The notes under the pieces: model-generated
What the model was told of the DNA's origin: nothing
What the model saw: only the letters and a program-made list of their open reading frames with translations
The model's database searches: none
Made by a program: the position numbers and the translations under genes
Shown here: positions 1 to 64,000 of the stretch, piece by piece
How positions within the stretch are numbered: the first letter of the stretch is position 1
Layout of the letters: each line of letters begins with the position of its first letter
Assembly (NCBI GenBank): GCA_902795215.1
Contig: CADBKG010000004.1
Coordinates: forward strand, 17,259-81,258
Direction of reading: 5' to 3'
Source: an uncultured Erysipelotrichaceae bacterium
Lineage (GTDB): Bacteria > Bacillota_I > Bacilli_A > RF39 > UBA660
Length of the DNA stretch: 64,000 nt

Positions 1-117
1 AATGATATAAAAGAAAAAAATATAGTGCTTATAGATGATACTGTGGAAGTTTTAACATATATTATGTGTAACTCAGGGTATTCAACCGTGCATATAAGTA
101 CATTTTTAGATATTTAA
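1..117 (+). CDS. 3' end of an unidentified gene (partial, runs off the window)
   Basis: Open frame from base 1 to TAA at 115-117 (...NIVLIDDTVEVL...); no start codon in the window. Confidence 0.3.
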   Translation, partial: NDIKEKNIVLIDDTVEVLTYIMCNSGYSTVHISTFLDI

Positions 118-172
118 TATAGAAAAAAAATATATATTTTGGTATAATTTCTAAATACAAAGGAGGGATAAT

Positions 173-1771
173 ATGCAAGAAATATTTAACTATGATATTA
201 ATAATCAAAAATATGTATGTTATTTAAAAGATGGAAACATAATTTTTGGTAAAGTTATTGATAATAAAATAGATACTAATTTAAATGAAGATGAATTAAG
301 GCAAATAACTAGTGTTTATATGTTTTTTGTTAATAACCAAAAACAAAGTGAAAGAATAAAAGATATTAAATTGCAAGATACAACTTTTGAAGTATATTAT
401 AACTCCTTAAATGATTTTTACACTTTTAAACAGTTAGACCATCTAGATAATAAATCTTTTTTACCAATTTTAAATAATGCTTTCAACAATAAAGAAGATA
501 AATTATATTTAAAAAATAATAAGCTTAATAGATTCATTAAGGTTTCTCTGCTTGTAGGAGTGGCAACTATAACTGTTAATGTTTCAGCTTTTTTAAACAC
601 CAATTCACTTCCTGTTACTTTTAAAGACTATGATGATTTTGAAAAAGGATTTGAAATAAGTAGTATGATAAAAGATGATATTGAGACTTACAATAATTCC
701 GAGTATAAATGGGAAGATATAAAAGAAGTCATTGATAATAATCCGAATTTAACTAATTTAGAAAAAGAGTTTTTATATGGATTTAGATATCAAATTGAAG
801 ATAATTTAGAATATATAGATATAGATATTATAAAAAGAAATCTTAGTGAATTAAAATTTGTTTATCATCCATATGATCCAGAAAAGGAAGAAAAGAAAGC
901 AAAAGAAAGGGAAAAAGAAGGCGCAAAAGAAGATATCATTGTAACAGGTTCTTATACTAATATGGGAACAAACAGAAATCAAATTGATTTTTATGGTATT
1001 AAACAATATGAATGTAAGAATTTTAACTCGGTTCCTAAAAGAACTGCTGAACATGAAGTTGGGCATTTATTAACAAAGTATTCTAAAGGGTATAATTATC
1101 CTGGATTTTATGGAGATGTTAAATATACTCAGTATTATTTAGAAGATAAACATTTTGATAAACTTGCAGAAGCAGTAAATGAATTATTTGCAAGGGAATA
1201 CTCGAATGTTTCAAAGTTTAAAGAAGAAGAACGTGGATACACATATTTGATGCCTGCAATGTATGTACTATGTGAAGTGTTAGAAGATGAGGTAATAAGG
1301 TGCTATAACTATAATTGTAATTTATATTATGTAACCAATGCATTACATAAGATGGGAATACCACTAGAAGATATTCATGCTTTTTATGACGCAATGAATG
1401 TTTATGCAACAGCATTAGGTAGTGAAGATGATAAAGAAAGAAATGACCTGCTGGCAAATATAGCTGCAAAAAAAGCATATCATTATTTAAATGAATTTTA
1501 TTATACAAAATATGGAATAAATATAGAAGATAACATTGCATTAAGTGCATCTTTTCATGGAACATATTTTGTAGGTGATGATTATACAGAAAATATAGAA
1601 AGACAACTTGGTATGTTTGATATAACATATGCTCCAAAAACGTATTTTAATAGTAATTCAAACGATAAAAGTGATTTTCCAAAGGTTACAGGATTAGATG
1701 AATTTGGTCATCAAAAAGTAGTTGTTCTAGATGGAAAAAGTGTAAATATAGAAGATAGTGTAGTAAAATAA
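173..1771 (+). CDS. Membrane-anchored protein with an HEXXH zinc-metalloprotease-like motif
   Basis: 532-aa ORF with RBS AAAGGAGG upstream; one hydrophobic segment (VSLLVGVATITVNVSAF); AEHEVGHLL motif. Confidence 0.5.
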   Translation: MQEIFNYDINNQKYVCYLKDGNIIFGKVIDNKIDTNLNEDELRQITSVYMFFVNNQKQSERIKDIKLQDTTFEVYYNSLNDFYTFKQLDHLDNKSFLPILNNAFNNKEDKLYLKNNKLNRFIKVSLLVGVATITVNVSAFLNTNSLPVTFKDYDDFEKGFEISSMIKDDIETYNNSEYKWEDIKEVIDNNPNLTNLEKEFLYGFRYQIEDNLEYIDIDIIKRNLSELKFVYHPYDPEKEEKKAKEREKEGAKEDIIVTGSYTNMGTNRNQIDFYGIKQYECKNFNSVPKRTAEHEVGHLLTKYSKGYNYPGFYGDVKYTQYYLEDKHFDKLAEAVNELFAREYSNVSKFKEEERGYTYLMPAMYVLCEVLEDEVIRCYNYNCNLYYVTNALHKMGIPLEDIHAFYDAMNVYATALGSEDDKERNDLLANIAAKKAYHYLNEFYYTKYGINIEDNIALSASFHGTYFVGDDYTENIERQLGMFDITYAPKTYFNSNSNDKSDFPKVTGLDEFGHQKVVVLDGKSVNIEDSVVK

Positions 1772-1791
1772 CAACTGGGGGAGGAGAAATC

Positions 1792-2103
1792 ATGGAAGAA
1801 TACACAAAATTAGGGTTTGACAGCTACAAAGAGATGAAAGTATACCATGATGTTATTAGTTTTTTGTTTAAATATGAAAAATACTTAGAAAAAGAAGAAA
1901 AATTATATGATTATGAAATAGCTAAGATATTAACTAAAAATGAATGTATAGAATTTATTAAAGATAATAAACTAGGTATACTCTTAGATAATTTCGATGT
2001 CTTGCCTAAATCATTTAGACATTCATTAATTAAAAATATGAATGAAATTTGTTATAAAGGACTTATGGAAGAACTTAATACAATAAAGATAGGACGTGTA
2101 TAA
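1792..2103 (+). CDS. Hypothetical protein
   Basis: 103-aa ORF with RBS GGGGGAGGAG upstream; no recognisable motif. Confidence 0.4.
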   Translation: MEEYTKLGFDSYKEMKVYHDVISFLFKYEKYLEKEEKLYDYEIAKILTKNECIEFIKDNKLGILLDNFDVLPKSFRHSLIKNMNEICYKGLMEELNTIKIGRV

Positions 2104-2166
2104 CGTCTTTTTGTCTGCATTGAATTTTAACTGTGGTTTTGTTACAATAAAGATGGAGATGAGATT

Positions 2167-3534
2167 ATGATAGATATTAAAAGTGATTCAAGAAAAGTAC
2201 AAAAAGGAGATACATTTATTGCAATTAGAAATGTAGCAAGAGATGGTCATGACTATATAGAAAGTGCAATAAAAAATGGTGCAACTAAAATAATATGTGA
2301 AGAAGGAGAATTCCCAGTTGAAACCATACATGTTCCAGATACAAGAAAATATTTAGAAGATTATTTATATGATAATTATTATCCAAAAATTAAAGATTTA
2401 AAACTAATTGGTATAACTGGTACAAGTGGTAAGACTACAACAGCATATCTAACTTATCAAATGCTTAATAAACTAGGGTTAAAAACAGCTTATATAGGAA
2501 CAATAGGTTTCTATTACGGAGATGTGAAAAAAACGCTAAACAACACAACACCTGATGTGGATTTGTTATATGAAATGCTTCTTGAAGCGAAAGAAAATGA
2601 CTGTAAATGCGTTGTTATGGAAGTTAGTTCTCATGCACTTGCCCTTGATAGAATACATGGTTTAGAATTTGACGAAGTTGCATTTACAAACATTTCACAA
2701 GATCACTTAGATTATCATAAAACAATTGAAAATTACGTTGAAGCTAAAAGAATATTGTTTACAAAAACAAGAAGTGAAAAATATGCAATAATAAATTGTG
2801 ATGATAAATACTATGATAGATTTGTAATAGAAGGTAACAAAAATATCTTGTTAGGCGAAAGCAATGCTGATGTAAAAATAGAAGATTATACATTATCTCA
2901 TCTATATACTAAGTTTAAATTCTCATATGAAGCAAAAACATATGAAATAAAAATTAATATGGTATGTAAGTTTAATATATATAATTACCTAACAGCGTTA
3001 ATGCTTACTTCTAAAGCAGGATTTGATATCGACAAAATATTAGAAATAACTGATGAAATAACACCACCAGATGGAAGAATGGAAATGATTGTAAATAAGT
3101 CGAATAGTATATTTATAGATTATGCCCATAAACCAGATGCTGAAGAAAAAGTATTAGAGATGGCAAAAGCAATAAAAAAAGGAAAAATTATTACCATTAT
3201 TGGATGTGGTGGAGATAGAGATAGAACTAAAAGACCAATAATGGGTGAAATAGCAACAAGACTATCAGACCATGTAATATTTACTGATGATAATCCTAGA
3301 ACAGAAGATCCAAAGCAAATAATGGATGACATTGTAAAAGATTTAAAATCTAATAACTTTGAAGTAATATTTGATAGAGCAGAAGCAATAAAAAAAGGAG
3401 TATCAATGTTAGAAGAAAATGATATATTATTAATACTTGGAAAAGGGCATGAAACATATCAAATAATAGGTACTGAAAAAATACACTTTAGTGATAAAGA
3501 AGAAGTATTAAAAGCTATAAAGGAGAAAAAATAA
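2167..3534 (+). CDS. murE: UDP-N-acetylmuramoyl-L-alanyl-D-glutamate--diamino acid ligase (MurE)
   Basis: Mur ligase P-loop GITGTSGKTTT; C-terminal DDNPRTEDP motif; sits immediately upstream of murF. Confidence 0.9.
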   Translation: MIDIKSDSRKVQKGDTFIAIRNVARDGHDYIESAIKNGATKIICEEGEFPVETIHVPDTRKYLEDYLYDNYYPKIKDLKLIGITGTSGKTTTAYLTYQMLNKLGLKTAYIGTIGFYYGDVKKTLNNTTPDVDLLYEMLLEAKENDCKCVVMEVSSHALALDRIHGLEFDEVAFTNISQDHLDYHKTIENYVEAKRILFTKTRSEKYAIINCDDKYYDRFVIEGNKNILLGESNADVKIEDYTLSHLYTKFKFSYEAKTYEIKINMVCKFNIYNYLTALMLTSKAGFDIDKILEITDEITPPDGRMEMIVNKSNSIFIDYAHKPDAEEKVLEMAKAIKKGKIITIIGCGGDRDRTKRPIMGEIATRLSDHVIFTDDNPRTEDPKQIMDDIVKDLKSNNFEVIFDRAEAIKKGVSMLEENDILLILGKGHETYQIIGTEKIHFSDKEEVLKAIKEKK

Positions 3535-4919
3535 TGGATAAGAACTTATATATTGATAAATGTTTAGAAATATGTGATGGAACCCTTGTTTATGGTGATA
3601 AGGATGCAATACTAGGAAAATTTTCTAAAGATACTAGAACCATCAATGAAGGAGAAGTATACGTAGGAATAAAGGGTGAAAACTTTGATGGTAATGCTTT
3701 TTATAAAGATGCTTTTGAAAAAGGAGCTAGTACATGTATTTTGGATAGAGCATTCTATGAAAAACTAGAGCCCGAAATTATAGAAGACAAAAATTTAATT
3801 CTTGTTGATGACACTATTGGTGCTATTCAAAAACTTGCAAGATATAAAAGAAGTTTATATGATATTCCAGTTATCGCTGTTACAGGTAGCGTAGGAAAAA
3901 CAAGTACTAGAGATATGATTGCAAGTGTCCTTGAAACAAAATACAAAGTATTAAAAACAAAAGGAAACTATAATAACAATATAGGTCTTCCAATTACTAT
4001 ACTAGGACTTACAGATGAAGAAGTTATGGTGCTTGAAATGGGAATGAATCATTTATATGAAATTAATCTTTTAAGTACTATAGCAAGCCCAACTCATGCA
4101 GTAATAACTAATGTTGGCACTGCACATATTGGAAACCTAGGTTCAAGAGAAAATATATTAAAAGCTAAACTAGAAATACTAGATGGTTTAAAAGAAGATG
4201 GAGTATTATTTATAAATAATGATAATGACATGCTTCATGATAATTTAAAAGACATAAAGAAAAGATGCAATGTAATAACTGTTGGAATTGATAATAAAAG
4301 TGATTATAATGCTAAAAATATAGAAGATGAAGTGTTCTCTAGCACATTTAAAATAGGAGAAAACTTAATAGAAGTTAATGCTCCTGGAAAAGCCTACGTA
4401 TATAATAGTTTAATTGCTTATGCTATAGGTAAAGATTTAAATGTTGATATTCAAAATATAAAACGTGGTATTAAAAACTTTAAAATGGAGAAGAACAGAC
4501 TTGAAAAGATAGATACTAAATATGGTTTTACTATAATTAATGATACTTATAATGCTAGTTTAGACTCTATTAAGAATTCACTTGATTTAATATCAAAGGC
4601 AGACTACCAAAGAAAAGTTTTAGTATTAGGAGATGTTTTAGAATTAGGAACTTTCTCTAAAAAAATACATGAAAGAATAGGCTTAGAAATAGTTAAACAT
4701 AAAGTGGATATTGTTTTTGCAATAGGTGAAAATGTAAAAGATACCGTAAGAACTTTAAAAGAAGAAAAATTTAATATGTCAAATGTATATTCGTTTGATA
4801 GCGAAGACCAAGCTCATGAAAAAATAAAAGAAATACTTAAACCTGGAGACATAGTACTAGTTAAGGGTTCAAATGGAATACATTTAATAAATATTGTTGA
4901 TGATATTAAAGGAAATTAA
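3534..4919 (+). CDS. murF: UDP-N-acetylmuramoyl-tripeptide--D-alanyl-D-alanine ligase (MurF)
   Basis: AVTGSVGKTSTRDM P-loop; TAATG overlap with the murE stop; typical MurF length. Confidence 0.9.
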   Translation: MDKNLYIDKCLEICDGTLVYGDKDAILGKFSKDTRTINEGEVYVGIKGENFDGNAFYKDAFEKGASTCILDRAFYEKLEPEIIEDKNLILVDDTIGAIQKLARYKRSLYDIPVIAVTGSVGKTSTRDMIASVLETKYKVLKTKGNYNNNIGLPITILGLTDEEVMVLEMGMNHLYEINLLSTIASPTHAVITNVGTAHIGNLGSRENILKAKLEILDGLKEDGVLFINNDNDMLHDNLKDIKKRCNVITVGIDNKSDYNAKNIEDEVFSSTFKIGENLIEVNAPGKAYVYNSLIAYAIGKDLNVDIQNIKRGIKNFKMEKNRLEKIDTKYGFTIINDTYNASLDSIKNSLDLISKADYQRKVLVLGDVLELGTFSKKIHERIGLEIVKHKVDIVFAIGENVKDTVRTLKEEKFNMSNVYSFDSEDQAHEKIKEILKPGDIVLVKGSNGIHLINIVDDIKGN

Positions 4920-4920
4920 T

Positions 4921-5814
4921 ATGAATATATATGATAATCTCAGTAAATTAGGAGAAGTATTAAAAGATGAACCAATATCTAGATATAATACTTATAAAGT
5001 AGGTGGAAGTGCAGATTATATATTTTTTCCAGATAGTATTGAAAATCTAATAAAGGGATTAAAGTTTTTAAAAGATAATAAAATTTTATATAAAGTTATT
5101 GGAAATGGCTCTAATCTTATATTTTCATCTAAACCATATAAGGGTGTTTTAATTAAATTAGATAAATTAGATGATATGAGAATAAATGATAAAGAAGTCT
5201 ATGTGGAAGCAGGATATAAAACGATTAAGCTATCAAATAAGTTGTCTAGAGATGGATATACAGGTTTAGAATTTGCAACGGGTATACCAGGCACTATTGG
5301 TGGAGCAGTCTTTATGAACGCTGGTGCATATAATAGTGATTTTAAAAGTATTATTAAATCAGTTACATTTATAGACGATAATGGTGATATTAAAACGCTT
5401 GAAGGCAAAGACTTAGAATTTGAATATAGAAATAGTTTATTTAAAAAAGAGAAAAAACAAATAATACTTAGCACTACCGTAAAATTGGAAAAAGATAACC
5501 CTCAAAAAATAATTGAGTTAGTAGAGTCAAGAAAAATAAGAAGAATAGAATCTCAACCCTTAGATTATCCAAGTGCAGGAAGTGTATTTAGAAATCCTGA
5601 TGGTAATTATGCTGGAAAATTAATTGAAGATCTAGGATTAAAAGGATACTCTATAGGTGGTGCGAAAGTAAGTGAAAAACATGCCAATTTTATAATAAAT
5701 GCTGGTAATGCAACAGGAGAAGATATAAAAGAGCTTATCGAATTTATTCAAACTAAAGTAAAAGAAAACTATAATATAGATCTATTCCTAGAACAAGAAT
5801 TAGTTAATTTCTAA
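4921..5814 (+). CDS. murB: UDP-N-acetylenolpyruvoylglucosamine reductase (MurB)
   Basis: YKVGGSADYIF and SAGSVFRNP motifs; ATG at 4921 follows the murF stop and is preferred over the track start at 4894. Confidence 0.9.
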   Translation: MNIYDNLSKLGEVLKDEPISRYNTYKVGGSADYIFFPDSIENLIKGLKFLKDNKILYKVIGNGSNLIFSSKPYKGVLIKLDKLDDMRINDKEVYVEAGYKTIKLSNKLSRDGYTGLEFATGIPGTIGGAVFMNAGAYNSDFKSIIKSVTFIDDNGDIKTLEGKDLEFEYRNSLFKKEKKQIILSTTVKLEKDNPQKIIELVESRKIRRIESQPLDYPSAGSVFRNPDGNYAGKLIEDLGLKGYSIGGAKVSEKHANFIINAGNATGEDIKELIEFIQTKVKENYNIDLFLEQELVNF

Positions 5815-5873
5815 TTCTTTTTTCTTGATAAAATCATTTTATTAATATATATTATTAATGGGACGTGATTAAC

Positions 5874-7607
5874 ATGGGTTTATTAGAAACGTTAAATAAC
5901 GATATTAAAAAGATATTAAATGGTCTTGGATATGATGATAATGTAGAAGTTACAGTATCAAACCGTAAAGATTTAGGTGATTATCAGTATAATGGAATAA
6001 TGAAAATTGCTGGTCAAAATAAAGTTAATCCAAGAGAACTTGCTGAAAAAGTATGTAATTTATTAAAAGAAAATAAAACATATAAAGATGTTAATATAGC
6101 AGGGCCAGGATTTATAAATATAACTTTTAGTAATGAAGCATTAATAGAATTTTTAAATGATACTTTTAAAAATTTTGATAACATAAAATACAAAGCACCA
6201 AAGAAAACTATATTTATGGATTATGGTGGTGCCAATATTGCAAAAGAACTCCATGTTGGACATATGAGAAGTGCAAATATTGGTGAAGCTTTAAAAAGAT
6301 TATTTAATGCTTGTAATATTGATACAATAAGTGATGCCCACTTAGGAGACTGGGGTAAACCAATGGGTCTTGTCATGCAGGAAATTAAAACAAGAATGCC
6401 AGATTTGCCTTACTTTGATGTAAATTTTGAAGGAGAGTATCCAAAGGAAAGCCCTGTAACAGCAGAAGATCTAGCATCTATTTATCCAATAGCAAGCAAA
6501 AAATCTAAAGAAGATGAAAACTATCTAAATAGCGCAAAAGAACTAACAGTTAAACTTCAACAAAAAGAAAAAGGCACTTATGCATTATGGCAGCATATTA
6601 GAAATACTTCTCTAGAAGATATTAAAAAAACATATAAACTACTTAATACTTCTTTTGATTTATATTATGGAGAAAGTGATTCAGATAAATATGTGCCAGA
6701 AATGATAGATTATTTAAATAAAAATAATTATCTAGAAAAAAGCGAAGGTGCAGAAGTTATATTTGTTAATAAAGAAGATGACAATAAAACATATCCACCT
6801 CTAATGGTTAAAATGAGCAATGGTGGTATTGGTTATGATACAACAGAACTTGCAACTATATATCAAAGAAAAAAAGAATATAAATTTGATGAACTATTAT
6901 ATCTAACTGATAATAGACAAGATTTACATTTTGAAATTACTTTTAGGGCTGCAAAAAAATGCAAAATTGCAGATGAAAAAATGACACACATATCATTTGG
7001 TAATATATGTGGTAATGATGGAAAACCATTTAAAACAAGAGATGGCGGAGTAATGAGTTTAAATAATTTGTATTCACTTGTATATGATGAATGCTATAAA
7101 AAACTAAGCGATAATGTAAAAGAAGAAGATAAAGAAGATACTGCAAGAATAATATCTGTCGCAGCGATTAAATACGCTGACCTTTTACCTAATAGAACAA
7201 GCGATTATGTATTTGATCCAGTTAGATTTTCAGATTTAAATGGGAAAACAGGACCTTACCTTTTATATAATACTGTTCGTATTAATTCTATATTTTCTAA
7301 AATAGAGGGCTTTGAATATAAAAAATATAATAATATTAATACTAGTGTTGAAAGAGAAATTATACTTCACATATTAGAACTACCAAACGTATTAAAAAGA
7401 GAAGTAGAAGATAATTTGCTTAATGAGTTATGTGAATATATATTTAAATTAACAAATCTATATAATTCATTCTATAGTGATAACTATATAATAAGCGAAG
7501 CAGATACTTCTAAAAAAGAATCATGGCTTGTTATGAGTGATGTAGTATTAAATACTAATAAATTCATACTTGATATATTAGGAATGGAAGTCCCTAAAAG
7601 CATGTAA
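5874..7607 (+). CDS. argS: Arginine--tRNA ligase
   Basis: Class I HIGH-type motif ELHVGHMRS; overall ArgS-like N- and C-terminal layout; the ATG at 5874 or the GTG at 5865 could be the start. Confidence 0.9.
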   Translation: MGLLETLNNDIKKILNGLGYDDNVEVTVSNRKDLGDYQYNGIMKIAGQNKVNPRELAEKVCNLLKENKTYKDVNIAGPGFINITFSNEALIEFLNDTFKNFDNIKYKAPKKTIFMDYGGANIAKELHVGHMRSANIGEALKRLFNACNIDTISDAHLGDWGKPMGLVMQEIKTRMPDLPYFDVNFEGEYPKESPVTAEDLASIYPIASKKSKEDENYLNSAKELTVKLQQKEKGTYALWQHIRNTSLEDIKKTYKLLNTSFDLYYGESDSDKYVPEMIDYLNKNNYLEKSEGAEVIFVNKEDDNKTYPPLMVKMSNGGIGYDTTELATIYQRKKEYKFDELLYLTDNRQDLHFEITFRAAKKCKIADEKMTHISFGNICGNDGKPFKTRDGGVMSLNNLYSLVYDECYKKLSDNVKEEDKEDTARIISVAAIKYADLLPNRTSDYVFDPVRFSDLNGKTGPYLLYNTVRINSIFSKIEGFEYKKYNNINTSVEREIILHILELPNVLKREVEDNLLNELCEYIFKLTNLYNSFYSDNYIISEADTSKKESWLVMSDVVLNTNKFILDILGMEVPKSM

Positions 7608-7622
7608 TACATGCTTTTTTTA
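7596..7622 (+). terminator. Rho-independent terminator after argS
   Basis: AAGCATG-taata-CATGCTT hairpin followed by a T-run. Confidence 0.7.
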
Positions 7623-7644
7623 TTGCAAAAAAAAGATAGCAATG

Positions 7645-9342
7645 CTATCTAATTCCTCCTCCAGAGCCTCCTCCAAAGGATCCTCCTCCTCCGCCTCCGG
7701 AAGAGAAGCCACCGCCACCAGAACTATAACTTTCAGCTGCAGACCTTGCTGCACTTGCAGCTTGAATAGCGTTATGTGAAAAATCGTGTACGATAAATAT
7801 ATTATCATTTGCAAATTCTGGTGCCTGCTCTATAAGCTCAGGATACATCTGTTTAAATTCTTTTGCTACTTTTTCTGCTATACCAAATATTTGGGCATAT
7901 ATAATATAATATTCGAATGCAGTAACTTCTATTGCTTGCCTCTCCTTTATAATAGTGAAATCTTTAAAGAAGTTTTTAAGTCCCTTTAGTTCAACAGCTT
8001 CTTTTCTTAATTCATCTGTAAATGTTAATACTGTTTTTGTGAAAATTCCTTTTTTAATCTTTTCTTCTTTAATAAGTCCTTCTTCTTTTAATAACTTTTC
8101 TTGATTGTTAAGGACCTTATCAAACCAATTAAGCAGTTGTGAATAATTGCTTCTAGACCAAGATTTCATTTCACCTTCACTAAGAATTCTATCTTTACTT
8201 GCTTTAACAAACATCTCATGAAGTGAAACTTCATATGTATTTGCTTCGCCTAAATCTTTTTCTAAATTAATTGCTGTTTCTTCTTTTGTTCTTCCAAGCA
8301 AACCTTTTTTCTCTTCAGTTAGTATTTCTATCTTTTTATCTTTTAACCACTTAAGTAATACTGCCCCCATAAAATCAGTTTTATTTTTTATAAGATCATA
8401 TTTAGTTGCAATATAGTAAGCTCTAAAAATATCTTTTTTACAAGGTATATCCCTAAAATAAAGTGCTTCATCATCGCTTATCTTTTGACCTTTTTCACCA
8501 TAGTTATACTTTGTTCCAGAATTCGCTACGCCGAATATAGTACCAAAAACTGATAAACCCATTATTATTGAAAATATAACAAAGAAAATGTCATCACTTT
8601 TATCATTGTTTGAAGAGGAAGTATCACCATAATCATAATCATATGTTCCTTCTTCAGCGCCTTCATGTAATTCTTCAAAAGTTTTATCTTCACTTCTAGT
8701 AGTTTCAAATGTTCCACTAGGGAATTTTGCAAGTAATACAACATAATCGGAAGAACTAAAATATCCTTCGTTTTCCATATGTATAAAACCATCTTTTACA
8801 TATGCATAACCTTTATAACCATATCCCCAAACATCAATAGTATCTGGTAATGAATAATATGTTCTAACATCGATTGAAATATTATCAGGGGAAGGATTCA
8901 TACTATCATTAACAAGCTTAAATAAAGTGGCATCTGCATCACTATATTTGGTTATAACACCAGTTAAAGTATATTCTATTTTGTAAGTATGATTTCCATA
9001 TTTACCAATACCCCAGCATAACTCGATTGTTTCACCATTTTCATTTATACCATACTTATTAGTTTTTTCTTCTCTTGATTTTTTTACATCCCAATTTATT
9101 TGGGTGAACTTTTTACCATTTTCACTAACAACAAAATCTTTTATTTCTCTATCTTCTAGATTCATTGGTTTATAAAGTTCAGTGCCTTCATTTGCATAGA
9201 CAGTCCATTCCTCAGTAATTTTTGCATCACCATTTTTTTCGATATATACATCAACCTTTAAACTATCCATACTGCTGGCATAAACATTTATACCAAAAAA
9301 CAAAACAAATAAATTAAATAAAAACAAACTAAATTTCTTCAT
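7645..9342 (-). CDS. DUF2207-type membrane protein with a Gly/Ser-rich C-terminal tail
   Basis: Signal peptide, central TM segments and a terminal GGGGFSSGGGGGGSFGGGSGGG tail, as is typical of DUF2207 proteins. Confidence 0.7.
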   Translation of the reverse strand: MKKFSLFLFNLFVLFFGINVYASSMDSLKVDVYIEKNGDAKITEEWTVYANEGTELYKPMNLEDREIKDFVVSENGKKFTQINWDVKKSREEKTNKYGINENGETIELCWGIGKYGNHTYKIEYTLTGVITKYSDADATLFKLVNDSMNPSPDNISIDVRTYYSLPDTIDVWGYGYKGYAYVKDGFIHMENEGYFSSSDYVVLLAKFPSGTFETTRSEDKTFEELHEGAEEGTYDYDYGDTSSSNNDKSDDIFFVIFSIIMGLSVFGTIFGVANSGTKYNYGEKGQKISDDEALYFRDIPCKKDIFRAYYIATKYDLIKNKTDFMGAVLLKWLKDKKIEILTEEKKGLLGRTKEETAINLEKDLGEANTYEVSLHEMFVKASKDRILSEGEMKSWSRSNYSQLLNWFDKVLNNQEKLLKEEGLIKEEKIKKGIFTKTVLTFTDELRKEAVELKGLKNFFKDFTIIKERQAIEVTAFEYYIIYAQIFGIAEKVAKEFKQMYPELIEQAPEFANDNIFIVHDFSHNAIQAASAARSAAESYSSGGGGFSSGGGGGGSFGGGSGGGIR

Positions 9343-9451
9343 ATCCTATCACATCTTCATTATAACAAAATAGATAATATAAATAAATAAAAATATCTTA
9401 AAAGCTTGCAACTTTTTAATAAATAAATTATAATTTTAGTAGGGTGAAAAC

Positions 9452-10541
9452 ATGAAAAAGGAAGAATTATCTACTATTTTAGAAAACTTAGAAGAAAAAC
9501 TAGAAAATATTGGGAGGTATCTTTGAAATAGATGAGAAAAAATCTAGAGTAGAAAAGATAAATGAAGAACTTCTTAAAGAAGATGCTTATAAAGACTTAG
9601 ATAGAGCCTCTAAACTAAATTTAGAACTTTCTAATTTAGAAAAAGTAATTAAAAATTATGAAGGAACGCTTGATGAAGTTAAAGCTGATTTAGAACTACT
9701 TGAAATATTGGATGATTCTGAGCTTAGAGAAATCCAAAAATCAGTTAGTGCATTAGAAGAAAAATATAACGAAATAAAAATAACATCACTATTAAATGGA
9801 GAGTATGATTCATATAATTGTTATTTAGAAATTCATCCAGGCGCCGGTGGTACGGAAAGCTGTGATTGGGCATCTATGCTCCTTAGAATGTATCAAATGT
9901 TTTTTGATAAAAACGATTATAAATATAAAGTAATCGAAAAACAAAATGGTGATGAAGCAGGAATTAAAAGTGTAACTCTTTTAGTAAGTGGATATTATCC
10001 TTATGGCTATTTAAAATCCGAAAGAGGTGTTCACAGACTTGTTAGAATTAGTCCATTTGATTCTAATGCAAGGAGGCATACTTCTTTTGCAAGTGTAAGT
10101 GTAACACCAGAAATAACTAGTAATATAAATATAGAAATAAAAGATACGGATTTAAAAATAGATGTATTTCACTCAAGTGGCGCTGGTGGACAATCCGTTA
10201 ACACCAGTAATTCTGCAGTTAGAATAACTCATTTACCTAGTAAAATTGTTGTAAGTTGTCAAGTGGAAAGAAGCCAAGTTCAAAACAAAGAGATATGTAT
10301 GCAGATGTTAAAAAGCAAATTATATGCTTTAGAAAAAGAAAAAGAAGAAGCAAAAGTTAAAAGCCTAAAAGGAGAAAATGTTGACATTAATTTCGGATCA
10401 CAAATAAGAAATTATGTTTTAGAACCATATAAGTTAGTTAAAGATTTAAGGACTGGTTATGAAACATCAAACGCAAATAAAGTACTTGATGGAGATATAA
10501 AACCTTTTATGGAAAGTTTTTTAGAAAAAAAGGGTGATTAA
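9452..10541 (+). CDS. prfB: Peptide chain release factor 2, expressed via a programmed +1 frameshift
   Basis: ATG at 9452 opens a 24-codon frame ending CTT TGA (9521-9526). The +1 frame from 9525 continues into the SPF (RISPFDS) and GGQ (SGAGGQSVN) motifs. Confidence 0.9.
9512..9526 (+). promoter_or_regulatory. prfB autoregulatory +1 frameshift site
   Basis: Internal Shine-Dalgarno-like GGGAGG (9512-9517), a 3-nt spacer, then the slippery CTT followed by in-frame TGA. Confidence 0.85.
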
Positions 10542-10543
10542 GA

Positions 10544-11392
10544 GTGAAGAAGTATTTAAAAATTATTTTAGGGTCGTTTCTAATAGGTATGTCTTTAAAT
10601 TTGTTTTTTAAAGATATTGGATTAATACCGTCTGGAACAATGGGATTAGGGCTTTATTTTGCGGATAGGATGCATGTTAATTTTGCTTTAACCGTATTGC
10701 TTATTAATATATTTTGTTTCCTTATGGCAGCGACTATATTTCCAAAAAAATACTTAGCTAGATGCATTATAACGTTTTGGTTAATTCCATTGTTTATAGT
10801 TTTAACAAAAGATGTTGGAAATCTAATAGATATTAAAGATGCAGACAAATTACTTATTTCATTATATGGTGGTGTTCTTATGGGCATTGGATTTAGATGT
10901 ATATATAGTGAAGGTAAACTTGCTAGTGGAGTTAATGTTATAAATTCACTTGGTAAAATTATATTTGAACATAATCATATTATTATTTTATATTCCTTAG
11001 ATTTAATTTTAGTAATACTTCAAGGTTTTACTTATGGTGCACAAAGTGCAATGTATTCTTTAATAGCAATACTAATTATGGAAATATTAAGTAAAAGAGC
11101 TAGTATTGGAATTAATACTTCAAAAGTGTTTTATATAATTACTAAAAAAGAAAAAATAGTTAAACAATACATTATGGATGAACTAGGTTATGATTTAACT
11201 GAGTTTGAAGTAAAAGGAGGTTTTTCTAAAGAAAAAAATAAAATACTTATGTGTGTAATACCAACAAGAAATTATTATAAACTAAGAGAAGGGATAAAAG
11301 TTATAGATAAAGATGCGTTTATATCTATAACTGATTCATACGAAGTAATCAATCAAGACGTAACCATAAATAAGAAAGGTGAGGAAGAATGA
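10544..11392 (+). CDS. YitT-family membrane protein (C-terminal DUF2179-like domain)
   Basis: Multi-pass hydrophobic N-terminal part plus a soluble C-terminal domain; GTG start after RBS AAGGGTGA. Confidence 0.65.
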   Translation: MKKYLKIILGSFLIGMSLNLFFKDIGLIPSGTMGLGLYFADRMHVNFALTVLLINIFCFLMAATIFPKKYLARCIITFWLIPLFIVLTKDVGNLIDIKDADKLLISLYGGVLMGIGFRCIYSEGKLASGVNVINSLGKIIFEHNHIIILYSLDLILVILQGFTYGAQSAMYSLIAILIMEILSKRASIGINTSKVFYIITKKEKIVKQYIMDELGYDLTEFEVKGGFSKEKNKILMCVIPTRNYYKLREGIKVIDKDAFISITDSYEVINQDVTINKKGEEE

Positions 11393-11622
11393 ATAAAGAT
11401 GAATTCAAAATAACCCCAGAAGAAGCTATGGCATTAACATATCTTAGGAAACAAATGAGTAAGGGACTTCAGCCAAAATATCAAAAAGTAAAAACATTAG
11501 AGAAAAAACCATTAATAAAAGAAAACAAAGGGAATGTAACAGCAGTGCTTATGTTTGCGCTTATAGGTGTTATTTCTATTATGTTTATGCTTACACTATT
11601 TTTTTCAGGTATAGGAGGATAA
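11389..11622 (+). CDS. Small membrane protein
   Basis: 77 aa; ATGA overlap with the upstream stop; C-terminal TM segment VTAVLMFALIGVISIMFMLTLFF. Confidence 0.4.
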   Translation: MNKDEFKITPEEAMALTYLRKQMSKGLQPKYQKVKTLEKKPLIKENKGNVTAVLMFALIGVISIMFMLTLFFSGIGG

Positions 11623-11623
11623 A

Positions 11624-11884
11624 ATGGACGACGAATTAAGAAGACAATTAGATGAACTGAGTTATTTATCAAGTAATAGATTTAAATATACTGATAATAA
11701 TGCTGATAATAAACTACTTTTGAAAGAATATTTATGTAATTCAGATTTTTACGATTTATGTAGAGAACAACATGGTAAATTCACATTTAAGCAATTCAAA
11801 AAATATTTTGAAGAATATGAAGAAAAGTATGGACCGCTTGACGATATAGGTCTTGCGATATTATTATATGAGAATATACTGTGA
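11624..11884 (+). CDS. Hypothetical protein
   Basis: 86-aa ORF tightly following the previous gene. Confidence 0.4.
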   Translation: MDDELRRQLDELSYLSSNRFKYTDNNADNKLLLKEYLCNSDFYDLCREQHGKFTFKQFKKYFEEYEEKYGPLDDIGLAILLYENIL

Positions 11885-11988
11885 TGTTAACATTTCACAG
11901 TTTTTTCATATAGTTTTAACAAATATTATAAATAAAAGTACTATCATTTTAATCGAACTTGTAGTATAATTCTATGATAGGTGACGAT

Positions 11989-12915
11989 ATGCAAAAGGTA
12001 TTTAAGACAATTGATGAACAATTTCAGATTTTGCTAGATAAGGGTATGATTATCGATGATGAACAACAAGTTAAAGAAATACTGCTTAGAGAGAATTATT
12101 TCTTTATAAGCGGATATAGACATCTATTCTTAAAAAACCCTAAGTCTCGTGATTATAGACAAGGGACAAACTTTAGAGAATTATATGCAATGTTCAATTT
12201 TGATAGACAACTAAGAAATATTATCTTTAAAAATCTTCTTATCATTGAAAACAATATGAAGAGTATCTTTTCATATGAGTTATCTATGAAATATGGTATT
12301 AAAGAAAAGGACTATTTAAATATTTCAAACTTTAATACAAGCAAGGATAAAGTAAGACAAGTTAATGACCTTATAAGAAAGATAAAAAGACAAATCAGAA
12401 TAAATGGTGGTCAACATTCTGCTACAACTCATTATATATATAATTATGGTTATATCCCTTTATGGGTTGTTGTAAAAGTTATTTCGTTTGGAATTGTATG
12501 TGAACTATACTCTATTCTTAAAACAGATGATCAAAGAGCAATTGCAGATATTTTTGACTTAGACATTGATGAACTGCTTTGTTATTTACCGATATTATCT
12601 AATTATAGAAATTTATGTGCGCATGAAGATATATTATATGATCATAGAACAGCATCATTAATACCAGATAGTAAATATCATGAAATGTTACACATTAATA
12701 AAGGTGAAGATGGATATGAAAAAGGTAAAAACGATTTATTTGCTTTAATTATTATTTTAAAAAGATTACTTTTACCAGATGATTTTAGATTAATGATTAA
12801 AGAAATAGATTATGAAAAAGCAGTACTTGAAGGTAAACTTCAAACTATCAAAATTGATGATGTGTTAGATAAAATGGGATTCCCATCAAATTACACAGAT
12901 TTATTAGATTTATAG
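11989..12915 (+). CDS. Abi-family (AbiD/AbiF-like, Abi_2) abortive-infection-type protein
   Basis: Layout matches Abi_2 proteins (ENYFFISGYRHLF ... YRNLCAHEDILYD). Its own TATAAT box lies at 11965-11970, so the ATG at 11989 is preferred. Confidence 0.65.
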   Translation: MQKVFKTIDEQFQILLDKGMIIDDEQQVKEILLRENYFFISGYRHLFLKNPKSRDYRQGTNFRELYAMFNFDRQLRNIIFKNLLIIENNMKSIFSYELSMKYGIKEKDYLNISNFNTSKDKVRQVNDLIRKIKRQIRINGGQHSATTHYIYNYGYIPLWVVVKVISFGIVCELYSILKTDDQRAIADIFDLDIDELLCYLPILSNYRNLCAHEDILYDHRTASLIPDSKYHEMLHINKGEDGYEKGKNDLFALIIILKRLLLPDDFRLMIKEIDYEKAVLEGKLQTIKIDDVLDKMGFPSNYTDLLDL

Positions 12916-12928
12916 AAAGGACATAAAA

Positions 12929-14047
12929 ATGACAAAGGAAACTAAAGAAGAAAAGAAAAAAAAGAGTATCATAGTACCAATCATAGTATTTTTCTTAGGC
13001 GCAGCATGTATGTACCTTCTTATTTACTACGTATTACCAGAGACAGGAAACACAGTTATAAACAAAAGTGAAAAAGAAGTAACTGTTACTGATAAGGGAA
13101 TTGCAGATGCAGTTGATAAACTATATGATGCAGTAGTAGTCGTAACAGCGACAAAAAATGATGAAGATACAAGTGGAGGAACAGGATTTGTATATAAAGT
13201 AGATGGAAATAAAGCGTATATTTTAACTAATTTCCATGTTATAAATGGAGCCACTGGAGCAAAAGTTAAATTCACTAATAATGAAGAAGTTGAAGCAACT
13301 ATAGTAGGTGGAGATAAAGATTCAGATACTGCAGTATTAAGTGTTAATAAAAATAGTATTATTAGTGTTGCAGATATAGGATCAAGTGAAAAAGCAAGAC
13401 TTGGAGATACAGTTTTCGCTATAGGTTCACCAATTAGTACAACTTATAATTGGACTGTAACAAGAGGAATACTAAGCGGAAAAGATAGAATGGTTGAAGC
13501 AGCATTAAGTCAAGAAGATACTACTAGTTATGCCTTTAAAGTTCTTCAAACAGATGCTTCTATAAACTCTGGAAATAGTGGAGGTCCACTTGCAAATTCA
13601 AATGGAGAAGTAATTGGTATTACAAACATGAAGTTAGTCTCTGATTCTATTGAAGGAATTGGCTTTGCAATACCAATAGAAGATGCTTTAATAATTGCAG
13701 ATGATTTAATAAAAGATGGTAAAATTGAAAGACCTCTTCTTGGAGTAAGTATGTTAGACCTTGAAAACAAATATAATCTATATCAACAAGGTATTACGCT
13801 AAATACAGAACTTAAAGAAGGAGTTGTAGTTGTTGAAGTACAAAATGGAAGTCCTGCAGATAAAGGCGGATTAAAACGTGGTGATATAATTGTTGCAGTA
13901 GATGATGATAGTGTTGGTAGTGTAGCATACTTAAGATATATGCTTTATAAACACAAAGTTGGAGACACTATTACTGTTAAATTTGAAAGACAAGGTAAGA
14001 TGGATACCGCTAAAATTAAATTAACAGTTGCAAATAAAGAAAGTTAA
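12929..14047 (+). CDS. htrA: HtrA/DegP-family serine protease with a PDZ domain
   Basis: N-terminal TM anchor, trypsin-like core with GNSGGPL, C-terminal PDZ-like region. Confidence 0.85.
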   Translation: MTKETKEEKKKKSIIVPIIVFFLGAACMYLLIYYVLPETGNTVINKSEKEVTVTDKGIADAVDKLYDAVVVVTATKNDEDTSGGTGFVYKVDGNKAYILTNFHVINGATGAKVKFTNNEEVEATIVGGDKDSDTAVLSVNKNSIISVADIGSSEKARLGDTVFAIGSPISTTYNWTVTRGILSGKDRMVEAALSQEDTTSYAFKVLQTDASINSGNSGGPLANSNGEVIGITNMKLVSDSIEGIGFAIPIEDALIIADDLIKDGKIERPLLGVSMLDLENKYNLYQQGITLNTELKEGVVVVEVQNGSPADKGGLKRGDIIVAVDDDSVGSVAYLRYMLYKHKVGDTITVKFERQGKMDTAKIKLTVANKES

Positions 14048-14080
14048 TACTTTCTTTTTTTCATGCATAAAAAAAGTAAG

Positions 14081-14923
14081 TTATTTTTGATACTTACTTT
14101 TTGTAAATGCAAATATTGGATAACCAACAATAGGTATTAATGGTATTGTTAATCCTAGGATTGCTTCTTTACCAAACTTCTCTGAAAGTGCAATAGAAGC
14201 AATTAATTTAACAATATAAACTGCTATATAACCAACAAATGGGATAAGTGAAAGTAATGAATAATAACCAGAATAACCACAAATTTCAAAAAATACCCAA
14301 TTGTTATATATAGGAATTAATGCTGCCCATCCAGGTTTATCACACTTTTTAAATAATATCCATTTACAAACTATTATAAAAATTAATATTGCAAGTCCAA
14401 TAAAACCAAATATTATGGCAACAATAGCAAACATAGTTTCCATAAACATATCAAAATAATAACCAAAATCATCCATAAAAGCATAATCGTAATCCTCATC
14501 TTCATAATTTTCATAGTTTATTTCTTTTTTAGCTTGCTCGACTACATCTTTAAAGTTTTTATTGTTGTAACATTCTAAAATGGTATTTCTAATATCATTT
14601 GCAAAACTAGAATTATATCCCATATAATACTTATCACTAATTACAATAAGTGGATAACCATTATAGTTTGTTCCAAGCAATTCAGTGGTTTTTTTCATTA
14701 ATTCTTGCTCTCTTGAAGAATAAGTAACATCTATATATTCCAAATCAAATTTATCTTTTAACTCAGCATCAGTTTGCAATTCTTCAAAAAAACTTGCTGC
14801 ATCATCGCAATTAGGACAATCATAATATTCCCTAAAAATATAAACATCCACATCATCATCTGCAAAAGCAAGTATTGGAATAGTCAAAATCATTAATAAA
14901 AATAAATAAAAAACTTTCTTCAT
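14081..14923 (-). CDS. Membrane protein: secreted CxxC (thioredoxin-like) N-terminal region plus a DUF5684-like C-terminal membrane domain
   Basis: Signal peptide, CPNC motif, then KPGWAALIPIYNNWVFFEICG-type hydrophobic module; the ATG at 14923 sits 5 nt after GAAGGAG. Confidence 0.5.
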   Translation of the reverse strand: MKKVFYLFLLMILTIPILAFADDDVDVYIFREYYDCPNCDDAASFFEELQTDAELKDKFDLEYIDVTYSSREQELMKKTTELLGTNYNGYPLIVISDKYYMGYNSSFANDIRNTILECYNNKNFKDVVEQAKKEINYENYEDEDYDYAFMDDFGYYFDMFMETMFAIVAIIFGFIGLAILIFIIVCKWILFKKCDKPGWAALIPIYNNWVFFEICGYSGYYSLLSLIPFVGYIAVYIVKLIASIALSEKFGKEAILGLTIPLIPIVGYPIFAFTKSKYQK

Positions 14924-15037
14924 ATACACTCCTTCTATTAAAATATTATCATAAAGATTAAAATTAATCTATATTAATAATTAAACCTTGAAAAAAAATA
15001 TCAATCATATTAGAATACCTTATAGAAAGGGATAACT

Positions 15038-16366
15038 ATGAAAGAAGTTTTAAAGTTTTTAAACAGTTTAGATTTAAAAGGAAAATACGTTGTACTTGGT
15101 TGTTCTTACGGCCCAGATTCAATGATGCTTTTACATGTGTTAAAAACTTTAAAAATAAAAGTAATATGTGCCCATGTCAATCATAATATAAGAAAAGAAA
15201 GTATAGATGAATACAATAAATTACAAAAATATACTAAAGATAATAATATAATTATGGAAACACTTTCTTTAGAAAAGGGTAACCATAACGAAAGTTATTA
15301 TAGAAAAAAAAGATATGATTTTTATAAAAAAATAGCCGATAAATATAATACAAAATATATCATGACTGCGCATCATGGTGATGATTTAATAGAAACAATA
15401 TTAATGAGAATCACAAGAGGATCTAACTTAAAAGGATATTTGGGTTTTAATAAAATATTTAATGAAAAACAATATGTTTTTTTAAAACCACTCGTATATA
15501 TTACTAAAGATGAAATATTAGAATATAATAAAAAAAATAATATCCCATATGCGATAGATGCTTCAAACATAGATAATAAATATACTAGAAATAGATATCG
15601 AAATAATGTATTACCGTTTTTAAAAAAGGAAGATAAGAACGTACATTTAAAATATATGGCATTTAGCAACGAATTAAATGATGCCTATGAATGTATTAAA
15701 AAAATTAGTTTAGATTATATTAATAATAATTTTAAAGATAATATACTTTGCCTAGATGAATTCCAAAAATTAGATCCTTATATTAAGAAGACAATTATTA
15801 ATATAATATTGAGTAATATATATGGAGATAATATCGATAAAATAAATAAAAAACATATTAATAATTTAATAGAAGTTCTTGAAAAAGGAAAAAACTTTTC
15901 GATGGATTTTCCATATAACAAAAAGATTATAAGAGAGTATAATTATTTAAAATTTAATATAGCAATAAATAACAATACATATAATATAAAGTTAGAAGAT
16001 GAAACTATATTACCAAATGGAGACTCTATATATAAGGTTAACAGTACTAAAGATAATAGTAATTATATTATAAGGTTAAATAAAAAAGATATTAAATTAC
16101 CATTGTATATTAGATCAAAAAAAACAAGTGATAAAATAGCAGTTAAGAATTTAGGAGGAACTAAATCAATTAAGAAAATACTTATTGATGAAAAGATTCC
16201 AGCCTCTAAAAGAAATGATATCTTGCTTGTTGTTGATTCTAATGATGTAGTATTATGGATACCAGGCATAAAAAAAAGTAAATTTGATATTAACAAAGAC
16301 GAAAAGTGTGATATAATACTTAAGTACGAAAGAAAGGAAAGAAAAAATGCCAAAGAAAAAAAATAA
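15038..16366 (+). CDS. tilS: tRNA(Ile)-lysidine synthetase
   Basis: PP-loop-like GCSYGPDSMML; C-terminal TilS_C-like GGTKSIKKILIDEKIP; conserved position upstream of ftsH. Confidence 0.85.
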   Translation: MKEVLKFLNSLDLKGKYVVLGCSYGPDSMMLLHVLKTLKIKVICAHVNHNIRKESIDEYNKLQKYTKDNNIIMETLSLEKGNHNESYYRKKRYDFYKKIADKYNTKYIMTAHHGDDLIETILMRITRGSNLKGYLGFNKIFNEKQYVFLKPLVYITKDEILEYNKKNNIPYAIDASNIDNKYTRNRYRNNVLPFLKKEDKNVHLKYMAFSNELNDAYECIKKISLDYINNNFKDNILCLDEFQKLDPYIKKTIINIILSNIYGDNIDKINKKHINNLIEVLEKGKNFSMDFPYNKKIIREYNYLKFNIAINNNTYNIKLEDETILPNGDSIYKVNSTKDNSNYIIRLNKKDIKLPLYIRSKKTSDKIAVKNLGGTKSIKKILIDEKIPASKRNDILLVVDSNDVVLWIPGIKKSKFDINKDEKCDIILKYERKERKNAKEKK

Positions 16367-18269
16367 TAATGCAGTTAAATCATTATCATTATATGTAGTA
16401 GTAATACTTATAATACTTGGAGCAATTCTTTTTTCAAGTGCTTCAAAACCTAAAGTACATGAATTTACATATGATGAACTTATAAAAAATATATCAAATG
16501 AGAAGGTAGAAAAATTAGAAGTTACACCAAACGCTAATTATAGTACATATATAATAGTAGGTAAATTAGAAGGATATAAAAAGAATGAATCATTTACGGT
16601 TTATGTTCCATATTCAGATTCGACTATTAATAAAATATTAGACTATTCAGATTCTTCAAAATTTGAAGTTAAAGTAAATAAAGATCCTAGAAGTGAACAA
16701 TGGATTGCAATTATCTTCGAAGGAATATTACCAATCGCTTTAGTTGTTGGATGTGTATTCTTCTTCTTTAATAAAGTTTCTAGTGGAAATAATAAATCTA
16801 TGGACTTTGGAAGAAGTACTGCTAAACTAAATATGGATGGTGGTAAAGTTAAATTTACTGATGTTGCAGGTTTAAAAGAAGAAAAAGAAGAAGTTGCAGA
16901 ACTTATAGATTTCTTAAAATCTCCTAAAAAATTCCAAAAATTAGGAGCTAGAATTCCTAAAGGAGTACTTCTTGTAGGTCCTCCAGGAACTGGTAAAACA
17001 TTACTTGCAAAAGCCGTTGCAGGTGAAGCTAATGTACCATTTTACTATATAAGTGGTTCAGACTTTGTTGAACTATTTGTTGGTGTAGGTGCAAGCCGTG
17101 TTAGAGATATGTTTAAAGAAGCTAAGAGAAATGCTCCATGCTTAATATTTATAGATGAAATTGATGCAGTAGGTCGTCAAAGAGGTACTGGTATTGGTGG
17201 AGGACACGATGAAAGAGAACAAACTCTAAACCAATTACTAACTGAAATGGATGGATTTGGTGCAAATGAAGGTATAATTATCATCGCTGCAACAAATAGA
17301 CCAGACGTACTTGATCCAGCATTACTTAGACCTGGTAGATTTGATAGACAAGTTACAGTTAATTATCCAGATACAGAAGAGCGAGAACAAATACTTGGAG
17401 TTCATGCTAGAAACAAAAAATTCTCTAGCGATGTAAGTTTAAAAAATCTTTCTAAACGTACTCCTGGATTTAGTGGTGCAGACCTTGAAAACCTTCTTAA
17501 TGAAGCTGCATTACTTGCTGTTAGAAGAGATAAAGAAGCAATCGGAATGGATGAAATAGATGAAGCAACTGATAGAGTGCTTATGGGTCCAGCTAAAGAA
17601 TCAAGAAAAATAACAGATAAAGAAAAACAACTTGTAAGCTTACATGAAGCAGGACATGCTGTAATTGGAATTAAACTAGAAGATGCTCAAGATGTTCATA
17701 AAATCACAATTATACCTCGTGGCATGGCTGGTGGTTATACTATGATGCTTCCTAAAGATGAAAAAATGAACATTTCTACAAAGAATGAACTACTTGCCCA
17801 AATAACAGGATTACTTGGTGGTAGAGTTAGTGAAGAATTATACTTTGGAGAAATTTCAACAGGAGCATCAGATGACTTTGCAAAAGCAACTAGAATTGCA
17901 AGAGCTATGGTTACTGAATATGGAATGAGTGAATTAGGTCCTGTACAACTTGAAGAAAAACAAGGTAATGTATTTTTAGGAAGAGACTACGCTAAAGATA
18001 AAAACTTTAGTGATGCAGTAGCTCTTGAAATTGATACAGAAGTTCGTAAAATAATGGATGAATGTTATAAAAAAGCAACTAAGATATTAAAAGATAACAA
18101 AAAACTTGTTTATCTAATCAGTGATACATTAATAGAACATGAAACAATTACTAAAGAAGAAATTGATGAACTTGTATCTACAGGCAAAATTTCTAAATAC
18201 GAAGAAGAAAAGAAAGAAGAAAAGAAAATTAAAACAGAAAAGAAGGAAGAAAAAGAGGAAGAAGAGTAA
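16347..18269 (+). CDS. ftsH: ATP-dependent zinc metalloprotease FtsH
   Basis: [18 protein letters not shown] Walker A, SRH region, HEAGHA zinc site, two N-terminal TM segments. Confidence 0.95.
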
Positions 18270-18374
18270 TCCTTCTTTTCTTTTCTAAAATTTAGTAAAA
18301 GTTTTATTGATAGTTAACATGCAAATATGTTAAAATATAAAAAGAAATAAGCAATATGAAGGTGTGGTATTTTT

Positions 18375-19160
18375 ATGGCAAAAATAATTTCATTAGTTAA
18401 TCAAAAAGGCGGCGTTGGAAAAACTACTACAAGTATAAATCTTTCTGCTTCTTTAGGTAAATTTGGTAAAAATACACTCCTTATCGATTTAGACCCACAA
18501 GGTAATGCAACTACGGGGTTGGGTGTTGATAAAGGTGCAATTAAATACAGTGTTTACGACGTATTAACACAGAAGTGTGATATAAAAGAAGCAATTATAA
18601 AAACAGGATTTACAAAACTAGCAATCTTACCTGCAACTATAAATCTAGCAGGACTTGATGTAGAACTTATTCAAATGGAATATTCAAATCCTGAATTCAA
18701 AAAAAATGAACAACTAAAAAGAGTACTTGAAAGTGTAGAAGAATATTTTGATTACATCATAATTGATTGTCCTCCTTCTCTTGGAATAAATACAATTAAT
18801 GCATTAGTTGCAAGTAATTCAGTTATTATTCCAGTACAATGTGAATTTTTCGCACTAGAAGGTGTATCTCAATTATTAAATACAATAATAATGACACAAT
18901 CAAAATTAAATCCAGGACTTACAATAGAAGGTGTACTTTTAACTTTACTTGATTCAAGAACAAATCTTGGATTAGAAGTTGTTGAAGAAGTTAGAAAATA
19001 CTTTGGAAACAAAGTTTTCAACACAATCATTCCTAGACTAGTTAGACTTGTAGAAGCACCTAGCCACGGAATGCCAATATGTGATTATGATCCAACTTGC
19101 AGAGCGACAGAGGCTTATCTTAATTTAGCTAAGGAGGTTATAGAGCGAGATGGAAACTAA
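18375..19160 (+). CDS. soj: Chromosome partitioning ATPase ParA/Soj
   Basis: Deviant Walker A NQKGGVGKTTT; immediately upstream of parB. Confidence 0.9.
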   Translation: MAKIISLVNQKGGVGKTTTSINLSASLGKFGKNTLLIDLDPQGNATTGLGVDKGAIKYSVYDVLTQKCDIKEAIIKTGFTKLAILPATINLAGLDVELIQMEYSNPEFKKNEQLKRVLESVEEYFDYIIIDCPPSLGINTINALVASNSVIIPVQCEFFALEGVSQLLNTIIMTQSKLNPGLTIEGVLLTLLDSRTNLGLEVVEEVRKYFGNKVFNTIIPRLVRLVEAPSHGMPICDYDPTCRATEAYLNLAKEVIERDGN

Positions 19161-20040
19161 GAGAAAAGCATTAGGGAAGGGTTTGGAACAATTATTTAAC
19201 AGTGAAAATGTTAATTTTGAGGAAGTTGAAAGAGAAATAGTAGCGAATGCTACAGAAGCTGATATTCACGAAATTCCAATTAGTTCAATTAGAAGTAATC
19301 CTTTTCAACCAAGAAAAAGATTTGACGAAGACAAATTAAAAGAACTATCTGAATCAATAAAAGAACATGGATTATTTCAACCAATAATAGTTAAAAAAAG
19401 TATTAAAGGGTATGAACTAGTCGCAGGTGAAAGAAGAACTAAAGCCGCAAAAATGGCTGGTTTTGAAAAAATACCTGCAATAATAAGAAATTTTTCTGAC
19501 GATGAAATGATGCAAGTTGCATTACTTGAAAATACTCAAAGAGAAAACTTAAATCCTATAGAAGAAGCAGAAGCTTATGATCAAATACTTAAAAAATCAA
19601 ATATGACACAAGAAGAGCTGGCTAAAAAAGTTTCAAAAAGTAGAAGTTATATAACAAATGTATTAGGACTAGTAACTTTGCCAGAAGAAGTAAAAAAATT
19701 GGTTATTGATGGTAAGCTTTCTATGGCACACGCTAGAATCCTAAGTAAAATGGAAGATGAGAATTATGTTTCTAGACTAGCTTATAAGGTAGTAAGCGAA
19801 GGGATTAGCGTTAGAAAACTAGAAGAAATATCTAGGGATACTAAAATCCCTAAGAAAAAAGCAATTAATAGAACAGTACCTTTAAATAAAGTATATTCTT
19901 TATATGAAGAAGCATTAAGAGATAAAATAGGCACAAAAGTCACTATATCATCAAATAAACTTACTATACCTTTTGATAGTGATGAAGATTTAGTAAGAAT
20001 ATTAGAAGTACTTAATATTAGTGTAGAGGATGATGATTAA
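19150..20040 (+). CDS. spo0J: Chromosome partitioning protein ParB/Spo0J
   Basis: ParB box GERRTKAAKMAG and an HTH region; overlaps the parA stop. Confidence 0.9.
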   Translation: METKRKALGKGLEQLFNSENVNFEEVEREIVANATEADIHEIPISSIRSNPFQPRKRFDEDKLKELSESIKEHGLFQPIIVKKSIKGYELVAGERRTKAAKMAGFEKIPAIIRNFSDDEMMQVALLENTQRENLNPIEEAEAYDQILKKSNMTQEELAKKVSKSRSYITNVLGLVTLPEEVKKLVIDGKLSMAHARILSKMEDENYVSRLAYKVVSEGISVRKLEEISRDTKIPKKKAINRTVPLNKVYSLYEEALRDKIGTKVTISSNKLTIPFDSDEDLVRILEVLNISVEDDD

Positions 20041-20843
20041 TGGAGACATTTTTAAAACTTATTTCTAAGAAAGAAGTATATGGACTTCTTATAATAATTG
20101 CAGTTTCAATATTAGTATATAAACTATTTATAATGCTTATTGAAAAACTTATAAATAGAACTAAAAATCCATTTGAAAAAAAGAAAAGAACAACTGTATT
20201 TAGATTATTTAGAAATATTGTTAGATATGCAATATATGCACTTGCAATTATATTTGTTTTAGATTTATATGGCGTAAATGTAACAAGCTTAGTTGCAAGC
20301 TTAGGTGTTGTAAGTGCAATTAGTGCCTTAGCACTTCAAGATACAATAAAAGACGTAATAAGTGGTTCATCAATAATTATGGATAACTACTATGTAGTGG
20401 GTGATTATGTAAAATATGGGGATTTCCTAGGTATTGTAACAGAACTAGGACTTAGAACTACAAAAATAATGAATTTCAATGGAGAAGTATTAACTATTGC
20501 AAATAGAAATATAAATGAAATAATTAATCTTTCACAAAAACAAGCCTCAGTACTTATTGAAGTACCCACAGCATACGAAGAAAAATGTGAAAAAGTTGAT
20601 AAAGTGTTTAATGAAATAATAGAAGAAATTAAAACTTGGCCAACGATGGATAAAGAAAAAACATATTATATGGGGATTGAAAAATTTGAAGATTCTTCAA
20701 TTATATATGCTTTAAGATTTTATTGTAGTCCTGCAAAAAAATGGGAATATGAAAGAGAAATACTTAGACTTGTAAAAATAAAATATGAACAAAATAAGAT
20801 CAAGATACCATATAATCAATTAGAGGTTCATAATGGAAAGTAA
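20040..20843 (+). CDS. Small-conductance mechanosensitive channel (MscS family)
   Basis: Three TM segments followed by an MscS beta-domain-like region (GDYVKYGDFLGIVTELGLRTTKI). Confidence 0.8.
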   Translation: METFLKLISKKEVYGLLIIIAVSILVYKLFIMLIEKLINRTKNPFEKKKRTTVFRLFRNIVRYAIYALAIIFVLDLYGVNVTSLVASLGVVSAISALALQDTIKDVISGSSIIMDNYYVVGDYVKYGDFLGIVTELGLRTTKIMNFNGEVLTIANRNINEIINLSQKQASVLIEVPTAYEEKCEKVDKVFNEIIEEIKTWPTMDKEKTYYMGIEKFEDSSIIYALRFYCSPAKKWEYEREILRLVKIKYEQNKIKIPYNQLEVHNGK

Positions 20844-21030
20844 AGAAATAAAATTAGGTAATAGATTTATATTAAAAAAACCACACGCTTGTGGTGAAAA
20901 TCTATGGGAAGTTACTAGACTTGGTGTGGATATCAAGTTAAAATGCCTAAATTGTAATCATGAAGTTATGATGCCAAGAGTAGAACTACTCAAGAAAATA
21001 AAAAAGAAAGTAGATGAAAATAATGGCTAG
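20833..21030 (+). CDS. DUF951-family small protein
   Basis: 65 aa; two Cys pairs (HACGEN...CLNCNHE); conserved neighbourhood near parB and ychF in Firmicutes. Confidence 0.55.
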   Translation: MESKEIKLGNRFILKKPHACGENLWEVTRLGVDIKLKCLNCNHEVMMPRVELLKKIKKKVDENNG

Positions 21031-22552
21031 AAAAAAGAATAAAAAACCACTGCATCCTATAATGACTTACTTACTTCTTATATGTGTAGTTATTATAACA
21101 AGTGGTATACTTGGACTTTTAGATGTATCTACTAACTATAATGTTATAAATGCGATTAGAGGTAACATTGAAAGTACAACGGCAGCAGTTAAATCATTAT
21201 TTAATTTATCAGGATTAAAAACAATTTTCAGTACTACTGTTTCAAACTTTGCTTCATTTGCACCACTTAGTATGCTTATTATTACTCTAATTGGTATAGG
21301 TATAATGGATAAGTCAGGATTCCTACAATCATTCTTTACTTTAATTACAAAAAAAGCCGATAAATTTAGAGTAACATTTATACTTGCTTTGTTTTTGATT
21401 TTTGCTTCAATTGCAGGCAATATAATGTTTATAGTGCTTATTCCTATAACAGCATTATTCTTTAAATATAGTAAAAGAAATCCTAAAGCTGGTATAGTAA
21501 TGGCTTTTGCCGCATTAACGGTTGGAACAAGTATAAATATATTTATGAATTCTGTTGATTCATCACTTTTAAGCTATACAATACTAGCTGCAAATTCAAT
21601 AGATTCAACATATGAAATAAATGTATTTTGCGACATATTTATAATGATTGCTTTAACAATAATAATGGCATTGCTTATTGCATCTGTAACAGAAAAAATC
21701 ATTATTCCAAGAATGCCAAAATATGAAGAAGAAGTAGAAGAAGAGTTTTATTTAGATAAAAGAAAAAAGAGAGGATTACTATTTAGTTTAACAATTGGTT
21801 TTCTATACCTTTTAATATTTATATATAATATAATTCCTGGATTACCATTCTCTGGTAACCTACTTGATTATAGTCAAACATATTATATAGATAAATTATT
21901 TGGATATAATTCATTCTTTAATCAAGGATTTGTATTTGTTATTACATTTTTCTTCTTCTTACTTGGATACTTTTATGGCCTTGGTGCAAGAACAATCAAA
22001 AACAACCAAGATGTGTCTAATTATCTTGGACATTCCCTTGATGGAATAGGAAAAACACTAGTATTAATATTCTTTGCTTCTGCATTTATTTCTATTTATA
22101 AAGAGTCAAACATTGGAAATGTAGTTGCAGCATCAGCAGCGAATTTAATTGGTTCTAGTGGATTTACGGGAATACCACTTATAATACTTTCATTTATAAT
22201 AGTAATGATTGTAACAATATTTGTACCATCTACTATTACAAGCTGGTCAATACTTAGTGGAGTAATGGTACCTACATTTATAAATGCAGGTATGACACCA
22301 GAATTCGCAGCATTGTTATTTAGATTATCTTCAAGTGTAACTTATGGATTAACACCAGTTATGGCATATTTCATAATATACTTAGCATTTTTAAATATGT
22401 ATAGCGAAGATGACAAACCTGAAAAGATTACAACATCTATAAAACATATGATTCCATATGCAGGATATGCTGCAGCAATATACATAGTGATATTAATATT
22501 ATTATATGTAATTGGAATTCCATTTGGTATAGGTGCAACAGCGACTATCTAA
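21014..22552 (+). CDS. AbgT-family-like multi-pass transporter
   Basis: 512 aa with at least 10 hydrophobic segments; overall resemblance to AbgT (aminobenzoyl-glutamate) transporters; the family call is tentative. Confidence 0.5.
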   Translation: MKIMARKKNKKPLHPIMTYLLLICVVIITSGILGLLDVSTNYNVINAIRGNIESTTAAVKSLFNLSGLKTIFSTTVSNFASFAPLSMLIITLIGIGIMDKSGFLQSFFTLITKKADKFRVTFILALFLIFASIAGNIMFIVLIPITALFFKYSKRNPKAGIVMAFAALTVGTSINIFMNSVDSSLLSYTILAANSIDSTYEINVFCDIFIMIALTIIMALLIASVTEKIIIPRMPKYEEEVEEEFYLDKRKKRGLLFSLTIGFLYLLIFIYNIIPGLPFSGNLLDYSQTYYIDKLFGYNSFFNQGFVFVITFFFFLLGYFYGLGARTIKNNQDVSNYLGHSLDGIGKTLVLIFFASAFISIYKESNIGNVVAASAANLIGSSGFTGIPLIILSFIIVMIVTIFVPSTITSWSILSGVMVPTFINAGMTPEFAALLFRLSSSVTYGLTPVMAYFIIYLAFLNMYSEDDKPEKITTSIKHMIPYAGYAAAIYIVILILLYVIGIPFGIGATATI

Positions 22553-22565
22553 AGTCGCTTTTTTA
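22540..22565 (+). terminator. Rho-independent terminator
   Basis: GCGACT-atctaa-AGTCGC hairpin followed by TTTTTT. Confidence 0.7.
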
Positions 22566-22621
22566 ATGTGTTTTTTTATAGTCACATGTGTTATAATACT
22601 TGATAGAAATGAGGGATTATT

Positions 22622-23722
22622 ATGTCATTAAAAGCAGGAATTGTAGGATTACCAAATGTGGGTAAAAGTACACTTTTTAATGCAATTACAAAAAAACATA
22701 TACTAGCAGCGAATTATCCATTCGCAACAATAGAACCAAATGTAGGAGTAGTGACTGTCCCTGATAAGAGAATAGACTTTTTAAATGAACTTTATCATCC
22801 AAAAAGCTTAGTATCAGCATCTTTTGAATTCACTGATATTGCAGGTCTTGTAAAAGGTGCATCAAAAGGAGAAGGACTTGGTAATAAATTCTTGTCTCAT
22901 ATAAGAGAAGTAGATGCTATTGTAAATGTAGTTAGATGTTTTGAAAGTGAAGGTATAACACACGTTGAAGGAAAAATAGATCCTGTTCGTGATATAGAAA
23001 TAATTAAAACAGAACTTATTCTTGCAGATTTAGAAATAATTGATAACAGAATTACTAAACTTGGTAAGAAAATGGATATGACTACAGATAAAAAAGAAAA
23101 ATTAGAAGCCGGTGCATTAAGACATGCAAAATCTTTACTAGAATCAGATACACCTCTAAGATTAGGTGATTTAAATGAAGATGAATTAGAAGCACTCAAA
23201 TCATATAATTTAATTACATTAAAACCAGTTATATACGTTGCAAATGTAAGTGATGATGATGCTATAAATGGAGATAACCAGTACTCTAAAGAAGTAAAAG
23301 AATATGCTGGAAAAGAACATTCTGGTGTTATTGTTATGAGTTGTGAAATGGAATCACAGTTATCAGATTATACTGATGAAGAAAAAGATGCCTTCTTAAA
23401 AGAAATAGGAATAAATGCAAGCGGACTAGATAAACTCATATTTGAAACATACAACTTACTAGGTCTTAGAACATACTTTACTGCAGGAGAAAAAGAAGTA
23501 AAAGCTTGGACTTTTAGAGATGGTATGACTGCCCCTAAATGCGCGGGTATTATTCATACTGATTTTGAAAAGGGTTTTATACGTGCAGAAGTTATGAGTT
23601 TTGATGACTTAGTAAAATATGGTACAGAACTTAAAGTTAAAGAAGCTGGTAAAATGAGACTCGAAGGTAAAGAATATCTTATGCAAGATGGAGATATCTG
23701 TTATTTCAGATTTAATGTTTAA
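22622..23722 (+). CDS. ychF: Ribosome-binding ATPase YchF
   Basis: GLPNVGKSTLFNA G1 motif, typical 366-aa length, TGS-like C-terminus. Confidence 0.95.
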   Translation: MSLKAGIVGLPNVGKSTLFNAITKKHILAANYPFATIEPNVGVVTVPDKRIDFLNELYHPKSLVSASFEFTDIAGLVKGASKGEGLGNKFLSHIREVDAIVNVVRCFESEGITHVEGKIDPVRDIEIIKTELILADLEIIDNRITKLGKKMDMTTDKKEKLEAGALRHAKSLLESDTPLRLGDLNEDELEALKSYNLITLKPVIYVANVSDDDAINGDNQYSKEVKEYAGKEHSGVIVMSCEMESQLSDYTDEEKDAFLKEIGINASGLDKLIFETYNLLGLRTYFTAGEKEVKAWTFRDGMTAPKCAGIIHTDFEKGFIRAEVMSFDDLVKYGTELKVKEAGKMRLEGKEYLMQDGDICYFRFNV

Positions 23723-23724
23723 TA

Positions 23725-24789
23725 ATGAAAGAAGAAGAAAAATTAACATTTGATGATTATGCAAGTAATGAGAAAATAGGAGAGTTTATTAGAAAACTAA
23801 GACTATCTCATAATATGTCTCAAAAAGAATTTGCTAAACTACTTAAAGTATCAAGAGAAACAATTACTAAAGCTGAGAATGGTGAAAGAGGTATCTCACT
23901 AGAAGTATATAAAAAGATTAATAAATTGTTTGGTATAACTTTTGAAGAAATAATAGGTGGTAAAGTAAAAGAAAAACCAAAAGAAAAGGATGCACTAAAT
24001 ATATTACTAAATAGAAACCTATTCAAAGTACTAGCTTTTCTATTTATATATTTCTTACTTATTTTATATGGAACAACAAGGAACACTAACAACTTATATA
24101 ATTTAGAATTTTATTCAAATAATATTTATATCGACAATGCAACTTTAACATTACTTAAAAATGGTGATTATAGAATAGATATTAAATCTTTTAATAATTC
24201 ATCTGTGGTTGAGGGAGAGACATTTGATATAATCATCAAAATGAAATATAAACGTAAAGACAAAACTATATTTAAATGCAAGTACGCAGATAATTACTGC
24301 AAGCCATATTATAAAAATTCAAATATTACTAAACCAGTTTTAAAGAAAAATATAAATAAACTTTATGTCGAAGTTAAACATGGTGAAGATATAGTAAAGG
24401 GGAAACTTAAAGTAAATCAATTTATAACATATCAAAATTTGATGAGAGTTGATTTGAACAATGATCTTGTGAAGTTTGATATGAACAGGAATACATTGTT
24501 GGACAAGTATAAAGACGTATTAACCGAAAAAGATACATTAATAATCAATTACGATCAATTATATAAAGATATTACATCTAACAAATATCCAAAGGAAGAA
24601 AATGATGGTAAGATTATTTATTATGATAATCAACGAGAAATTTTTATTATAGTTAATAGAAATATGATTTTTATATATAAAAAAGATAGATTTATTGCTG
24701 AAATACCAATTAACCAACAAACGGATAATATTGTCTTTAACAAAGATAGTTTTGATGATTTTAAAAAAATAAACATCATTATTAATTAA
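23725..24789 (+). CDS. Membrane-anchored XRE-family HTH regulator with an extracytoplasmic domain
   Basis: N-terminal HTH (LRLSHNMSQKEFAKLLKVSRETITKAENG), a TM segment (VLAFLFIYFLLILYG), then about 230 aa outside the membrane. Confidence 0.65.
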   Translation: MKEEEKLTFDDYASNEKIGEFIRKLRLSHNMSQKEFAKLLKVSRETITKAENGERGISLEVYKKINKLFGITFEEIIGGKVKEKPKEKDALNILLNRNLFKVLAFLFIYFLLILYGTTRNTNNLYNLEFYSNNIYIDNATLTLLKNGDYRIDIKSFNNSSVVEGETFDIIIKMKYKRKDKTIFKCKYADNYCKPYYKNSNITKPVLKKNINKLYVEVKHGEDIVKGKLKVNQFITYQNLMRVDLNNDLVKFDMNRNTLLDKYKDVLTEKDTLIINYDQLYKDITSNKYPKEENDGKIIYYDNQREIFIIVNRNMIFIYKKDRFIAEIPINQQTDNIVFNKDSFDDFKKINIIIN

Positions 24790-24809
24790 TATTTGGTACA
24801 GTCATTCTC

Positions 24810-24842
24810 TAGACTAGGAATTGCTCCTAGTCTATCTTTTTG
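24810..24842 (+). terminator. Rho-independent terminator
   Basis: TAGACTAGGA-attgc-TCCTAGTCTA hairpin plus a T-run. Confidence 0.75.
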
Positions 24843-24864
24843 CTCAGAAAGGAGTGAAAGGATT

Positions 24865-25734
24865 ATGATGAAAGGAATTGTTAAAGGTGGGTTGTTATTA
24901 TCAGCATTACTATCTGTATTTTTGTTTAGCAATGTTAAAGCAGAGAGTTATTATACCAACAAAAACGGTGTTGAAATGAGTGAAACAGAGTATAATACTA
25001 TTAAAACTTTATTTCAAGAAGATTACGTTTCCGTTATAACACAAGATGAATTTAATAAATACAAAAATGCTAATATAATTGATACAGTAGAATTATTCCA
25101 AAAAGAGATAATTGTAAATGGCGAAGTAATTTCTCAAGAAAATGTTACAGAAGAAGAATATAATGCTTATCTAGCAGAAAAAGATACAAATGATTCAAAA
25201 TCTGGTGGAAGCTCTTCTTATGAAACTAGTTATAAAAGACTTGTAGGTTCTATAATAGATAATGGAAATCATCATTATGCTTATGCCGGAAGCCTTGCAT
25301 GGAAAAAAGTTCCAAAAGTGAGATCTTATGATGTATTTGCTTTTAGATTACTAAACTTTACTTATTCAGGAGTTACTGGTTCTCAAGTATATTTCACATC
25401 TGGTGGACATTCTACAATTAGTTATAATTCAAGTTCTGCTGGATACAAAGGTTTATCTAACGGCGCAGGACTATCAATGAATCTAAAAGATGGAAGCAAT
25501 ATTACTGGTTATACAATGACAATGACTGCAAATCTAACTGGCACAAACCTATCATATGGTCATGGAACAGTTTATGTATCTTATCAACATGCAACTGCTA
25601 ATTTAACAAGAGCTGAATCTATGTCTTACTCAATAAGTGGAACAGGCATGGGTGGTGTTGTATTATTTAGTTCAGGATACTTAAATTCTTCTTATGATAA
25701 CATGAGCGGAATATCAGTAAATGCTGGATTCTAA
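24865..25734 (+). CDS. Secreted protein of unknown function
   Basis: RBS AAAGGAG then ATG at 24865; signal peptide MMKGIVKGGLLLSALLSVFLFSNVKA; Ser/Gly/Thr-rich mature part. Confidence 0.55.
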   Translation: MMKGIVKGGLLLSALLSVFLFSNVKAESYYTNKNGVEMSETEYNTIKTLFQEDYVSVITQDEFNKYKNANIIDTVELFQKEIIVNGEVISQENVTEEEYNAYLAEKDTNDSKSGGSSSYETSYKRLVGSIIDNGNHHYAYAGSLAWKKVPKVRSYDVFAFRLLNFTYSGVTGSQVYFTSGGHSTISYNSSSAGYKGLSNGAGLSMNLKDGSNITGYTMTMTANLTGTNLSYGHGTVYVSYQHATANLTRAESMSYSISGTGMGGVVLFSSGYLNSSYDNMSGISVNAGF

Positions 25735-25750
25735 TATCATAATATACCTA

Positions 25751-25780
25751 AAAAAAGGAAACTGTTGTTTCCTTTTTTTT
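25751..25780 (+). terminator. Rho-independent terminator
   Basis: AGGAAAC-tgtt-GTTTCCT hairpin flanked by A-run and T-run (bidirectional shape). Confidence 0.75.
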
Positions 25781-25824
25781 GTGCAATATGATAAAATAAT
25801 ATAGGTATATTATGGAGAAGCAGT

Positions 25825-26622
25825 ATGGAAGTACAAAGGCAGTATGCAAGCGCAAGAACTAGAAGAATAATTGCAAGAACAATAAAGCGCTTAAGAAAAA
25901 GAAAATCAGAAACACAACAAGATCTTGCTGATAGTATATTAGTATCTAGAGGTGCTATATCGAAATGGGAAACAGGAATAGCAGTACCTTCTATAGATAC
26001 CATTATAATAATGTGCAAACATTTTGATATTAGATTTGAAGAACTTATTAAAGGTAGATATTTACCAGAATATAAAATTGTATACTTATTAAATATAATT
26101 AAAGATTTGCCAATAGTTAGAGTAATAAGTTTCTTTCTTATATATTTTATAGTTTTATTTAGTAATATGGCTTTATCTAATAATTATTTATATAATTTAG
26201 ATTTTAATTCTAATTATATAGATATAAAACGTGGAATTCTAAGATTAGAAAGCAATAGAATAAATATAGATTTAAACGGAAAAGTAATTAGTGATTTTGA
26301 TGATACTTTGAAAATAGATTTTATAGTTAAAAGAAATAATAGAGAAGATATTATATATTCTGGTATTTATGATGATAATATATTTAATGTTAATTATTCT
26401 ATAGAGAAAATTTCTAAATACTATATTAGGAGAAATAAGAAAAATGTCTTTGTTAGAATTACAATCGAGGATGATGACTTTATAGAAGGTAAAGTACGCA
26501 TAAATAGAATAGACAATAAAAAGAAAAAGAAAAAGAAAACTGTTCATAACAGTAAAGTTTTAAACAGTTATGATGATAGTGTATTATTAAAAGATTATTA
26601 TAAAAAAATAGAGAAAAAGTGA
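25825..26622 (+). CDS. Membrane-anchored XRE-family HTH regulator (paralogue of 23725-24789)
   Basis: HTH (KRKSETQQDLADSILVSRGAISKWETG), a TM segment (ISFFLIYFIVLFSNMAL), and an external NNYLYNLDFNSNYIDI motif matching NNLYNLEFYSNNIYID in the paralogue. Confidence 0.65.
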   Translation: MEVQRQYASARTRRIIARTIKRLRKRKSETQQDLADSILVSRGAISKWETGIAVPSIDTIIIMCKHFDIRFEELIKGRYLPEYKIVYLLNIIKDLPIVRVISFFLIYFIVLFSNMALSNNYLYNLDFNSNYIDIKRGILRLESNRINIDLNGKVISDFDDTLKIDFIVKRNNREDIIYSGIYDDNIFNVNYSIEKISKYYIRRNKKNVFVRITIEDDDFIEGKVRINRIDNKKKKKKKTVHNSKVLNSYDDSVLLKDYYKKIEKK

Positions 26623-26659
26623 TGTGTTTTTGATATAATACAAAAAGGAGATGAGTTAT

Positions 26660-27919
26660 ATGAAAATACCTTTTAAAAGTGGGAATATTTTAATTCCAAA
26701 AAACGTTGATATGACAAAGTGGAGTGTTGTTGCATGTGACCAATATACTTCTGAACCAGATTATTGGAATAAGGTTAAAGAAATAGTTGGTGATAGTCCA
26801 TCTACACTTAATCTAACTTTGCCAGAAATATATTTAGAGGAAAGTGATGTTGAAGAAAGAATTGAAAACATCAATGAAAATATGAAAAAGTATATTGATG
26901 AAGATTTATTCACTGAATATTCTGATTCAATGATTTATCTTGAAAGAACTCAGGATGATGGTAAAGTAAGAGAAGGGCTTATTGGAATAGTTGATTTAGA
27001 AGATTATTCATATGAAAAAGGTTCTCAAACACTTATTAGAGCGACTGAAAAAACAGTTATTGAAAGAATTCCACCAAGAATGAAAGTAAGAGAAAATGCA
27101 TTACTAGAACTTCCTCATATTATGATACTTATAGATGATGATAAAAAAGAAATCATTGAAAACTTAAAAAATGAAGTTAGTGAAGAAGATAAAGTATATG
27201 ATTTTGATTTAATGCAAAAAGGTGGTCATATTAAAGGATATAAATTAAATGAAGATTCAATTAATGGAGTTGTATCTAAATTAGAAGCTCTTGCAGATAA
27301 GGATGCATTTGAAAAGAAATATGATGTTAGCGATAAAGGAGTACTTCTATTTGCTATGGGTGATGGAAACCATTCACTTGCAACTGCAAAGGCTTGCTAT
27401 GAAAAATTAAAAGAAAGCTTAAGCGAAGAAGAATACTTAAATAATCCAGCAAGATATGCACTTGTTGAGCTTGTTAATCTTCATAGTGAAGCACTTGAAT
27501 TTGAAGCAATACATAGAGTACTATTTGATGTAGATGTTGATGACTTAGTAGATAGTTTAAATAAATACTATACAATCAATGAAGATGGTAATGGTCAAAA
27601 ATTTGAGTTAATTACTAAAGATTATGATAAAACATTATATATAGAGAATCCTAAATCAAATATACCAGTTGGATCAATTCAAATATTCTTAGATGAATAT
27701 CTAGAAAATCATGATGGAAAAATAGATTATATTCATGGAGAAGATGTAACTAAAGAACTTGGTTCTAAAGAAGGTAATGTTGGAATTATATTTGATTCTA
27801 TGGAAAAAGGAGACTTATTTAAAACTGTTATTTTAGATGGAGCATTACCTAGAAAAACATTCTCTATGGGACATAGTCATGATAAGAGATTTTATTTAGA
27901 AGCAAGAAAAATAAAATAG
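26660..27919 (+). CDS. DUF1015-family protein
   Basis: MKIPFKSGNILIPKN N-terminus and MGDGNHSLATAK motif typical of DUF1015; ATG at 26660 after AAAAGGAG. Confidence 0.6.
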   Translation: MKIPFKSGNILIPKNVDMTKWSVVACDQYTSEPDYWNKVKEIVGDSPSTLNLTLPEIYLEESDVEERIENINENMKKYIDEDLFTEYSDSMIYLERTQDDGKVREGLIGIVDLEDYSYEKGSQTLIRATEKTVIERIPPRMKVRENALLELPHIMILIDDDKKEIIENLKNEVSEEDKVYDFDLMQKGGHIKGYKLNEDSINGVVSKLEALADKDAFEKKYDVSDKGVLLFAMGDGNHSLATAKACYEKLKESLSEEEYLNNPARYALVELVNLHSEALEFEAIHRVLFDVDVDDLVDSLNKYYTINEDGNGQKFELITKDYDKTLYIENPKSNIPVGSIQIFLDEYLENHDGKIDYIHGEDVTKELGSKEGNVGIIFDSMEKGDLFKTVILDGALPRKTFSMGHSHDKRFYLEARKIK

Positions 27920-27939
27920 AGTGAGAACTCTATTTTTTT
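27916..27939 (+). terminator. Rho-independent terminator
   Basis: ATAGAGT-gaga-ACTCTAT hairpin plus TTTTTT. Confidence 0.75.
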
Positions 27940-27949
27940 GTGATATAAT
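27939..27949 (+). promoter_or_regulatory. Extended -10 promoter driving the riboswitch leader
   Basis: TGTGATATAAT; the same 11-mer occurs at 29230-29240. Confidence 0.55.
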
Positions 27950-27964
27950 ATAAATACAATTTAT

Positions 27965-28068
27965 ACATTATCAAGAGCAAGTGAGAGAATTGGCTCAATG
28001 ACCTTGCACCAACCTATTAAGTTAGGTGGTAATACCAACAAAGTTTTAATACTTTGAGTGATAAATAC
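27965..28068 (+). promoter_or_regulatory. SAM-I (S-box) riboswitch aptamer
   Basis: P1 UUAUCAAGAG...GUGAUAAA; P2 with k-turn GCAAGUGAGAGAAUUGGCUCAAUGACCUUGC; CAACC...GGUGGUAAUACC (P3); CAAAGU-uuuaau-ACUUUG (P4). This follows the SAM-I consensus AUCAAGAG..GGAGGGA.UGGCCC.AUGA..GCAACC..GGUGCUAAUUCC. Confidence 0.85.
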
Positions 28069-28074
28069 GAATTC

Positions 28075-28108
28075 ACCTTATACTTTCGTATGAGGTTTTT
28101 CTTTTCTT
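28075..28108 (+). terminator. Riboswitch expression-platform terminator
   Basis: ACCTTATAC-tttc-GTATGAGGT hairpin followed by TTTTTCTTTTCTT. Confidence 0.75.
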
Positions 28109-28135
28109 GATAGTGTGTTAGAAAGGAGGAACCTC

Positions 28136-28858
28136 ATGAAAAATGATATGTTTATAATTCATATACCACATTCATCACTAGAAATGCCAAATATGTTTTT
28201 AGAAAAACTTATATTACCACTAGACTATATACAAAAAGAAAATATGTTTATATCAGATTATTTAATTGATAAGTTTATTCCTAATGATTTTAAAAACATA
28301 GTTAAATTTGGCTATTCTAGGCTATTTTGTGATGTTGAAAGGTATTTGGACGACGACATGGAAAAAATGGCTGAAATAGGCATGGGCACGCTTTATACAA
28401 AAGATTCAAATGGAAGTATATTTATTAAATATGATAATGAGTATAAAGAGAACGTTATTAAGACTTATTATAAAAGACATCATAATAAACTAAATAACAT
28501 AACTAAAAAGATACTTAATAAATATGGTAAATGTTACATAATAGATTTTCATAGTTTTTCAGATGAATTTGTATATAAAGTACTTAGTTTAAAAGATACT
28601 CCAGATATATGTATAGGCATTAATGAATCTGGTTATGATAAAAAGTTATTAGATTTAACTGTTAATTACTTTAAAAAGCAAGGATATACTGTAAAAATAA
28701 ACTATCCATATAGTGGAAGTCTTACACCAAATATTAAAGATAATAATATTTATTCTATGATGATAGAAATAAATAAAAGAATTTATTTAAATAACAATTA
28801 TAATAAATTCTATAATTGTATGATGAATTATTATGACAAAATAAAAAAACAAATATAG
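28136..28858 (+). CDS. N-formylglutamate amidohydrolase (FGase, PF05013-like) family protein
   Basis: IHIPHSS, YSRLFCDVERY, IIDFHSF, INYPYSGS and MMIEINK match the HutG-family metal-site pattern (PH.., SR..D.NR, D.HS, N.P..G, .E.). Confidence 0.65.
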   Translation: MKNDMFIIHIPHSSLEMPNMFLEKLILPLDYIQKENMFISDYLIDKFIPNDFKNIVKFGYSRLFCDVERYLDDDMEKMAEIGMGTLYTKDSNGSIFIKYDNEYKENVIKTYYKRHHNKLNNITKKILNKYGKCYIIDFHSFSDEFVYKVLSLKDTPDICIGINESGYDKKLLDLTVNYFKKQGYTVKINYPYSGSLTPNIKDNNIYSMMIEINKRIYLNNNYNKFYNCMMNYYDKIKKQI

Positions 28859-28874
28859 TTTATATTTGTTTTTT
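28843..28874. terminator. Bidirectional terminator between convergent genes
   Basis: ACAAATATA-gtt-TATATTTGT hairpin flanked by A-run and T-run. Confidence 0.65.
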
Positions 28875-29154
28875 AATTATATTTAACATCTACTATTTGA
28901 GGTGCACCAACTACAAGGCCAAGTTTAAGTTTAAATGATATATCTACTGTTTTTGTTGTATCAGTTATATTTACTTCTTGATCAACTACTGTTTCAGCTG
29001 TTTTTAAACTAACTTTATGAGTACCAATCCCTAATTCTTTAGTAACACTATCACCTGCACCTAACTTTCCTAATTCTTCATCATCAACAAGTATTTTAAC
29101 CTTAATAGCAAAACCAAACATCTTTTTTAGTCTTGAAACTGTTAAAACTGCCAT
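28873..29154 (-). CDS. Hypothetical small protein
   Basis: 93-aa ORF with RBS GAAGGGAGAAG upstream on the - strand. Confidence 0.45.
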   Translation of the reverse strand: MAVLTVSRLKKMFGFAIKVKILVDDEELGKLGAGDSVTKELGIGTHKVSLKTAETVVDQEVNITDTTKTVDISFKLKLGLVVGAPQIVDVKYN

Positions 29155-29257
29155 ATTTTCTTCTCCCTTCTTAAATAGTTATTTCTATATTTATTTTATC
29201 ACAAGTTAGTTTATTTTTAAAAGCATTTATGTGATATAATTAAAGAGGATAAAAAAT

Positions 29258-29371
29258 GCTCTCTTCCCCCTGGACCCAAAGTGGTGTCTTAGAATTCCTT
29301 ATTTTATAAGGATTTCTTTAATTTTAGGTACCATTTTAGATAACAGCTAGATAGTATATTCTGAAGAGAGC
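29258..29371 (+). repeat. 114-nt unit closed by a 9-bp stem, containing the CCTTATTTTATAAGG hairpin (left island boundary; possible structured RNA or att remnant)
   Basis: GCTCTCTTC (29258-29266) is complementary to GAAGAGAGC (29363-29371). Inner hairpin AGAATTCCTTA-ttta-TAAGGATTTCT. Promoter-like TGTGATATAAT at 29230-29240 points into the unit. Confidence 0.4.
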
Positions 29372-29485
29372 ATACAAATCGTTCACGCCAGTTCATCTCA
29401 GTACACATTTAAGGTAACACAAATACGGAAAATTTCAAAATCATTAATAATTTTTATGATATAATATTTATAGAGGTGGATACTG

Positions 29486-30271
29486 ATGAATAATAAACTG
29501 TTAAATGATTTTATTTCATATTTTGAAAACGATAAATATAAATTTGAAAGTTTTTGTAAAATATTTTTAACTTGGATCGGTTTTGATGATGTTATTGTTA
29601 CTCAAAAAAGTGGTGATAAAGGAATTGATTTGAGATGTACCAAAAAGGAAATTGATAGATTTGATACTACTGAAATCAAGTATATAATACAAGCTAAATG
29701 TTATAAACAAGGCAATAATGTTTCTGGACCTGAAATTAGAAATTTTAAAGGTACAAGAGAAACGATGGGAATAAGAAGACTATTTATTACAACGAGTGAT
29801 TTTACTAGCTCTGCTAAAGAAGAAGCTTCTGATCCTAATCAACCAGTTACTCTTATTAACGGAGAAAAAATTATTGAATATTGTAAGTCTTTAGGTGATC
29901 AAGTTTTTGATATTCAATTTTCTTGCAATAAATCTAAATTAGATGATTTATTTATAGAAAATAAAACTAAAGAAGTAACAGAATGTAAAATTGATGAAGT
30001 CATTAAAAAGATCACTAAAAATGATGTCAGGGCTAGAATCTTAAGAATTCCAAGTGAATATAAAAGTGAACTTAAAGGAAAGAAAAAATATAAATTAATT
30101 ATAAACGGTAATCCAGAGGAGTATTTTAATATTAGTTCAGATGAAACATATTTTGGAGGAGTTACAAAATACTATAAAACTTTTATACAGGATAAAGATT
30201 TTGTAGATGCACAATCATTATGGAAATTTGATAAACAAAATGAAGTAATTTATGTTGAAATAAAAATGTAA
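29486..30271 (+). CDS. Mrr-like (PD-(D/E)xK, Mrr_cat) restriction endonuclease-domain protein with an unknown C-terminal domain
   Basis: GDKGIDL ... IIQAKCY motif pattern of Mrr-type nucleases in the first ~130 aa. Confidence 0.6.
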   Translation: MNNKLLNDFISYFENDKYKFESFCKIFLTWIGFDDVIVTQKSGDKGIDLRCTKKEIDRFDTTEIKYIIQAKCYKQGNNVSGPEIRNFKGTRETMGIRRLFITTSDFTSSAKEEASDPNQPVTLINGEKIIEYCKSLGDQVFDIQFSCNKSKLDDLFIENKTKEVTECKIDEVIKKITKNDVRARILRIPSEYKSELKGKKKYKLIINGNPEEYFNISSDETYFGGVTKYYKTFIQDKDFVDAQSLWKFDKQNEVIYVEIKM

Positions 30272-30356
30272 TAATAAACATATTTATTATACATTGTGTA
30301 TGTAAATATGTTTTTTTATGTTATAATATTATTTAGAAATGGTAGGTGGTAATAAT

Positions 30357-31235
30357 ATGAAAAGAAAACAAAATTTAGTTCTTCAACCGGTATTGAAATG
30401 GGCTGGTGGTAAAAGACAATTATTACCACAATTGGAAAAATTTTTTCCTAAGAAAAATATAACTTCATATTACGAACCTTTTATAGGTGGAGGAGCTGTG
30501 TTATTTCATTTACAACCTAAAAAAGCTGTAATTAATGATTATAATGAAGATTTAATTAATCTTTATAGATGTATAAAAGATAATCTTGAAGAATTAATAG
30601 AAAAATTAAAATATTATGAAACAAAGAATGATTCTGAAAGCTTTTATGAAATTAGAGGAATTGATAGGACTGAAGAATATAAAAAATGGTCACCTGTTGA
30701 AAAAGCAGCAAGATTAATATATTTAAATAGAACTTGCTACAATGGATTATTTAGAATGAATAGTGCAGGGCAATTTAATTCACCTTATGGATCTTATAAA
30801 AATCCTTGTATATGCAATGAACCTGTTCTTAGAGCTATGAGTAAATATTTTAATGAAAATGATATTGAATTCAGAGCTGGTGATTTTGAGGATGCGTGTA
30901 AGGATGCTCCTAAAGGTTCATTTATCTATTTGGATCCACCATATGATCAATATGATGAACAACTAAACTTTGTTGGATATACTAAAGACGGTTTTACTAG
31001 AGAAGATCAAACTAGATTAAAGAAAATGTGTGATAGATTAATTGAAAAAGGCTGTTATGTTATGATTAGTAATTCAAAAACACCTTTTATAGTTGATTTA
31101 TATAGTGACTCATCTAAGTATGTTACATATACAATTAATACTGTTAATGCCAGAAGAAATATTAATAGTAATGCAAAGAAAAGGGGAGAAGTTGAGGAGG
31201 TTTTGATCATTGGAAAATTGGATATCAAAAAATAA
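30357..31235 (+). CDS. Dam-class (D12) N6-adenine DNA methyltransferase
   Basis: KWAGGKRQLL, EPFIGGGAV (motif I) and YLDPPY (motif IV); ATG at 30357 after AGGTGG. Confidence 0.85.
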   Translation: MKRKQNLVLQPVLKWAGGKRQLLPQLEKFFPKKNITSYYEPFIGGGAVLFHLQPKKAVINDYNEDLINLYRCIKDNLEELIEKLKYYETKNDSESFYEIRGIDRTEEYKKWSPVEKAARLIYLNRTCYNGLFRMNSAGQFNSPYGSYKNPCICNEPVLRAMSKYFNENDIEFRAGDFEDACKDAPKGSFIYLDPPYDQYDEQLNFVGYTKDGFTREDQTRLKKMCDRLIEKGCYVMISNSKTPFIVDLYSDSSKYVTYTINTVNARRNINSNAKKRGEVEEVLIIGKLDIKK

Positions 31236-32505
31236 TGAAGCATGGAATTTATTATTTAAAACATTTAATATCATAGATGAAATTAATAAAAATGGGTATT
31301 TTGAAATAACAGCAGATGATATAAAAACTTCTGGCAGAGAACCTCGTTTAATGACAAAGTTTGATAGTAGTGAAAATTTACCAGATATTTTTAAAAGTAA
31401 TCAACTAGCTATATTACCAATAAAACGTGGCTCATATATTATTGGTAAATTTCAAAATTATCAATTAGTTGATATTAATAATGATATAGATGTTGAAACA
31501 AAGTATTTGCCAGATTATATATCTACTATAGATTACAATAATATAACAAGTGAGGCTATATCTTTAAATGCTGCGTATATATCAGGAATGCTTGAAGATA
31601 TAATAGGTGAACCAGTGGTTCCGACAATTTCTGGTAGAATGGGAACTGGTGAATTTAAGTATCAAATATTATTAAATGATCAAAATTCATTTGATATAAA
31701 TGTTGAAAATTCTCAAATGGAAATTGATGGAAGTTATGAAGGTATTTCCAAATTTGTTATATTAGAAGCAAAAAATCATTATATGAAAGATTTTATAATT
31801 AGACAATTGTATTATCCATATAAGGTATGGAAATCTAATACTAATAAGGAAATAATACCTATAATGTTAATAAAACATGACAATATATTTAATTTCTTTG
31901 TATATAGTTTTGAAAATGAAAATGATTATAATAGTATTAAACTAAAAGAAATAAAACGATATATATTAGATGAACCTTATAATCCTATTGAAGTGTCTGA
32001 TATTATGAATGTAATGGAAAATATTGAATTTGCTACAGAATCTAGTGATGTTCCTTTTCCACAAGCTAATACCTTTAATATAGTATTAGATTTATTAGGA
32101 CAATTAAATGGACAAGATATGACTCCAGATGATATAACAAACTTTTTAGAATACGATCCAAGACAAACTAACTATTATATTGATGCTGCAAAATATCTAG
32201 GATTTGTAACAAAAGATAAGAAGTATACATTAACTGAATATGGTAGACGTATAATGAAAATGAATCATAAAGATAGAACGTTGGAAATTGTTAAGAGCAT
32301 TTTATCCCATAAGCCTTTTTATTTAGCAATGAAACAACAATTAGTGGATTTTAATTTTAATATTGAAGAAATTGCTAAGTCTATAGATGAATGTAGAAAT
32401 GAAATAAATAAAGAAAGTACAGCAAAGAGAAGAACAAGTACTGTAACTGCTTGGATAAAATGGATTTTAGATATAACAAATTATATAGATAGGATTGAAA
32501 TATAA
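31210..32505 (+). CDS. Putative type II restriction endonuclease partner of the Dam-class methyltransferase
   Basis: TTG start 9 nt after GAGGAGG, overlapping the MTase 3' end (translational coupling). No motif recognised; called from context only. Confidence 0.4.
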   Translation: MENWISKNNEAWNLLFKTFNIIDEINKNGYFEITADDIKTSGREPRLMTKFDSSENLPDIFKSNQLAILPIKRGSYIIGKFQNYQLVDINNDIDVETKYLPDYISTIDYNNITSEAISLNAAYISGMLEDIIGEPVVPTISGRMGTGEFKYQILLNDQNSFDINVENSQMEIDGSYEGISKFVILEAKNHYMKDFIIRQLYYPYKVWKSNTNKEIIPIMLIKHDNIFNFFVYSFENENDYNSIKLKEIKRYILDEPYNPIEVSDIMNVMENIEFATESSDVPFPQANTFNIVLDLLGQLNGQDMTPDDITNFLEYDPRQTNYYIDAAKYLGFVTKDKKYTLTEYGRRIMKMNHKDRTLEIVKSILSHKPFYLAMKQQLVDFNFNIEEIAKSIDECRNEINKESTAKRRTSTVTAWIKWILDITNYIDRIEI

Positions 32506-32527
32506 GCAGAAATGCTTATATTTTTTT
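32502..32527 (+). terminator. Rho-independent terminator after the R-M module
   Basis: ATAAGCA-gaaa-TGCTTAT hairpin followed by TTTTTTT. Confidence 0.75.
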
Positions 32528-32577
32528 AATGTTTAATAATATTTTGATAATATTTAACAAATATTGTGCGAATATTG

Positions 32578-32606
32578 TTGACAAATAGCAATAAAAATGA
32601 TATTTT
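32578..32606 (+). promoter_or_regulatory. Sigma-A-type promoter of the GHKL cassette
   Basis: TTGACA (32578-32583), 17-nt spacer, TATTTT (32601-32606). Confidence 0.6.
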
Positions 32607-32629
32607 ATTCGTGAAAGGAAGAGATTTTT

Positions 32630-32848
32630 ATGAATGCTAAACAAGAAAACTTTAAAAGGATTGCAGAAAATAGGGTGAACAAAATAATTGACATGATCTC
32701 TAAACTTGAAAATTTAAACAACACATCATTTTATGAATATTCTGATGAACAAATGGAAAATATTTTTAAAGCTATTCAGAAGGAATTAGACAAACAAAAA
32801 GAATTATTCAATAAAAGTAAAAAAAGTAAAAAGAGATTTGAGTTGTAG
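32630..32848 (+). CDS. Small helical protein, first gene of the GHKL cassette
   Basis: 72 aa; RBS AAAGGAAGAG; Lys-rich C-terminus. Confidence 0.5.
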   Translation: MNAKQENFKRIAENRVNKIIDMISKLENLNNTSFYEYSDEQMENIFKAIQKELDKQKELFNKSKKSKKRFEL

Positions 32849-32859
32849 GAGGTGTATTT

Positions 32860-34791
32860 ATGGGATTATTTAATAATATTTTAGGTAACAAAAATTACAA
32901 ATGGAAGTTTATAGAAAATGGTAATGGTCCAGAGTATAGTCTTGACTCTACTGATGTTGAAACATTCAAAAAGGATCCAATTGCGTCTATAGCTAGAGAG
33001 TTATGCCAAAACTCAATAGATGCTAGAAAAGGTACAGAACCGGTTGTAGTAGAATTTAAATCTTTCTATTTAAATACAAAAGATTTACCTGGAATAGATG
33101 CTTTAAAACGTGAAATGATTTGTTGCCGTGATTCACATCAACAAGGAACAAAATATTATAAAAAATTTGATAGTATGGTTTCTCACTTAGAAAGAGAACA
33201 AATATTATGCTTAAGAGTTAGTGATTACAATACTAAAGGCCTTGAAGGCGTTAAATCTTTTGATAGAAATAAGGCATTTTATTATCTAACTAAAGGAAAT
33301 GGATTAACTACTAAAGATAATGCAACTAGTGGAGGTTCAAAGGGAATTGGAAAATTTGCATCATTTGTTGCAAGTGATTTGCAAACAGTATTCTATTCTA
33401 CATTAAATGAAGATAACGAAGAAGGATATTTAGGAATTGCTAAGTTAGCATCAAGATTATTGGATGAAGAATCTGGGATGTGTACTACTGGGTATGGCTA
33501 TTATTGTTATACAGAAAAAGTTTTACCGATATTAGAAAAATTAGTTTTAGATAAAGAATTTACAAGAACTCAATCCGGAACTGATGTATATATTATTGAT
33601 TTTAGAGCAGAAGAAAACTGGAAATCTAGTATTATAACAAAAGTTCTAGATAGCTTTATGGTAGCTATAGATAAAGGAGATTTAATTGTAAGTGTTGATG
33701 GTACAAATATAAGCAATGAAACACTAAGAGATATTGTTTATACAAATGAAATAACTGAATCAGATAAAAGAAATATTATAGGTCAATATATATTATTGAA
33801 TGATGCGACAGTATTTAAAAAAGAAGTTGATATTCGCGGTTATGGTAACATCAAAATACTATTGAAGGATTTTAATAAACAAGAAGAATCATTAGCAACA
33901 AATAAATGTATTATGGTTAGATATCCATATATGAAAATAACTGATAAGAAGATTCCATTTCCTAAACCATCTTCAGCAATGTGTATAATTGAAAAAAATG
34001 AATTAAATAGTATATTAAGGTCAATAGAAAATCCACAACATACTGATTGGGAACCAAACAGAATTCAAGATGATGTTGAATTCAGGCTTGAAATAAAACG
34101 AGTAATAAAAACAATACGTAATGAAGTTCAATTATTTGCTAATGAATGTTTATTATCAGCTGATGATAAAGAATTAGATGTAGATGGAGCGGGAGAGTTC
34201 TTGGCAGATACTGAATTTGGTGGTACAAATGGAGATTCTGGAATAGAGAAGACAGAAAAGCCAAAAATTATAAATAGTAGAAAAGTAGTTTTGACTAATA
34301 ATGTTGGAGATAGTTCTAATGTTGATGATGTTAGTAATATTTTGGATGTTGGAACTAGAACTGATGATGGAGATGAAACTAATAGTACTGAAGGGCATAA
34401 TCAAGGCTCTGGCGGAGAAATTCATGAAGGTGAAAATAATAAACAAGGATTCAATGAAGATGGAACAGATGAAATACTAAGAACAGTTAATCTTAGTGGA
34501 ATTAAAGCTAAAACATTAATATTAGATAGAGAATCTGGAAAATACCTAATCAGTTTTACTTCTATTTACGATGAGCCTAATTGTGAAATGGAATTGTTTT
34601 ATTTAGATGATAATGGTTCAAAGTATAAAACAAATATTAAAAAATGTATATTAAATGGGGAAGAATATACTGTTGAGAATAATTTAGTTAAGAATATTAA
34701 ATTAGAAAAAGATAAAAAATATAAGTTTGAATTAGATACTAATTTAGACGACATTTATGTATGTGAGGTGAAGTTATATGCAAATAGGTAA
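32860..34791 (+). CDS. GHKL/Bergerat-fold (MutL/MORC/Hsp90-like) ATPase with an acidic low-complexity linker and a C-terminal beta-rich domain
   Basis: N-box ARELCQNSIDA, degenerate G1 box VSDYNTKGLEG, G2 box GGSKGIGKFASF; D/N/G-rich linker at about aa 440-530. Confidence 0.6.
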   Translation: MGLFNNILGNKNYKWKFIENGNGPEYSLDSTDVETFKKDPIASIARELCQNSIDARKGTEPVVVEFKSFYLNTKDLPGIDALKREMICCRDSHQQGTKYYKKFDSMVSHLEREQILCLRVSDYNTKGLEGVKSFDRNKAFYYLTKGNGLTTKDNATSGGSKGIGKFASFVASDLQTVFYSTLNEDNEEGYLGIAKLASRLLDEESGMCTTGYGYYCYTEKVLPILEKLVLDKEFTRTQSGTDVYIIDFRAEENWKSSIITKVLDSFMVAIDKGDLIVSVDGTNISNETLRDIVYTNEITESDKRNIIGQYILLNDATVFKKEVDIRGYGNIKILLKDFNKQEESLATNKCIMVRYPYMKITDKKIPFPKPSSAMCIIEKNELNSILRSIENPQHTDWEPNRIQDDVEFRLEIKRVIKTIRNEVQLFANECLLSADDKELDVDGAGEFLADTEFGGTNGDSGIEKTEKPKIINSRKVVLTNNVGDSSNVDDVSNILDVGTRTDDGDETNSTEGHNQGSGGEIHEGENNKQGFNEDGTDEILRTVNLSGIKAKTLILDRESGKYLISFTSIYDEPNCEMELFYLDDNGSKYKTNIKKCILNGEEYTVENNLVKNIKLEKDKKYKFELDTNLDDIYVCEVKLYANR

Positions 34792-35692
34792 AAAAGGATT
34801 TCCATATCCAATATTAAATAATGCAAAAAATTTCAACTGCTATGTAAATGATACGTATGCTTTAGAATTAGAAGAAGTTGAGGATGGTGATAATTACATT
34901 TTAAAAAATGTTCACATTGAGACTAATAGCAACCTTCTAAAAGAATTACTACGCAATAATAAAGCTAAAGCAATGATAATGATAGAATGTTCGCCAACTT
35001 TATTTAAATATTCTGAAGAAATTTCTATAGAGCCTAAAGATATCATAATTCCTATTAATAAGTTATCAGGCAGAGTTGAAATTTCAAGTATAACATACGC
35101 AACAGATACAATAAGTGATTTTAAAAGTTCTGATTTTATTGATGACTATTCCGGTTATTCATTTAAAATTGAAAAGTATTGTCCTATAGCATTAGATGAT
35201 GGAATTGTATCTAAAATAGAATATGATGACTTAGAAGATAAAAAAGTTTCATCAATATTTAGAGTTGTTCCAAGTTTTGACTCTGAAAGAAAAATAATGA
35301 ATGTTATAAACGATGATAAAATAATAAAAATTGAATTACCAAAAAAAGAACATGAAAATTTTGATAGACTAAATGGACAACCTATATTTCAACATATATT
35401 TTTTTCTATAATAATAATACCAGCTTTATCAATGTGCTTAAAAGAAATACAAGATGAATTAAAATATCAAGATAAAATTATAGAAGATATAATAGATGTA
35501 CATACATGGTTTATATCAGTTCAAAATTCATATAAAAAATTAACCGGAACTGAACTGACTGAAGAAATATTCATGGCACTTGATGTTCTAGAATTATCAC
35601 AAATGATTATGGATGATTGTATAGTAAACTCTATAGATGATTTCTACGATATAATCACAAGAACAAATGATTCAGATGAGGAGGAAATATAA
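34778..35692 (+). CDS. Unknown protein, cassette gene 3
   Basis: 304 aa; overlaps the upstream gene by 14 nt; no motif recognised. Confidence 0.5.
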   Translation: MQIGKKGFPYPILNNAKNFNCYVNDTYALELEEVEDGDNYILKNVHIETNSNLLKELLRNNKAKAMIMIECSPTLFKYSEEISIEPKDIIIPINKLSGRVEISSITYATDTISDFKSSDFIDDYSGYSFKIEKYCPIALDDGIVSKIEYDDLEDKKVSSIFRVVPSFDSERKIMNVINDDKIIKIELPKKEHENFDRLNGQPIFQHIFFSIIIIPALSMCLKEIQDELKYQDKIIEDIIDVHTWFISVQNSYKKLTGTELTEEIFMALDVLELSQMIMDDCIVNSIDDFYDIITRTNDSDEEEI

Positions 35693-36507
35693 TGAATAAT
35701 AATGTTATAAATATATCATTTATGAATGAAAAATTATTAGATACTTTATATAGTAATCCTAAAAAAGTTGCTGAATATATGAATGAAAATCCATATGATT
35801 CAAAATGGTTAAAACAATTACTAGATGAAACTCCATTTGAACCAAGAAAACAAAAAATAACAGATTTTGATTTGAAGTTAGCAAGTGATGGAAAATACAA
35901 AAATGTAGAATTAGAAAATGCTATTTCTTTATATGAACATATAAAAGATTTACCAAGATATATTCTAGTTGATAATAGATTTTGGCTTTGGCTAGAATTT
36001 GGTAAATTTTATAGAGTTGCATTACAAGCTATGCCTTTAACAACTGATACAAGATTGGAATACAGTTGGTTATTTAAGGAAGGTAAAAGAGGTATTTGGA
36101 GAAATACTTTTGCTAGGGGATATTTCTGGGTAGAATTTACAGTTGATGAATCAAGAAAAGATATTTATGAACTTACTAAATTTGTATTTGAAAAAACAGA
36201 AAGAATAAGAAACTTAACATTTGATAATAAATATAGAAGTGTTGTTTTAAATACAATTAGAGCAGAAAAGGATATTTATGATAAATATATTTCTGATCCT
36301 AATTATAAAGAGACAATGGAAAAATGTGAAAAAGGTATAGAAACATATAATATTTATACTTTCATAAGAAAATCATTGTCACTATATGGTTCAGCAAGAA
36401 TACTAGATTTTATGGATGATAAGGACTTATATGATGTTATATATGAAAAACTAGATAAAGCTGTTCAAGAAGTTCATAATGGTAATATTGAATATTTGAA
36501 GAAATAG
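35692..36507 (+). CDS. Unknown protein, cassette gene 4
   Basis: 271 aa; TAATG overlap with gene 3; Trp-rich helical region (NRFWLWLEFGKFY, YFWVEF). Confidence 0.5.
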   Translation: MNNNVINISFMNEKLLDTLYSNPKKVAEYMNENPYDSKWLKQLLDETPFEPRKQKITDFDLKLASDGKYKNVELENAISLYEHIKDLPRYILVDNRFWLWLEFGKFYRVALQAMPLTTDTRLEYSWLFKEGKRGIWRNTFARGYFWVEFTVDESRKDIYELTKFVFEKTERIRNLTFDNKYRSVVLNTIRAEKDIYDKYISDPNYKETMEKCEKGIETYNIYTFIRKSLSLYGSARILDFMDDKDLYDVIYEKLDKAVQEVHNGNIEYLKK

Positions 36508-36545
36508 AATGCTAAAAAGTATTATAAAATAAATGTGATAAAAAA

Positions 36546-36593
36546 GGGCGCTAGTACAGGCTTTGTTAAGAAGTTTTTGTAGTGGCGTTTTTT
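36546..36593 (+). repeat. Terminator-like hairpin element shared with 45618-45667
   Basis: GCGCTAGTACAGGCTT (16 nt) and AAGTTTTTGTA (11 nt) are identical in both copies; stem GCGCTAGTACA/TGTAGTGGCG plus a T-run. Confidence 0.6.
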
Positions 36594-36613
36594 AATAAAG
36601 GAAGTGATTTTAT

Positions 36614-38023
36614 ATGGCAATAACTGTAACAGATTATTTAAATATTGATAAAAGACAATTCGATGAATTAGGTGCGTTTGATAGTTTCCTTGATATTAAT
36701 TCAAAATTGTTTGTATCACCCATGTTATTAAAAAGAACAAATAATGAATATTTTATAGGCTCATATGAAAAAATACAAAAACAATTTAATATTATACTGA
36801 AATTGTTAAAAATATCTAAAAAAAGAGGAGATAGATTTTGGAATCAAGCTGTAAAAATGTTAGTTTCAAGAGAACAAAAAGGAATTTCTTTAGGATATGC
36901 GAAAACAAGTGATAAAGGCTCAGGTATATCCTATGAAATATCTGAAAATATAATTTCGGTAGCCAAAGAGTTTGTAGATATAGAAAAAGACTTTCCTGAA
37001 ATATTTGAAGTAATGTGCATATTTGAAAAAGGAATTGGTAGTGATCGTATCAGTGATATTATATTAAATAATATAAAAGATAAAATATATGGATATTCAG
37101 AATATATTTTTTCTCATTTTGATATTAGTAAAAAGAAAATAAAGTTTGAACAAAAAATATATAATTTACCGTTTAACGAATATAATAATGAACCAATTCT
37201 AGTTATAGATAGAAACCTGTTACTTGATTTACCAATTGCGGAGAATTTTAGTGATATTGATTATGTAGCATCATTTAATGAAAAAATTAGACAGGAATTT
37301 TCTAGTTATTTAAATATTTCTAATAAAAAGAAAAAGTTAGATAAAGATGAAATAAAGAGATTATTTATTGGGAATGATTCTTTCTTTAATAGTTTTTTAG
37401 AAAAATATAGAGAAGATGAAGTTTTACCTTATGATTTTGAAAAAGATAAAAACGGAGAAATAAAATGGTATTATATATCTAAACAATACGTAACTGAAAA
37501 TCCAATGAGATTAGAAAAAACAGAAGATGTATATGAAATAACCAAAAAAATATGTTTGCAGTTTAAATATTTAATTGAAGAAAAAGGATTGTGGAAATCT
37601 TTATATGACGATAGCGGAAATCCTTTGAATGAGAATCATAGTCAAATGTTATTTTTTGGTATTGCTGATTCATATTGTAAAGCTAATAATATTGATATAT
37701 CGAGAGAAAACAATAATGGCAATGGACCAGTAGATTTTAAATTAAGCAAGGGATTTTTCGATAAAATTGTAGTAGAAGTAAAAAAATCATCAAATCCTCA
37801 ATTATTACATTGTTATGAGGTTCAAATACCAATATATATGAATCAAGAAGAAGTAAAAAAAGCAATATATTTATTCATTGATCTTGGAGATAATGATGTA
37901 AGAGTTACAAAATTTAAAAATGAAATCAGCAGATATAAAGATACAAAAATAGAACTTATAGAAATAGATGGAAGAAAAAAGGAAAGTGCTAGCAAAAGAA
38001 CTAGATCTCAAAAAGAGTTCTAG
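36614..38023 (+). CDS. Protein with a C-terminal PD-(D/E)xK nuclease-like motif, cassette gene 5
   Basis: ...NGNGPVDFKLSKGFFDKIVVEVKKS... gives the D-x(n)-E-x-K pattern of restriction-endonuclease-fold enzymes; the N-terminal ~330 aa are unknown. Confidence 0.5.
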   Translation: MAITVTDYLNIDKRQFDELGAFDSFLDINSKLFVSPMLLKRTNNEYFIGSYEKIQKQFNIILKLLKISKKRGDRFWNQAVKMLVSREQKGISLGYAKTSDKGSGISYEISENIISVAKEFVDIEKDFPEIFEVMCIFEKGIGSDRISDIILNNIKDKIYGYSEYIFSHFDISKKKIKFEQKIYNLPFNEYNNEPILVIDRNLLLDLPIAENFSDIDYVASFNEKIRQEFSSYLNISNKKKKLDKDEIKRLFIGNDSFFNSFLEKYREDEVLPYDFEKDKNGEIKWYYISKQYVTENPMRLEKTEDVYEITKKICLQFKYLIEEKGLWKSLYDDSGNPLNENHSQMLFFGIADSYCKANNIDISRENNNGNGPVDFKLSKGFFDKIVVEVKKSSNPQLLHCYEVQIPIYMNQEEVKKAIYLFIDLGDNDVRVTKFKNEISRYKDTKIELIEIDGRKKESASKRTRSQKEF

Positions 38024-38033
38024 TTCCTTTTTT
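37998..38033 (+). terminator. Rho-independent terminator ending the cassette
   Basis: GAACTAGA...TCTAGTTC hairpin followed by a T-run. Confidence 0.65.
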
Positions 38034-38095
38034 GTAATACCTTTTTTCATAGTGATTTAACAATTTTTGATTATTTTTAAGATTACTTTTACATC

Positions 38096-38233
38096 CCATT
38101 TTAGATGTTTTCGTGGTATCTAAAATTTTAAGTGAAATTGAACTACAGTGTACAAACCCTTATTTTATAAGGAAAAATGTGTACTGTGGTGTACAAAAGA
38201 TTGGCTAAATCTCTACGCCCCCTGAAGAGAGCA
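38096..38233 (+). repeat. Right-boundary partial copy of the 29258-29371 unit
   Basis: CCATTTTAGAT (38096-38106), CCTTATTTTATAAGG (38158-38172) and CTGAAGAGAGCA (38222-38233) lie in the same orientation as the left copy; the 5' GCTCTCTTC partner is absent. Confidence 0.5.
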
Positions 38234-38266
38234 AAATTAACTTATAAAAAACAATATAGTTTTCAA

Positions 38267-38698
38267 TTACTTTTTTATTTCTTCTATAAACAATTCTACT
38301 GCTTTTTTTTGATATGGCAATGGAAGGTTAATATCATTGATATCAATAAATTCATAACTACTTTCACATTTAATATCTAAATATTCATCTATATCAATAT
38401 AATAGAAGTGAGCAAGGGATTCCATTGGGTAATTTCCACTTGCTAACCAATAACAGTCTATTGTAATAAAATGCTTAATATTCTTAATCTTTATACCTGT
38501 TTCTTCTAGAAATTCTCTTTTTAAAGCTTCATGTTTTGTTTCATTATTATCTATTCCACCACCTATGAGTGAATATTGATTATACTTTTTATCATATGTT
38601 ACTAATATTTTATTGTTCTTTATATATAAACCAAAACAAGTTTCTCTAAAATCATATTTTAGAGTATTATCCTTTGTGCCCAACTTAATTATTCTCAT
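38267..38698 (-). CDS. NUDIX hydrolase
   Basis: Nudix box GGGIDNNETKHEALKREFLEETGI. Confidence 0.8.
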   Translation of the reverse strand: MRIIKLGTKDNTLKYDFRETCFGLYIKNNKILVTYDKKYNQYSLIGGGIDNNETKHEALKREFLEETGIKIKNIKHFITIDCYWLASGNYPMESLAHFYYIDIDEYLDIKCESSYEFIDINDINLPLPYQKKAVELFIEEIKK

Positions 38699-38835
38699 AT
38701 TACCTTCCTACATCTAACACTATACATTATATCATAATTAAACGAATTATTTTAAGTTGTATATCATTTGGGCTTAGATATTAATACTCTTTATATCAAA
38801 ATATGATATAATAAAAATATGATAGGAGTGTTAGT

Positions 38836-40017
38836 ATGAAGGAAAAGATAATTATAGTAGTGTGCATTATACTTGCATTTATTGGAGGAGTAATAGTAGG
38901 TAAAACCTTTTTAACAGAGAAAAATGAAGAGCAAATTAATAATATTGATATTAAATATAATAAAGGAGATAAGTACTATATTATTAAAGGTGATTACAAG
39001 GGCGAATATGATTACCAAGAAATAGATTTATCAGATGGTTTTGAAGATACTGACGAAGAAATAAATGATAGAGTTAAATTATTTAATACTACTGAAATTT
39101 TTGATTATAATCAGTATTATGAATTTTGTGAAAAATGGAATTTAGATATAAAGTATAAAGATGATGATAATAATTATATGGTAATATCATATGCTGCAAT
39201 TGGACACCCTATTGTAAAAGCAAGAATTGCAAATGTAATAGAAAAAAACAATAAAGTAACAGTGTACTTATGGGAAAATATAGGAGGAGTCACTGCAGAT
39301 ATAGGCGCTTATTTCATAGCAATTCCTATAAGCGGAAAAACATATAAAAAAGAAGTAAACACAACTTATACAAATGAAGAATATAAAAACATTGTTAAAT
39401 ATAATTCTAAAAATAATCCTAACGAAATAGTGGTGGATAAACCAATAATATATATTTATCCAGAGGAAGAAATAAATGTTAATGTTAAACTTAAAAATTC
39501 ATCATTAATAACAACATCTTATCCAAAATATAATGACGGATGGAATGTTACAGCAGAGCCAAGTGGATTATTAAAGGATCCTAAAACTAATAGAACTTAT
39601 TATGGTTTATATTATGAAGGTAAGAATAATAATGTATCTATGACAAAAGATGGATTTGTTGTTAAACGAGAAGATACAATTAATTTCTTAGAAGAAAAAC
39701 TAGAAATACTTGGATTAAATGAAAGAGAAGCTAATGAATTTATTATTTATTGGTTACCTAAACTAGAAGCAAATGAATATAACTATATTAGATTTGAAAC
39801 TAAAGAAGAAATAGAAAATTATATGCCACTTGAAATTAATCCAAAACCTGATACTATTATTAGAGTTATGATGAATTATAAAGCATTAGATAAAGAAATA
39901 AAAGTACAAGAACAAGAACTAACTCCTCAAACAAGAAATGGATATACTGTTGTTGAATGGGGTGGAAGCGAAATAAAATATAAAAAGGAGATACAATTAT
40001 GGAAAAAGAAGAAGTAA
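38836..40017 (+). CDS. Membrane-anchored protein of unknown function
   Basis: 393 aa; N-terminal TM segment IIIVVCIILAFIGGVIVG; RBS TAGGAG. Confidence 0.5.
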   Translation: MKEKIIIVVCIILAFIGGVIVGKTFLTEKNEEQINNIDIKYNKGDKYYIIKGDYKGEYDYQEIDLSDGFEDTDEEINDRVKLFNTTEIFDYNQYYEFCEKWNLDIKYKDDDNNYMVISYAAIGHPIVKARIANVIEKNNKVTVYLWENIGGVTADIGAYFIAIPISGKTYKKEVNTTYTNEEYKNIVKYNSKNNPNEIVVDKPIIYIYPEEEINVNVKLKNSSLITTSYPKYNDGWNVTAEPSGLLKDPKTNRTYYGLYYEGKNNNVSMTKDGFVVKREDTINFLEEKLEILGLNEREANEFIIYWLPKLEANEYNYIRFETKEEIENYMPLEINPKPDTIIRVMMNYKALDKEIKVQEQELTPQTRNGYTVVEWGGSEIKYKKEIQLWKKKK

Positions 40018-40355
40018 TATCTTTAATGAATAAAATTGAAAAAGAAAAGGCGCAGAGAAAGATTGATTATTGGCAAACTGTTGGAAGTTCATTTTTGGAA
40101 AGTGATGGATTAGAAGAAAAATGGTGTTCATTTGTAGAACAACAAGCAAATGATGATTTTGCAAGAGGTGCATTAATAGATGAAACTTTACAAATAATAT
40201 CTATGATTAAATCAAATATTCCTACTGAAAAAATTGCTTTAACAATTGAACAAATAAGTGGTGGACAAACAATTTTAGATGATTACCTAGGCGCTTTTAT
40301 TCATCCTGAAATTCTAGATGAAATAAAATCATATTTGAATTCAAAAACAAGATAA
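39999..40355 (+). CDS. Hypothetical protein
   Basis: 118-aa ORF overlapping the upstream gene's end; RBS AAAAGGAG. Confidence 0.45.
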   Translation: MEKEEVISLMNKIEKEKAQRKIDYWQTVGSSFLESDGLEEKWCSFVEQQANDDFARGALIDETLQIISMIKSNIPTEKIALTIEQISGGQTILDDYLGAFIHPEILDEIKSYLNSKTR

Positions 40356-40470
40356 GTATTATTATTTAATTAATATATAGTTTAAGGCAATTCTGCTTTT
40401 TGTAGAGTTGTTTTTTTATGTTCACTCATATTAGGCATATTGCATATAAATAATATGAGGATGTGAGAAT

Positions 40471-40754
40471 ATGGATAACTTAGATAGAGCGTTAAAAGGT
40501 ATTGTTATAGATGCAGGGCATGGTGGTGTAGATAGCGGGGCAGTTGGTAATGGTCTTGTTGAAAAGGACTTAACATTAGAGATAAGCAAATACATGTATG
40601 ATAGATTTAAAAGTATGGGAGTTCCTGTTTCATTAACGCGTGATTCTGATATAACTTTATCATCTGATAATAGACCAAGTGTTGTTTTAAATAAATATGG
40701 TAATTCTAGTGATATATTAGTACTTTCTAACCATATAAATGCGGGTGGAGGCGA
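40471..40754 (+). pseudogene. N-acetylmuramoyl-L-alanine amidase (Amidase_3, CwlC-like), fragment 1 of 3, interrupted by element A
   Basis: IVIDAGHGGVDSGAVGNGLVEKDLTLEI...LSNHINAGGG matches the N-terminal half of Amidase_3. After 40754 the frame reads unrelated sequence to a stop at 40791. Confidence 0.85.
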
Positions 40755-40823
40755 TGGTCAAAGTGTAACAAACATTAAGTATAACAATTAAAGCCTAAAA
40801 ATAATAAGAAATGGAGAAATGTT

Positions 40824-41174
40824 ATGAATATTAGTTACACTAAAAAAGGTGATTATTTATTACCTAATTTAATATTAAAAGAAAAAGTACAATATAATAT
40901 AGGAAAATATGGATTATTAAGACTAGAGTATATTAAGAAAGAAAAATTAGGATTATATTTTGATTTACTTGTTAATGATACTTTAAATGAATATCTTCAT
41001 GATATAGATAATATTGTTATGGAGAAAGTGCAAAGTTTAATTAAAGAACTTGCTGAAAAAGAAAATATAAATGATAAGTTAAAACAAGATAATCAAATGC
41101 TTTGGGTAAGTAAAATGAATAATATTAAAAATAGAGCAGAAGAAATAATTCTAAAGGAGTATATCTATGTGTGA
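40824..41174 (+). CDS. tnpV: TnpV-like transposon-associated protein
   Basis: YTKKGDYLLPNL...QDNQMLWVSKMNNIKNRAEEIILKE resembles TnpV of Tn4451-family elements. Confidence 0.7.
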   Translation: MNISYTKKGDYLLPNLILKEKVQYNIGKYGLLRLEYIKKEKLGLYFDLLVNDTLNEYLHDIDNIVMEKVQSLIKELAEKENINDKLKQDNQMLWVSKMNNIKNRAEEIILKEYIYV

Positions 41175-41534
41175 TACTTACCGGTATGTATTAATTATGA
41201 TAACTATCTAAAAGAATTTGTAATACCTGATGTAGTAGCCTTTTATATAGCAGATAATTTTTATAAAAAAGTACTTTCTAAAGCGCCACTATATAATCAT
41301 ATTAATTCAGCAATAGATATATTTAATGTAAGATGTGATATAGATAAACTAATACCATCTATAAAGAAGATACTAAGAATTAAATATAATTTAAGAATAG
41401 TAAAAGATAATCCGATGATATTAAAGAAATTTTATTAAAAAGAAGAACTCTATCAGATTTAAACGATAGAGTTTTTATATTAATTAAACTGATGATTCAT
41501 GTGTTATAATAATAGATAATTTTGGAGGTACTAT

Positions 41535-42473
41535 ATGACAGATGAACAAATAAAAGAAATTACTAAGAATTTAACAGAAGATCAGATTAAACAATTATTA
41601 AAAATGTTGACTGAAAAGGATTTGAATACTTTAAAAGAAAAACTAGAAAAATCAGTTAATAATAATTTTATAATTCCATTAAGGAAGGCAAATAAACAAA
41701 ATATCAAATTATTATATAAAAATAATGATATTCGTAGAGAGACAACTAATTTATTAAATCAATCATTAATATCAATTAAGAATATACATTATTTAATAAG
41801 TAAAAAATCATTAGTAGATGCAAATACTTTATTAAGGTCATGCTTTGAAAATATAGTTATGGCTATGATGATATATTTTGATGACGAAACATACAATGAA
41901 TTTAAAATACTTGGATTAAAAGATGAGGAAAGAGAATATACAAATCTTTCTAAATTAAGGAATGGCTTAAAAAAGAAATTAAAAACAATAAGTCCAGAAA
42001 TGTTTAGCGAGATGAATAATAGAACAATAGGACACTTGTTAAAAGAATTTTATGATAAACTTTGTTTATATACTCATAGCACTTTAGTTGTTAACGCGAT
42101 GATAGAAGTTGGAATAAATAATGATGAAGATTTATTTATTTCTATTAACAAAGTAAATGTATATTTTTTAGAGATATTGGTTTATGCGTGTTTAAAATAT
42201 TTAAGTAAGAATGAAGAAATGTCAATAGATATTACTTATATACTATTTGGAATGTTTTTAATGTTATCAAGAATAGATAAAGATAAATATTCTGACGAAT
42301 ATATGAAAAGATATAATGATTTATTACATCCAGATATAAATGGTGAATATTTTAAAAAGAATACTCAAGATATAATAGAAATTCAAAAAATGGCAAAAGA
42401 GGTTAACCAAGCTATAGAAGATAATCCGGTTGCAATTATTAATTTATTAACTGAGTTATTAAAAGAATTTTAG
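41535..42473 (+). CDS. Hypothetical protein
   Basis: 312-aa ORF with RBS GGAGGT; helical; no confident motif. Confidence 0.45.
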   Translation: MTDEQIKEITKNLTEDQIKQLLKMLTEKDLNTLKEKLEKSVNNNFIIPLRKANKQNIKLLYKNNDIRRETTNLLNQSLISIKNIHYLISKKSLVDANTLLRSCFENIVMAMMIYFDDETYNEFKILGLKDEEREYTNLSKLRNGLKKKLKTISPEMFSEMNNRTIGHLLKEFYDKLCLYTHSTLVVNAMIEVGINNDEDLFISINKVNVYFLEILVYACLKYLSKNEEMSIDITYILFGMFLMLSRIDKDKYSDEYMKRYNDLLHPDINGEYFKKNTQDIIEIQKMAKEVNQAIEDNPVAIINLLTELLKEF

Positions 42474-42654
42474 AAATACAATTATTGTCTAGCCAGCACT
42501 GAATTTGTACTCCCGTACAAAATTCTTTTGTGGGATTACTCCCAAACCCTATTTTAAAAATTAAAAATTTGTAAGTATTTCAATGTCAAAATTAAAAATT
42601 TGTCGAATTATATGTTATAATAATATTGATTTGAAACTTTAGGAGTGAGAGAGT

Positions 42655-43311
42655 ATGAAAGAAAAATGTGGAGTAATTTATATATTAACTAATCCATCAT
42701 TTCCAGAGTATATCAAAATTGGATATGCTGACGATGTTGAAGCAAGAGTAAAACAATTAAATATTTCTGAGGCTGTTCCTTTTTCATTTCATATTTATGC
42801 TACTTTTGATGTAACTGAGAGATTAACTGATATAAAATTACACAAGTTTATAGATACTATAAATCCAGAACTTAGAAGTAAAGAAAAAATAGGAGATAAA
42901 ATTAGAGTTAGAGAATTTTATCATATGAGCCCAGAAGAAATGTATTCTGCATTTGAAAGTATGGCTGAAATAAATGGAACAACCAATAGACTTCATTTAT
43001 GGAAAGAAACAAATGAAGAAATAGAAGATAGGAAAGAAGCATTGTTATTATCAAAAAATAGACATCATTTTAAAAATATAAATTTTCATTCAAGTTTAAC
43101 AGGAAAAGATTATTATTCTAAAACAAATGAAGATGGAACTCTAGGTATATATGAAAAAGATACAGATAATGAAGTTCCAAATAATTCAAATCCCTCAAAA
43201 CGTCAAATTTTATATTCAGCACTTGAAGATTTAGGCGGAGATGTATCTAGTGGAAATACTTTATATCAATTAGAGCACAAATTAGAGAAAATTTTAGTTA
43301 GTAGGAAGTGA
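42655..43311 (+). CDS. GIY-YIG-like T5orf172 (MUG113) domain protein
   Basis: GVIYILTNPSFPEYIKIGYADDVEARVKQLN is the typical T5orf172 N-terminus. Confidence 0.65.
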   Translation: MKEKCGVIYILTNPSFPEYIKIGYADDVEARVKQLNISEAVPFSFHIYATFDVTERLTDIKLHKFIDTINPELRSKEKIGDKIRVREFYHMSPEEMYSAFESMAEINGTTNRLHLWKETNEEIEDRKEALLLSKNRHHFKNINFHSSLTGKDYYSKTNEDGTLGIYEKDTDNEVPNNSNPSKRQILYSALEDLGGDVSSGNTLYQLEHKLEKILVSRK

Positions 43312-43315
43312 TATT

Positions 43316-44437
43316 ATGGCTAATAACGAAAGTTTGAAAAGAGCAAAAAAAGAAAAAGATGATGAATTTTATACTGAATACTCAGACATAGAAAAAGAAA
43401 TGAATGCTTATCTAGAATATAACCCAAATGTTTTTAAAAATAAAACGATACTACTTCCATGTGATGATCCAGAGTGGAGTAATTTTACTAGATATTTTGC
43501 TCAAAATTTTGAATTACTAGGACTTAAAAAACTTATAAGTACCAGCTATGCTAACGATAAAAAAAGTGCAGTATTTGTTCAATTATCACTATTTGAGCAA
43601 GAAAGTCCTAAATTTGATAAGAATAAGACTAATTCACATGGGAAAATATTTACATTAGATAGAGATACAAATAAATCGGGTAGAATTGATATAAATGATT
43701 TAGAATGGGACTATCTAAAAGGAGATGGAGATTTTAGATCTGACGAAGTAAAAAAATTAAGAGATGAAGCTGATATTATTATAACTAATCCCCCTTTTTC
43801 ATTATTTAGAGAATTTCTTTCGTGGCTAATAGAATCTGGTAAGCAGTTTATCATTATTGGAAATGAAAATGATGCAACTACCAAGGAAACATTTCCATTA
43901 GTAAGAGACGGTGTTATGTGGTTAGGAAAAAATGCTGGTGATATGTCATTTAAAGTACCAAAAGATTCAGAACCACGAGAGACAAGATTTTGGATAGACG
44001 AAAAAGGGCAAAAATGGCGCAGTATGGGTAATATATGTTGGTATACTAATATTGACTTAAAAAGACGTCATACTGTACTTAATTTGATGACTATGCACGA
44101 TAACTTAAGATATAACAAACCTTTAATAAAAAAATTAGAAAAAGATTATGGACTAAAAACTTATCCAAAATTTGATAATTATAATGCTTTAGAAGTTCCT
44201 AGATATGATGCTATTCCATCTGATTACGATGGTGTAATGGGTGTACCAATAACATTTCTTAAACTACATAATCCCAGACAATTTAGAATAATAGGTCATA
44301 CTCATTCTGGAGATACAACACCAGAAGTGGAAAAGTTGAGAACTATTCCATCTAAACGTCACAGAGGCCATATTAATGGGAAACAGATTTATGATAGAAT
44401 TTTAATTCAGAAAGTGGATGGTGAAAATGAAAACTAG
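43316..44437 (+). CDS. EcoRI-methylase-like N6-adenine DNA methyltransferase
   Basis: [16 protein letters not shown]-terminus and catalytic [14 protein letters not shown] (NPPF) motif. Confidence 0.75.
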
Positions 44438-45611
44438 ATTAAGGACAGATTTAACTATTAGACAGATATGTGAAGGATTTCAATATAGTGAATCTGAAGA
44501 AAAAGGATTATTTGGTTGGGCAGGTAAATTAACTATTCAACCAGAATATCAAAGAAATTATATTTACGCTAATGGAAAAGATGATGTTGCTGTTATTGAT
44601 TCTTTATTAAAGGGTTATCCTATAGGATTAATTTATTTTGTTGAAACAGAAAAAGATAAATATGAAATTCTTGATGGACAACAAAGAATAACTAGTATAG
44701 GTAGATATGTAACTAATAAATTTGCATGGATTGATGAAAACGATATTCCATATAAATTTGAGTCACTTCCAAAAGATAAACAAGATAAAATATATAACAC
44801 CGAATTAACCATTTATATTTGCAGTGGTGAAGAGTCTGAAATAAAAGAATGGTTTAAAACAATTAATATTGCTGGTAAGCCATTAAATAACCAAGAATTG
44901 TTGAATTCTATTTATAGTGGACCATTTATTACTAAAGCAAAAGAGGTATTTAGTAATTCACAAAATTCTAATTTACATAAGTGGTTGAGTTATATGAAGG
45001 TTGAAGTAAAAAGACAAGGATTATTAGAAGTCGCTTTATCATGGGTTTCAAAAGATTGGGAAAAAGATGGTAATCTTGAAAAATATATGGCAGATCATAG
45101 ACATGATGATAATATTAATGAATTAACTTCATATTTTAATGATGTTATTAACTGGGTTTCAACTATATTTATTGATGTAAAAGATGAAATGCAATATATT
45201 AATTGGGGAAAAATGTACGAAAAGTATCATAAAAATCCTTATAATTCTAATGATGTTTCAAGAAAATTAAATGAATTATATAGTGATTACTTTGTAAATG
45301 ATAAAAAAGGTTGTTATGAGTATATATTAAATGGTTGTAAACAAGAAGATACAAAATTACTTAATATTAGACTTTTTGATGAGCCAACAAAAAAGACAGT
45401 ATATGAAAGTCAAACACAAAATGCTAAAATTAAGAACATTTCTAATTGCCCAATGTGTGTAATCGAAAACTTATCTAATAAAACAAAAATATGGGATTAT
45501 AAAGATATGGATGCTGATCATGTAACTGCATGGAGCAAAGGGGGATCTACTGACATTAGTAATTGTCAAATGCTATGTAGAACACATAATCATATTAAAG
45601 GAAATAGATAA
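44418..45611 (+). CDS. DUF262 (ParB-like nuclease) plus HNH endonuclease fusion, GmrSD-type type IV restriction-like
   Basis: [11 protein letters not shown] and [10 protein letters not shown] (DGQQR) motifs; C-terminal [35 protein letters not shown]. Confidence 0.75.
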
Positions 45612-45617
45612 TATTAA

Positions 45618-45667
45618 AGCGCTAGTACAGGCTTAAATATGTTTAAGTTTTTGTATTGCGCTTTTTT
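45618..45667 (+). repeat. Second copy of the terminator-like hairpin element (see 36546-36593)
   Basis: AGCGCTAGTACAGGCTT...AAGTTTTTGTATTGCGC plus TTTTTT. Confidence 0.6.
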
Positions 45668-45684
45668 AGTAGTAGGAGGTAGTG

Positions 45685-46875
45685 ATGTTAAGAATATATA
45701 TAGGACCTAATGGTTATGGAAAGACATATGCAATTAATAGTAAAATAGAAGAATTAAAAAAAGAGGATAAAAATAGAAAAGATATAATAATACTAAATTC
45801 TGAAATAGTTTTTGCAGATGAGATGAAGGATAGTGTTAATAATTCATTTGTTATGGAATATTTAATAGAAGAATTATTAGAAAATGATGATATTAATACT
45901 GCAAAAAATAATTATGAAAAATTAATAGACAAAAATGTAGAAGAGAATAAAAAAATGTATAATGATATTATGAATGAAGTGTTATCTCTTAATAATCAAC
46001 AGAGAAAAAAAGATGTTATAGATACTACATCTAGTAAAGAACATAAAAAACTTATCAAAATAAATTCAGATGATTTAAAGAATTCTATGGGTAGCGGTCA
46101 AAAATTGCAATTTTTATTAAAATTAATTGAAAAAAGCAATAAAAAATATATATTTTTAGACGAACCAGAGAATCATACACATCCTTCATTATTACACATT
46201 ACAGCTGGATTGATTAATAAGTTGAGTATAGATAAAGATGTGTGTATTGCAACTCATTCTCCAGAATTACTAAGTTTGTTAAATATTGATTTTAATGAAT
46301 TATATATTTTTAATGATCCAAATTATGGGAACCCTAAGAAAATAAATTTTAATGATGCGGTATCTATTTCAAAATCTATACATTTAGATAATTTAAATAA
46401 TAAATCAAAAACTTATTATAACGCATTAAGCTTTAAAAAAAATATAATAGAGTTACATAAAAAAGAATTTTTTGAGGCTATTTTTTCAAAAAAAGTATAT
46501 ATGATTGAAGGTATTAATGACTTATTATTTTTAAAATCATTATTAGTAAAAAATCTTGAGCAATATAATCAATATAGTATTTTTCAATGTTATGGAAAAC
46601 CTCATTATTTGCCTTTTATTAATGTTTTTGAACAATTAGGGATTGAGGTTGTGCCTTTATTTGATATTGACGATAAAAATGATAGCAATAATGTTTTGAT
46701 TAATGAAGAAATAAAAAAATGTAAGAAATATTTAGAATTTGACGATAATTTAGAAAATGAATTGAATTATTTGGGGAAAAAGACTGATACTACAGCTTTT
46801 ATTGAGTTTTTGGATAACTTTAATAATTATAAAAAATATAGTTCTATATTTGATGGAAGTGATGAAAATGTTTAA
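45685..46875 (+). CDS. Compact OLD-family protein (ABC-type ATPase plus Toprim)
   Basis: Walker A GPNGYGKT, signature-like MGSGQK, Walker B YIFLDEPENHTHP, ATHS; then Toprim-like VYMIEGINDLLF and PLFDIDDKND. Confidence 0.6.
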   Translation: MLRIYIGPNGYGKTYAINSKIEELKKEDKNRKDIIILNSEIVFADEMKDSVNNSFVMEYLIEELLENDDINTAKNNYEKLIDKNVEENKKMYNDIMNEVLSLNNQQRKKDVIDTTSSKEHKKLIKINSDDLKNSMGSGQKLQFLLKLIEKSNKKYIFLDEPENHTHPSLLHITAGLINKLSIDKDVCIATHSPELLSLLNIDFNELYIFNDPNYGNPKKINFNDAVSISKSIHLDNLNNKSKTYYNALSFKKNIIELHKKEFFEAIFSKKVYMIEGINDLLFLKSLLVKNLEQYNQYSIFQCYGKPHYLPFINVFEQLGIEVVPLFDIDDKNDSNNVLINEEIKKCKKYLEFDDNLENELNYLGKKTDTTAFIEFLDNFNNYKKYSSIFDGSDENV

Positions 46876-49180
46876 TATATTAAATTTAGATCCATTAGAA
46901 TTTGAAAAGTTTTGTATGGATTTTATGGAGAAAAAATTAAATACAAAATTTAAAAGATTTGGTCCGGGAAAAGATGATGGAATTGATTTAATAAGTTTAG
47001 ATGGAAAAATTATATGTCAATGCAAACGTTATAAGGACTCATTAAATTTAAAAACAGTTTGTCAAAATGAATATAATAAAATAAAAAACACAGAATTTGA
47101 AAAATACTATTTACTTACAACTGCAGAACTGGGTAAAAAAATAGTAGAAAATATATATGAAATTTTTCACGAATATATGGATGATTACTCTTATATAATA
47201 GGGAAAACAGATATTGATGACTTTTTATCTGACACTAATAATATAGATGTTTTGAAAAAAAATCATAAATTATGGCTATCTTCATCTATTGTTTTAGATT
47301 TGTATTTAAATAGATATTCTGATGCAATAAGTAAGGTAATTATAAATGATTTTGAAAATGAAACAAAATTTTTTGTTGAAACCAAAGCTTATTATAATGC
47401 AGTGGATATTATTAATTCAAATGGAATAATCTTATTTGTCGGAGATCCTGGTATTGGAAAAACAATAACATCAAAAATGTTAATAAGATATCTTTTAGCA
47501 AATAATAAAGATTATAAATTGACAACAGTATCTAATAACGACTTATCAAAATTAATAGAGTCTGTACATCAAAATGATGATCCTGAAATAATATTTTTAG
47601 ATGATTTTTTAGGTCAAACTTCATTATCTTTAGATGATAAGTTGATTAATGATTTAAAAAATTTATTGAAGTTAACTACAATTTTTAATAATAAGAAGGT
47701 TATATTAAATAGTAGAATTACTATTTTAAACAAGGCAAAACATGAAAAAGAAGAATTTGAAAAATTATTAGATGAAATAGGTATAAAAGAGTGCCTAATT
47801 GATGTAAATGATTTAAGTCAATTAGATAGGGCGAGAATATTGTATAACTTAATGTATCATAATGGTGTTACAAAAGAATCATTTAATACTATAAAAAAAG
47901 ATAACAATTATAATTTAATAATTAATCATAAATCTTTTAATACACGAATCATTGAAATGTGTTGCAAAAGATCTAATAGGGTAGCTTCTGAGAATTTTTT
48001 TAATTATATTATTGAATCATTAAATAATCCAAAAGATATTTGGAAAAGTGAGTTTGAGAGAATAGAAACGTGTGATGTAGTCCTAATGTATCAATTGTAT
48101 ACATTAGGAAATAATTATATACCAGTTGATTGCCTTCATAAATCTGTTACAAATTATCTTTGTAATTCTAATTCTGAAGTTGAAAAATATAGCTTTGAAG
48201 ATTCAATAAATAGATTGAGTAAGTCATTAATAGGAATTGCAATATTAGGCAAGAAAAAATATATAAGTGTTCTAAATCCATCTATTAATGACTATATTCA
48301 GAATTACCTTTTAGATAATTTGGCTGAATTAAAGAAAATTTATGATAATGCATTATATATAGAGCAAATAGATAAAATAGTGAATATTTTACCATCTATT
48401 TTAGAAGATAAAATTGAGGGCTTTGAAAAATTAATTGCATATAATCAATATAATTCGTTCATGAGTAATCAATATTTAGACAAAAAGAAGAAAATTAATT
48501 TTATATTAAAAAATAAATATTTTGATAAAAATTTAATTAATTATATTAGTGATTTATTTAATATAGATATTGGTGGAAATTATTTAATTAAAATGGCAAT
48601 GGACGAGAAAATACGAGAATATTATAATTTAGAAGAAAAACTATCTAATATGGATTTAGTTTCAAAGAGGTTTTGTGATGCAGACTATGATTATATAGAG
48701 GAATTATTTGATTATTATTCAACTCAAAAAATTCCATTAACTATTATTGAAGAAAGTTTAGAAGAAATATATGTAAATGCTTTAGAACAAAAATTGACAA
48801 TTATTGGTGAAGAATATGCAAAAGAATTGATAAATGAAGCATCTGCAGATGAAAAATTTGTTGGTGAAATAGAAGAAATTGAGGTAAATAGTGATTTTGT
48901 ATATGAATTAAGAACACAAGTAGAGGATGAAATTAAAAGTCAAAGTTTTGAATTGATTAACTTAATTAAAGAAAAAGGTTATGAGATGGAAAATATTAAA
49001 ATAGATGTAGACATAATAATTGATAATATTTGTATTGAGATGCTTCTTGATGACGATTTGACGTCATTTTTAAAGGACTTAGCTGTAGAGAATATGGAAT
49101 ATGATTATTCAGATATGGGAGCACGTGATACAATTACAATTGATGATATATTTAATCAAGAATATGACATTATTAATTAA
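46862..49180 (+). CDS. Mrr-like nuclease fused to a STAND/NACHT-like P-loop NTPase with a helical C-terminal region
   Basis: N-terminal GPGKDDGIDL...IICQCKRYK (Mrr_cat-like); Walker A GDPGIGKTITS; Walker B IIFLDDFLGQ. The start at 46862 overlaps the upstream stop. Confidence 0.6.
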   Translation: MKMFNILNLDPLEFEKFCMDFMEKKLNTKFKRFGPGKDDGIDLISLDGKIICQCKRYKDSLNLKTVCQNEYNKIKNTEFEKYYLLTTAELGKKIVENIYEIFHEYMDDYSYIIGKTDIDDFLSDTNNIDVLKKNHKLWLSSSIVLDLYLNRYSDAISKVIINDFENETKFFVETKAYYNAVDIINSNGIILFVGDPGIGKTITSKMLIRYLLANNKDYKLTTVSNNDLSKLIESVHQNDDPEIIFLDDFLGQTSLSLDDKLINDLKNLLKLTTIFNNKKVILNSRITILNKAKHEKEEFEKLLDEIGIKECLIDVNDLSQLDRARILYNLMYHNGVTKESFNTIKKDNNYNLIINHKSFNTRIIEMCCKRSNRVASENFFNYIIESLNNPKDIWKSEFERIETCDVVLMYQLYTLGNNYIPVDCLHKSVTNYLCNSNSEVEKYSFEDSINRLSKSLIGIAILGKKKYISVLNPSINDYIQNYLLDNLAELKKIYDNALYIEQIDKIVNILPSILEDKIEGFEKLIAYNQYNSFMSNQYLDKKKKINFILKNKYFDKNLINYISDLFNIDIGGNYLIKMAMDEKIREYYNLEEKLSNMDLVSKRFCDADYDYIEELFDYYSTQKIPLTIIEESLEEIYVNALEQKLTIIGEEYAKELINEASADEKFVGEIEEIEVNSDFVYELRTQVEDEIKSQSFELINLIKEKGYEMENIKIDVDIIIDNICIEMLLDDDLTSFLKDLAVENMEYDYSDMGARDTITIDDIFNQEYDIIN

Positions 49181-49336
49181 TGAAAAAATAATATATGGGA
49201 GTACAGTTTGTATTCCTTTTTTCTTTTTTGTACAATATCTTTTTATTTTTATTTGATGTAAGATGGAAACACCTAGGAGAAGTAGTATGTAAAAGTGCAC
49301 TTTTATAAAGATATATTTTATGTATGATTCTATAGA

Positions 49337-49780
49337 ATGGATACTATGGAAGAATTTATAAATCCAATTATACCAATATCGGTATTAAGTGATAGTAGAA
49401 TATCATCTTTAGAAAAGTTATTATTACTACACATAATTTCTTTGTGTAAGAATAAAGGATATTGTTGGGCTACAAATAGTTATTTTATGAATATTCATGG
49501 ATATAGTAAACAAACAATATCTAAAAGTAATTCTAAACGTACAATTACACTTGACCATGTATTAAAGAATAAGATACAGGGTATTAAAGAAAACTTTAAT
49601 TCTAGTATTCAATCAAACTTTAAACAATATAAAAAAAGTAATATAAATAAAATATATTACAAGGATGAGTTGGGTAATGAATATTGGAATGGACAACTAA
49701 TTAAAAGTGAAACACCAACTGAAGAAGAACTTGAAGAACTGAATAAATTATTAGAAGAATTTAAAAAAGAGGAGGAATAA
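49337..49780 (+). CDS. HTH-domain protein (phage/plasmid replication-type HTH), possibly truncated
   Basis: LEKLLLLHIISLCKNKGYCWATNSYFMNIHGYSKQTISKS resembles HTH_36-type N-termini; the remainder is atypically short. Confidence 0.4.
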   Translation: MDTMEEFINPIIPISVLSDSRISSLEKLLLLHIISLCKNKGYCWATNSYFMNIHGYSKQTISKSNSKRTITLDHVLKNKIQGIKENFNSSIQSNFKQYKKSNINKIYYKDELGNEYWNGQLIKSETPTEEELEELNKLLEEFKKEEE

Positions 49781-49826
49781 AAATATTATGGGAAAAATTA
49801 TCATAGAATTTTTTAAGAGGTGAAAA

Positions 49827-49922
49827 ATGTTTAATATTAAAGAAACCTTTAAAAAAGATGATAATTCTACTATTAATGATTTGATAATTGGATATATAAA
49901 ATGTGTTTTAATAAAATCGTAG
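49827..49922 (+). CDS. Small ORF upstream of recombinase A (shortened homologue of 58605-58784)
   Basis: RBS AAGAGGTG; 31 aa; FKKDDNSTINDLIIGYIK aligns with FKDASISLNEIITEVLK of the element B ORF. Confidence 0.35.
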   Translation: MFNIKETFKKDDNSTINDLIIGYIKCVLIKS

Positions 49923-49997
49923 ATTTGTTATATGTCTATTTTAATGGTAGACTCAAGTCAGGCTTTAAATGTTATACAAAAGAAAGGAGTAGAAGCT

Positions 49998-51584
49998 GTG
50001 TATAACACTATACTAGAGCACCCTAGTTACTATAGAGTAGGATTATATATAAGATTATCTGAAGCAGATTCTGATAAAAGTTATGAATCAGAAAGTGAAA
50101 GTATTATTAATCAAAGAAATTTATTAATGAGTTTTGTAAAACAAAATGAATTTACCTTTGTCGATGAATATATTGATGATGGATTTACTGGTACTAATTT
50201 TGATAGACCTGGATTTAAAAGGTTACTTGAAGATATTGAAAATGGTAGAATAAACTGTGTTATAACAAAAGATTTATCTAGACTTGGTAGAAATTATGTT
50301 ACTTGTGGTTATTATGTAGATGAGTATTTTCTTTTAAAAAAAGTTAGATATATTGCTGTACTTGATCAAGTAGATACTTTTTTAAATAATGTTGGTAATG
50401 AAATGATACCTTTTAAATCAGTATTTAATGATATGACAAGTAGAGATAATTCTAAAAAGATACGTTCTATTTTAAGAAATAAGAAAGAAGATGGAAAATT
50501 TATTGGAAGTGAGCCTAGCTTTGGCTATATGAGAGATCCAGAAGATAAAGGGCATTTATTACCTAATCCTGATACTGCCTTTATTGTTAAAAAGATATTT
50601 GAAATGGCAAATAATGGTGTAAGTGTAAGTGATATTGCAAGTTATCTTAATGATTGTAAATATCCAACACCAAGTTTATACAAAAAGAAAGAAGGCTCAA
50701 AACAAAAATTCAATCCTATATGGACTGTTTCATCAGTAAAGAAAATACTAAAAAATCAAATGTATACAGGTGATATGGTACAAAATGTACAAACTAAATT
50801 ATCATATAAATCTCAAAAAAAAGTTGCTCTTAATAAAGAAGCATGGATAATTGTAGAGAATACTCATGAACCATTAGTTAGTAAAGAAGTTTTTAATAAA
50901 GTTCAAAGTAATGTTAAAAGAAAGCAGAAAACACAAACTGATAGAGAAAAAAGATTATTTGAAAATCTTATTTATTGTCAGGAATGTGGCAATACTTTAA
51001 CGGTTACTTACCGAAAAAATCATGATTATTGGACTGTTAATTGTAATAAATATTCAAGAGATCCTAGAAGACATTTATGTTATCCACATTTTATGCCTTA
51101 TGATAAATTAGAAGAAGCATTACTAGGTACTATTAAAAACACTTGTAAGAAATATCTAGATGAGATTGATGTTAAATCATTAGCACGACTTATAAATGAT
51201 AAAAATACTTCTAAAGAAAGTACAACGGAAGAAATTAATTTTTTGAATAAAAAAATTAAAGAATACAATGCTAAAATTGATATGCTATATGATGATAAAT
51301 TTAAAGGTAATATTTCAGAGGATACTTATAAAAGATTATCAAGAGAAACAGAAATATTACTAAATCAATCTAAATCTAGAATAGAAGAATTACAAGCAGT
51401 AGATATAAAGAAAAAAGAGTCTACAAAAGAAATGAAAAACTATGAAGATAAAATTAAGAAATTAATAAATCTAGATAATCCAAGTAGAGAATTATTACAA
51501 TCTATTATTGATAAAATTGTAATTGATAAAGATAGAAACATCGAAATATTTTATAAATTCAGTTTATTGAATGATATTGATTAA
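49998..51584 (+). CDS. Large serine recombinase (TnpX/SpoIVCA family) of element A
   Basis: Resolvase domain VGLYIRLSEADSD...YIDDGFTGTNFDRPGF...DLSRLGRNY, recombinase domain, zinc ribbon CQECGN...CNKY, coiled coil. The GTG at 49998 follows AAAGGAG; the ORF stays open back to 49932. Confidence 0.9.
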   Translation: MYNTILEHPSYYRVGLYIRLSEADSDKSYESESESIINQRNLLMSFVKQNEFTFVDEYIDDGFTGTNFDRPGFKRLLEDIENGRINCVITKDLSRLGRNYVTCGYYVDEYFLLKKVRYIAVLDQVDTFLNNVGNEMIPFKSVFNDMTSRDNSKKIRSILRNKKEDGKFIGSEPSFGYMRDPEDKGHLLPNPDTAFIVKKIFEMANNGVSVSDIASYLNDCKYPTPSLYKKKEGSKQKFNPIWTVSSVKKILKNQMYTGDMVQNVQTKLSYKSQKKVALNKEAWIIVENTHEPLVSKEVFNKVQSNVKRKQKTQTDREKRLFENLIYCQECGNTLTVTYRKNHDYWTVNCNKYSRDPRRHLCYPHFMPYDKLEEALLGTIKNTCKKYLDEIDVKSLARLINDKNTSKESTTEEINFLNKKIKEYNAKIDMLYDDKFKGNISEDTYKRLSRETEILLNQSKSRIEELQAVDIKKKESTKEMKNYEDKIKKLINLDNPSRELLQSIIDKIVIDKDRNIEIFYKFSLLNDID

Positions 51585-51586
51585 TT

Positions 51587-51948
51587 GAAGTTAGTTTATT
51601 TCTAACTTCGTACATATAGAGGCGAAAATACAAAGAAATTATGTGTAAAACTATTGAATATAAATGTTATAACAAACTTGTGACCAAATTGGGTAAAAGT
51701 TACTAATATGAATGATTAATTAACTTCGGCCCAAGTTGGCCAAAGTTAGTGCAATATCTTCTAACTTCCCACAAACTTGGATGGAAGTGGGATAATTAAA
51801 CTTACGACCAAGTTAGTCGAAGATTATATAGTAACTTCTGACCAAATTGAACAGAAGTTGCAATGTTAAATTTGAAGGAATAATAATTATTGTTTTGATT
51901 CTATTAATATTTAAAAAAAATAACTTTGTCGCAAGTGGCGACGAAGTT
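51587..51948. repeat. Array of seven imperfect palindromic units built on AACTT/AAGTT
   Basis: Units at 51587-51609, 51675-51701, 51722-51747, 51763-51791, 51798-51822, 51833-51859 and 51922-51948. Outer arms AACTT...AAGTT are conserved; inner arms vary but remain largely complementary. Confidence 0.7.
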
Positions 51949-52094
51949 AAAAAAAATTTAAATAATATATTTTAATTTTTAGTACATTATAATAAAGGCG
52001 TAATAATTCTTAAAATTAAAAAGCTATTACGGTTAATCGTAATAACTTTACAAAAGTGTAAAAATGATATATAATGTAATCAGAGGTGATTTAT

Positions 52095-53300
52095 ATGCTT
52101 TTAAGAGAAGATTATTTATCTAAAATTAGAGGGTTTTATGATTCTGATTTGATTAAAATATTAGTTGGTATAAGAAGATGTGGAAAATCTGTTATTCTAA
52201 ATCAAATAATAGAAGAATTAAAAGAAAAAACAAAAATTGATGAAGAACATATAATATTTATTAATTTTGAATTTATTGAATTTGAAGAACTACTAGATTA
52301 TAAAAAACTAAATAAATATATAAAGGATAAAATTAAAGATAATAAAATATATTATTTGTTTTTAGATGAAATTCAGAATGTTGATAATTTTGAAAAAGTT
52401 GTTAATTCACTACGTGCGCAGGTAAAAAATATAAGTATATTTTTAACTGGATCTAATAGTAAAATGTTATCAGATGAATTATCATCAGTTTTATCCGGTA
52501 GATATGTTTTATTTAATATTAATCCTTTATCTTATAAAGAATATGTATCTTTAACAAATAAAGATGGTAAAGACTTAAATACTTTTTGGGACTATGCTAA
52601 ATGGGGAGGACTCCCTAATAGATGTGAATTTACAAATGAGATAGATATAAAGAATTATCTTCATAGTGTATATGATTCTATTATTTTAAGAGATGTTGTA
52701 AAAAGATTAAATTTAAAAGATACAGTTTTATTTGATATGATATTGCAATATTTAATTGAAACTGCTGGACGTGAATTTTCTGCTGATAATATTATAAAAT
52801 ATTTAGATAAAGAAAATAAAAAAATATCTAATGAAACACTTTATAATTATATAGATGCTTTATGTAAGGCATTAATACTTAAAAAGGTATATAGATATGA
52901 TATTGCTGGTAAAGGTGTATTAAAAACATTAAATAAGTATTATGCTACTGATTTAGGAATTGCTCAGATAAAAAATAATAATTCAGAATTTAAAAGTTAC
53001 GTTGTATTGGAAAATATTGTTTATAATGAGTTAATAAACAGAAACTACGAAGTATATATTGGTAAAACTAAAAATGGTGAAGTTGACTTTTTAGCAAAGA
53101 AAGATGGAAATATTAAATATATCCAAGTAACTTATGAAATGGAAGGCAACGATAATACCATAGAAAGAGAATTTGGAGCATATAAGTCTATTGAAGATAA
53201 TTATCCAAAATATGTTATTTCTCTTGATAAAATAGATTTATCTCGTGATGGAATTATTCATCTAAATTTAATTGATTTTCTATTAAGTGAAGAGTTTTAA
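52095..53300 (+). CDS. AAA-type ATPase with a DUF4143-like C-terminal domain
   Basis: Walker A GIRRCGKS, Walker B YLFLDEIQNV, typical ~400-aa AAA_14/DUF4143 layout. Confidence 0.65.
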   Translation: MLLREDYLSKIRGFYDSDLIKILVGIRRCGKSVILNQIIEELKEKTKIDEEHIIFINFEFIEFEELLDYKKLNKYIKDKIKDNKIYYLFLDEIQNVDNFEKVVNSLRAQVKNISIFLTGSNSKMLSDELSSVLSGRYVLFNINPLSYKEYVSLTNKDGKDLNTFWDYAKWGGLPNRCEFTNEIDIKNYLHSVYDSIILRDVVKRLNLKDTVLFDMILQYLIETAGREFSADNIIKYLDKENKKISNETLYNYIDALCKALILKKVYRYDIAGKGVLKTLNKYYATDLGIAQIKNNNSEFKSYVVLENIVYNELINRNYEVYIGKTKNGEVDFLAKKDGNIKYIQVTYEMEGNDNTIEREFGAYKSIEDNYPKYVISLDKIDLSRDGIIHLNLIDFLLSEEF

Positions 53301-53317
53301 ATTGGGAAAATTATATG

Positions 53318-53357
53318 CTGCAGAGAATTCTGCAGAGCTCTGCAGTAATCACTGCAG
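53318..53357. repeat. Four phased CTGCAG(A) motifs in the intergenic region
   Basis: CTGCAG at 53318, 53330, 53340 and 53352 (spacing 12, 10, 12 nt); includes the perfect 16-nt palindrome CTGCAGAGCTCTGCAG. Confidence 0.7.
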
Positions 53358-53379
53358 ACTTAAACAGTAGGTGTGGTTT

Positions 53380-54405
53380 ATGGATAAAAAAGTAAGTAGA
53401 AACAATCATTATTTATCGCAAATGTATTTAGATGCATGGAAAAATAATGATAATAAAGTTTTAGTATATGAATTATTAGTTCCAAATGAAAAATGTCCCA
53501 TGTGGAAATCTAAATCAATAAAAAGCGTTGGAAGTTATGATAGTATGTTTGTTAGATTAAAAAACGGAATTGAAGTAGATGATATTGAAGAGTGGTTTAG
53601 AGATAGATATGAAACTCCAGCAAAAAAATCATTAGAACATGCTATAAATGATGGAAAAATAACTGTTGATGAATGGCATTGTTTAATTGATTTTGTTGCT
53701 TGTCATATTGTTCGTTCTCCTGCTTTTTTAATTAAAACTTTGGATTATGGTAAAAAATGTGAACCAATTTTTCAAGAAGTATTGAGTGAAATATCAAATA
53801 TGAAAGAAGAAGATTTTATTAAAACAAAAGAACGTTCTAATTATTCTAATAATAAAGATGAGTTATTTCCGTTTAAAATGACGAAAATCGGAGAAGAAGG
53901 CAATAATGTAATTTTTAAGGCAGAAACAATTATAGGAAAACAATTTTATTTATGGAACATGAAGAATCTATTAGAAAACACTTCTAAAATATTGCATAAG
54001 CATAAATGGGGAATTATTACAGTAGATGATAAAGTGGTATTACCTACAAGTGATGATCCTGTAATTTGTTTAAACTATAATAATCAAAATGAGTATGATT
54101 TTGACGGAGGCTGGGGTAAGAAAAACTGTAATATATTATTTCCAATATCACCAAAGAAAATATTATATACTCAGGTAGGATTAAAAGTAAAACCAAGAAT
54201 GAACATAGACTACGAAACAAGTTTATTATTTAAGAAAATGATAGTCGAGCATTCTCATAGAAAAGTTATTTCAACCTATGCTGATAAAGATGCTGTTATA
54301 ATTAAACCAAGATATGTAAATGAAAGTGAATATCAAAGAGAAAAGAAAATGTGGGAAGATTTTCAAAAAGACTATTTAGAAAAAGAAATAGATTATATAA
54401 GATAA
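53380..54405 (+). CDS. DUF4238-like protein
   Basis: N-terminal NNHYLSQMYLDAW resembles the DUF4238 signature (NHY.P..YL..F); the family call is tentative. Confidence 0.45.
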   Translation: MDKKVSRNNHYLSQMYLDAWKNNDNKVLVYELLVPNEKCPMWKSKSIKSVGSYDSMFVRLKNGIEVDDIEEWFRDRYETPAKKSLEHAINDGKITVDEWHCLIDFVACHIVRSPAFLIKTLDYGKKCEPIFQEVLSEISNMKEEDFIKTKERSNYSNNKDELFPFKMTKIGEEGNNVIFKAETIIGKQFYLWNMKNLLENTSKILHKHKWGIITVDDKVVLPTSDDPVICLNYNNQNEYDFDGGWGKKNCNILFPISPKKILYTQVGLKVKPRMNIDYETSLLFKKMIVEHSHRKVISTYADKDAVIIKPRYVNESEYQREKKMWEDFQKDYLEKEIDYIR

Positions 54406-54500
54406 AATTGTTAATTACTAAAAGTCGAAACCGTGACAATTTTTCACACTTTCAAGACTAAAAATAAAATAGTTACATTTTGACCTATGCGAGGAGGCGA

Positions 54501-54833
54501 AGGCGCAGAAGTAATATATGCTTTAAGAAACAACGACACACTTGCAAGTAAGATTCTTAATAATCTTGTAAACGAAGGCCAAATAGGAAGAAAGTATTAT
54601 CAAAAAAGATTACCAAGCAATTCTAGTAAAGATTATTATTATATGTTAAGGGAAACACCAAACACAGAAAGTTTAATTATTGAATATGGTTTTATAGATA
54701 ATGCAAATGATGCAAAAAAACTTACAAACAACTGGCAAAACTATGCTGAAGCTGTAATTAAAGCAGTTATGGATTATAAAGGATTAAAATATGTTCCAAT
54801 TATAACTGCAGATAGTTATATTGTTAAATCAGG
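54501..54833 (+). pseudogene. Amidase_3 C-terminal half plus the start of LysM-1, fragment 2 of 3
   Basis: EGAEVIYALRNND...LIIEYGFIDNANDAKKL...YIVKSG continues fragment 1 in frame. The annotated ORF 54487-54867 begins and ends in element sequence. Confidence 0.85.
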
Positions 54834-54895
54834 AGATACGATTTTTATGGGGAATAATGAGTATTAAATTAAATTTTATATATAAAATATTGCTT

Positions 54896-54920
54896 AAGTT
54901 GAGAAAAACTCAACTTTTTT
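54896..54920 (+). terminator. Terminator just inside the left end of element B
   Basis: AAGTTGAG-aaaaa-CTCAACTT hairpin plus a T-run, followed by the extended -10 TGGTATAAT (54921-54929). Confidence 0.65.
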
Positions 54921-54968
54921 TGGTATAATTTAATTATCAAGAACTTTTTTGAAAGGAGTACACTTTTT

Positions 54969-55373
54969 ATGAAAGTAAAATTAACTGAAGTAATTGATGC
55001 ATTAGATTTTACAAATGATGAAATTGAATATTATTATAATCCAGATAATGGAGAAATTTTTATGTCAAATATTGGAGATTATGAAGACATAAATGAAGAT
55101 GAATTAGACGAATTATTTGAAAAGTCTATTATGTTACCTACTAGATATGATATTAACGAATATGAAATGATGGAAGATTTTGCAGAAACTATTGAAGATG
55201 CTAGACTTCAAAATCAACTATATATTTCTTTAAATGGTAGTGGTGCATTTAGAAGATTTAAAGATACTTGCATTAATTTTAATATTATTGATGATTGGTA
55301 TAAATTTAGAGATGAAAAATATAAAGAACTTGCTATAAATTGGTGTAAGGATAATAATATTGAATTTGAATAG
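54969..55373 (+). CDS. UPF0158-like small acidic protein
   Basis: 134 aa; the pattern MKVKLTEVIDALDF...YYYNPDNGEIF...GSGAFRRFKD is typical of UPF0158. Confidence 0.5.
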   Translation: MKVKLTEVIDALDFTNDEIEYYYNPDNGEIFMSNIGDYEDINEDELDELFEKSIMLPTRYDINEYEMMEDFAETIEDARLQNQLYISLNGSGAFRRFKDTCINFNIIDDWYKFRDEKYKELAINWCKDNNIEFE

Positions 55374-55383
55374 GAGATGAATC

Positions 55384-56940
55384 ATGAAGAAGTTTTTAAG
55401 AAATTATGATTTTGAAGATTATTTTGAATCACATATTCTATCCCGTGGGAAAAATTACTATAAAGAAAATAGAATATTAGATATTTGGTGTCAAGATGAT
55501 TCAATAATTGCTTATATTGATGGTTCTGAAATATATAGAATAGAATTAAGAGCAGATAATAAAGAACTAAAAAAATTTTATTGTTCATGCCCATACTCAG
55601 AAGATGGTGAATACATGTGTAAACACATTGCTGCTGTCCTTTATTATTTAGAAGAAAATGATATTCCAGAATTAGAAACTTCAAATAAAAAAGAAATAAA
55701 ACAAGATAAGCATAAATCTGAACTTTCTAAAATATATGATGAAATGAATTATGAGTTAAGAAAAATAAGTGATAGAAATGGTTTTGTTAATTATTATAAT
55801 GGAAGATACTTTGTAGACTTAATTTCTAATGTATCTGATTACATAGATGATTTTATAGATAATGAAGAATATAATAATGCTTTTGAACTAATTAAATTTA
55901 CATATAAATTTATAAAGGATACTTTTATGGATGGATCTAATGGTGAATTTCAAGATTCATTATATTTAATTAACGAAAGTGCAAGTAACCTTTTATATAA
56001 TGATGAATATTTTTATATTTTCTTAGATTATACTGAAGATATAACATCAAATAATACTCTAGATGATTTTTCTGATTCACCATTACATGCATTTATCATT
56101 TATGTTCATGATAAAGAATCTGCTAAAAAAGTAGTTAAAATACTAGATGAAATTGAATTAAGTACTTATGGAATATTCGTTAGCCAAACTTTAGATAAAA
56201 TATCATTAACTTATGATTTTATTGATAGAGATGAAGCTATAAAAATGTGTTATAAAAGTATTGAACATTATGGAGTAAAAGAATTATTAATTAAGTATTT
56301 AAAAAATGATAACAAAATCGATGAAGTTATCCTTTTATTAAAAGATGATATTAAAAATCATGTAAGAAAAGATATGTCTTATGACAAATTATTAGATATT
56401 TATGATGAGTATAATAAACTAGATGAAAAGAAAAAATTATTACCTGAGGTTATTATAGAAACAAATAGTTTTGCAAGATACAAAGAACTAAAAGATATGT
56501 ATAGTGATTCTGAATGGGAGGCTATAAAAGAAAAAATAATATCTAAAATAAAACCTAACAATAGAGATATTTTAGAAGATATTTATATGGAAGAAAATGA
56601 AATTGATAAATTATTCCAATTATTAAAGAAAAATCCTAGTATGTATAGATTAGCAAAATATCAAGATGTACTAAAAGATAAATATAGTAAGGAATTATTA
56701 AATTTTTATAAACCACAGATACTTGAAGAATCTAAAAGAGTATCAGATAGAAAATGGTATCAAGAATTATGTCATTATATTAGAAAAATGAAAGAACTCT
56801 ATAATTCAGATGATTTTATCTTTGATATGCTTAAAGAAATGTATCCTAATTATAGAAGTAAAAGAGCATTTAAAGAAGAAATAATGAAAGTTTTAAGTTC
56901 TAAAAATAAACAAAGATTTTATGAATTGATAAATAACTAG
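55384..56940 (+). CDS. SWIM zinc-finger protein
   Basis: CSCPYSEDGEYMCKHIAAVLYYL is a CxC...CxH SWIM motif; long helical C-terminal region. Confidence 0.7.
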   Translation: MKKFLRNYDFEDYFESHILSRGKNYYKENRILDIWCQDDSIIAYIDGSEIYRIELRADNKELKKFYCSCPYSEDGEYMCKHIAAVLYYLEENDIPELETSNKKEIKQDKHKSELSKIYDEMNYELRKISDRNGFVNYYNGRYFVDLISNVSDYIDDFIDNEEYNNAFELIKFTYKFIKDTFMDGSNGEFQDSLYLINESASNLLYNDEYFYIFLDYTEDITSNNTLDDFSDSPLHAFIIYVHDKESAKKVVKILDEIELSTYGIFVSQTLDKISLTYDFIDRDEAIKMCYKSIEHYGVKELLIKYLKNDNKIDEVILLLKDDIKNHVRKDMSYDKLLDIYDEYNKLDEKKKLLPEVIIETNSFARYKELKDMYSDSEWEAIKEKIISKIKPNNRDILEDIYMEENEIDKLFQLLKKNPSMYRLAKYQDVLKDKYSKELLNFYKPQILEESKRVSDRKWYQELCHYIRKMKELYNSDDFIFDMLKEMYPNYRSKRAFKEEIMKVLSSKNKQRFYELINN

Positions 56941-56955
56941 AAAGATGGTGATAAG

Positions 56956-57901
56956 ATGAAAAACAACATGATTATATATGTATCAAAAGATGGTAATGTA
57001 AAAGTTGATGTTAATATACAAAATGAGGATATTTACATGAGTCAAGATTTAATGGCTAATCTTTATGATACAACTAAAAATAACATTTCAATGCACTTAA
57101 AAAACATATTTGATGAAGGTGAATTGGAAAAAAATTCAGTTGTTAAGAAATTCTTAACAACTGCTAGTGATGGCAAGAAATATAATGTTTTACATTATAA
57201 TTTAGATGCAATTATTGCTGTTGGATATAGAATTAATTCCAAAAAAGCAACTGAATTTAGAATATGGGCGACCAAAGTTTTAAAAGAATATATGGTTAAA
57301 GGATTTGCTTTAAATGATGAAAGATTAAAGAATAATGGTGAAAGTCCATATTTTGAAGAATTACTTGCAAGAATTCGTGATATTAGATCATCTGAAAAAA
57401 TATTTTGGAGAAAAGTATTAGATATTTATGCAACTTCAATTGATTATGATGACTGTGCAGAATAAAATGCACTATGCTACACACGGACATACTGCTGCTG
57501 AAATTATATTTACTAGAGTAGATTCTGAAAAAGATTATTTAGGTCTTACTAATTTTAAAGGTAATTATCCAACAAAGAGTGAAACTGAAATTGCTAAGAA
57601 TTATTTAACAGAAGAAGAACTTAATATATTAAATAGAATGGTATCAGCGTATTTAGATGTAGCAGAAATTAATGCTTTAGATAGACATCCAATGACTATG
57701 CAAGATTGGGTTAATGAATTAGATTCATTCTTAAAAATGACGAGAAAAGATATTTTAAATGGTTCAGGAACCATTTCACATAAAGAGGCATTAGAAAAAG
57801 CACATAAAGAATATGATAAATACATGCAAAAACATTTAACAACTGCTGAGCAAGATTATTTAGAAATGTTAAATAAAGAGATTGAAGAAATTGATAAATA
57901 A
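56956..57901 (+). pseudogene. RhuM-family protein, disrupted (two overlapping frames)
   Basis: 56956-57465 carries the RhuM N-terminus (HLKNIFDEGELEKNSVVKKF...YNLDAIIAVGYRINSKKATEFRIWATKVLKEY). The continuation (TVQNKMHYATHGHTAAE...) lies in another frame from about 57450. Confidence 0.65.
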
Positions 57902-57975
57902 TTTAGTATGTTTTTTGTTAATAAATTCACTTAAAAATAATTACTATGAAAAAAAGATTTGAAAGGAGTAAAAAA

Positions 57976-58224
57976 ATGAAAAAATGGAAAACAGTAAAAA
58001 AAATTACTGTAGTTGTTTTAATACTTTTTATAATAAGATTGATTATTGATGCTATTTTATGCATGAATATGACTTATCCTCATCCTATGTTAGGTATAGA
58101 TGCAAATAAGTGGACAGATCAGTTCGGTGTAGATTTAGCATTTATTCTAGTTATTTGGGGTATACCTTTAATAATTGATATTATTTTTTTAGTAATATCA
58201 TGTGTTAAAACAAAGGAAAAGTAA
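57976..58224 (+). CDS. Small membrane protein
   Basis: RBS AAAGGAG then ATG at 57976; two hydrophobic segments. Confidence 0.45.
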   Translation: MKKWKTVKKITVVVLILFIIRLIIDAILCMNMTYPHPMLGIDANKWTDQFGVDLAFILVIWGIPLIIDIIFLVISCVKTKEK

Positions 58225-58319
58225 AAAGACTATTTATAAATTTAAAATCATCCTTTATATAAACCTACAAAGTAGGTTGAATTTCGTAAGTACGAAATAA
58301 GAATGGTGTATACACAAGT

Positions 58320-58339
58320 CCTTATTTTATAAGGAAAAA
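58320..58339 (+). repeat. Third copy of the CCTTATTTTATAAGGAAAAA core
   Basis: 20/20 identical to 38158-38177 and 16/16 to 29297-29312; the flanks are also loosely similar to the 38.15 kb copy. Confidence 0.6.
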
Positions 58340-58521
58340 CGCGTGTTGTTACACGATCTTCTTATCCTGCTGTTTCATATTTTAATAAGATATGAATCAT
58401 TTTAGGAAGATAGATAAAACTTGCCATAGTAAATGACTTGACTCTTATATTTAACGAGAGGTATCATCCAATTAATGAGGAGATGATGTTTATGAATTTG
58501 GAGGAGGATTATGATATTAAG

Positions 58522-58562
58522 TAATATTACCTAGTATGAAGAAATCATACCAGGTAATATTA
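58522..58562. repeat. 18-bp inverted repeat upstream of the element B recombination module
   Basis: TAATATTACCTAGTATGA-agaaa-TCATACCAGGTAATATTA (one mismatch). Confidence 0.65.
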
Positions 58563-58604
58563 CAAAAATTAAAACCATAGGATTAATTGGAGGTACGGGA
58601 CTCT

Positions 58605-58784
58605 ATGGTTAAATACAAAGTTAATTTAATATTTAAAGATGCATCTATTTCTTTAAATGAAATAATAACTGAAGTATTAAAAATAGAATTAGCGAATATG
58701 TTGGACATGACTTGCAATTATAAAGATTACGAGCTACCATGTAATCATACTCATTATTTCCAAGTAGAAGGGAGTAGTAATTAA
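58605..58784 (+). CDS. Small protein translationally coupled to recombinase B
   Basis: RBS GGAGGT then ATG at 58605; TAATG overlap with the recombinase start; homologous short ORF upstream of recombinase A. Confidence 0.45.
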   Translation: MVKYKVNLIFKDASISLNEIITEVLKIELANMLDMTCNYKDYELPCNHTHYFQVEGSSN

Positions 58785-60349
58785 TGGTAGGGAATAGTAG
58801 TTTTAAAGTAGGAATTTATATAAGATTATCAAGAGATGATGGAAATATAGAATCTGATAGTATTGTGAGTCAAAGAAGTTTATTAAATCAATATGTTAAA
58901 GAAAACAATTATATGTTAGTAGATGAATATGTAGATGATGGATTTTCTGGAACTAATTTTGATAGACCAGCATTCAAAAAGATGATGAAAGATATTGAAG
59001 TAGGTAAAATCAACATGATTATTACTAAAGATATGTCTAGATTAGGTAGAGATTATATAGGTACTGGTGAATTAATAGAAAAGTTTTTTCCAAATAATAA
59101 TATAAGATATATTGCTATTAATGATGGTATAGATACTTTTATAGATAATACAAATAATGATATTGCACCTTTTAAAGCCATAATGAATGATATGTATGCT
59201 AAAGATATATCTAAAAAAATAAAAAGTAGTCTTCATTCAAGAATGAAAGATGGTTTATATGTATCAGGAAGATGTCCTTTTGGCTATATGAAAGATCCAG
59301 AAAATAAAAATCATTTAATCATCAATGAAGAACAAGCAGAAGTTGTGAAATTAATATTTGATTTAGCACTTAAAGGTAATACATATCACTATATTGCACA
59401 ATACCTAACCAATAAGAAAATAAAAACACCTGCCTCTTATTACAACTATGTATGGAACACAAAATGTATTAATACTAATTGTATATCACAAGAATATGGT
59501 GTATGGGTAGATACTACAATTAAAGCAATTTTAACTAATAGAATATATACAGGTGATGCAGTACAAGGTAAGACAAAAAAGATTAATTATAAACTAAAAA
59601 AGACAGTTAAAAATAATCCAAATGATTACATAATAGTAGAAAATACACATGAAGCAATAATTGACAAGAGTATATTTAATTATGTACAAACTTTACTACC
59701 TAAAAATGTTAAAAGACCAGAAAAGAAAAGATTTTATTTATTAGATGGTTTACTATATTGTGGAGATTGCAAACATCGTATAACAATTAGGTATCAAAAT
59801 AAAACAGGAAGAAGTTATACGACTTGTGATTATTATAGAACATATTCAAAATATCATGTCTGTACAACTCACACAAATAATTATGAAGTATTAGAAAGTA
59901 TTATTTTAGATAATATAAAAGATGTATGTAAAAAGTATTTAGATAAAAATAAAATAAAAGAATCTATTAATAATATAGAGTTTGAAGATAATACTTTTAG
60001 GATTAAAAAACAAATTGAAAGCCTAGATTTAACTAATAATAGATTAACTGAAAGTCTAGATAAAACATATATGGATAGATTAAAAGGAATTATTGATGAA
60101 GAACAATATATTAGAGTAAGTGAAAGTATAAAAACAGAAATAAATAATAATAAAAATAATATTGATAATCTTAAAAATGAACAAATTGAAGAAAATAAAG
60201 TAGATAACAAACAAATAGAAAAATATATTAATGAATTTTTATCACTAGATAAGGTGGCTAGGGAATTAATAATTAATTTAGTTGAAAAAATCTATATCTA
60301 TCAAGATAAGACGATAGATATTATATTTACATTTAAAAATGTTACATAA
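58784..60349 (+). CDS. Large serine recombinase (TnpX/SpoIVCA family) of element B
   Basis: VGIYIRLSRDDGN...YVDDGFSGTNFDRPAF...DMSRLGRDY, recombinase domain, zinc ribbon CGDCKH...CDYY, coiled-coil C-terminus. Confidence 0.9.
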   Translation: MVGNSSFKVGIYIRLSRDDGNIESDSIVSQRSLLNQYVKENNYMLVDEYVDDGFSGTNFDRPAFKKMMKDIEVGKINMIITKDMSRLGRDYIGTGELIEKFFPNNNIRYIAINDGIDTFIDNTNNDIAPFKAIMNDMYAKDISKKIKSSLHSRMKDGLYVSGRCPFGYMKDPENKNHLIINEEQAEVVKLIFDLALKGNTYHYIAQYLTNKKIKTPASYYNYVWNTKCINTNCISQEYGVWVDTTIKAILTNRIYTGDAVQGKTKKINYKLKKTVKNNPNDYIIVENTHEAIIDKSIFNYVQTLLPKNVKRPEKKRFYLLDGLLYCGDCKHRITIRYQNKTGRSYTTCDYYRTYSKYHVCTTHTNNYEVLESIILDNIKDVCKKYLDKNKIKESINNIEFEDNTFRIKKQIESLDLTNNRLTESLDKTYMDRLKGIIDEEQYIRVSESIKTEINNNKNNIDNLKNEQIEENKVDNKQIEKYINEFLSLDKVARELIINLVEKIYIYQDKTIDIIFTFKNVT

Positions 60350-60362
60350 AAATTGTATCAGG

Positions 60363-60792
60363 TGATACTCTTTGGACTATTGCAAGAAATAACGGCCTTA
60401 CGGTTGATGAATTAAAGAAATTAAATAACTTAACATCTAATACTCTACAAATAGGGCAAGTGCTAAAATTAAAAGAAAACTCTTCAAATAATAGTGGAGT
60501 AAATAATTATTACACAGTAAAAAGCGGGGATAGTTTATGGAAAATAGCAAATACATTTGGTACAACAGTAAATAAACTAAAAGAAATAAACAACTTAAAA
60601 ACAGATGTATTACAAATAGGGCAGAAATTACTTTTACCTACTTCTAATGAAGAAAAAGTATATACTGTAAAATCTGGAGATACTTTATATGGAATAGCAC
60701 TAAAGAATAATACGACTGTTGATAAGTTAAAAGAAATCAACAATTTATCAACAAATATATTAAGTATTGGACAAAAACTTCTTTTACCTTAA
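60363..60792 (+). pseudogene. Remainder of LysM-1 plus LysM-2 and LysM-3, fragment 3 of 3 of the amidase gene
   Basis: GDTLWTIARNNGLTVDELKKLNNLTSNTLQIGQVLKL, then YTVKSGDSLWKIA... and YTVKSGDTLYGIA... . In frame with fragment 2; the track ORF 60460-60792 is its tail. Confidence 0.85.
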
Positions 60793-60879
60793 GACTCTTA
60801 TGAGTCTTTTTAAATTTTACATTTAATTTATATTAAAATAATGATATAATAAATATATATTAGAGAAAGGAGTTTGTTT

Positions 60880-61338
60880 ATGTATACTGATATTTATGAT
60901 TACCCAACAAGCTATTCAAAAGGGTTCGCAGGTGTTGATTCAACATGGATGATTATTTCACTTGTTCTTGCAATTGTAGGAGGTATTTTTGCATATTTTG
61001 CATTTGTTGCTAAAAAGAATCCATTTAAAGGTCCTTTTATTGAGTGGCTACATGACTTTTTAAACTTCAAAATGTATATTGTAAGTGGAATATTAAAAAT
61101 AGCTTATGTATGTACTGCTATATTTATTACACTTGGTTCATTTGGAGTTATTGGTTCTAGTGTTGCATCATTCTTTGGTATATTAATATTTGGTAACTTA
61201 CTAGCAAGAATTAGTTATGAAATGTTATTGATGATGATTACTCTTGTAAATAATACTAGTGAAATCAATAGAAAATTAGGATCTAAAGAACCTAAAAAAG
61301 AAGAACCTAAAGAAAAGAAAGCTAAAGAAGAAAAATAA
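60880..61338 (+). CDS. Membrane protein (DUF4282-like)
   Basis: Three hydrophobic segments, Lys/Glu-rich tail; ATG at 60880 after AAAGGAG. Confidence 0.5.
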   Translation: MYTDIYDYPTSYSKGFAGVDSTWMIISLVLAIVGGIFAYFAFVAKKNPFKGPFIEWLHDFLNFKMYIVSGILKIAYVCTAIFITLGSFGVIGSSVASFFGILIFGNLLARISYEMLLMMITLVNNTSEINRKLGSKEPKKEEPKEKKAKEEK

Positions 61339-61362
61339 TTGCACAAAAGTGCAATTTTTTTT
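61338..61362. terminator. Bidirectional terminator between convergent genes
   Basis: ATTGCAC-aaaa-GTGCAAT hairpin plus TTTTTTTT. Confidence 0.7.
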
Positions 61363-61786
61363 AATATAATTCAGGACATGTTCCTCTGTCAGGTTTATAA
61401 AAGCAATGGCTTTTATACCTCCCTTCAAGTTTTTGCCCATAAAAAGTACTATTGCATGTTTTATTTGTTCCAGGTGCATAAAACCATAAAGCATCTGTTG
61501 CAGGATAATAATATTCACCCTCTAAACAGCGTTTAGCAAGCTCTTTTTCAAGAGAAGTACTAGATGTATTAAATAGAGAACTTTTAGTTCCAGAAAAGCC
61601 TCCAGGAGACTGATATATTACATCATAAATAGTTCTTATGTTTTTAAATGTCAAACAATTTGCTATTGCTCTATTAACAATTACGTTTCCAACCATAAGC
61701 ATTCCAAGGTTTCCTTCTCCTAAAGCTTCCGCTCTCATAAGTCTTGCCATTAAATCAAGTTCTTTTGAAGTATAATTAACTAACAT
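61361..61786 (-). CDS. cwlJ: Spore cortex-lytic enzyme CwlJ/SleB-family cell wall hydrolase
   Basis: 141 aa; DLMARLMRAEALGEGNLGMLMVGNVIVNR ... KSHCFYKP closely parallels B. subtilis CwlJ (DLMARLLRAEAEGEG...GNVGINR...KSHCFYQP). Confidence 0.8.
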   Translation of the reverse strand: MLVNYTSKELDLMARLMRAEALGEGNLGMLMVGNVIVNRAIANCLTFKNIRTIYDVIYQSPGGFSGTKSSLFNTSSTSLEKELAKRCLEGEYYYPATDALWFYAPGTNKTCNSTFYGQKLEGRYKSHCFYKPDRGTCPELY

Positions 61787-61860
61787 ATATAATCACATTA
61801 TATTATATTCAAGTACTGCTTGAAATTTACACACTTTTATATTATAATAAAGGCACTGCC

Positions 61861-61934
61861 AGGGGTGTGGTATAATGGTAGCATAGGAGTCTCCAAAACT
61901 TTTGATGGGAGTTCGATTCTCTCCACCCCTGCCA
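61861..61934 (+). tRNA. trnW: tRNA-Trp (anticodon CCA) with encoded CCA end
   Basis: AGGGGTG...CACCCCT acceptor stem, anticodon loop CUCCAAA, T-arm GGGAGTTCGATTCTCTC, 3' GCCA; 74 nt; closely resembles Bacillus tRNA-Trp. Confidence 0.9.
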
Positions 61935-61945
61935 TTTGAATATTA

Positions 61946-61975
61946 AAACACTAACATTTAAGTTAGTGTTTTTTG
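61946..61975 (+). terminator. Terminator after tRNA-Trp
   Basis: AAACACTAAC-atttaa-GTTAGTGTTT hairpin plus a T-run. Confidence 0.75.
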
Positions 61976-62113
61976 TTTGATTCACCATATTTTTATTTTG
62001 ATTATACAAGAAAAAAGTGTCTCGATTAGAGACACTACTTTTGTTTACTTCCAATATTTCAATATATATTTTTATGCAATAATCATACCTGGTTAAAAAC
62101 TATGCTTTAATAA

Positions 62114-62518
62114 CTACTTAGTTAATTCAATTTTTATTTCTTCAATTATATGTCCAATATTTCCTTCACCAGCATATCTAGTCATATCAAAGAAATTATC
62201 ATTTATGTCTACCCATTCAAGTTTATTAACTTCTTCTACTAATTCTACTTCTTTATTTAAAATCCCATAATAAACTTCTAGTGATTTATTAAATGAAATA
62301 TATTCTATATTCATAAAATGCTTTAGTTCAACATCATTTTTACTAATATTAGTTTCTTCTATTAATTCTCTATATGCTTCATTAAGTCCATCATTTTCTT
62401 TTTCTATTTTTCCACCAACTAAATTATACATTCCCATATAAGGTTCTTTAGTTCTTTTACACATCAATGTTTTATTCATGCCTTTATTAAAAATTACAAT
62501 TACATTATATTGTTTCAT
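62114..62518 (-). CDS. NUDIX hydrolase
   Basis: Nudix box GGKIEKENDGLNEAYRELIEETNI. Confidence 0.8.
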   Translation of the reverse strand: MKQYNVIVIFNKGMNKTLMCKRTKEPYMGMYNLVGGKIEKENDGLNEAYRELIEETNISKNDVELKHFMNIEYISFNKSLEVYYGILNKEVELVEEVNKLEWVDINDNFFDMTRYAGEGNIGHIIEEIKIELTK

Positions 62519-63088
62519 CTTTTCACCTCTATATTATTTTAACATATTATTTAGTAAAGTTTATATTTTTAATAATATTTTTTAGATATTTTCTATATTC
62601 TTCATCTTGGCAATATATATAGCATCCTTTAGTACCACTTGGTCCACTTAATACAATATTTATAATTATCCCCCTTTGTAAATTGATTATTATACTATCA
62701 CAATTTGAAACTATTTATCTTCTTTATCTTTGCTTATATTAGTATTTAGTATATCTTACCATTTCGAACATGTCCAAAATGGCTATATTCAATTTTTAGT
62801 GTTTTATCTATTTTATCTATTATATCTTTTTATTTATTATTATTTTGTTGTATCGGATTCACCGTATACGGTAAAGCCACCTCTTGTGAATTTTCATTTT
62901 CAAGTATCTTACATCAACAAACTATAAAACTAGTATATTTATCGTTTTATATATTAAAGGTGCTTATAAGCACCCTTTAAACAGTTTTAAAACATATATC
63001 AATATATTTACTTAATTAGCATTTCATAGTATAATGTTCTCAGTGATCAAAAAGCATGATTTTGGTTGTACAACCGATAACTACTCGT

Positions 63089-63130
63089 GCCATTGAATAT
63101 TAAAACACTAACTAATTGTTAGTGTTTTTC
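63089..63130. repeat. Duplicate of the tRNA-Trp 3' flank and terminator
   Basis: GCCATTGAATATTAAAACACTAAC-taatt-GTTAGTGTTT compares with GCCATTTGAATATTAAAACACTAAC-atttaa-GTTAGTGTTT at 61931-61971. Confidence 0.65.
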
Positions 63131-63954
63131 ATTTGGTTAATATAATTATTAGCTTTCTCAATCCTTAAAAGATATGCTTTTTTTAAGTTTTCATTTGATT
63201 CAATATTCATTCTTTTTTCTATTTCACAAATAAAGCTGTTAACATTGCTTATCATTTCTTCTTTATTGGTTGCATTGGATACAGAATAATCATTTTGATA
63301 GTAGTTATACCAAACTTTATTAATTATACCAATTCTATCTGTTTGATAAGTATAATCTATCATAAAAAGAGTATCTTCACTCACATGAACATTAGTATTG
63401 AATCTTAAATTATCAATACTTTCTCTTTTAAATAATCTTGTATATATTCTTCCTGTAGGACAATCTCCAAGTTCTTTATTGTTTTCATTTGTTTTACTAG
63501 TTAGTAATTTTTCTAAAAAATTATCAATTGTTTTACCTTCATAGATATGTAATCCTGGTAGTGATAATCTTGTCTTAATAATTTTATCGTTTTTTATTTC
63601 ATTATAGCCACCAATAATAACATCAAGATTATTGTTGAAAGCTAAGGAATATGATTCTTCCAAAAAATTTTCTTCTAATGTATCATCTGAATCAACAAAT
63701 GCTATATATTTTGAAGAAGATAAATCTATACCAGTATTTCTAGCATTGCTAACACCACTATTAGTAATATGTTTAACAACAAAGTTTTGTTTATCTTTAA
63801 TATAATTATCAAGGTATTCTTTAGTATAGTCATTACTACCATCATCTATTATATATACATTATAATCTTTAAAAGACTGATTAAGTATACTATTTAAACA
63901 TCTCTCTAAATCATCTAAAGGTGTATTATAAACAGGAATTATTATATCTATCAT
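63112..63954 (-). CDS. Family 2 glycosyltransferase
   Basis: IIIPVYN N-terminus, DDGS and VDSDD motifs typical of GT2. Confidence 0.8.
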   Translation of the reverse strand: MIDIIIPVYNTPLDDLERCLNSILNQSFKDYNVYIIDDGSNDYTKEYLDNYIKDKQNFVVKHITNSGVSNARNTGIDLSSSKYIAFVDSDDTLEENFLEESYSLAFNNNLDVIIGGYNEIKNDKIIKTRLSLPGLHIYEGKTIDNFLEKLLTSKTNENNKELGDCPTGRIYTRLFKRESIDNLRFNTNVHVSEDTLFMIDYTYQTDRIGIINKVWYNYYQNDYSVSNATNKEEMISNVNSFICEIEKRMNIESNENLKKAYLLRIEKANNYINQMKNTNN

Positions 63955-64000
63955 ATTATCACCTAGTAATATTGTATCATAAAAGTAGTTATATTTTGTT

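What the first reader, a model, noticed from the sequence alone, without database searches (positions are those of the whole stretch)
40471..60792. One CwlC-like amidase/LysM gene is split into three in-frame pieces by two tandem serine-recombinase elements
Seen in the sequence: fragment 1 (40471-40754) encodes the N-terminal half of an Amidase_3 domain (IVIDAGHGGVDSGAVGNG...LSNHINAGGG), then runs into unrelated codons and a stop. Fragment 2 (54501-54833) resumes exactly where the domain should continue (EGAEVIYALRNND...LIIEYGFIDNANDAKKL) and stops inside a LysM motif (YIVKSG). Fragment 3 (60363-60792) finishes that LysM (DTLWTIARNNGLTVDELKKLNNL...) and adds two more. Joining at the short shared cores preserves the reading frame at both junctions. 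The joined ORF is 348 codons (Amidase_3 plus 3 LysM) with no signal peptide, like the mother-cell lytic amidase CwlC. Each intervening segment carries its own large serine recombinase in the same orientation. Established knowledge: skin/sigK (SpoIVCA) and SPbeta/spsM (SprA) are excised in the terminally differentiated mother cell to rebuild a sporulation gene. A cwlJ-like gene about 600 bp downstream argues that the host sporulates. Inference: these may be developmentally excised intervening elements rather than dead-end insertions. I do not know of a described case with two independent elements stacked 333 bp apart in one late lytic gene, both carrying accessory cargo (defence-type in element A). 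Weak supporting detail: AC-17 nt-CATATAAATA at 40424-40452 loosely resembles a sigma-K promoter.
Basis: partly seen in the sequence, partly recalled or inferred. Interest (0 to 1): 0.9.

Follow-up and report, generated by a model that had tools for sequence, protein, structure and literature searches.

The report
Amidase gene split by two elements
A cell-wall-cutting enzyme gene of an uncultured gut bacterium is cut into three intact pieces by two separate mobile DNA elements, each with its own recombinase; the same gene is hit in the same way in many related species, and it carries a late-sporulation-type promoter, so the elements may be cut out during spore formation, though that is unproven.

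Summary
Pieces 40471-40754, 54501-54833 and 60363-60792 join into a 348-aa leaderless Amidase_3 + 3xLysM protein. It is colinear, with no gaps, with uninterrupted homologues, including alleles of the same species (98.6-98.9% aa).

Element A (13.7 kb) is a TnpV/large-serine-recombinase defence island. Element B (5.5 kb) is a small recombinase element that targets the LysM-coding motif. Both recombinases are intact and both reconstructed attP sites have dyad symmetry.

New here:
- The gene is an insertion hot spot. About 14% of related species representatives carry a split gene.
- All LSR-A relatives examined (57-98% identity, about 30 loci with readable flanks) sit at the same catalytic-motif codons.
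- Double A+B occupancy recurs in three other loci; in one of them (L123) the host amidase is only about 61-63% identical and all three pieces were checked and are intact.
- Most orthologues have a conserved AC-N16/17-CATAnAnTA (sigma-K-type) promoter. So does the neighbouring cwlJ-like gene in a minority of species.
- The host lineage is probably RF39, which is predicted to form spores.

Excision during sporulation remains unproven. LSR-B has a sigma-A-like promoter with a leader peptide, and B-type elements also hit an M23-LysM gene. I rate a plain reversible "safe-harbour" insertion at 0.5 and programmed mother-cell excision at 0.35. Verdict: a new member of a known kind.

The parts
40384..40414 (+). 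Terminator-like hairpin that insulates the amidase promoter from upstream transcription
40424..40451 (+). Sigma-K-type promoter-like motif AC-N17-CATATAAAT. It is a degenerate copy of the clade consensus AC-N16/17-CATAyAmTA
   Evidence: No sigma-70-like site was found here
40471..40754 (+). Amidase fragment 1, residues 1-94 plus 2 nt. The ORF reads on into element A and stops at 40791
40747..40769 (+). attL of element A: core GGAGGCGA (40747-54) plus the attP right arm GGTCAAAGTGTAAC (40756-69)
40755..54500 (+). Element A, 13.7 kb. All genes are on the + strand and there are no phage or conjugation genes
40824..41174 (+). tnpV (PF14198). It is the first gene after attL, 33 bp after the stop of fragment 1, with no terminator in between
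   Evidence: Its postulated Xis-like role is from PMC3158075
42655..49180 (+). Defence cargo: PDC-S57/T5orf172, a type II methyltransferase plus a GmrSD-HNH restriction enzyme, an OLD/AriA-like ATPase, and PDC-S73 Mrr-STAND
49337..49780 (+). HTH_36 gene, a backbone gene found in all LSR-A-type elements
49788..49922 (+). uORF (49788-49823) and the conserved 31-aa ORF (49827-49922) ahead of LSR-A. Includes the conserved CATAGAAT at 49802-09
49932..51584 (+). LSR-A, 550 aa: Resolvase + Recombinase + Zn_ribbon_recom, with the catalytic motif YIRLS
51675..51950 (+). Array of 6-7 hairpin repeats of 27 nt, AACTT...AAGTT
52086..54405 (+). PDC-S01 (AAA_14/DUF4143) and DUF4238 cargo between LSR-A and attR
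54472..54500 (+). attR of element A: attP left arm GTTACATTTTGACC (54472-85) plus core GGAGGCGA (54493-500)
54501..54833 (+). Amidase fragment 2, residues 95-205. The ORF as it stands is 54487-54867
54828..54849 (+). attL of element B: ATCAGG | aGATACGATTTTTATG. The arm is conserved in six species
54834..60362 (+). Element B, 5.5 kb: UPF0158, a SWIM protein, rhuM (frameshifted here by a 32-bp deletion at 57451), a leader region, orf59 and LSR-B
54896..54922 (+). Intrinsic-terminator-like hairpin (read by eye) just inside element B. It would block read-through from fragment 2
   Evidence: sequence
58230..58604 (+). Conserved structured leader of the LSR-B operon: TTGACT-N18-TATCAT (58438-67), a 13-codon uORF (58483-58524), and hairpins
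58605..58784 (+). orf59, a small ORF translationally coupled to LSR-B (TAATG overlap)
58784..60349 (+). LSR-B, 521 aa, intact, 38% identical to LSR-A
60345..60368 (+). attR of element B: CATAAAAATTGTATC-AGG | tGATAC
60363..60792 (+). Amidase fragment 3, residues 206-348 plus the stop, followed by a terminator-like hairpin (read by eye)
60880..61338 (+). Conserved 152-aa membrane protein with a KE-rich tail, holin-like. A neighbour gene, not part of either element
61361..61786 (-). CwlJ/SleB-type Hydrolase_2 gene, 141 aa. Its orthologues often carry the same sigma-K-type motif

Best explanation
Two unrelated integrative elements, each moved by its own large serine recombinase (LSR), have inserted site-specifically into one chromosomal gene. 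The gene encodes a leaderless Amidase_3-3xLysM peptidoglycan hydrolase of an RF39-type gut bacterium.

Element A belongs to a family with a fixed backbone: attL-tnpV-cargo-HTH_36-small ORF-LSR-cargo-attR. In every member examined it integrates at the codons for the catalytic motif NAGGG|EGAEV.

Element B belongs to a family whose minimal form is about 3 kb (leader, small ORF, LSR). It integrates at the DNA that encodes the LysM motif VKxGD|TL, in whichever LysM repeat is available.

Both sites are extremely conserved, and the gene appears to be used only late (it has a sigma-K-type promoter). That would make it a tolerated 'safe harbour', which would explain why it is hit again and again and often twice.

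In the carrier's germ line the gene is off. Each LSR can restore its own junction exactly, so the gene can be rebuilt, but nothing in the sequence shows that excision is tied to sporulation.

Shown: the anatomy, the in-frame junctions, the empty alleles, the recurrence, recent horizontal spread, and the promoter motif on the target gene.
Inferred: that the insertion is tolerated, that the LSRs are active, and that there is no developmental control.
For: - Anatomy and in-frame junctions.
- Intact alleles in the same species, plus other elements at site A in the same species.
- attP dyads and conserved arms.
- Every LSR-A relative of 57-98% identity (L123-L155) whose flanks can be read sits between amidase residues about 94 and 95.
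- LSR-A copies of 96% identity or more sit in hosts whose amidases are only 44-63% identical to the window's, which points to recent horizontal transfer.
- B-type elements are found in different LysM repeats (L060, L004, L045, L047, L123) and in a Peptidase_M23-LysM gene (L100, L120-122).
- At least 11 of 80 species representatives have a split gene.
- One decayed case exists, with the LSR and the amidase both broken (L167).
- The LSR-B operon has a sigma-A-like promoter and a leader-peptide attenuator.
- No sigma-K motif lies before any element gene.
- The literature states that LSR-encoding IMEs usually disrupt dispensable genes and that TnpX needs no directionality factor: PMC5704250.
Against: - The target has a conserved mother-cell-type promoter. 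Every LSR element so far studied in such a gene is excised during sporulation (PMC5595907, PMC4191935).
- tnpV, postulated to be Xis-like, is always the first gene after attL. It is co-oriented with the amidase promoter and no terminator separates them.
- A CATA motif 10-12 nt before the ribosome-binding site of the small ORF ahead of LSR-A is kept in all subgroups, even though the overlapping codons differ.
- The amidase is retained across many reduced genomes, which argues that it is not dispensable.
- The double-insertion allele is found in at least six samples.
Confidence: 0.5

Rival explanations
1. Programmed mother-cell rearrangement of the skin/SPbeta/gin type. The amidase is a late, sigma-K-dependent mother-cell lysis enzyme. 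During sporulation element A, and perhaps element B, is excised in the terminally differentiated mother cell and the gene is rebuilt, while the forespore keeps both elements.

A specific version for element A: transcription from the amidase's own promoter reads through fragment 1 into tnpV. tnpV acts as a directionality factor, so excision is triggered exactly when and where the gene is needed.
For: - The sigma-K-type motif is present upstream of 45 of 66 orthologues against 12 of 1063 other ORFs, and 10 of those 12 are the cwlJ-like neighbour.
- The enzyme is leaderless, as CwlC is.
- RF39 is predicted to be spore-forming (PMC10868615). CAG-302 and CAG-1000 are RF39 families.
- tnpV lies 33 bp after fragment 1 with no terminator, and this layout is conserved in all family members.
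- TnpV is postulated to be Xis-like.
- A conserved CATA lies before orf31-LSR-A.
- The split genes keep intact frames in other species, including a second triple-split gene, L123.
Against: - No excision product was found. The exact joined protein and the form with only A excised are both absent from a collection of 15 billion proteins.
- The LSR-B operon looks sigma-A-driven with attenuation, and a terminator follows attL-B.
- B-type elements also target an M23-LysM gene.
- The insertions are recent, so intact frames say nothing about selection.
- The conserved CATA before orf31 can also be explained by an overlapping uORF or by pairing with the start codon.
- The window's own amidase promoter deviates from the consensus at two otherwise near-invariant positions.
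- Sporulation of this organism has not been shown, and no other sporulation gene lies in the 64 kb.
Confidence: 0.35
2. The amidase, the downstream holin-like membrane protein and the cwlJ-like gene are a domesticated phage-type lysis cassette rather than a sporulation module. The conserved promoter would then belong to some other alternative sigma factor, and the elements simply occupy a lysis gene that is rarely needed.
For: - The amidase is leaderless, as phage endolysins are.
- The downstream ORF at 60880-61338 has 3-4 transmembrane segments and a charged tail, like a holin, and is conserved next to the amidase.
- The -10 regions of the cwlJ-like gene often lack the C of CATA and resemble TATAAT.
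Against: - No phage genes lie nearby.
- The gene is chromosomal and syntenic in dozens of species.
- The -35 'AC' with 16-17 nt spacing and the invariant CATA fit sigma-K, not sigma-A.
- The holin-like gene has its own TGnTATAAT-type promoter after a terminator.
Confidence: 0.1
3. An assembly or chimera artefact created the three-piece structure.
For: The window differs from other assemblies only by 27-60 bp indels, with no SNPs, which is unusual.
Against: - The same junctions appear in contigs from at least six independent samples and assemblers.
- Analogous junctions with conserved arms appear in many species.
Confidence: 0.01

Closest known systems
skin element in sigK (SpoIVCA) and SPbeta in spsM (SprA/SprB) of Bacillus subtilis; skinCd of Clostridioides difficile
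   Same: An LSR-encoding element splits a gene that has a mother-cell-type promoter. Joining at a short core restores the frame exactly, and the attP site has dyad symmetry.
   Different: Those are (defective) prophages, and their sporulation-specific excision and directionality factors have been shown experimentally. Here there are no phage genes, the target is different (a peptidoglycan amidase), there are two elements in one gene, and neither excision timing nor a directionality factor has been shown.
gin element in gerE of Bacillus cereus ATCC10987 (GirC/GirX), PMC5595907
   Same: It is a non-phage gene-intervening element carrying an LSR plus a small accessory factor. It is also near-identical between strains, which indicates recent transfer.
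   Different: gin is 28.6 kb, carries three LSR genes, and its sporulation-specific excision is proven. Here each element has one LSR, and the candidate accessory ORFs (tnpV, orf31, orf59) are untested and have no detected similarity to GirX.
Tn4451/Tn4453 and Tn6104-6106 (TnpX-TnpV integrative mobilizable elements of clostridia)
   Same: The best solved-structure match for both LSR catalytic domains is TnpX (E = 2e-28 and 3e-25). Element A has a tnpV homologue, accessory cargo, and short direct repeats at its ends.
   Different: No Mob/relaxase gene was found. The DUF4368 domain typical of TndX-like multi-targeting LSRs is absent. Target specificity is strict rather than loose. tnpV is at the opposite end of the element from the LSR.
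Interruption elements in nif/hup genes of heterocystous cyanobacteria (XisA, XisC, XisF)
   Same: Genes needed only in a terminally differentiated cell are interrupted, sometimes by several elements in one gene, and each element has its own recombinase (PMC4874684, PMC11249958).
   Different: The phylum and the cell type differ, the recombinases are mostly tyrosine recombinases, and excision has been shown experimentally.
CwlC, the mother-cell lytic amidase of B. subtilis
   Same: An N-terminal Amidase_3 domain that starts within about 10 residues of the start codon, no signal peptide, and a sigma-K-type promoter motif.
   Different: The C-terminal wall-binding module is 3 (up to 5) LysM domains, not SPOR repeats. 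No NCBIfam equivalog was found and only distant matches to solved amidases. Orthology is not established.
Site-specific LSR IMEs that disrupt dispensable genes (for example in rumA of streptococci), and convergent targeting of one attB by distant LSRs (Durrant et al., bioRxiv 10.1101/2021.11.05.467528)
   Same: An LSR element sits inside a conserved coding sequence, and several distant LSR lineages use one site.
   Different: The target here is a sporulation-type lytic enzyme gene, and two LSR families co-occupy it.

Membership tests
Large serine recombinase integrative element | Resolvase + Recombinase + Zn_ribbon_recom domains with a catalytic serine | tested here: met
   (all three domains in both proteins). 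(YIRLS, SRLGR and DDGFxGTNFDRP motifs are intact).
Large serine recombinase integrative element | The attP site, rebuilt from the element ends, is an imperfect inverted repeat around a short core that it shares with attB | tested here: met
   Element A: GTTACAtTTTGACC-N16-GGTCAAAgTGTAAC. Element B: CATAAAAATtGTATC-AGGn-GATACgATTTTTATG. The arms are conserved in relatives.
Large serine recombinase integrative element | Empty attB sites exist in relatives | tested here: met
   L081, L085-L091.
Sporulation gene-intervening element (skin/SPbeta/vfbin/gin type) | The interrupted gene is a mother-cell-specific sporulation gene | tested here: inconclusive
   A sigma-K-type promoter motif is conserved in orthologues, but there are no expression data. 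The window's own copy is degenerate, and the gene has no equivalog assignment.
Sporulation gene-intervening element (skin/SPbeta/vfbin/gin type) | Precise excision restores an intact functional ORF | tested here: met
   In silico only: a 348-aa ORF colinear with intact homologues.
Sporulation gene-intervening element (skin/SPbeta/vfbin/gin type) | Excision is sporulation-specific, with the recombinase or its directionality factor under sigma-E or sigma-K control | tested here: inconclusive
   No AC-N16/17-CATAnnnTA motif lies before any element gene. LSR-B has a sigma-A-like promoter. Two points leave the question open: a conserved CATA lies before orf31-LSR-A, and tnpV is placed where it could be read from the amidase promoter. 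Excision itself cannot be tested with these tools.
Sporulation gene-intervening element (skin/SPbeta/vfbin/gin type) | The host forms endospores | not testable with these tools
   Only 64 kb is available and it holds no core sporulation gene. A recalled Spo0A C-terminal sequence found nothing in 2.26 Mb of fetched neighbourhoods. The lineage-level prediction comes from the literature only.
Tn4451/TnpX-type integrative mobilizable element | A TnpX-like LSR together with TnpV | tested here: met
   Met for element A only. TnpV matches PF14198 at E = 1e-36. The best PDB match of both LSRs is TnpX, 2mhc.
Tn4451/TnpX-type integrative mobilizable element | A mobilization (Mob/relaxase) gene | tested here: not met
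   No relaxase or Mob domain was found in any ORF of either element.
Tn4451/TnpX-type integrative mobilizable element | Low target specificity, and the DUF4368 domain of the TndX-like clade | tested here: not met
   There is no DUF4368 hit. All LSR-A relatives with readable flanks sit at one site.
CwlC (B. subtilis mother-cell amidase) | A leaderless N-terminal Amidase_3 domain | tested here: met
CwlC (B. subtilis mother-cell amidase) | C-terminal SPOR-type repeats, or orthology | tested here: not met
   The protein has three LysM domains instead. No NCBIfam model passes its cutoff.
Prophage | Phage structural, lysis or replication genes within the element | tested here: not met
   Pfam and PADLOC find only defence, regulatory and recombination genes. 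LSR-A has no relative in IMG/VR.

The most novel reading that the evidence does not exclude
An uncultured, genome-reduced RF39 gut bacterium rebuilds a late mother-cell lytic amidase gene by two independent, programmed excisions. Element A uses 'promoter capture': the interrupted gene's own sigma-K-type promoter reads into tnpV, the first gene after attL, and so triggers excision exactly when the gene is switched on. The gene would then be a clade-wide docking platform where defence islands are carried in the germ line at no cost to spore release.
Probability: 0.3. Interest if true: 0.8.

Novelty: new member of a known kind. Interest (0 to 1): 0.6.

Why it matters
1. It gives a concrete, testable case of gene-intervening elements outside Bacillus and Clostridium, in an uncultured lineage (probably RF39) whose ability to sporulate is only predicted. 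The conserved sigma-K-type promoter on two lytic-enzyme genes is independent sequence evidence that a mother-cell regulon survives there.

2. It shows that one small gene can be a hot spot for two recombinase families across a whole clade. These elements ferry anti-phage defence systems between gut species. LSR-A copies that are at least 96% identical sit in hosts whose amidases are only 44-63% identical to the window's.

3. It yields two sets of natural attB/attP pairs, with many natural variants, for serine integrases. One pair targets a repeated protein-motif sequence.

4. If excision proves to be developmental, it would be the first described double rearrangement in one sporulation gene in Firmicutes, and a simple promoter-capture logic for timing excision.

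Tried and rejected
- **Frames.** This is only because the pieces are given in joined-ORF phase; the correct frames are.
- **Clostridium host.** Rejected. All relatives are 'Bacilli/Tenericutes/CAG:302/CAG:1000' MAGs.
- **Prophage origin.** Rejected for element A: no IMG/VR relative and no phage genes. For element B, 86%-identical LSRs do occur on IMG/VR contigs. There, however, they form a 3.2-kb mini-element inside an M23-LysM gene next to host-like genes, and they are not the phage's own integrase.
- **Excision product.** An exact-sequence look-up of the fully joined protein and of the form with only A excised found nothing.
- **Sigma-K motif before recombinase genes.** None found. The sigma-E-like AAATATT-N14-CATAGAAT before orf31 is not kept as a -35/-10 pair in the other subgroups, and it overlaps a uORF, so I did not count it as evidence.
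- **Rfam.** Nothing for the conserved LSR-B leader.
- **Co-divergence test for old, vertically inherited insertions.** Rejected. The elements are far more alike than their hosts, so the intact frames of the split genes carry no information about selection.
- **Spo0A search.** A recalled C-terminal sequence searched against all fetched DNA gave no hit. This is uninformative, because only local neighbourhoods are held.
- **'Element carries a spare amidase' (L009, L013, L050, L072).** Partly examined. L009 has a 360-bp direct repeat, 97.5% identical, of the promoter plus the first 95 codons, and no LSR. This fits a Campbell-type scar better than a designed surrogate. Left unresolved.
- **Not run.** Structure prediction of TnpV, orf31 and orf59, because no known fold defines a directionality factor for serine integrases.

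Full report
**1. What is in the sequence**

ORF 40471-40791 encodes MDNLDRALKGIVIDAGHGG...NHINAGGG and then unrelated codons and a stop. ORF 54487-54867 encodes (MRGG)EGAEVIYALRNND...YIVKSGD and then TIFMGNNEY*. The frame ending at 60792 resumes with GDTLWTIARNNG... and holds the rest of LysM1 plus two more LysM domains.

Joining 40471-40754, 54501-54833 and 60363-60792 gives 1047 nt, or 348 codons. Pfam finds Amidase_3 at residues 11-184 and three LysM domains. The catalytic domain starts at residue 11, so there is no room for a signal peptide.

The junctions share short cores:
- Junction A: GGAGGCGA at 40747-54 and at 54493-500.
- Junction B: ATCAGG(a/t)GATAC at 54828-39 and at 60357-68.

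**2. Is it one gene?**

Yes. A search of 5.8 billion protein clusters returned thousands of full-length Amidase_3-LysM proteins. These include P0004 (348 aa, 91% identical, 100% coverage), and the alignment has no gap at either junction. The DNA of that homologue (L081) aligns colinearly with the joined window sequence.

Cluster look-ups then found uninterrupted 348-aa alleles that are 98.6-98.9% identical, P0132 and P0134. The locus of P0134 (L091) is 96-99% identical in nucleotides to the window, flanks included, so the same species has empty sites. Slightly more distant strains (92-94% aa) have the intact gene in the same neighbourhood: amidase, a 152-aa membrane protein, then Hydrolase_2 and NUDIX/GT2 on the opposite strand.

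The interrupted structure is not an artefact. The whole A+B arrangement is 100% identical in L083 (one contig) and in L082+L084 (two contigs of one sample). The 126-aa middle-fragment ORF, with the end of A on one side and the start of B on the other, is exact in contigs from five further samples.

**3. The two elements**

*Element A (40755-54500, 13.7 kb).* All genes are on the + strand:
- tnpV
- an unknown 312-aa gene
- T5orf172 (PDC-S57)
- an EcoRI-type methyltransferase plus a GmrSD-HNH restriction enzyme
- an OLD/AriA-like ATPase
- an Mrr-STAND protein (PDC-S73)
- HTH_36
- two tiny ORFs
- LSR-A (550 aa)
- an array of 27-nt hairpin repeats
- AAA_14/DUF4143 (PDC-S01)
- DUF4238

*Element B (54834-60362, 5.5 kb).* It holds UPF0158, a SWIM-domain protein, rhuM, a conserved leader of about 350 nt, a 59-aa ORF and LSR-B (521 aa). 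LSR-B ends 13 bp before the crossover. In this window rhuM is frameshifted by a 32-bp deletion that is absent from L082 and L083.

Both LSRs have all three LSR domains and intact catalytic motifs. They are 38% identical to each other. Their best solved-structure relative is the catalytic domain of TnpX of Tn4451. Neither element has phage, conjugation or relaxase genes.

The attP sites rebuilt from the ends are good imperfect palindromes:
- A: GTTACAtTTTGACC-16 nt-GGTCAAAgTGTAAC
- B: CATAAAAATtGTATC-AGGn-GATACgATTTTTATG

In both, GG lies at the centre (read).

**4. The gene is a hot spot across the clade**

Among 80 loci from species-representative genomes that encode a relative of this amidase (junctions):
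- 59 are plainly intact.
- 5 are split at the same catalytic-motif codons: L063, L064, L066, L071, L078.
- 5 carry a B-type element in a LysM repeat: L004, L045, L047, L057, L060.
- One more (L077) starts at residue 196 in mid-contig.
- Several carry scars, meaning a full gene plus an extra N- or C-fragment with an A-type arm: L009, L013, L050, L072.

Several different attP arms, and hence several LSR lineages, use site A.

A metagenome scan with LSR-A returned 46 loci. In every relative of 57-98% identity whose flanks can be read, the element lies between amidase residues about 94 and 95. All share the same backbone: attL, tnpV about 70 bp later, variable cargo, HTH_36, a small ORF, the LSR, more cargo, attR.

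LSR-A copies that are at least 96% identical sit next to amidases only 44-63% identical to the window's. The elements therefore move between species and the insertions are young.

B-type elements have near-identical arms (…GGaGATAcgATTTTTATGGGGAATAATGAGTA and ACATAAAAATTGTATCaGG…) but sit in different LysM repeats. The smallest are about 3 kb: leader, small ORF and LSR. On IMG/VR contigs such a mini-element splits a Peptidase_M23-LysM gene. The B family therefore recognises the DNA that encodes the LysM motif rather than this particular gene.

Double A+B occupancy recurs in L123, L131 and L134. In L123 the host amidase is only about 61-63% identical to the window's, and the three pieces are again intact and in frame. 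One locus (L167) has both a decayed LSR and a decayed amidase.

**5. What kind of gene is the target?**

No NCBIfam equivalog applies. CwlD scores 85 bits against a cutoff of 221. Solved amidases are only distant relatives. 'CwlC-like' is therefore an analogy, not membership.

The comparison of upstream regions was informative. Immediately before the ribosome-binding site (TAGGTGAT), most orthologues have xCAC-N16/17-CATA(c/t)A(a/c)TA.
- The pattern AC-N16/17-CATAnnnTA occurs upstream of 45 of 66 amidase orthologues, against 12 of 1063 other ORFs in the same loci. Ten of those 12 are orthologues of the neighbouring 141-aa Hydrolase_2 (CwlJ-type) gene. The Fisher p-value of 6e-53 is inflated because the sequences are related.
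- In 39 distinct sequences anchored on CATAnAnT, T and A follow at positions 7 and 8 in 39 and 35 of them. C is present 17 nt upstream in 32 of 39, in a genome of 26% G+C.

From my own knowledge of Bacillus and Clostridioides promoters, this matches the sigma-K consensus (AC, 16-17 nt, CATA---TA) better than sigma-A or sigma-E.

Caveats:
- The window's own copy (AC-N17-CATATAAAT) has an extra A in the -10 region. Intact alleles of the same clade share this.
- The -10 regions of the cwlJ-like gene often lack the C.
- No sigma-70-type site was found in front of the amidase, and a terminator-like hairpin precedes it.

**6. Does the host sporulate?**

The relatives include Clostridium sp. CAG:302 and CAG:1000, which name RF39 families (PMC7676259). 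RF39 is uncultured. It is predicted from gene content to form spores, with an unusual gene set (PMC10868615).

The 64-kb window itself holds peptidoglycan synthesis genes, parAB, tilS-ftsH and two defence islands. Apart from the cwlJ-like gene, it holds no core sporulation gene. Sporulation is plausible, not shown.

**7. Is excision tied to sporulation?**

This cannot be decided here.

*Points for:*
- The target's promoter type.
- In all experimentally studied cases, an LSR element in a mother-cell gene is excised during sporulation (PMC5595907, PMC4191935).
- tnpV has been postulated to be Xis-like (PMC3158075). It is always the first gene after attL, co-oriented with the amidase promoter, with no terminator in between. 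Transcription of the target could therefore drive it.
- A CATA 10-12 nt before the ribosome-binding site of orf31-LSR-A is kept in all subgroups although the overlapping codons differ.

*Points against:*
- No sigma-K-type motif precedes any element gene.
- The LSR-B operon has a conserved TTGACT-N18-TATCAT, a 13-codon leader peptide and hairpins that hold the start codon of orf59. This looks like attenuation, not a sporulation switch.
- A terminator follows attL-B.
- TnpX-type recombinases can excise without a directionality factor, and LSR-encoding IMEs typically sit in dispensable genes (PMC5704250).
- The exact rebuilt protein is absent from a collection of 15 billion proteins.
- Because the insertions are recent, intact reading frames are not evidence of selection.

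**8. Verdict**

The structural claim is certain. The most economical reading is that two LSR element families use two extremely conserved motif-coding sequences of a late-expressed, probably non-essential lytic gene as a safe harbour. In carriers the gene is off but can be rebuilt. I give this 0.5.

Programmed mother-cell excision, at least of element A, perhaps by promoter capture of tnpV, is a serious rival at 0.35.

Either way this belongs to a known kind: LSR integrative or gene-intervening elements. What is new is the target gene, the host lineage, and the population-level picture of recurrent double occupancy. Interruption of one gene by several elements is already known in heterocystous cyanobacteria (PMC4874684, PMC11249958). 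Convergent use of one attB by distant LSRs has also been described.

Noticed in passing
window 51675-51950: An array of 6-7 copies of a 27-nt hairpin unit, AACTTnnnnCCAAnTTGGnnnnAAGTT. The stem ends are conserved and the inner stems co-vary. It lies between LSR-A and the AAA_14 gene and could be an iteron set, an oriT or a single-strand origin for the excised circle.
   Followed up: partly
window 58230-58604 (also L045, L047, L057): A conserved, structured leader of about 350 nt lies ahead of orf59-LSR-B. It contains a sigma-A-like promoter and a 13-codon uORF (MMFMNLEEDYDIK, with indels in multiples of 3 in relatives). A long hairpin starts at the uORF stop codon. An 8-bp stem, AACCATAG/CTATGGTT, holds the start codon of orf59. 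This looks like leader-peptide attenuation of recombinase expression. It has no Rfam family.
   Followed up: partly
window 49788-50030; L123-L155: A 31-aa ORF (MFNIKETFKKDDNSTINDLIIGYIKCVLIKS) is conserved ahead of every LSR-A relative and resembles the N-terminal half of orf59 of element B. In several relatives of 88-98% identity (L127, L129-L135), codons 8-10 of the annotated LSR-A ORF are stop codons within a hypervariable hairpin loop. The true start or expression mechanism of LSR-A is therefore unclear.
   Followed up: partly
window 41177, 49529, 53302, 57451, 54889-54948 vs L082/L083/L084/L097: The window differs from other assemblies of the same strain only by indels of 27-60 bp, with no SNPs over more than 20 kb. 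One of them (32 bp at 57451) frameshifts rhuM. All lie inside the elements.
   Followed up: partly
window 60880-61338: A 152-aa protein with 3-4 transmembrane segments and a KE-rich C-terminal tail (holin-like) is conserved directly downstream of the leaderless amidase in many species. It has its own TGnTATAAT-type promoter.
   Followed up: no
L009:313-672 and 9916-10275; L050; L013; L072: Some genomes carry a full amidase gene plus an extra N- or C-terminal fragment joined to an A-type element arm. In L009 this is a 360-bp direct repeat, 97.5% identical, and there is no LSR. These look like scars of earlier element activity or of Campbell-type integration. The PDC-S01 (AAA_14) gene is 96% identical across these species.
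   Followed up: partly
L100:5905-9574 (IMG/VR contigs; also L099, L120-L122): A 3.2-kb B-type mini-element (leader, small ORF, LSR 86% identical to LSR-B) splits a Peptidase_M23-LysM gene at the same LysM motif. It lies a few kb from a GH25-CW_7-LysM endolysin.
   Followed up: yes
window 29486-40355: A second defence-type island lies immediately upstream of the amidase: Mrr, a Dam-type methyltransferase, DUF6996/6997/7226, DUF6339 and several unknown ORFs. This region differs between close relatives (a VWA protein in L085).
   Followed up: no
window 27965-28067; 61861-61934: A SAM riboswitch lies ahead of an FGase-family gene. A tRNA-Trp (CCA) lies just beyond the cwlJ-like gene.
   Followed up: no
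L156-L164: A different element type with three tandem LSR genes (30-40% identical to LSR-A and LSR-B), reminiscent of the three recombinases of gin. Its target was not determined.
   Followed up: no

Follow-up and report, generated by a model that had tools for sequence, protein, structure and literature searches.

The locus raises the question of what kind of element has split a cell-wall amidase gene in an uncultured Erysipelotrichaceae bacterium, and which enzyme placed it there. The stretch of DNA analysed, hereafter the window, comprises 64,000 nucleotides, and all features given below as parts with coordinates lie on its + strand. A preliminary description had proposed that the junctions of one insertion, Element A, rebuild the attP of a large serine recombinase (LSR), which would fix its boundaries and argue against a random rearrangement. 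The analysis presented here indicates that Element A (40749..54494; 13,746 bp with one GG copy counted), an LSR-borne integrative defence island delimited by junction comparison and by excision at GG, which restores the reading frame, is very probably a site-specific island moved by its own recombinase, LSR-A.

The host gene encodes a cell-wall amidase composed of Amidase_3 and three LysM repeats, and is interrupted by Element A after ...HINAGG. Its 5' fragment (40471..40748) contains codons 1-93, ends at the crossover GG, matches the Pfam Amidase_3 profile at positions 1-80 (E=1.4e-17) and aligns by tblastn with residues 1-99 of P0001, an intact database homologue. The middle fragment (54495..54833), which reaches as far as the GG within the SGDT motif of LysM 1, corresponds to residues 93-210 of P0001 by tblastn and to Amidase_3 profile positions 85-172, and the 3' fragment (60363..60792), with LysM repeats 1-3, covers residues 205-348 with 94% identity (tblastn). 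Joining the chromosomal halves restores the Amidase_3 frame as ...SNHINAGGGEGAEVIYALRN, a stretch identical in P0001, in agreement with the earlier view that these halves constitute an attB within coding sequence. Element A cuts off the C-terminal half from the Zn-binding N-terminal part, which stops at the conserved 'SNH' motif. Going by what is generally known of the Amidase_3 fold, we take the catalytic Glu to reside in the C-terminal half; since it is thereby cut off from the Zn-binding part, the amidase should be inactive while Element A is in place. A SleB/CwlJ-like Hydrolase_2 gene is found near the amidase locus.

Element A is real, but it turned out to be only half of the story, since a second LSR element, Element B (54834..60362; 5,529 bp), occupies the same gene 340 bp downstream of the A site, in the first LysM motif. 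Recognized from ORFs and Pfam domains, junction comparison and in-silico excision, it contains UPF0158, SWIM, a split RhuM and LSR-B (58784-60349). The two recombinases are 38% identical, the ...YIRLS... motif of LSR-A aligning with LSR-B, and Element B is independent of Element A. In-silico excision of both elements yields a gapless 348-aa ORF that is 91% identical to P0001.

Direct reading confirmed every coordinate of the 8-bp block GGAGGCGA, common to attL and attR, whose left and right copies lie at 40747..40754 and 54493..54500; it occurs at these two junctions only in the whole 64-kb window (0.04 expected by shuffling). Next to it, also by direct reading, are the P' arm GGTCAAAGTGTAAC (40756..40769), which spans half-site positions of about 8-21, counted from the centre of attP, and the P arm GTTACATTTTGACC (54472..54485). 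The arms are complementary at 13/14 positions, as expected from the 14-bp inverted repeat with one mismatch described earlier, and a search of the 64-kb window with the 14-nt arm, allowing at most 2 mismatches, hits only the two arms themselves, which are oppositely oriented (0.32 expected). Combining the element-side halves gives an attP with the layout GTTACATTTTGACC-TATGCGA-GG-AGGCGAT-GGTCAAAGTGTAAC, in which the 16-nt spacer TATGCGAGGAGGCGAT has GG as its two central bases, again as first described. All related elements have the left arm in the form rrTCAwwGTGTAAC, and at the right end of related elements the conserved form is GTTACAywTTGAyy. Just inside the left arm, a 17-nt block GTATAACAATTAAAGCC (40779..40795) is kept in all clades, as seen in an attL alignment of 19 loci.

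Seen in the window alone, terminal inverted repeats combined with an 8-bp direct repeat form the classic signature of a DDE-type transposon, of which the 14-bp arms would be the terminal repeats and GGAGGCGA the target-site duplication, and such a transposon would predict the same empty site. However, the direct repeat is not adjacent to the inverted repeats: the gap is 1 nt at the left end and 7 nt at the right end. A Pfam scan of all ORFs of at least 60 aa revealed neither a DDE transposase nor a tyrosine integrase in Element A. Comparison with other genomes weighs further against a DDE transposon: the supposed duplication varies in length from 2 to 8 bp, on one side of GG the adjoining bases are those of the element, on the other those of the host, and the same codon is struck in more than 30 species, a precision that DDE transposons do not have. 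The probability left for this explanation is negligible.

The comparison set consists of 38 related loci from gut metagenome-assembled genomes (MAGs), whose recombinases are 46-98% identical to LSR-A; 14 genomes in which both junctions are present served for statistics on attP and crossover. GG is the only dinucleotide common to attL and attR in 14/14 of these genomes, and, together with attP symmetry, this assigns the crossover to the GG at 40747..40748 in attL, where it forms positions one and two of the second Gly codon in HINAGGG, and at 54493..54494 in attR. Dyad symmetry of the 14 rebuilt attP sites reaches 17.9/24 at GG, compared with 4.3-8.7 at every other centre within 6 nt, with symmetric positions at 1, 9-12 and 16-21. 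The sites are thus pseudo-palindromes around a non-palindromic dinucleotide, the attP architecture of a large serine recombinase, as had been proposed. In the clade with 57-59% identity, TGGw is flanked by palindromic arms of 20 nt (18/20). attB, attL and attR have the central dinucleotide in common and no base is gained or lost, as in conservative insertion; joining the gene fragments at GG in the 14 genomes gives a full-length or otherwise explained ORF in 13/14. Furthermore, the wobble base of the third Gly codon is C in 17/18 A-type attL but variable in attR, which places the exchange to its left. These junctions show that insertion is precise, with the crossover at GG.

The claim of a shared 8-bp core was only partly sustained. 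The block is identical at both ends here, but elsewhere identity between attL and attR falls to 5 bp (GGTGG), 3 bp or 2 bp (GG), and among the 14 genomes GG alone is kept. The conserved core is GG alone, the 8-bp identity being specific to the window and the remaining bases of the block matching by chance, given the codons chosen in the host and the sequence of the element. The base following GG counts against the LSR reading: the two junctions of the window have A, close relatives of the element and most hosts have T, and the empty allele discussed below has G, so that a coincidence of polymorphisms is required. A further point against it is that the attB has a dyad symmetry of 7.6/24, i.e. 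none. In the A118/LI model, the zinc-ribbon recognition motif lies about 5 bp nearer the centre in attB than in attP (PMC3783163); inspection of attB did not reveal a copy of the outer arm motif 5 bp inward. The B' arm and P' share GTAA in the same register (+17 to +20), a similarity of sequence alone that does not imply placement of the protein.

The recombinase gene at 49998..51584 encodes a complete LSR of 528 aa, with Resolvase (PF00239), Recombinase (PF07508) and Zn_ribbon_recom (PF13408) domains, all above Pfam cut-offs, i.e. the domain set by which an LSR is recognized. The longest ORF starts at 49932; the GTG start at 49998 is supported by AAGGAG 8 nt before it and by agreement with relatives. 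The best solved relative is the catalytic domain of TnpX (2mhc, E=2.7e-25) and the best annotated relatives are TndX proteins, with about 35% identity. Two other genes belong to the backbone. A TnpV-family protein at the left end (40824..41174; Pfam TnpV PF14198, E=1.1e-36) has homologues in 14/38 related loci (42-91% identity, tblastn), many others of which stop short of the left end. Directly upstream of the recombinase, an HTH_36 DNA-binding protein (49337..49780; Pfam HTH_36) recurs in 35/38 loci (37-97% identity), and its adjacency to the recombinase was confirmed by ORF position in L035 and L023. Because they are conserved across related loci, both are candidate accessory proteins: either may assist control of direction or expression, the HTH_36 protein being a candidate regulator or directionality factor.

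TnpX and TndX as nearest relatives might suggest a transposon of the Tn4451/Tn5397 type, whose TnpX/TndX-like enzyme would exchange strands at GA in relaxed targets, the amidase being one of many sites. The presence of TnpV, the kinship with TnpX and TndX, and the occurrence of GA twice within the 8-bp core of the window all speak for it. However, every relative with a visible junction is inserted at this one codon of the amidase gene, and the GA in codon 4 is missing in L007 and L028 (attR) and in L026, L030 and L039 (attL), whereas GG is invariant. In addition, DUF4368 is not among the Pfam hits of LSR-A at E<=0.01, and no Mob/TnpZ relaxase was detected in the ORFs of Element A. Because it is site-specific, Element A is not Tn4451-like, and we regard such a transposon as very improbable.

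Most of the remaining sequence is cargo, identified with Pfam and PADLOC. The first variable block (41535..49180) encodes a 312-aa protein and T5orf172 (PDC-S57), followed by a type II restriction-modification pair formed by an EcoRI-like adenine methylase and a GmrSD_N/HNH nuclease, and finally an OLD-like AAA_21+TOPRIM protein and Mrr_cat+nSTAND3 (PDC-S73). Most of these genes are missing from related elements. The second block (52086..54405), with an AAA_14/DUF4143 ATPase (PDC-S01) and a DUF4238 protein, is present in only some relatives. The backbone consists of TnpV, HTH_36 and the LSR, and the remainder is exchangeable anti-phage cargo. A point against the main reading is that among ORFs of at least 60 aa in Element A, no relaxase, Mob, conjugation or packaging gene was detected, nor was an oriT, although an oriT without relaxase is possible; ORFs sampled from L035 and L023 contain no relaxase/Mob family either.

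Every visible junction among the 38 related loci, found in more than 30 MAGs of uncultured gut Bacilli/'Tenericutes', splits the amidase at the same codon. With recombinases diverging from 98% to 46%, this agrees with the proposed boundaries, disfavours a random rearrangement and speaks against ends at other positions. Many divergent LSRs acting on one target-gene cluster are a sign of site specificity (PMC10083194), and serine-recombinase integrative mobilizable elements usually insert inside dispensable genes, at short identical sequences (PMC5704250). LSRs 97-98% identical are found in hosts whose amidase fragments are only about 50-66% identical, with different cargo. The Element A family moves between species, and its target is the same across dozens of them. 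The predicted empty attB exists: L048, a near-conspecific contig, aligns colinearly with the repaired gene (96.7% identity, 0 gaps), and three positions, all synonymous, set it apart from the predicted attB. In L050, also a near-conspecific contig, this GG is occupied by another A-type element, so that occupied, differently occupied and empty alleles coexist among the window and these two contigs. L042 has the attL of the window and different cargo.

Two further explanations accept the role of an LSR. Elements A and B may be programmed gene-intervening elements of the skin/SPbeta/gin type, whose regulated excision, e.g. during sporulation or in a subpopulation, rebuilds the amidase. The repaired gene has no frameshift or stop here and in 13/14 other hosts, despite an old association between LSR family and amidase; both elements sit in frame-critical motifs from which in-silico excision is precise, the Hydrolase_2 gene is nearby, and known precedents use LSRs (PMC5595907, PMC5499854, PMC4191935). 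Recent insertion, however, explains intact ORFs equally well. The cargo is typically selfish or defensive, the disparity between LSR (98%) and host amidase (50-66%) identity speaks for horizontal movement, and empty, singly and doubly occupied alleles in near-conspecific contigs have the look of ordinary gain and loss. Moreover, no sporulation context for amidase or host was shown and no directionality factor was identified, and regulated excision is improbable. Somewhat less improbable, but still unlikely, is an immobilized remnant, whose junctions date from an earlier LSR integration but which can no longer move. Neither JGI metagenome contigs nor IMG/VR yielded the joined attP of an excised circle when searched with the family-wide attP pattern, and a degenerate pattern for all four window-specific att sites likewise drew a blank in JGI metagenome contigs, results that also count against the main reading. 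The locus has decayed to some extent, since the OLD-like ORF matches its ATPase profile over the C-terminal part only and RhuM of Element B is split, and base +1 of the window attP breaks the dyad found in 13/14 sites. Against a remnant stand the full-length LSR ORF with its three domains, 97-98% identical to copies in other species, the two intact arms (13/14), and presence/absence and cargo variants among near-conspecific contigs. An island still served by its recombinase therefore remains the preferred reading; LSR-A is probably active at present, and excision of Element A would re-form the amidase gene.

By analogy with established LSR biochemistry, LSR dimers would bind the dyad-symmetric attP of about 44-46 bp on the circular element and the asymmetric attB in the amidase codons ...H-I-N-A-G-G-G-E-G-A-E-V.... 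The enzyme would then make 2-nt staggered cuts at the central GG of each duplex, and rotation of half-sites followed by religation would generate attL (40747-48) and attR (54493-94), bases being neither lost nor gained.

Element A is a clean and well-supported, though ordinary, case of a mobile element of known kind. Like other site-specific LSR integrative elements of Firmicutes (PMC5704250, PMC10083194), it has one LSR with Resolvase, Recombinase and zinc-ribbon domains, inserts into a conserved, apparently dispensable gene, has very short attL/attR identity with a pseudo-palindromic attP, and belongs to a set of many divergent LSRs using one target-gene cluster. Unlike the serine-recombinase integrative mobilizable elements of Firmicutes, it has no recognized relaxase or oriT and is not demonstrably mobilizable, and its family differs from the usual Firmicutes LSR elements in its hosts, uncultured gut Bacilli/'Tenericutes' MAGs. 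The HINAGGG motif of an Amidase_3-LysM gene, split after HINAGG, was not met as a target in the literature searched for target genes. With Tn4451/Tn4453 (TnpX) and Tn5397 (TndX) of clostridia, Element A shares a TnpV homologue at one end, a related recombinase (catalytic domain nearest TnpX among solved structures, ~35% identity to TndX), a 2-bp exchange and an expected circular intermediate. It differs from them in its GG crossover (theirs is GA), its single conserved target (theirs are relaxed), its lack of DUF4368, TnpZ/Mob and an antibiotic-resistance gene, and its anti-phage cargo. DUF4368 is typical of a multi-targeting LSR clade (PMC10083194). Tn6115 of C. difficile is reportedly flanked by a GG repeat (PMC3158075), which is a resemblance to Element A only.

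SCC-type cassettes with Ccr (PMC11470126; enterococcal, PMC6222049) are likewise LSR-driven without transfer genes of their own, carry variable cargo including anti-phage systems, and pile up at one locus. However, SCC uses a ccrAB pair and Element A a single recombinase; SCC inserts at the 3' end of rlmH, whereas Element A inactivates its target in the middle of the coding sequence; and in place of tandem att sites, A and B use two different sites in one gene. As in skin/SpoIVCA, SPbeta/SprA-SprB and gin/GirC, an LSR element interrupts a coding sequence whose frame precise excision would restore. In contrast to these elements, nothing about A and B points to developmental control, to a directionality factor or to a role of the amidase in sporulation, and both behave as horizontally mobile defence islands.

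An Amidase_3 and LysM gene is interrupted at 40749-54494 by element A, a 13,746-bp island carrying a large serine recombinase (LSR-A). The preliminary description had proposed that its two junctions rebuild the attachment sites of a serine integrase, and direct reading of the window verified all of its coordinates. The 8-bp block GGAGGCGA stands at both ends (40747-40754 and 54493-54500), and inverted arms lie inside them, GGTCAAAGTGTAAC at 40756-40769 and its near-perfect reverse complement GTTACATTTTGACC at 54472-54485. Joining the element-side halves gives an attP with the architecture GTTACATTTTGACC-TATGCGAGGAGGCGAT-GGTCAAAGTGTAAC and GG at its exact centre, and joining the chromosomal halves gives an attB inside coding sequence, which reads in the Amidase_3 frame (...SNHINAGGGEGAEVIYALRN). 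The 8-mer occurs twice in 64 kb against 0.04 expected occurrences, and the arm, with at most two mismatches allowed, occurs twice and in opposite orientations against 0.32 expected; across the 64 kb both motifs are found at the two junctions and nowhere else.

The genes between the junctions all lie on the + strand. They encode a TnpV-family protein (40824-41174), a T5orf172 protein (PADLOC PDC-S57), an EcoRI-like adenine methylase with a GmrSD_N/HNH nuclease (PADLOC type II methylase and restriction enzyme), an OLD-like AAA_21 and TOPRIM protein (45682-46875), an Mrr_cat and nSTAND3 protein (PDC-S73), an HTH_36 protein (49337-49780), LSR-A itself (49998-51584; Resolvase, Recombinase and Zn_ribbon_recom domains), an AAA_14/DUF4143 ATPase (PDC-S01) and a DUF4238 protein. 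The OLD-like ORF, which runs 74 nt into the following ORF, covers only the C-terminal part of AAA_21 (positions 166-304) and TOPRIM, and its N-terminal part may be missing. No gene for a tyrosine integrase, a DDE transposase, a relaxase or a phage structural protein was detected in element A. Translation of LSR-A most probably starts at the GTG at 49998, as previously annotated, with AAGGAG 8 nt upstream and an equivalent start codon in its relatives. The closest solved structure to its catalytic domain is TnpX (2mhc, E=2.7e-25), and its nearest annotated plasmid-borne relatives are TndX proteins, at about 35% identity. The 500-bp non-coding stretch 3' of the recombinase gene, 51585-52085, holds a 31-nt imperfect inverted repeat (51675-51705 and 51829-51859) with a repeated TGACCAAATTG, a candidate regulatory or origin-like site. 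Rfam returned nothing but a tRNA-Trp between 38 and 62 kb, a megablast search with 40000-55500 matched no PLSDB plasmid or INPHARED phage, and exact-protein look-ups of the window genes at 53371-54405 and 60874-61338 returned no record.

A recombinase scan of one genome per GTDB species yielded 38 related loci (designated by L numbers), all from MAGs of uncultured gut Bacilli, Erysipelotrichaceae or 'Tenericutes', with recombinase identities in tiers of 97-98%, about 89%, 57-60% and 46%. The target is specific: all loci that extend to a junction have the amidase interrupted at one and the same codon. The left junctions (attL) read ...SNHINAGGG(D/E)(G/S/N)(Q/H)(S/C)VT... and the right junctions (attR) ...VT(F/L/Q)*...GG(E/D)GAEV..., with element-side arms GTTACAywTTGAyy and rrTCAwwGTGTAAC; in the 57-59% clade the palindrome reaches 20-nt arms (18/20) around TGGw. 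In L010 (6780-7020), whose recombinase is 94% identical, the amidase is broken at the same GG and other sequence follows (TCGGGATGCATAATATGTGATT...). In this locus, which lacks a TnpV or HTH_36 gene, either the left end is rearranged or the site is used by a third type of element.

These loci fix the position of the crossover. Both junctions are present in 14 genomes, and attL and attR of these were aligned on the codon grid; one dinucleotide alone, the second Gly codon's GG (40747-48 and 54493-94 in the window), was identical in all 14 pairs. Centred on this GG, 17.9 of 24 positions of the reconstructed attP are dyad-symmetric (positions 1, 9-12 and 16-21), against 4.3-8.7 for other centres within 6 nt; the symmetry of attB does not exceed background. 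The central GG named in the preliminary description is therefore the crossover, being the only always-shared dinucleotide and the sole peak of attP symmetry. At the wobble position of the third Gly codon, 17 of 18 A-type attL sites have C, whereas attR sites vary; the base is thus element-derived in attL and host-derived in attR, and the exchange lies to the left of it. Two other positions were considered and rejected: attL and attR disagree in L009, L018 and L023 at the third Gly codon's GG, which also lies 3 nt away from the centre of symmetry, and the GA of the fourth codon, the dinucleotide used by TnpX, is absent from one junction in L007, L028, L026, L030 and L039. In the window, A follows GG in attL (40749) as well as in attR (54495), and this disrupts an A/T dyad present in 13 of 14 attP sites.

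The shared 8-bp core is identical at both ends here, but its length is peculiar to this genome, the identity elsewhere being GGTGG or GG alone. A DDE transposon that had duplicated 8 bp of its target would fit the window taken alone; we reject it because the repeat varies in length and is offset from the arms, no transposase is present, and the target is invariant. The invariant target also stands against a relaxed transposon of the Tn4451/Tn5397 type exchanging at GA, a reading that fails because GA is missing from some junctions and DUF4368 and the Mob genes are absent. The results instead support the interpretation in the preliminary description, that element A works like a site-specific serine-integrase element.

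Insertion is precise and conservative. Cutting the window in silico at its GG pairs gives a 348-aa ORF that aligns without gaps, at 91% identity and equal length, with P0001, an intact amidase homologue whose DNA (L001) is colinear with the predicted attB save for synonymous changes. In 13 of 14 genomes, the ORF obtained by joining at GG is full-length or otherwise accounted for (those of L005 and the window end at the junction of a second element, element B, and that of L030 is cut by the end of the locus); the joined ORF of L006 has no recognisable N-terminus. The empty attB that had been proposed as a search target exists in L048 (Logan DRR868924), reached through look-ups of neighbouring host proteins. 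There the product of the SleB-like neighbouring gene is 100% identical to that of the window and the adjoining amidase is uninterrupted, colinear with the repaired gene over positions 20-1050 (96.7% identity, 0 gaps), with an attB, CATATAAATGCAGGTGGGGGTGAAGGCGCAGAAGTAATA, that differs from the prediction by three synonymous changes. This empty allele has G directly after GG and T for C three bases on, and its differences from the window cluster beside the crossover.

Element A is mobile at the level of populations. Among near-conspecific contigs, L050 carries the right end of another A-type element (...ATCATCTATCACGA|GG) at this GG, and L042 has attL and TnpV as in the window followed by a different gene. 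The exact locus of the window is carried by the samples ENA ERZ28613745 and Logan SRR30827660 and ERR3275138. L050 combines the window allele with another element, and the base after GG is thus most simply taken as polymorphic in the host. Recombinases 97-98% identical occur in hosts whose amidase fragments are only about 50-66% identical, the cargo differs, and the only recurring element genes are those for TnpV, HTH_36 and LSR; this pattern points to a small backbone that has been transferred horizontally and whose cargo would be exchangeable. A degenerate 38-nt pattern for the window's attB, attP, attL and attR had no match in JGI metagenome contigs, and a family-wide attP pattern (both arms and a 16-nt spacer) had none in metagenome contigs or IMG/VR, so no excised circle was seen in these collections. 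That no attP joint was found there would suit an immobilised relic, a reading that retains some plausibility for element A.

Under established LSR biochemistry (e.g. PMC3783163), element A would circularise to form attP, and LSR dimers would bind attP and attB and cut at the central GG with 2-nt staggers before rotation and religation; since GG is non-palindromic, orientation would be fixed. We infer that LSR-A is active at present and that the element excises, and TnpV or HTH_36 may act in direction or regulation. Insertion parts the N-terminal section of the amidase, up to the conserved SNH motif, from the C-terminal half. In the Amidase_3 fold that half contains the catalytic Glu, and the enzyme is therefore expected to have no activity as long as element A is in place.

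At 40779-40795, 10 nt inward of the left arm, a 17-nt block, GTATAACAATTAAAGCC, is kept in every recombinase clade, at identities of 46% to 98%. The block holds the stop codon of the truncated amidase fragment, is followed by tnpV, and might bind an accessory protein or serve as a promoter element. Inspection revealed no promoter across the attP joint of the kind known from Tn4451, TTGACC in the right arm being without a -10 hexamer at a usable distance, and promoter-like matches near the element ends occur no more often than in shuffled sequence. This also holds for the region just inside the right arm, where a promoter-like site facing outward (TTCACA-16-TAAAAT, 54443-54470) is identical across the 97-98% clade; an element-derived ATG at 54487 starts an in-frame ORF across the middle amidase fragment.

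The amidase gene is split again 340 bp downstream by element B (54834-60362, 5,529 bp), which carries UPF0158, SWIM and split RhuM genes and a recombinase, LSR-B (58784-60349), which shares 38% identity with LSR-A. The attP reconstructed for element B is a nearly perfect palindrome of 34 bp, CATAAAAATTGTATC-AGGA-GATACGATTTTTATG, with GG at the centre, and the crossover GG belongs to a Gly codon of the first LysM motif (SGDT|LW). The RhuM-family gene consists of two overlapping ORFs (56956-57465 and 57428-57901; profile positions 1-111 and 119-248) and probably represents a pseudogene with a frameshift. Insertion of the B type is very common and widespread: the element-encoded tail ...GDT(I/L/F)F.GNNE ends 25 of the 26 short proteins (~210 aa) within the top 120 amidase homologues, and the presence of element B varies among near-conspecific contigs. 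This creates an annotation trap, as about a quarter of the closest database homologues are truncated because of the second element (tail ...GDTIFMGNNE).

The intact amidase fragments are compatible with a programmed gene-intervening element of the skin/SPbeta/gin type, an improbable reading. It is very improbable, in our estimation, that elements A and B are two independent, reversible switches on one autolysin gene of uncultured gut Bacilli, with the enzyme made, in the manner of skin/SPbeta, only in cells from which both are excised; such an arrangement would account for three fragments without stops or frameshifts in almost every host examined. The amidase was also considered as a prophage endolysin, which was rejected because the window is chromosomal (26% G+C, with Mur ligases, MurB, ArgS, RF1, TilS, FtsH, ParA and YchF) and the flanks lack phage structural genes. 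Directly 5' of the amidase, 29486-40355 is a defence-island-like run that includes a DNA methyltransferase (phrog_56), a DUF6996/DUF6997/DUF7226 protein, DUF6339, a phrog_30194 protein and several ORFs without a family, and may be another acquired island. Downstream, 61361-61934 holds a SleB/CwlJ-like cell-wall hydrolase gene (Hydrolase_2, minus strand) and tRNA-Trp (61861-61934); the contigs through which the empty site was located encode a hydrolase 100% identical to this one.

The importance of these findings is modest: they leave the understanding of serine integrases and genomic islands unchanged and would not surprise specialists. They are relevant to those working on mobile elements and integrase tools for the LSR/att pair, the targeting of a conserved motif, the defence cargo and the occurrence of two LSR elements in one gene. 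A defined LSR, attP and attB with a GG core, whose variation in at least 14 genomes reveals the constrained positions, is the information needed for testing a new orthogonal integrase for genome engineering. The three-gene backbone (TnpV, HTH_36 and LSR) targets a nearly invariant coding motif and exchanges its cargo, and documents anti-phage systems shuttled between species of hard-to-culture gut Bacilli. A search of the literature on LSR target genes brought up no account of this amidase motif as a target.

With the Tn4451/Tn5397 group, element A has in common TnpV and a distant recombinase relationship, but it fails three defining features of that group. SCC-type cassettes (PMC11470126) are likewise LSR-driven, defence-carrying and without transfer genes, but differ in recombinase number and target. 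Element A matches the 'single target-gene cluster' LSRs of a large computational survey (PMC10083194), and the class of serine-recombinase integrative mobilizable elements, which insert inside dispensable genes (PMC5704250).

Follow-up and report, generated by a model that had tools for sequence, protein, structure and literature searches.

The 64,000-nucleotide stretch analysed here (the window) carries a gene for an Amidase_3-LysM protein that is split by two elements, A and B; all annotated features of this gene and of element B lie on the + strand. The 5' fragment of the gene (40471-40754) is severed by element A, which spans 40755-54492. The middle fragment (54487-54833), recognized by Pfam Amidase_3, the rebuilt reading frame and the host-left consensus of 54 copies of element B, ends in the left attB half ...TATATTGTTAAATCA-GG, coding for Tyr-Ile-Val-Lys-Ser-Gly in the first LysM repeat. 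The 3' fragment (60363-60795; three Pfam LysM matches and the rebuilt reading frame) begins with the right attB half TGATACTCTTTGGACTATTGC, coding for Asp-Thr-Leu-Trp-Thr-Ile-Ala, and contains the rest of LysM 1, LysM 2 and 3 and the stop codon, with the gene's own terminator-like site at 60791-60808 (consensus scan). Removal of 54834-60362 in silico restores an intact LysM repeat, and the joins 54833/60363 and, for element A, 40754/54501 give an uninterrupted reading frame of 348 aa with Amidase_3 and three LysM domains. Element B therefore has, in silico, the trait of a gene-intervening element, namely insertion inside a coding sequence with exact rebuilding of the gene on excision. An intact 348-aa orthologue of the amidase, 91% identical, is empty at both the A and the B sites. 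Its B site reads ...AAATCTGGTGATACACTTTGG, with a T following GG as in the attR of the window, which fits a right side derived from the host.

A large serine recombinase of 521 aa (58784-60349) lies at the right end of element B and reads outward. Its resolvase catalytic (PF00239, residues 11-157), recombinase (PF07508, 182-306) and zinc-ribbon (PF13408, Zn_ribbon_recom, 319-379) domains, all above gathering scores, follow the order typical of large serine recombinases, and this architecture is common to the integrases of phiC31, Bxb1, TP901-1 and A118. The best PDB match is the catalytic domain of TnpX (E = 2e-28; about 50% identity over 110 aa), with which the protein aligns across the conserved RLSRDD segment; the TP901-1 catalytic domain was matched as well. 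TnpX itself has 707 aa, and the B recombinase differs from TnpX in Tn4451 in its size, terminal position and outward reading. Membership of CcrA/B/C was rejected on score (118.7 bits for CcrB and 94.4 for CcrC against an NCBIfam equivalog cut-off of 900), as was membership of XisF. The first-pass annotation placed the recombinase 9 nt from the end of the element, which is roughly right: the stop codon lies 11 nt short of the central GG (60361-60362) and 7 nt short of the 12-bp repeat described below. The distance from stop to GG is fixed in 45 of the 54 complete copies in our family set, which includes the window copy and 53 others from gut metagenome-assembled genomes and ranges from 2.3 to 7.9 kb in element length.

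A conserved 59-aa ORF (58605-58784; listed as 65 aa from a TTG at 58587) stands beside the recombinase in nearly all of the best 80 loci, where the recombinase relatives are 76-93% identical to that of B, and its stop codon and the start codon of the recombinase share bases (TAATG). It falls into 496 unnamed protein clusters, typically of 59 aa and lacking a Pfam family, and neither a family match nor detectable homology was found in Pfam and NCBIfam; an AlphaFold2 model built from 26 sequences has a single helix at a pLDDT of 58. We regard this ORF as a candidate accessory or directionality factor. Upstream is a conserved leader (58438-58609) with a promoter-like TTGACT-18-TATCAT at 58438-58467, a long hairpin at 58521-58563 and a further hairpin (58574-58581/58602-58609) that encloses GGAGG and pairs with the start codon; covariation is weak, and any function of the leader in the recombination module is putative. 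Judging from the copies compared, the conserved module of the family consists of the two ends, the 59-aa ORF and the recombinase.

The remaining genes of element B are cargo. Just inside the left end, a terminator-like hairpin and T run, followed by TGGTATAAT, occupy 54896-54923 (consensus scan; putative function). A UPF0158 protein (54969-55373, Pfam) comes next, with 90-94% identity in four other loci (L005, L014, L016, L028), a partial match in L003 and 40% in L071. The 518-aa SWIM zinc-finger protein that follows (55384-56940, Pfam) is 80-90% identical in six loci (L003, L005, L014, L016, L028, L071) and partially matched in L046. In a RhuM-family gene (56956-57901; Pfam, and PADLOC as candidate defence system PDC-S05), a deletion of 32 bp at 57450/57451 has left two separate ORFs; the 32 extra bases are present at the breakpoint on contigs of three metagenome runs, and the gene is uninterrupted in other loci. 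We counted this one broken gene against our main explanation of element B. The last cargo ORF (57946-58224, 92 aa, from the ORF list) appears hydrophobic by eye, has no Pfam family and gave no tblastn match in the 80 loci. Across the family the cargo varies, with methyltransferases as well as restriction-like and other genes of defence type among it. Transfer functions were not found in element B, and no relaxase (Mob) was recognised among the ORFs of 54834-60360 by Pfam and NCBIfam; of the mobilisation module of Tn4451/Tn4453 (TnpZ Mob protein and oriT), the protein part thus has no recognisable counterpart.

The left junction of element B, AAATCAGGAGATACGATTTTTATG at 54826-54849, and the right junction, CATAAAAATTGTATCAGGTGATACTCTTTGG at 60345-60375, were as the first-pass annotation had given them. 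They share the 12-bp repeat ATCAGGWGATAC (54828-54839 and 60357-60368), of which a copy with one mismatch is found at 60672, within LysM repeat 3. Joining the element ends gives CATAAAAATTGTATCAGGAGATACGATTTTTATG, the rebuilt attP. Here the earlier description, a 9-bp perfect inverted repeat around a palindromic 16-bp spacer, was correct in its GG-centred dyad but fell short in extent: the repeat is in fact 15 bp long, matching at 14 of 15 positions in the window, with arms CATAAAAATTGTATC and GATACAATTTTTATG around a 4-bp centre, AGGN, and with the dyad axis falling between the two G. In the family consensus of the 54 copies, the 15-bp inverted repeat is perfect. A match of at least 14/15 is expected in about 5.6e-7 of random composites (sampled: 1 in 2,000,000), so a chance origin was rejected and the dyad is genuine.

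Both half-sites are conserved in the 54 copies. The left end (P' half-site, 54834-54860), A-GATACGATTTTTATG-GGGAATAATGAG, contains the left arm (54835-54849) and carries 1.0-2.0 bits per position, with minima at the two free positions adjoining GATAC and at the outer end; in the frame of the host gene it codes for Ile-Phe-Met-Gly-Asn-Asn-Glu-Tyr before a stop codon at 54865-54867. The right end (P half-site, 60333-60360), TTAAAAATGTTA-CATAAAAATTGTATC-A, contains the right arm (60345-60359), which overlaps the last sense codon and the stop codon of the recombinase, and carries mostly 1.4-2.0 bits per position apart from four weaker positions, the free ones among them. In total, attP spans some 58 bp, its 34-bp dyad core being flanked on either side by about 12 conserved bp. 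The attB consensus of the family coincides with the LysM-coding motif and is almost without dyad symmetry, its host-left part being TATAc.GT.aAA...GG. In phage large serine integrases too, attP has dyad arms around a central dinucleotide that is not palindromic, and attB is less symmetric; element B shares this arrangement of inverted half-sites around a central 2 bp. It differs from the phage systems in that phage genes are absent and in that its attB is not one site in the chromosome but a recurring motif that codes for a protein domain.

The dyad centre, the flank variation and the symmetry of the sites together point to the central GG, at 54832-54833 in attL and 60361-60362 in attR, as the probable crossover dinucleotide. 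The base before GG differs between attL and attR in 25 of the 54 copies, the base after it in 30, and both differ in 14. The free positions are symmetric: on either side of GG they comprise the adjoining base and, within the arm, two bases at a distance of 7-8 nt. It is this mirror symmetry of conserved and free positions about GG, combined with the flank differences between attL and attR, from which we infer the crossover. The single A/T difference between the two cores of element B (54834 versus 60363), which had been proposed to orient the crossover, does bound it on the right side. Cutting at GG would produce an attB of the form ...AAATCAGG-TGATACTC... and an attP of the form ...GTATCAGG-AGATACGA..., that is, attB ...CAGGTGATAC... 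and attP ...CAGGAGATAC..., with the reverse predicted for a crossover at GA. At the joints themselves, attB (54833|60363) would read ...GTTAAATCAGG TGATACTCTTTGG... and attP (60362|54834) ...AAAATTGTATCAGG AGATACGATTTTTATG..., A and T being swapped in the GA case.

The first-pass annotation had pointed to GA dinucleotides in the cores of both elements, and GA is indeed the central crossover dinucleotide of Tn4451 (PMC5704250) and of Tn5397 (PMC4430133), with TnpX and TndX respectively as recombinases. In element B, a crossover at GA would fall at 54835-36 / 60364-65. The recombinase of element B is nearest to TnpX, GA is present in both junctions, and it is kept in 96-98% of the attL/attR pairs, so that a crossover at +2/+3 after GG is compatible with the identity data because GA is conserved in both sites. 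However, GA sits 3 bp off the dyad axis whereas the arm symmetry is centred on GG, and under the GA model the empty orthologue should carry A, the attL base, where T was found, a weak point as the nucleotide identity is 87%. We therefore consider a GA crossover in the same element very improbable. Among close relatives, the base after GG did not track the left end of the element (5/18 and 0/6), in a sample too small to carry weight. A 13-bp identity between attL and attR in one locus (L026) was first considered as a different crossover and dropped, as one change at a constrained position together with the free positions suffices.

Over 54300-60900, no excision joint 54833>60363 was present in contigs that contain the window from three runs, and the single raw-read run amounted to three reads; an apparent joint at 54839>60660 (depth 4, 29-nt side) proved to be a look-alike formed by the LysM repeats. 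The missing joints and the broken RhuM gene are what might be expected if the window copy were an immobile fossil, its ends conserved by recent descent alone and its recombinase inactive. Against this, the recombinase gene is complete and codes for all three domains, at the constrained positions both arms agree with the consensus of the family, and the 59-aa ORF and leader are intact. The fossil reading thus appears quite improbable to us, and the window copy of element B is probably still active.

Element A shows the same geometry, as the first-pass annotation proposed. Its arms GTTACATTTTGACC (54472-54485) and GGTCAAAGTGTAAC (40756-40769) match at 13 of 14 positions and enclose a 16-bp spacer with a central GG (54493-94 / 40747-48). 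Junctions of A-type right ends read directly in other genomes keep the arm and GG; a strict pattern for the A arms returned nothing useful from other loci. The two elements are diverged relatives, also as proposed, since their recombinases are 39% identical and both have TnpX as nearest solved structure (about 50% identity over the catalytic domain). The recombinase of A is not terminal in the window, with 2.9 kb of further cargo to its right, and A carries a TnpV homologue. The related core AGGWG that had been suggested for both elements fails family-wide and GG alone is common; what remains of the 12-bp repeat comes from the resemblance of the arm's GATAC to the host Asp-Thr codons, along with a chance match in the host Ser codon.

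Both arms, GG and the position of the recombinase are kept in the 53 other complete copies, so the first-pass annotation passes the test it had set itself, that the inverted arms should not be missing from other copies. In 52 of the 54, deletion from GG to GG restores an ORF reading through the junction. For the six host proteins scanned, as for the window gene, Pfam confirmed that the LysM repeat spanning the junction is intact. The host genes belong to several unrelated kinds (Amidase_3, Peptidase_M23, Glyco_hydro_25, PG_binding_1 and small LysM proteins), and in orthologous amidases the copies occupy different LysM repeats. The earlier view that element B chose its own site in the amidase gene thus gives way to a family that targets LysM-coding DNA, and by comparison of these sites the target is the LysM motif Y-x-V-x-x-G|D-T-L itself and not the window gene. 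Our literature search found no paper that links serine recombinases with LysM targets.

Recombinase relatives number roughly 490. Recombinase identity is 76-93% and that of shared cargo mostly 87-96% (lower in one divergent copy), compared with 36-64% for the amidase parts and 61-70% for the neighbouring Hydrolase_2 gene. The GC content of the element stays at about 24% irrespective of flanks that range from 19 to 47% (in L026, 24% against 47%). This constancy, together with a similarity among recombinases that far exceeds the similarity among host genes, indicates that the widespread B family spreads horizontally among gut bacteria. Hybrid junctions resembling attP were seen in tandem arrays at L019, L048 and L103. 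A strict attP pattern gave no match in metagenome contigs and a relaxed one gave a single match (L103, probably the tandem array); in viral contigs there was none.

Based on these observations, we consider it quite likely that element B is an integrative island (54834-60360 plus one GG; 5,529 bp) of a widespread family, moved by its own TnpX-related recombinase. As a mobile element it is of an ordinary type; what is unusual is its target. The recombinase would act as a dimer, binding both 15-bp arms and cleaving at the central GG, with attB being the DNA for the LysM motif that is most conserved, Y-x-V-x-x-G|D-T-L-(W/Y)-x-I-A. In attB, GG would come from the Gly codon, and the Asp-Thr codons (GATAC) would mimic the inner element arm. 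Integration should be orientation-specific because GG is not palindromic. It would split the host gene in frame and give the truncated product a short conserved tail, IFMGNNEY-stop, behind which the terminator-like hairpin and then the cargo would follow; exact reversal between the two GGs would rebuild the LysM repeat.

Several known elements resemble B in part. TnpX of Tn4451/Tn4453, the closest recombinase with a solved domain, likewise moves a small non-phage element with a 2-bp crossover, but it uses GA with low target specificity (PMC5704250), whereas B is centred on GG and has a consistent LysM G|D-T target. TndX of Tn5397 in Clostridioides difficile prefers Fic-domain-coding DNA (PMC4430133) and is thus, like the B enzyme, a large serine recombinase that prefers DNA of a conserved protein domain; Tn5397 is, however, a 21-kb conjugative transposon with central GA, compared with cargo islands of 2.3-7.9 kb with central GG and a LysM target. 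Finally, skin (SpoIVCA), SPbeta (SprA-SprB) and gin (GirC-GirX) share with B a serine recombinase element that interrupts a coding sequence and, when excised exactly, leaves the gene whole, although each of these is tied to sporulation and to one fixed gene while B occurs in many LysM genes of distant hosts.

The last likeness raises the question of whether element B is programmed to excise, like skin in sigK, gin in gerE and SPbeta in spsM, so that timed excision, for example in the sporulating mother cell, reactivates the wall hydrolase with the 59-aa ORF as directionality factor; such a role is compatible with mobility. The in-frame position within a cell-wall hydrolase gene that can be exactly reconstituted fits this, as do the small ORF translationally coupled to the recombinase and the conserved structured leader upstream. 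The gin element, non-phage and requiring a small second factor, provides a precedent (PMC5595907), and a Hydrolase_2 (SleB-type) gene adjoins the amidase here and at a minimum of ten other loci. Nevertheless, copies of the element occur in many LysM genes that are unrelated to one another and on a viral contig, it has clearly been exchanged between distant hosts, and many homologues are intact, including the orthologue that is empty at both sites. No sporulation gene was present among the window proteins scanned, and as the amidase is split twice, reactivation would need two independent excisions. Programmed excision is therefore improbable in our view.

How the island passes from cell to cell is a different matter, and carriage in phage genomes is one possible route. 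Phage lysin LysM DNA could serve as attB, with B hitch-hiking between hosts and possibly crippling the lysin. In two IMG/VR contigs, an M23-LysM gene that comes after holin-like ORFs is occupied by a copy of 86% identity, a few kb from tail-fibre and holin genes (assigned by eye) that are followed by a GH25-LysM gene, and the GH25-LysM target of L005 (Pfam) is preceded by a holin-like ORF (by eye). Moreover, B has no transfer genes of its own and yet occurs in hosts of 19-47% GC. On the other hand, close relatives account for just 2 of 21 viral matches, and these two may lie in host DNA or in a prophage-edge remnant; the holin and tail-fibre calls were made by eye rather than by family search, and the surroundings of the element in the window and at most loci are plainly chromosomal. 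Travel by phage thus seems possible but rather unlikely.

Returning to the integrative island, a broader reading, which we offer tentatively and at less than even confidence, is that a recombinase lineage has evolved to read the DNA of the LysM Gly-Asp-Thr turn, which would make any LysM wall hydrolase gene, chromosomal or phage-borne, a landing pad. A minimal island of two ends, a new type of 59-aa partner and the recombinase would then shuttle swappable cargo, much of it defence-related, between distant gut Firmicutes. In this reading, three recombinase lineages have hit the same amidase gene, at three different codons of conserved motifs. The comparison yields a serine integrase from nature whose two sites are known to the exact base, together with 54 naturally occurring site pairs and a small, conserved partner protein, and this material may be useful for studies of DNA reading and direction control by integrases and for integrase toolkits. 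By using codons that are held constant by protein selection, the family would have a cheap landing-site strategy in almost any Firmicute, and the wall-hydrolase genes of uncultured gut Bacilli can be flagged as hotspots for islands of this type.

Element B (54834-60360 plus one GG) is a genuine 5,529-bp insertion, and the first-pass annotation is confirmed in this observation. Both junction strings that it gave are present in the window at the coordinates it named, and the 12-mer ATCAGGWGATAC was found at 54828-54839 and 60357-60368, with a one-mismatch copy at 60672 within the third LysM repeat. The insertion splits an amidase gene, with the C-terminal part of the Amidase_3 domain in the ORF at 54487-54867 and three LysM repeats at 60358-60792 (both by Pfam); element A severs the 5' end of this gene (40471-40754) from the remainder. 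Joining 40754 to 54501 and 54833 to 60363 in silico gives an unbroken 348-aa protein with Amidase_3 and all three LysM repeats, and an intact 348-aa orthologue in which both sites are empty (91% protein and 87% DNA identity) was found on a metagenome contig, L081. The conclusion therefore follows from the uninterrupted rebuilt ORF and from this orthologue. A terminator-like hairpin is located 3' of the truncated host ORF at the left end of the element. Rfam gathering hits in the window comprise a SAM riboswitch (27965-28067) and a tRNA gene (61861-61931), the latter lying 1.1 kb 3' of the amidase gene and used by neither element.

A total of 491 recombinase relatives were found in a family survey carried out as one scan with one genome per species. 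The best 80 are 76-93% identical to the window recombinase, and metagenome-assembled genomes from the gut, with the labels Bacilli, Tenericutes or Erysipelotrichaceae, are the source of nearly all of them; the window sequence itself was found in ruminant gut metagenomes. Both junctions were recovered for 54 copies of 2.3-7.9 kb, which have a conserved right end (TTAAAAATGTTACATAAAAA-NN-GTATC-N-GG) and left end (GG-N-GATAC-[A/G]N-TTTTTATGGGGAATAATGAG). These two ends, the recombinase and a 59-aa ORF directly upstream of it are conserved in the family, all else being variable cargo, and the distance from the recombinase stop to GG is as in the window in 45 of the 54 copies. One relative's contig (L005; handles of this kind denote loci or contigs of relatives) carries at 452-1377 on the minus strand two ORFs resembling the spore-coat proteins CotJC and CotJB by eye, and such proteins would point to sporulation in some of the family's hosts; its bin label, Muribaculaceae, looks wrong for the contig.

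The host sides of the junctions spell the LysM motif, TAT-ACN-GTN-AAA-NNN-GG on the left followed by N-GAT-ACN-YTN-TGG/TAT-...-ATT-GC on the right. When the element is removed in silico, an ORF reads through the junction in 52 of the 54 copies, and the restored LysM repeat was verified by Pfam in the window gene and in all six host proteins scanned. Besides the amidase, the interrupted genes include those for Peptidase_M23 with LysM (L004 and, by eye, L056), GH25 with LysM (L005 and L026), PG_binding_1 with LysM (L059 and, by eye, L072 and L032) and small LysM proteins, and insertions in orthologous amidases use differing LysM repeats. From this variety of genes and repeats, it is therefore the LysM-coding motif that is chosen, and not, as was first proposed, a site in the amidase gene, which is only one of those interrupted. 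The proposed AGGWG core also falls away, as the 12-bp "core" in the window consists of GG, host GAT-AC that resembles the element arm, and a chance match to the Ser codon TCA. The left (attL, 7729) and right (attR, 11574) junctions of L026 have 13 bp in common (GGCGACACGCTTT), possibly the product of gene conversion with adjacent LysM repeats as donors. Our full-text literature search found no papers linking serine recombinases to LysM targets.

The joined ends of element B (attP) read CATAAAAATTGTATC-AGGA-GATACGATTTTTATG. The symmetry described earlier as 9-bp arms around a palindromic 16-bp spacer was borne out, its true form being one 15-bp inverted repeat (14/15) with its axis between the two G, so that the central GG also holds. 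An equal score has a chance of about 5.6e-7 among random composites of window sequence (one of 2,000,000 sampled reached it), and the family consensus attP from the 54 copies is a perfect 15-bp inverted repeat. The unconstrained arm positions, namely the GG-adjacent base and two bases 7-8 nt out, are mirror-symmetric about GG. Within a locus, attL and attR differ at the base preceding GG in 25 of the 54 copies, at the base following it in 30 and at both in 14, and variation resembling that of host codons occurs to the left of GG in attL and to the right of it in attR. Because dimeric serine recombinases cleave at the dyad centre, as is established for the family, we infer from the sequences that GG would be the crossover dinucleotide. 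The GA linked earlier to TnpX is conserved in both attL and attR, and identity alone is compatible with it; this conservation arises because GA begins both the host Asp codon and the element GATAC, and GA lies 3 bp off the dyad centre. The empty site of L081 has T after GG, matching attR, which would fit a GG crossover weakly. No direct recombination joint for element B was recovered from the metagenome and viral contigs searched, and the base after GG gave no signal of following element identity among close relatives, where the few pairs leave the test without power.

The large serine recombinase of element B (58784-60349) contains Resolvase, Recombinase and zinc-ribbon domains, and its stop codon lies within the right arm, 11 nt 5' of GG. 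Of solved structures, the catalytic domain of TnpX matches it best (E = 2e-28, with about 50% of 110 aa identical); scores for Ccr and XisF membership fall far under the cut-offs. The stop of the 59-aa ORF overlaps the recombinase start, and the ORF was found in nearly every locus. Its proteins form 496 clusters with no name and no Pfam family, and its structure model is poor; position and conservation suggest a candidate accessory or directionality factor. The leader upstream of this operon (58438-58609) is conserved and contains a promoter-like TTGACT-18-TATCAT, a long hairpin (58521-58563) with a few compensatory changes, and an invariant hairpin (ACCATAGG/TCTATGGT) that encloses the ribosome-binding site GGAGG and pairs with the ATG start codon. 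Covariation support for the two hairpins is weak.

The cargo of element B in the window consists of UPF0158, a SWIM protein, a unique 92-aa ORF and a RhuM-family gene (PADLOC candidate PDC-S05) that is broken here into two ORFs, 56956-57465 and 57428-57901. At 57450-57451, contigs of three metagenome runs contain 32 additional bases (CCAAAAGATAAATTATCAATAGATTTTTTCAA), so that the window copy of this gene has either lost 32 bp, with a shift of frame, or been misassembled. Other B-type copies carry methyltransferases and, by eye, restriction-, AIPR- and HNH-like proteins. Defence-type genes were also observed outside both elements, namely Mrr_cat (29486), DUF6996/DUF6997/DUF7226 (31210), DUF6339 (35692) and Abi_2 (11974-12915), with several large family-less ORFs within 29486-38023.

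Element A (40755-54492, 13.7 kb) has the same layout of arms, 16-bp spacer and central GG, as had been claimed. Its junctions have GGAGGCGA in common (40747-54 and 54493-500), and its attP has 14-bp arms (13/14 match) with GG at 54493-94 / 40747-48; arm and GG are retained at the right ends of A-type elements from six further genomes. Alignment of the recombinases gave 39% identity, so that the proposed relatedness also stands. The element A recombinase (49932-51584) lies mid-element, and TnpV (40824-41174) at the left end. Its cargo (Pfam, PADLOC) includes an EcoRI-like methylase, GmrSD_N/HNH, an OLD-like ATPase, nSTAND3+Mrr_cat (PDC-S73), T5orf172 (PDC-S57), AAA_14/DUF4143 (PDC-S01) and DUF4238. 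In L048, the upstream region and first part of the AAA_14/DUF4143 gene recur 3' of a B-type left end, which suggests that cargo passes between elements of the A and B types. Just 3' of the recombinase, 51590-51960 contains about six short imperfect palindromes on AACTT...AAGTT (such as TAACTTCGGCCCAAGTTGGCCAAAGTTAG and AACTTCTGACCAAATTGAACAGAAGTT), a run that could mark where elements have fused; AGGCGA at 51619-24 resembles the element A core. In three relatives' loci (L041, 3380-3560; L064, 6180-6330; L079, 7100-7640), serine recombinases of a third lineage, with about 32% identity to both A and B, end just 5' of amidase sequence resuming at a ...G-H-G-G motif. Three recombinase lineages thus appear to insert in the amidase gene, each at a conserved motif (DAGHGG, NAGGG-E/D-G and the LysM GDT).

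Shared cargo is mostly 87-96% identical (one divergent copy is lower), and the host amidase parts (36-64%) and the adjoining Hydrolase_2 gene (61-70%) are far below both the cargo and the recombinases (76-93%). Element GC is about 24% throughout against flanks of 19-47%, as in L026 (labelled Eubacterium sp. CAG:180; 24% versus 47%), and recombinases 92% identical to that of the window occur in host genes of three different kinds. In two IMG/VR contigs (L082 and L083), an 86%-identical copy of 3.2 kb (attL 8342, attR 11577) interrupts a Peptidase_M23+LysM gene located 3' of two holin-like ORFs, and it is possible that this element is carried on a prophage. A few kb upstream, ORFs that resemble tail-fibre and holin genes by eye precede a GH25-LysM gene. 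Hybrid junctions like attP, in which a right end runs directly into a left end, were found inside arrays (L019, 11525; L048, 3352; L103, 137-170), the recombinase of the second L019 unit being reduced to its last 64 codons; they show tandem accretion and decay of elements. From the contrasts in identity and GC, the viral contigs and the tandem arrays, the B-type family is therefore mobile and exchanged horizontally.

In its mode of action, element B resembles Tn4451, Tn5397 or the module by which a serine-integrase phage integrates. Membership of the Tn4451 group is rejected, because the centre is GG rather than GA, because insertion has a specific target and because Pfam and NCBIfam showed no Mob gene among the ORFs of the element. 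The earlier interpretation largely stands for geometry, central GG and the relatedness of A and B, and errs or goes too far on the AGGWG core, GA and the gene as target. Insertion of Tn5397 in Fic-coding DNA follows a target logic akin to that of element B, and skin, gin and SPbeta are likewise in-frame, reconstitutable insertions; unlike these three, the element B family is found in many genes and passes from host to host. Element B is a further representative of a known type of element, with an unusual, domain-coding target.
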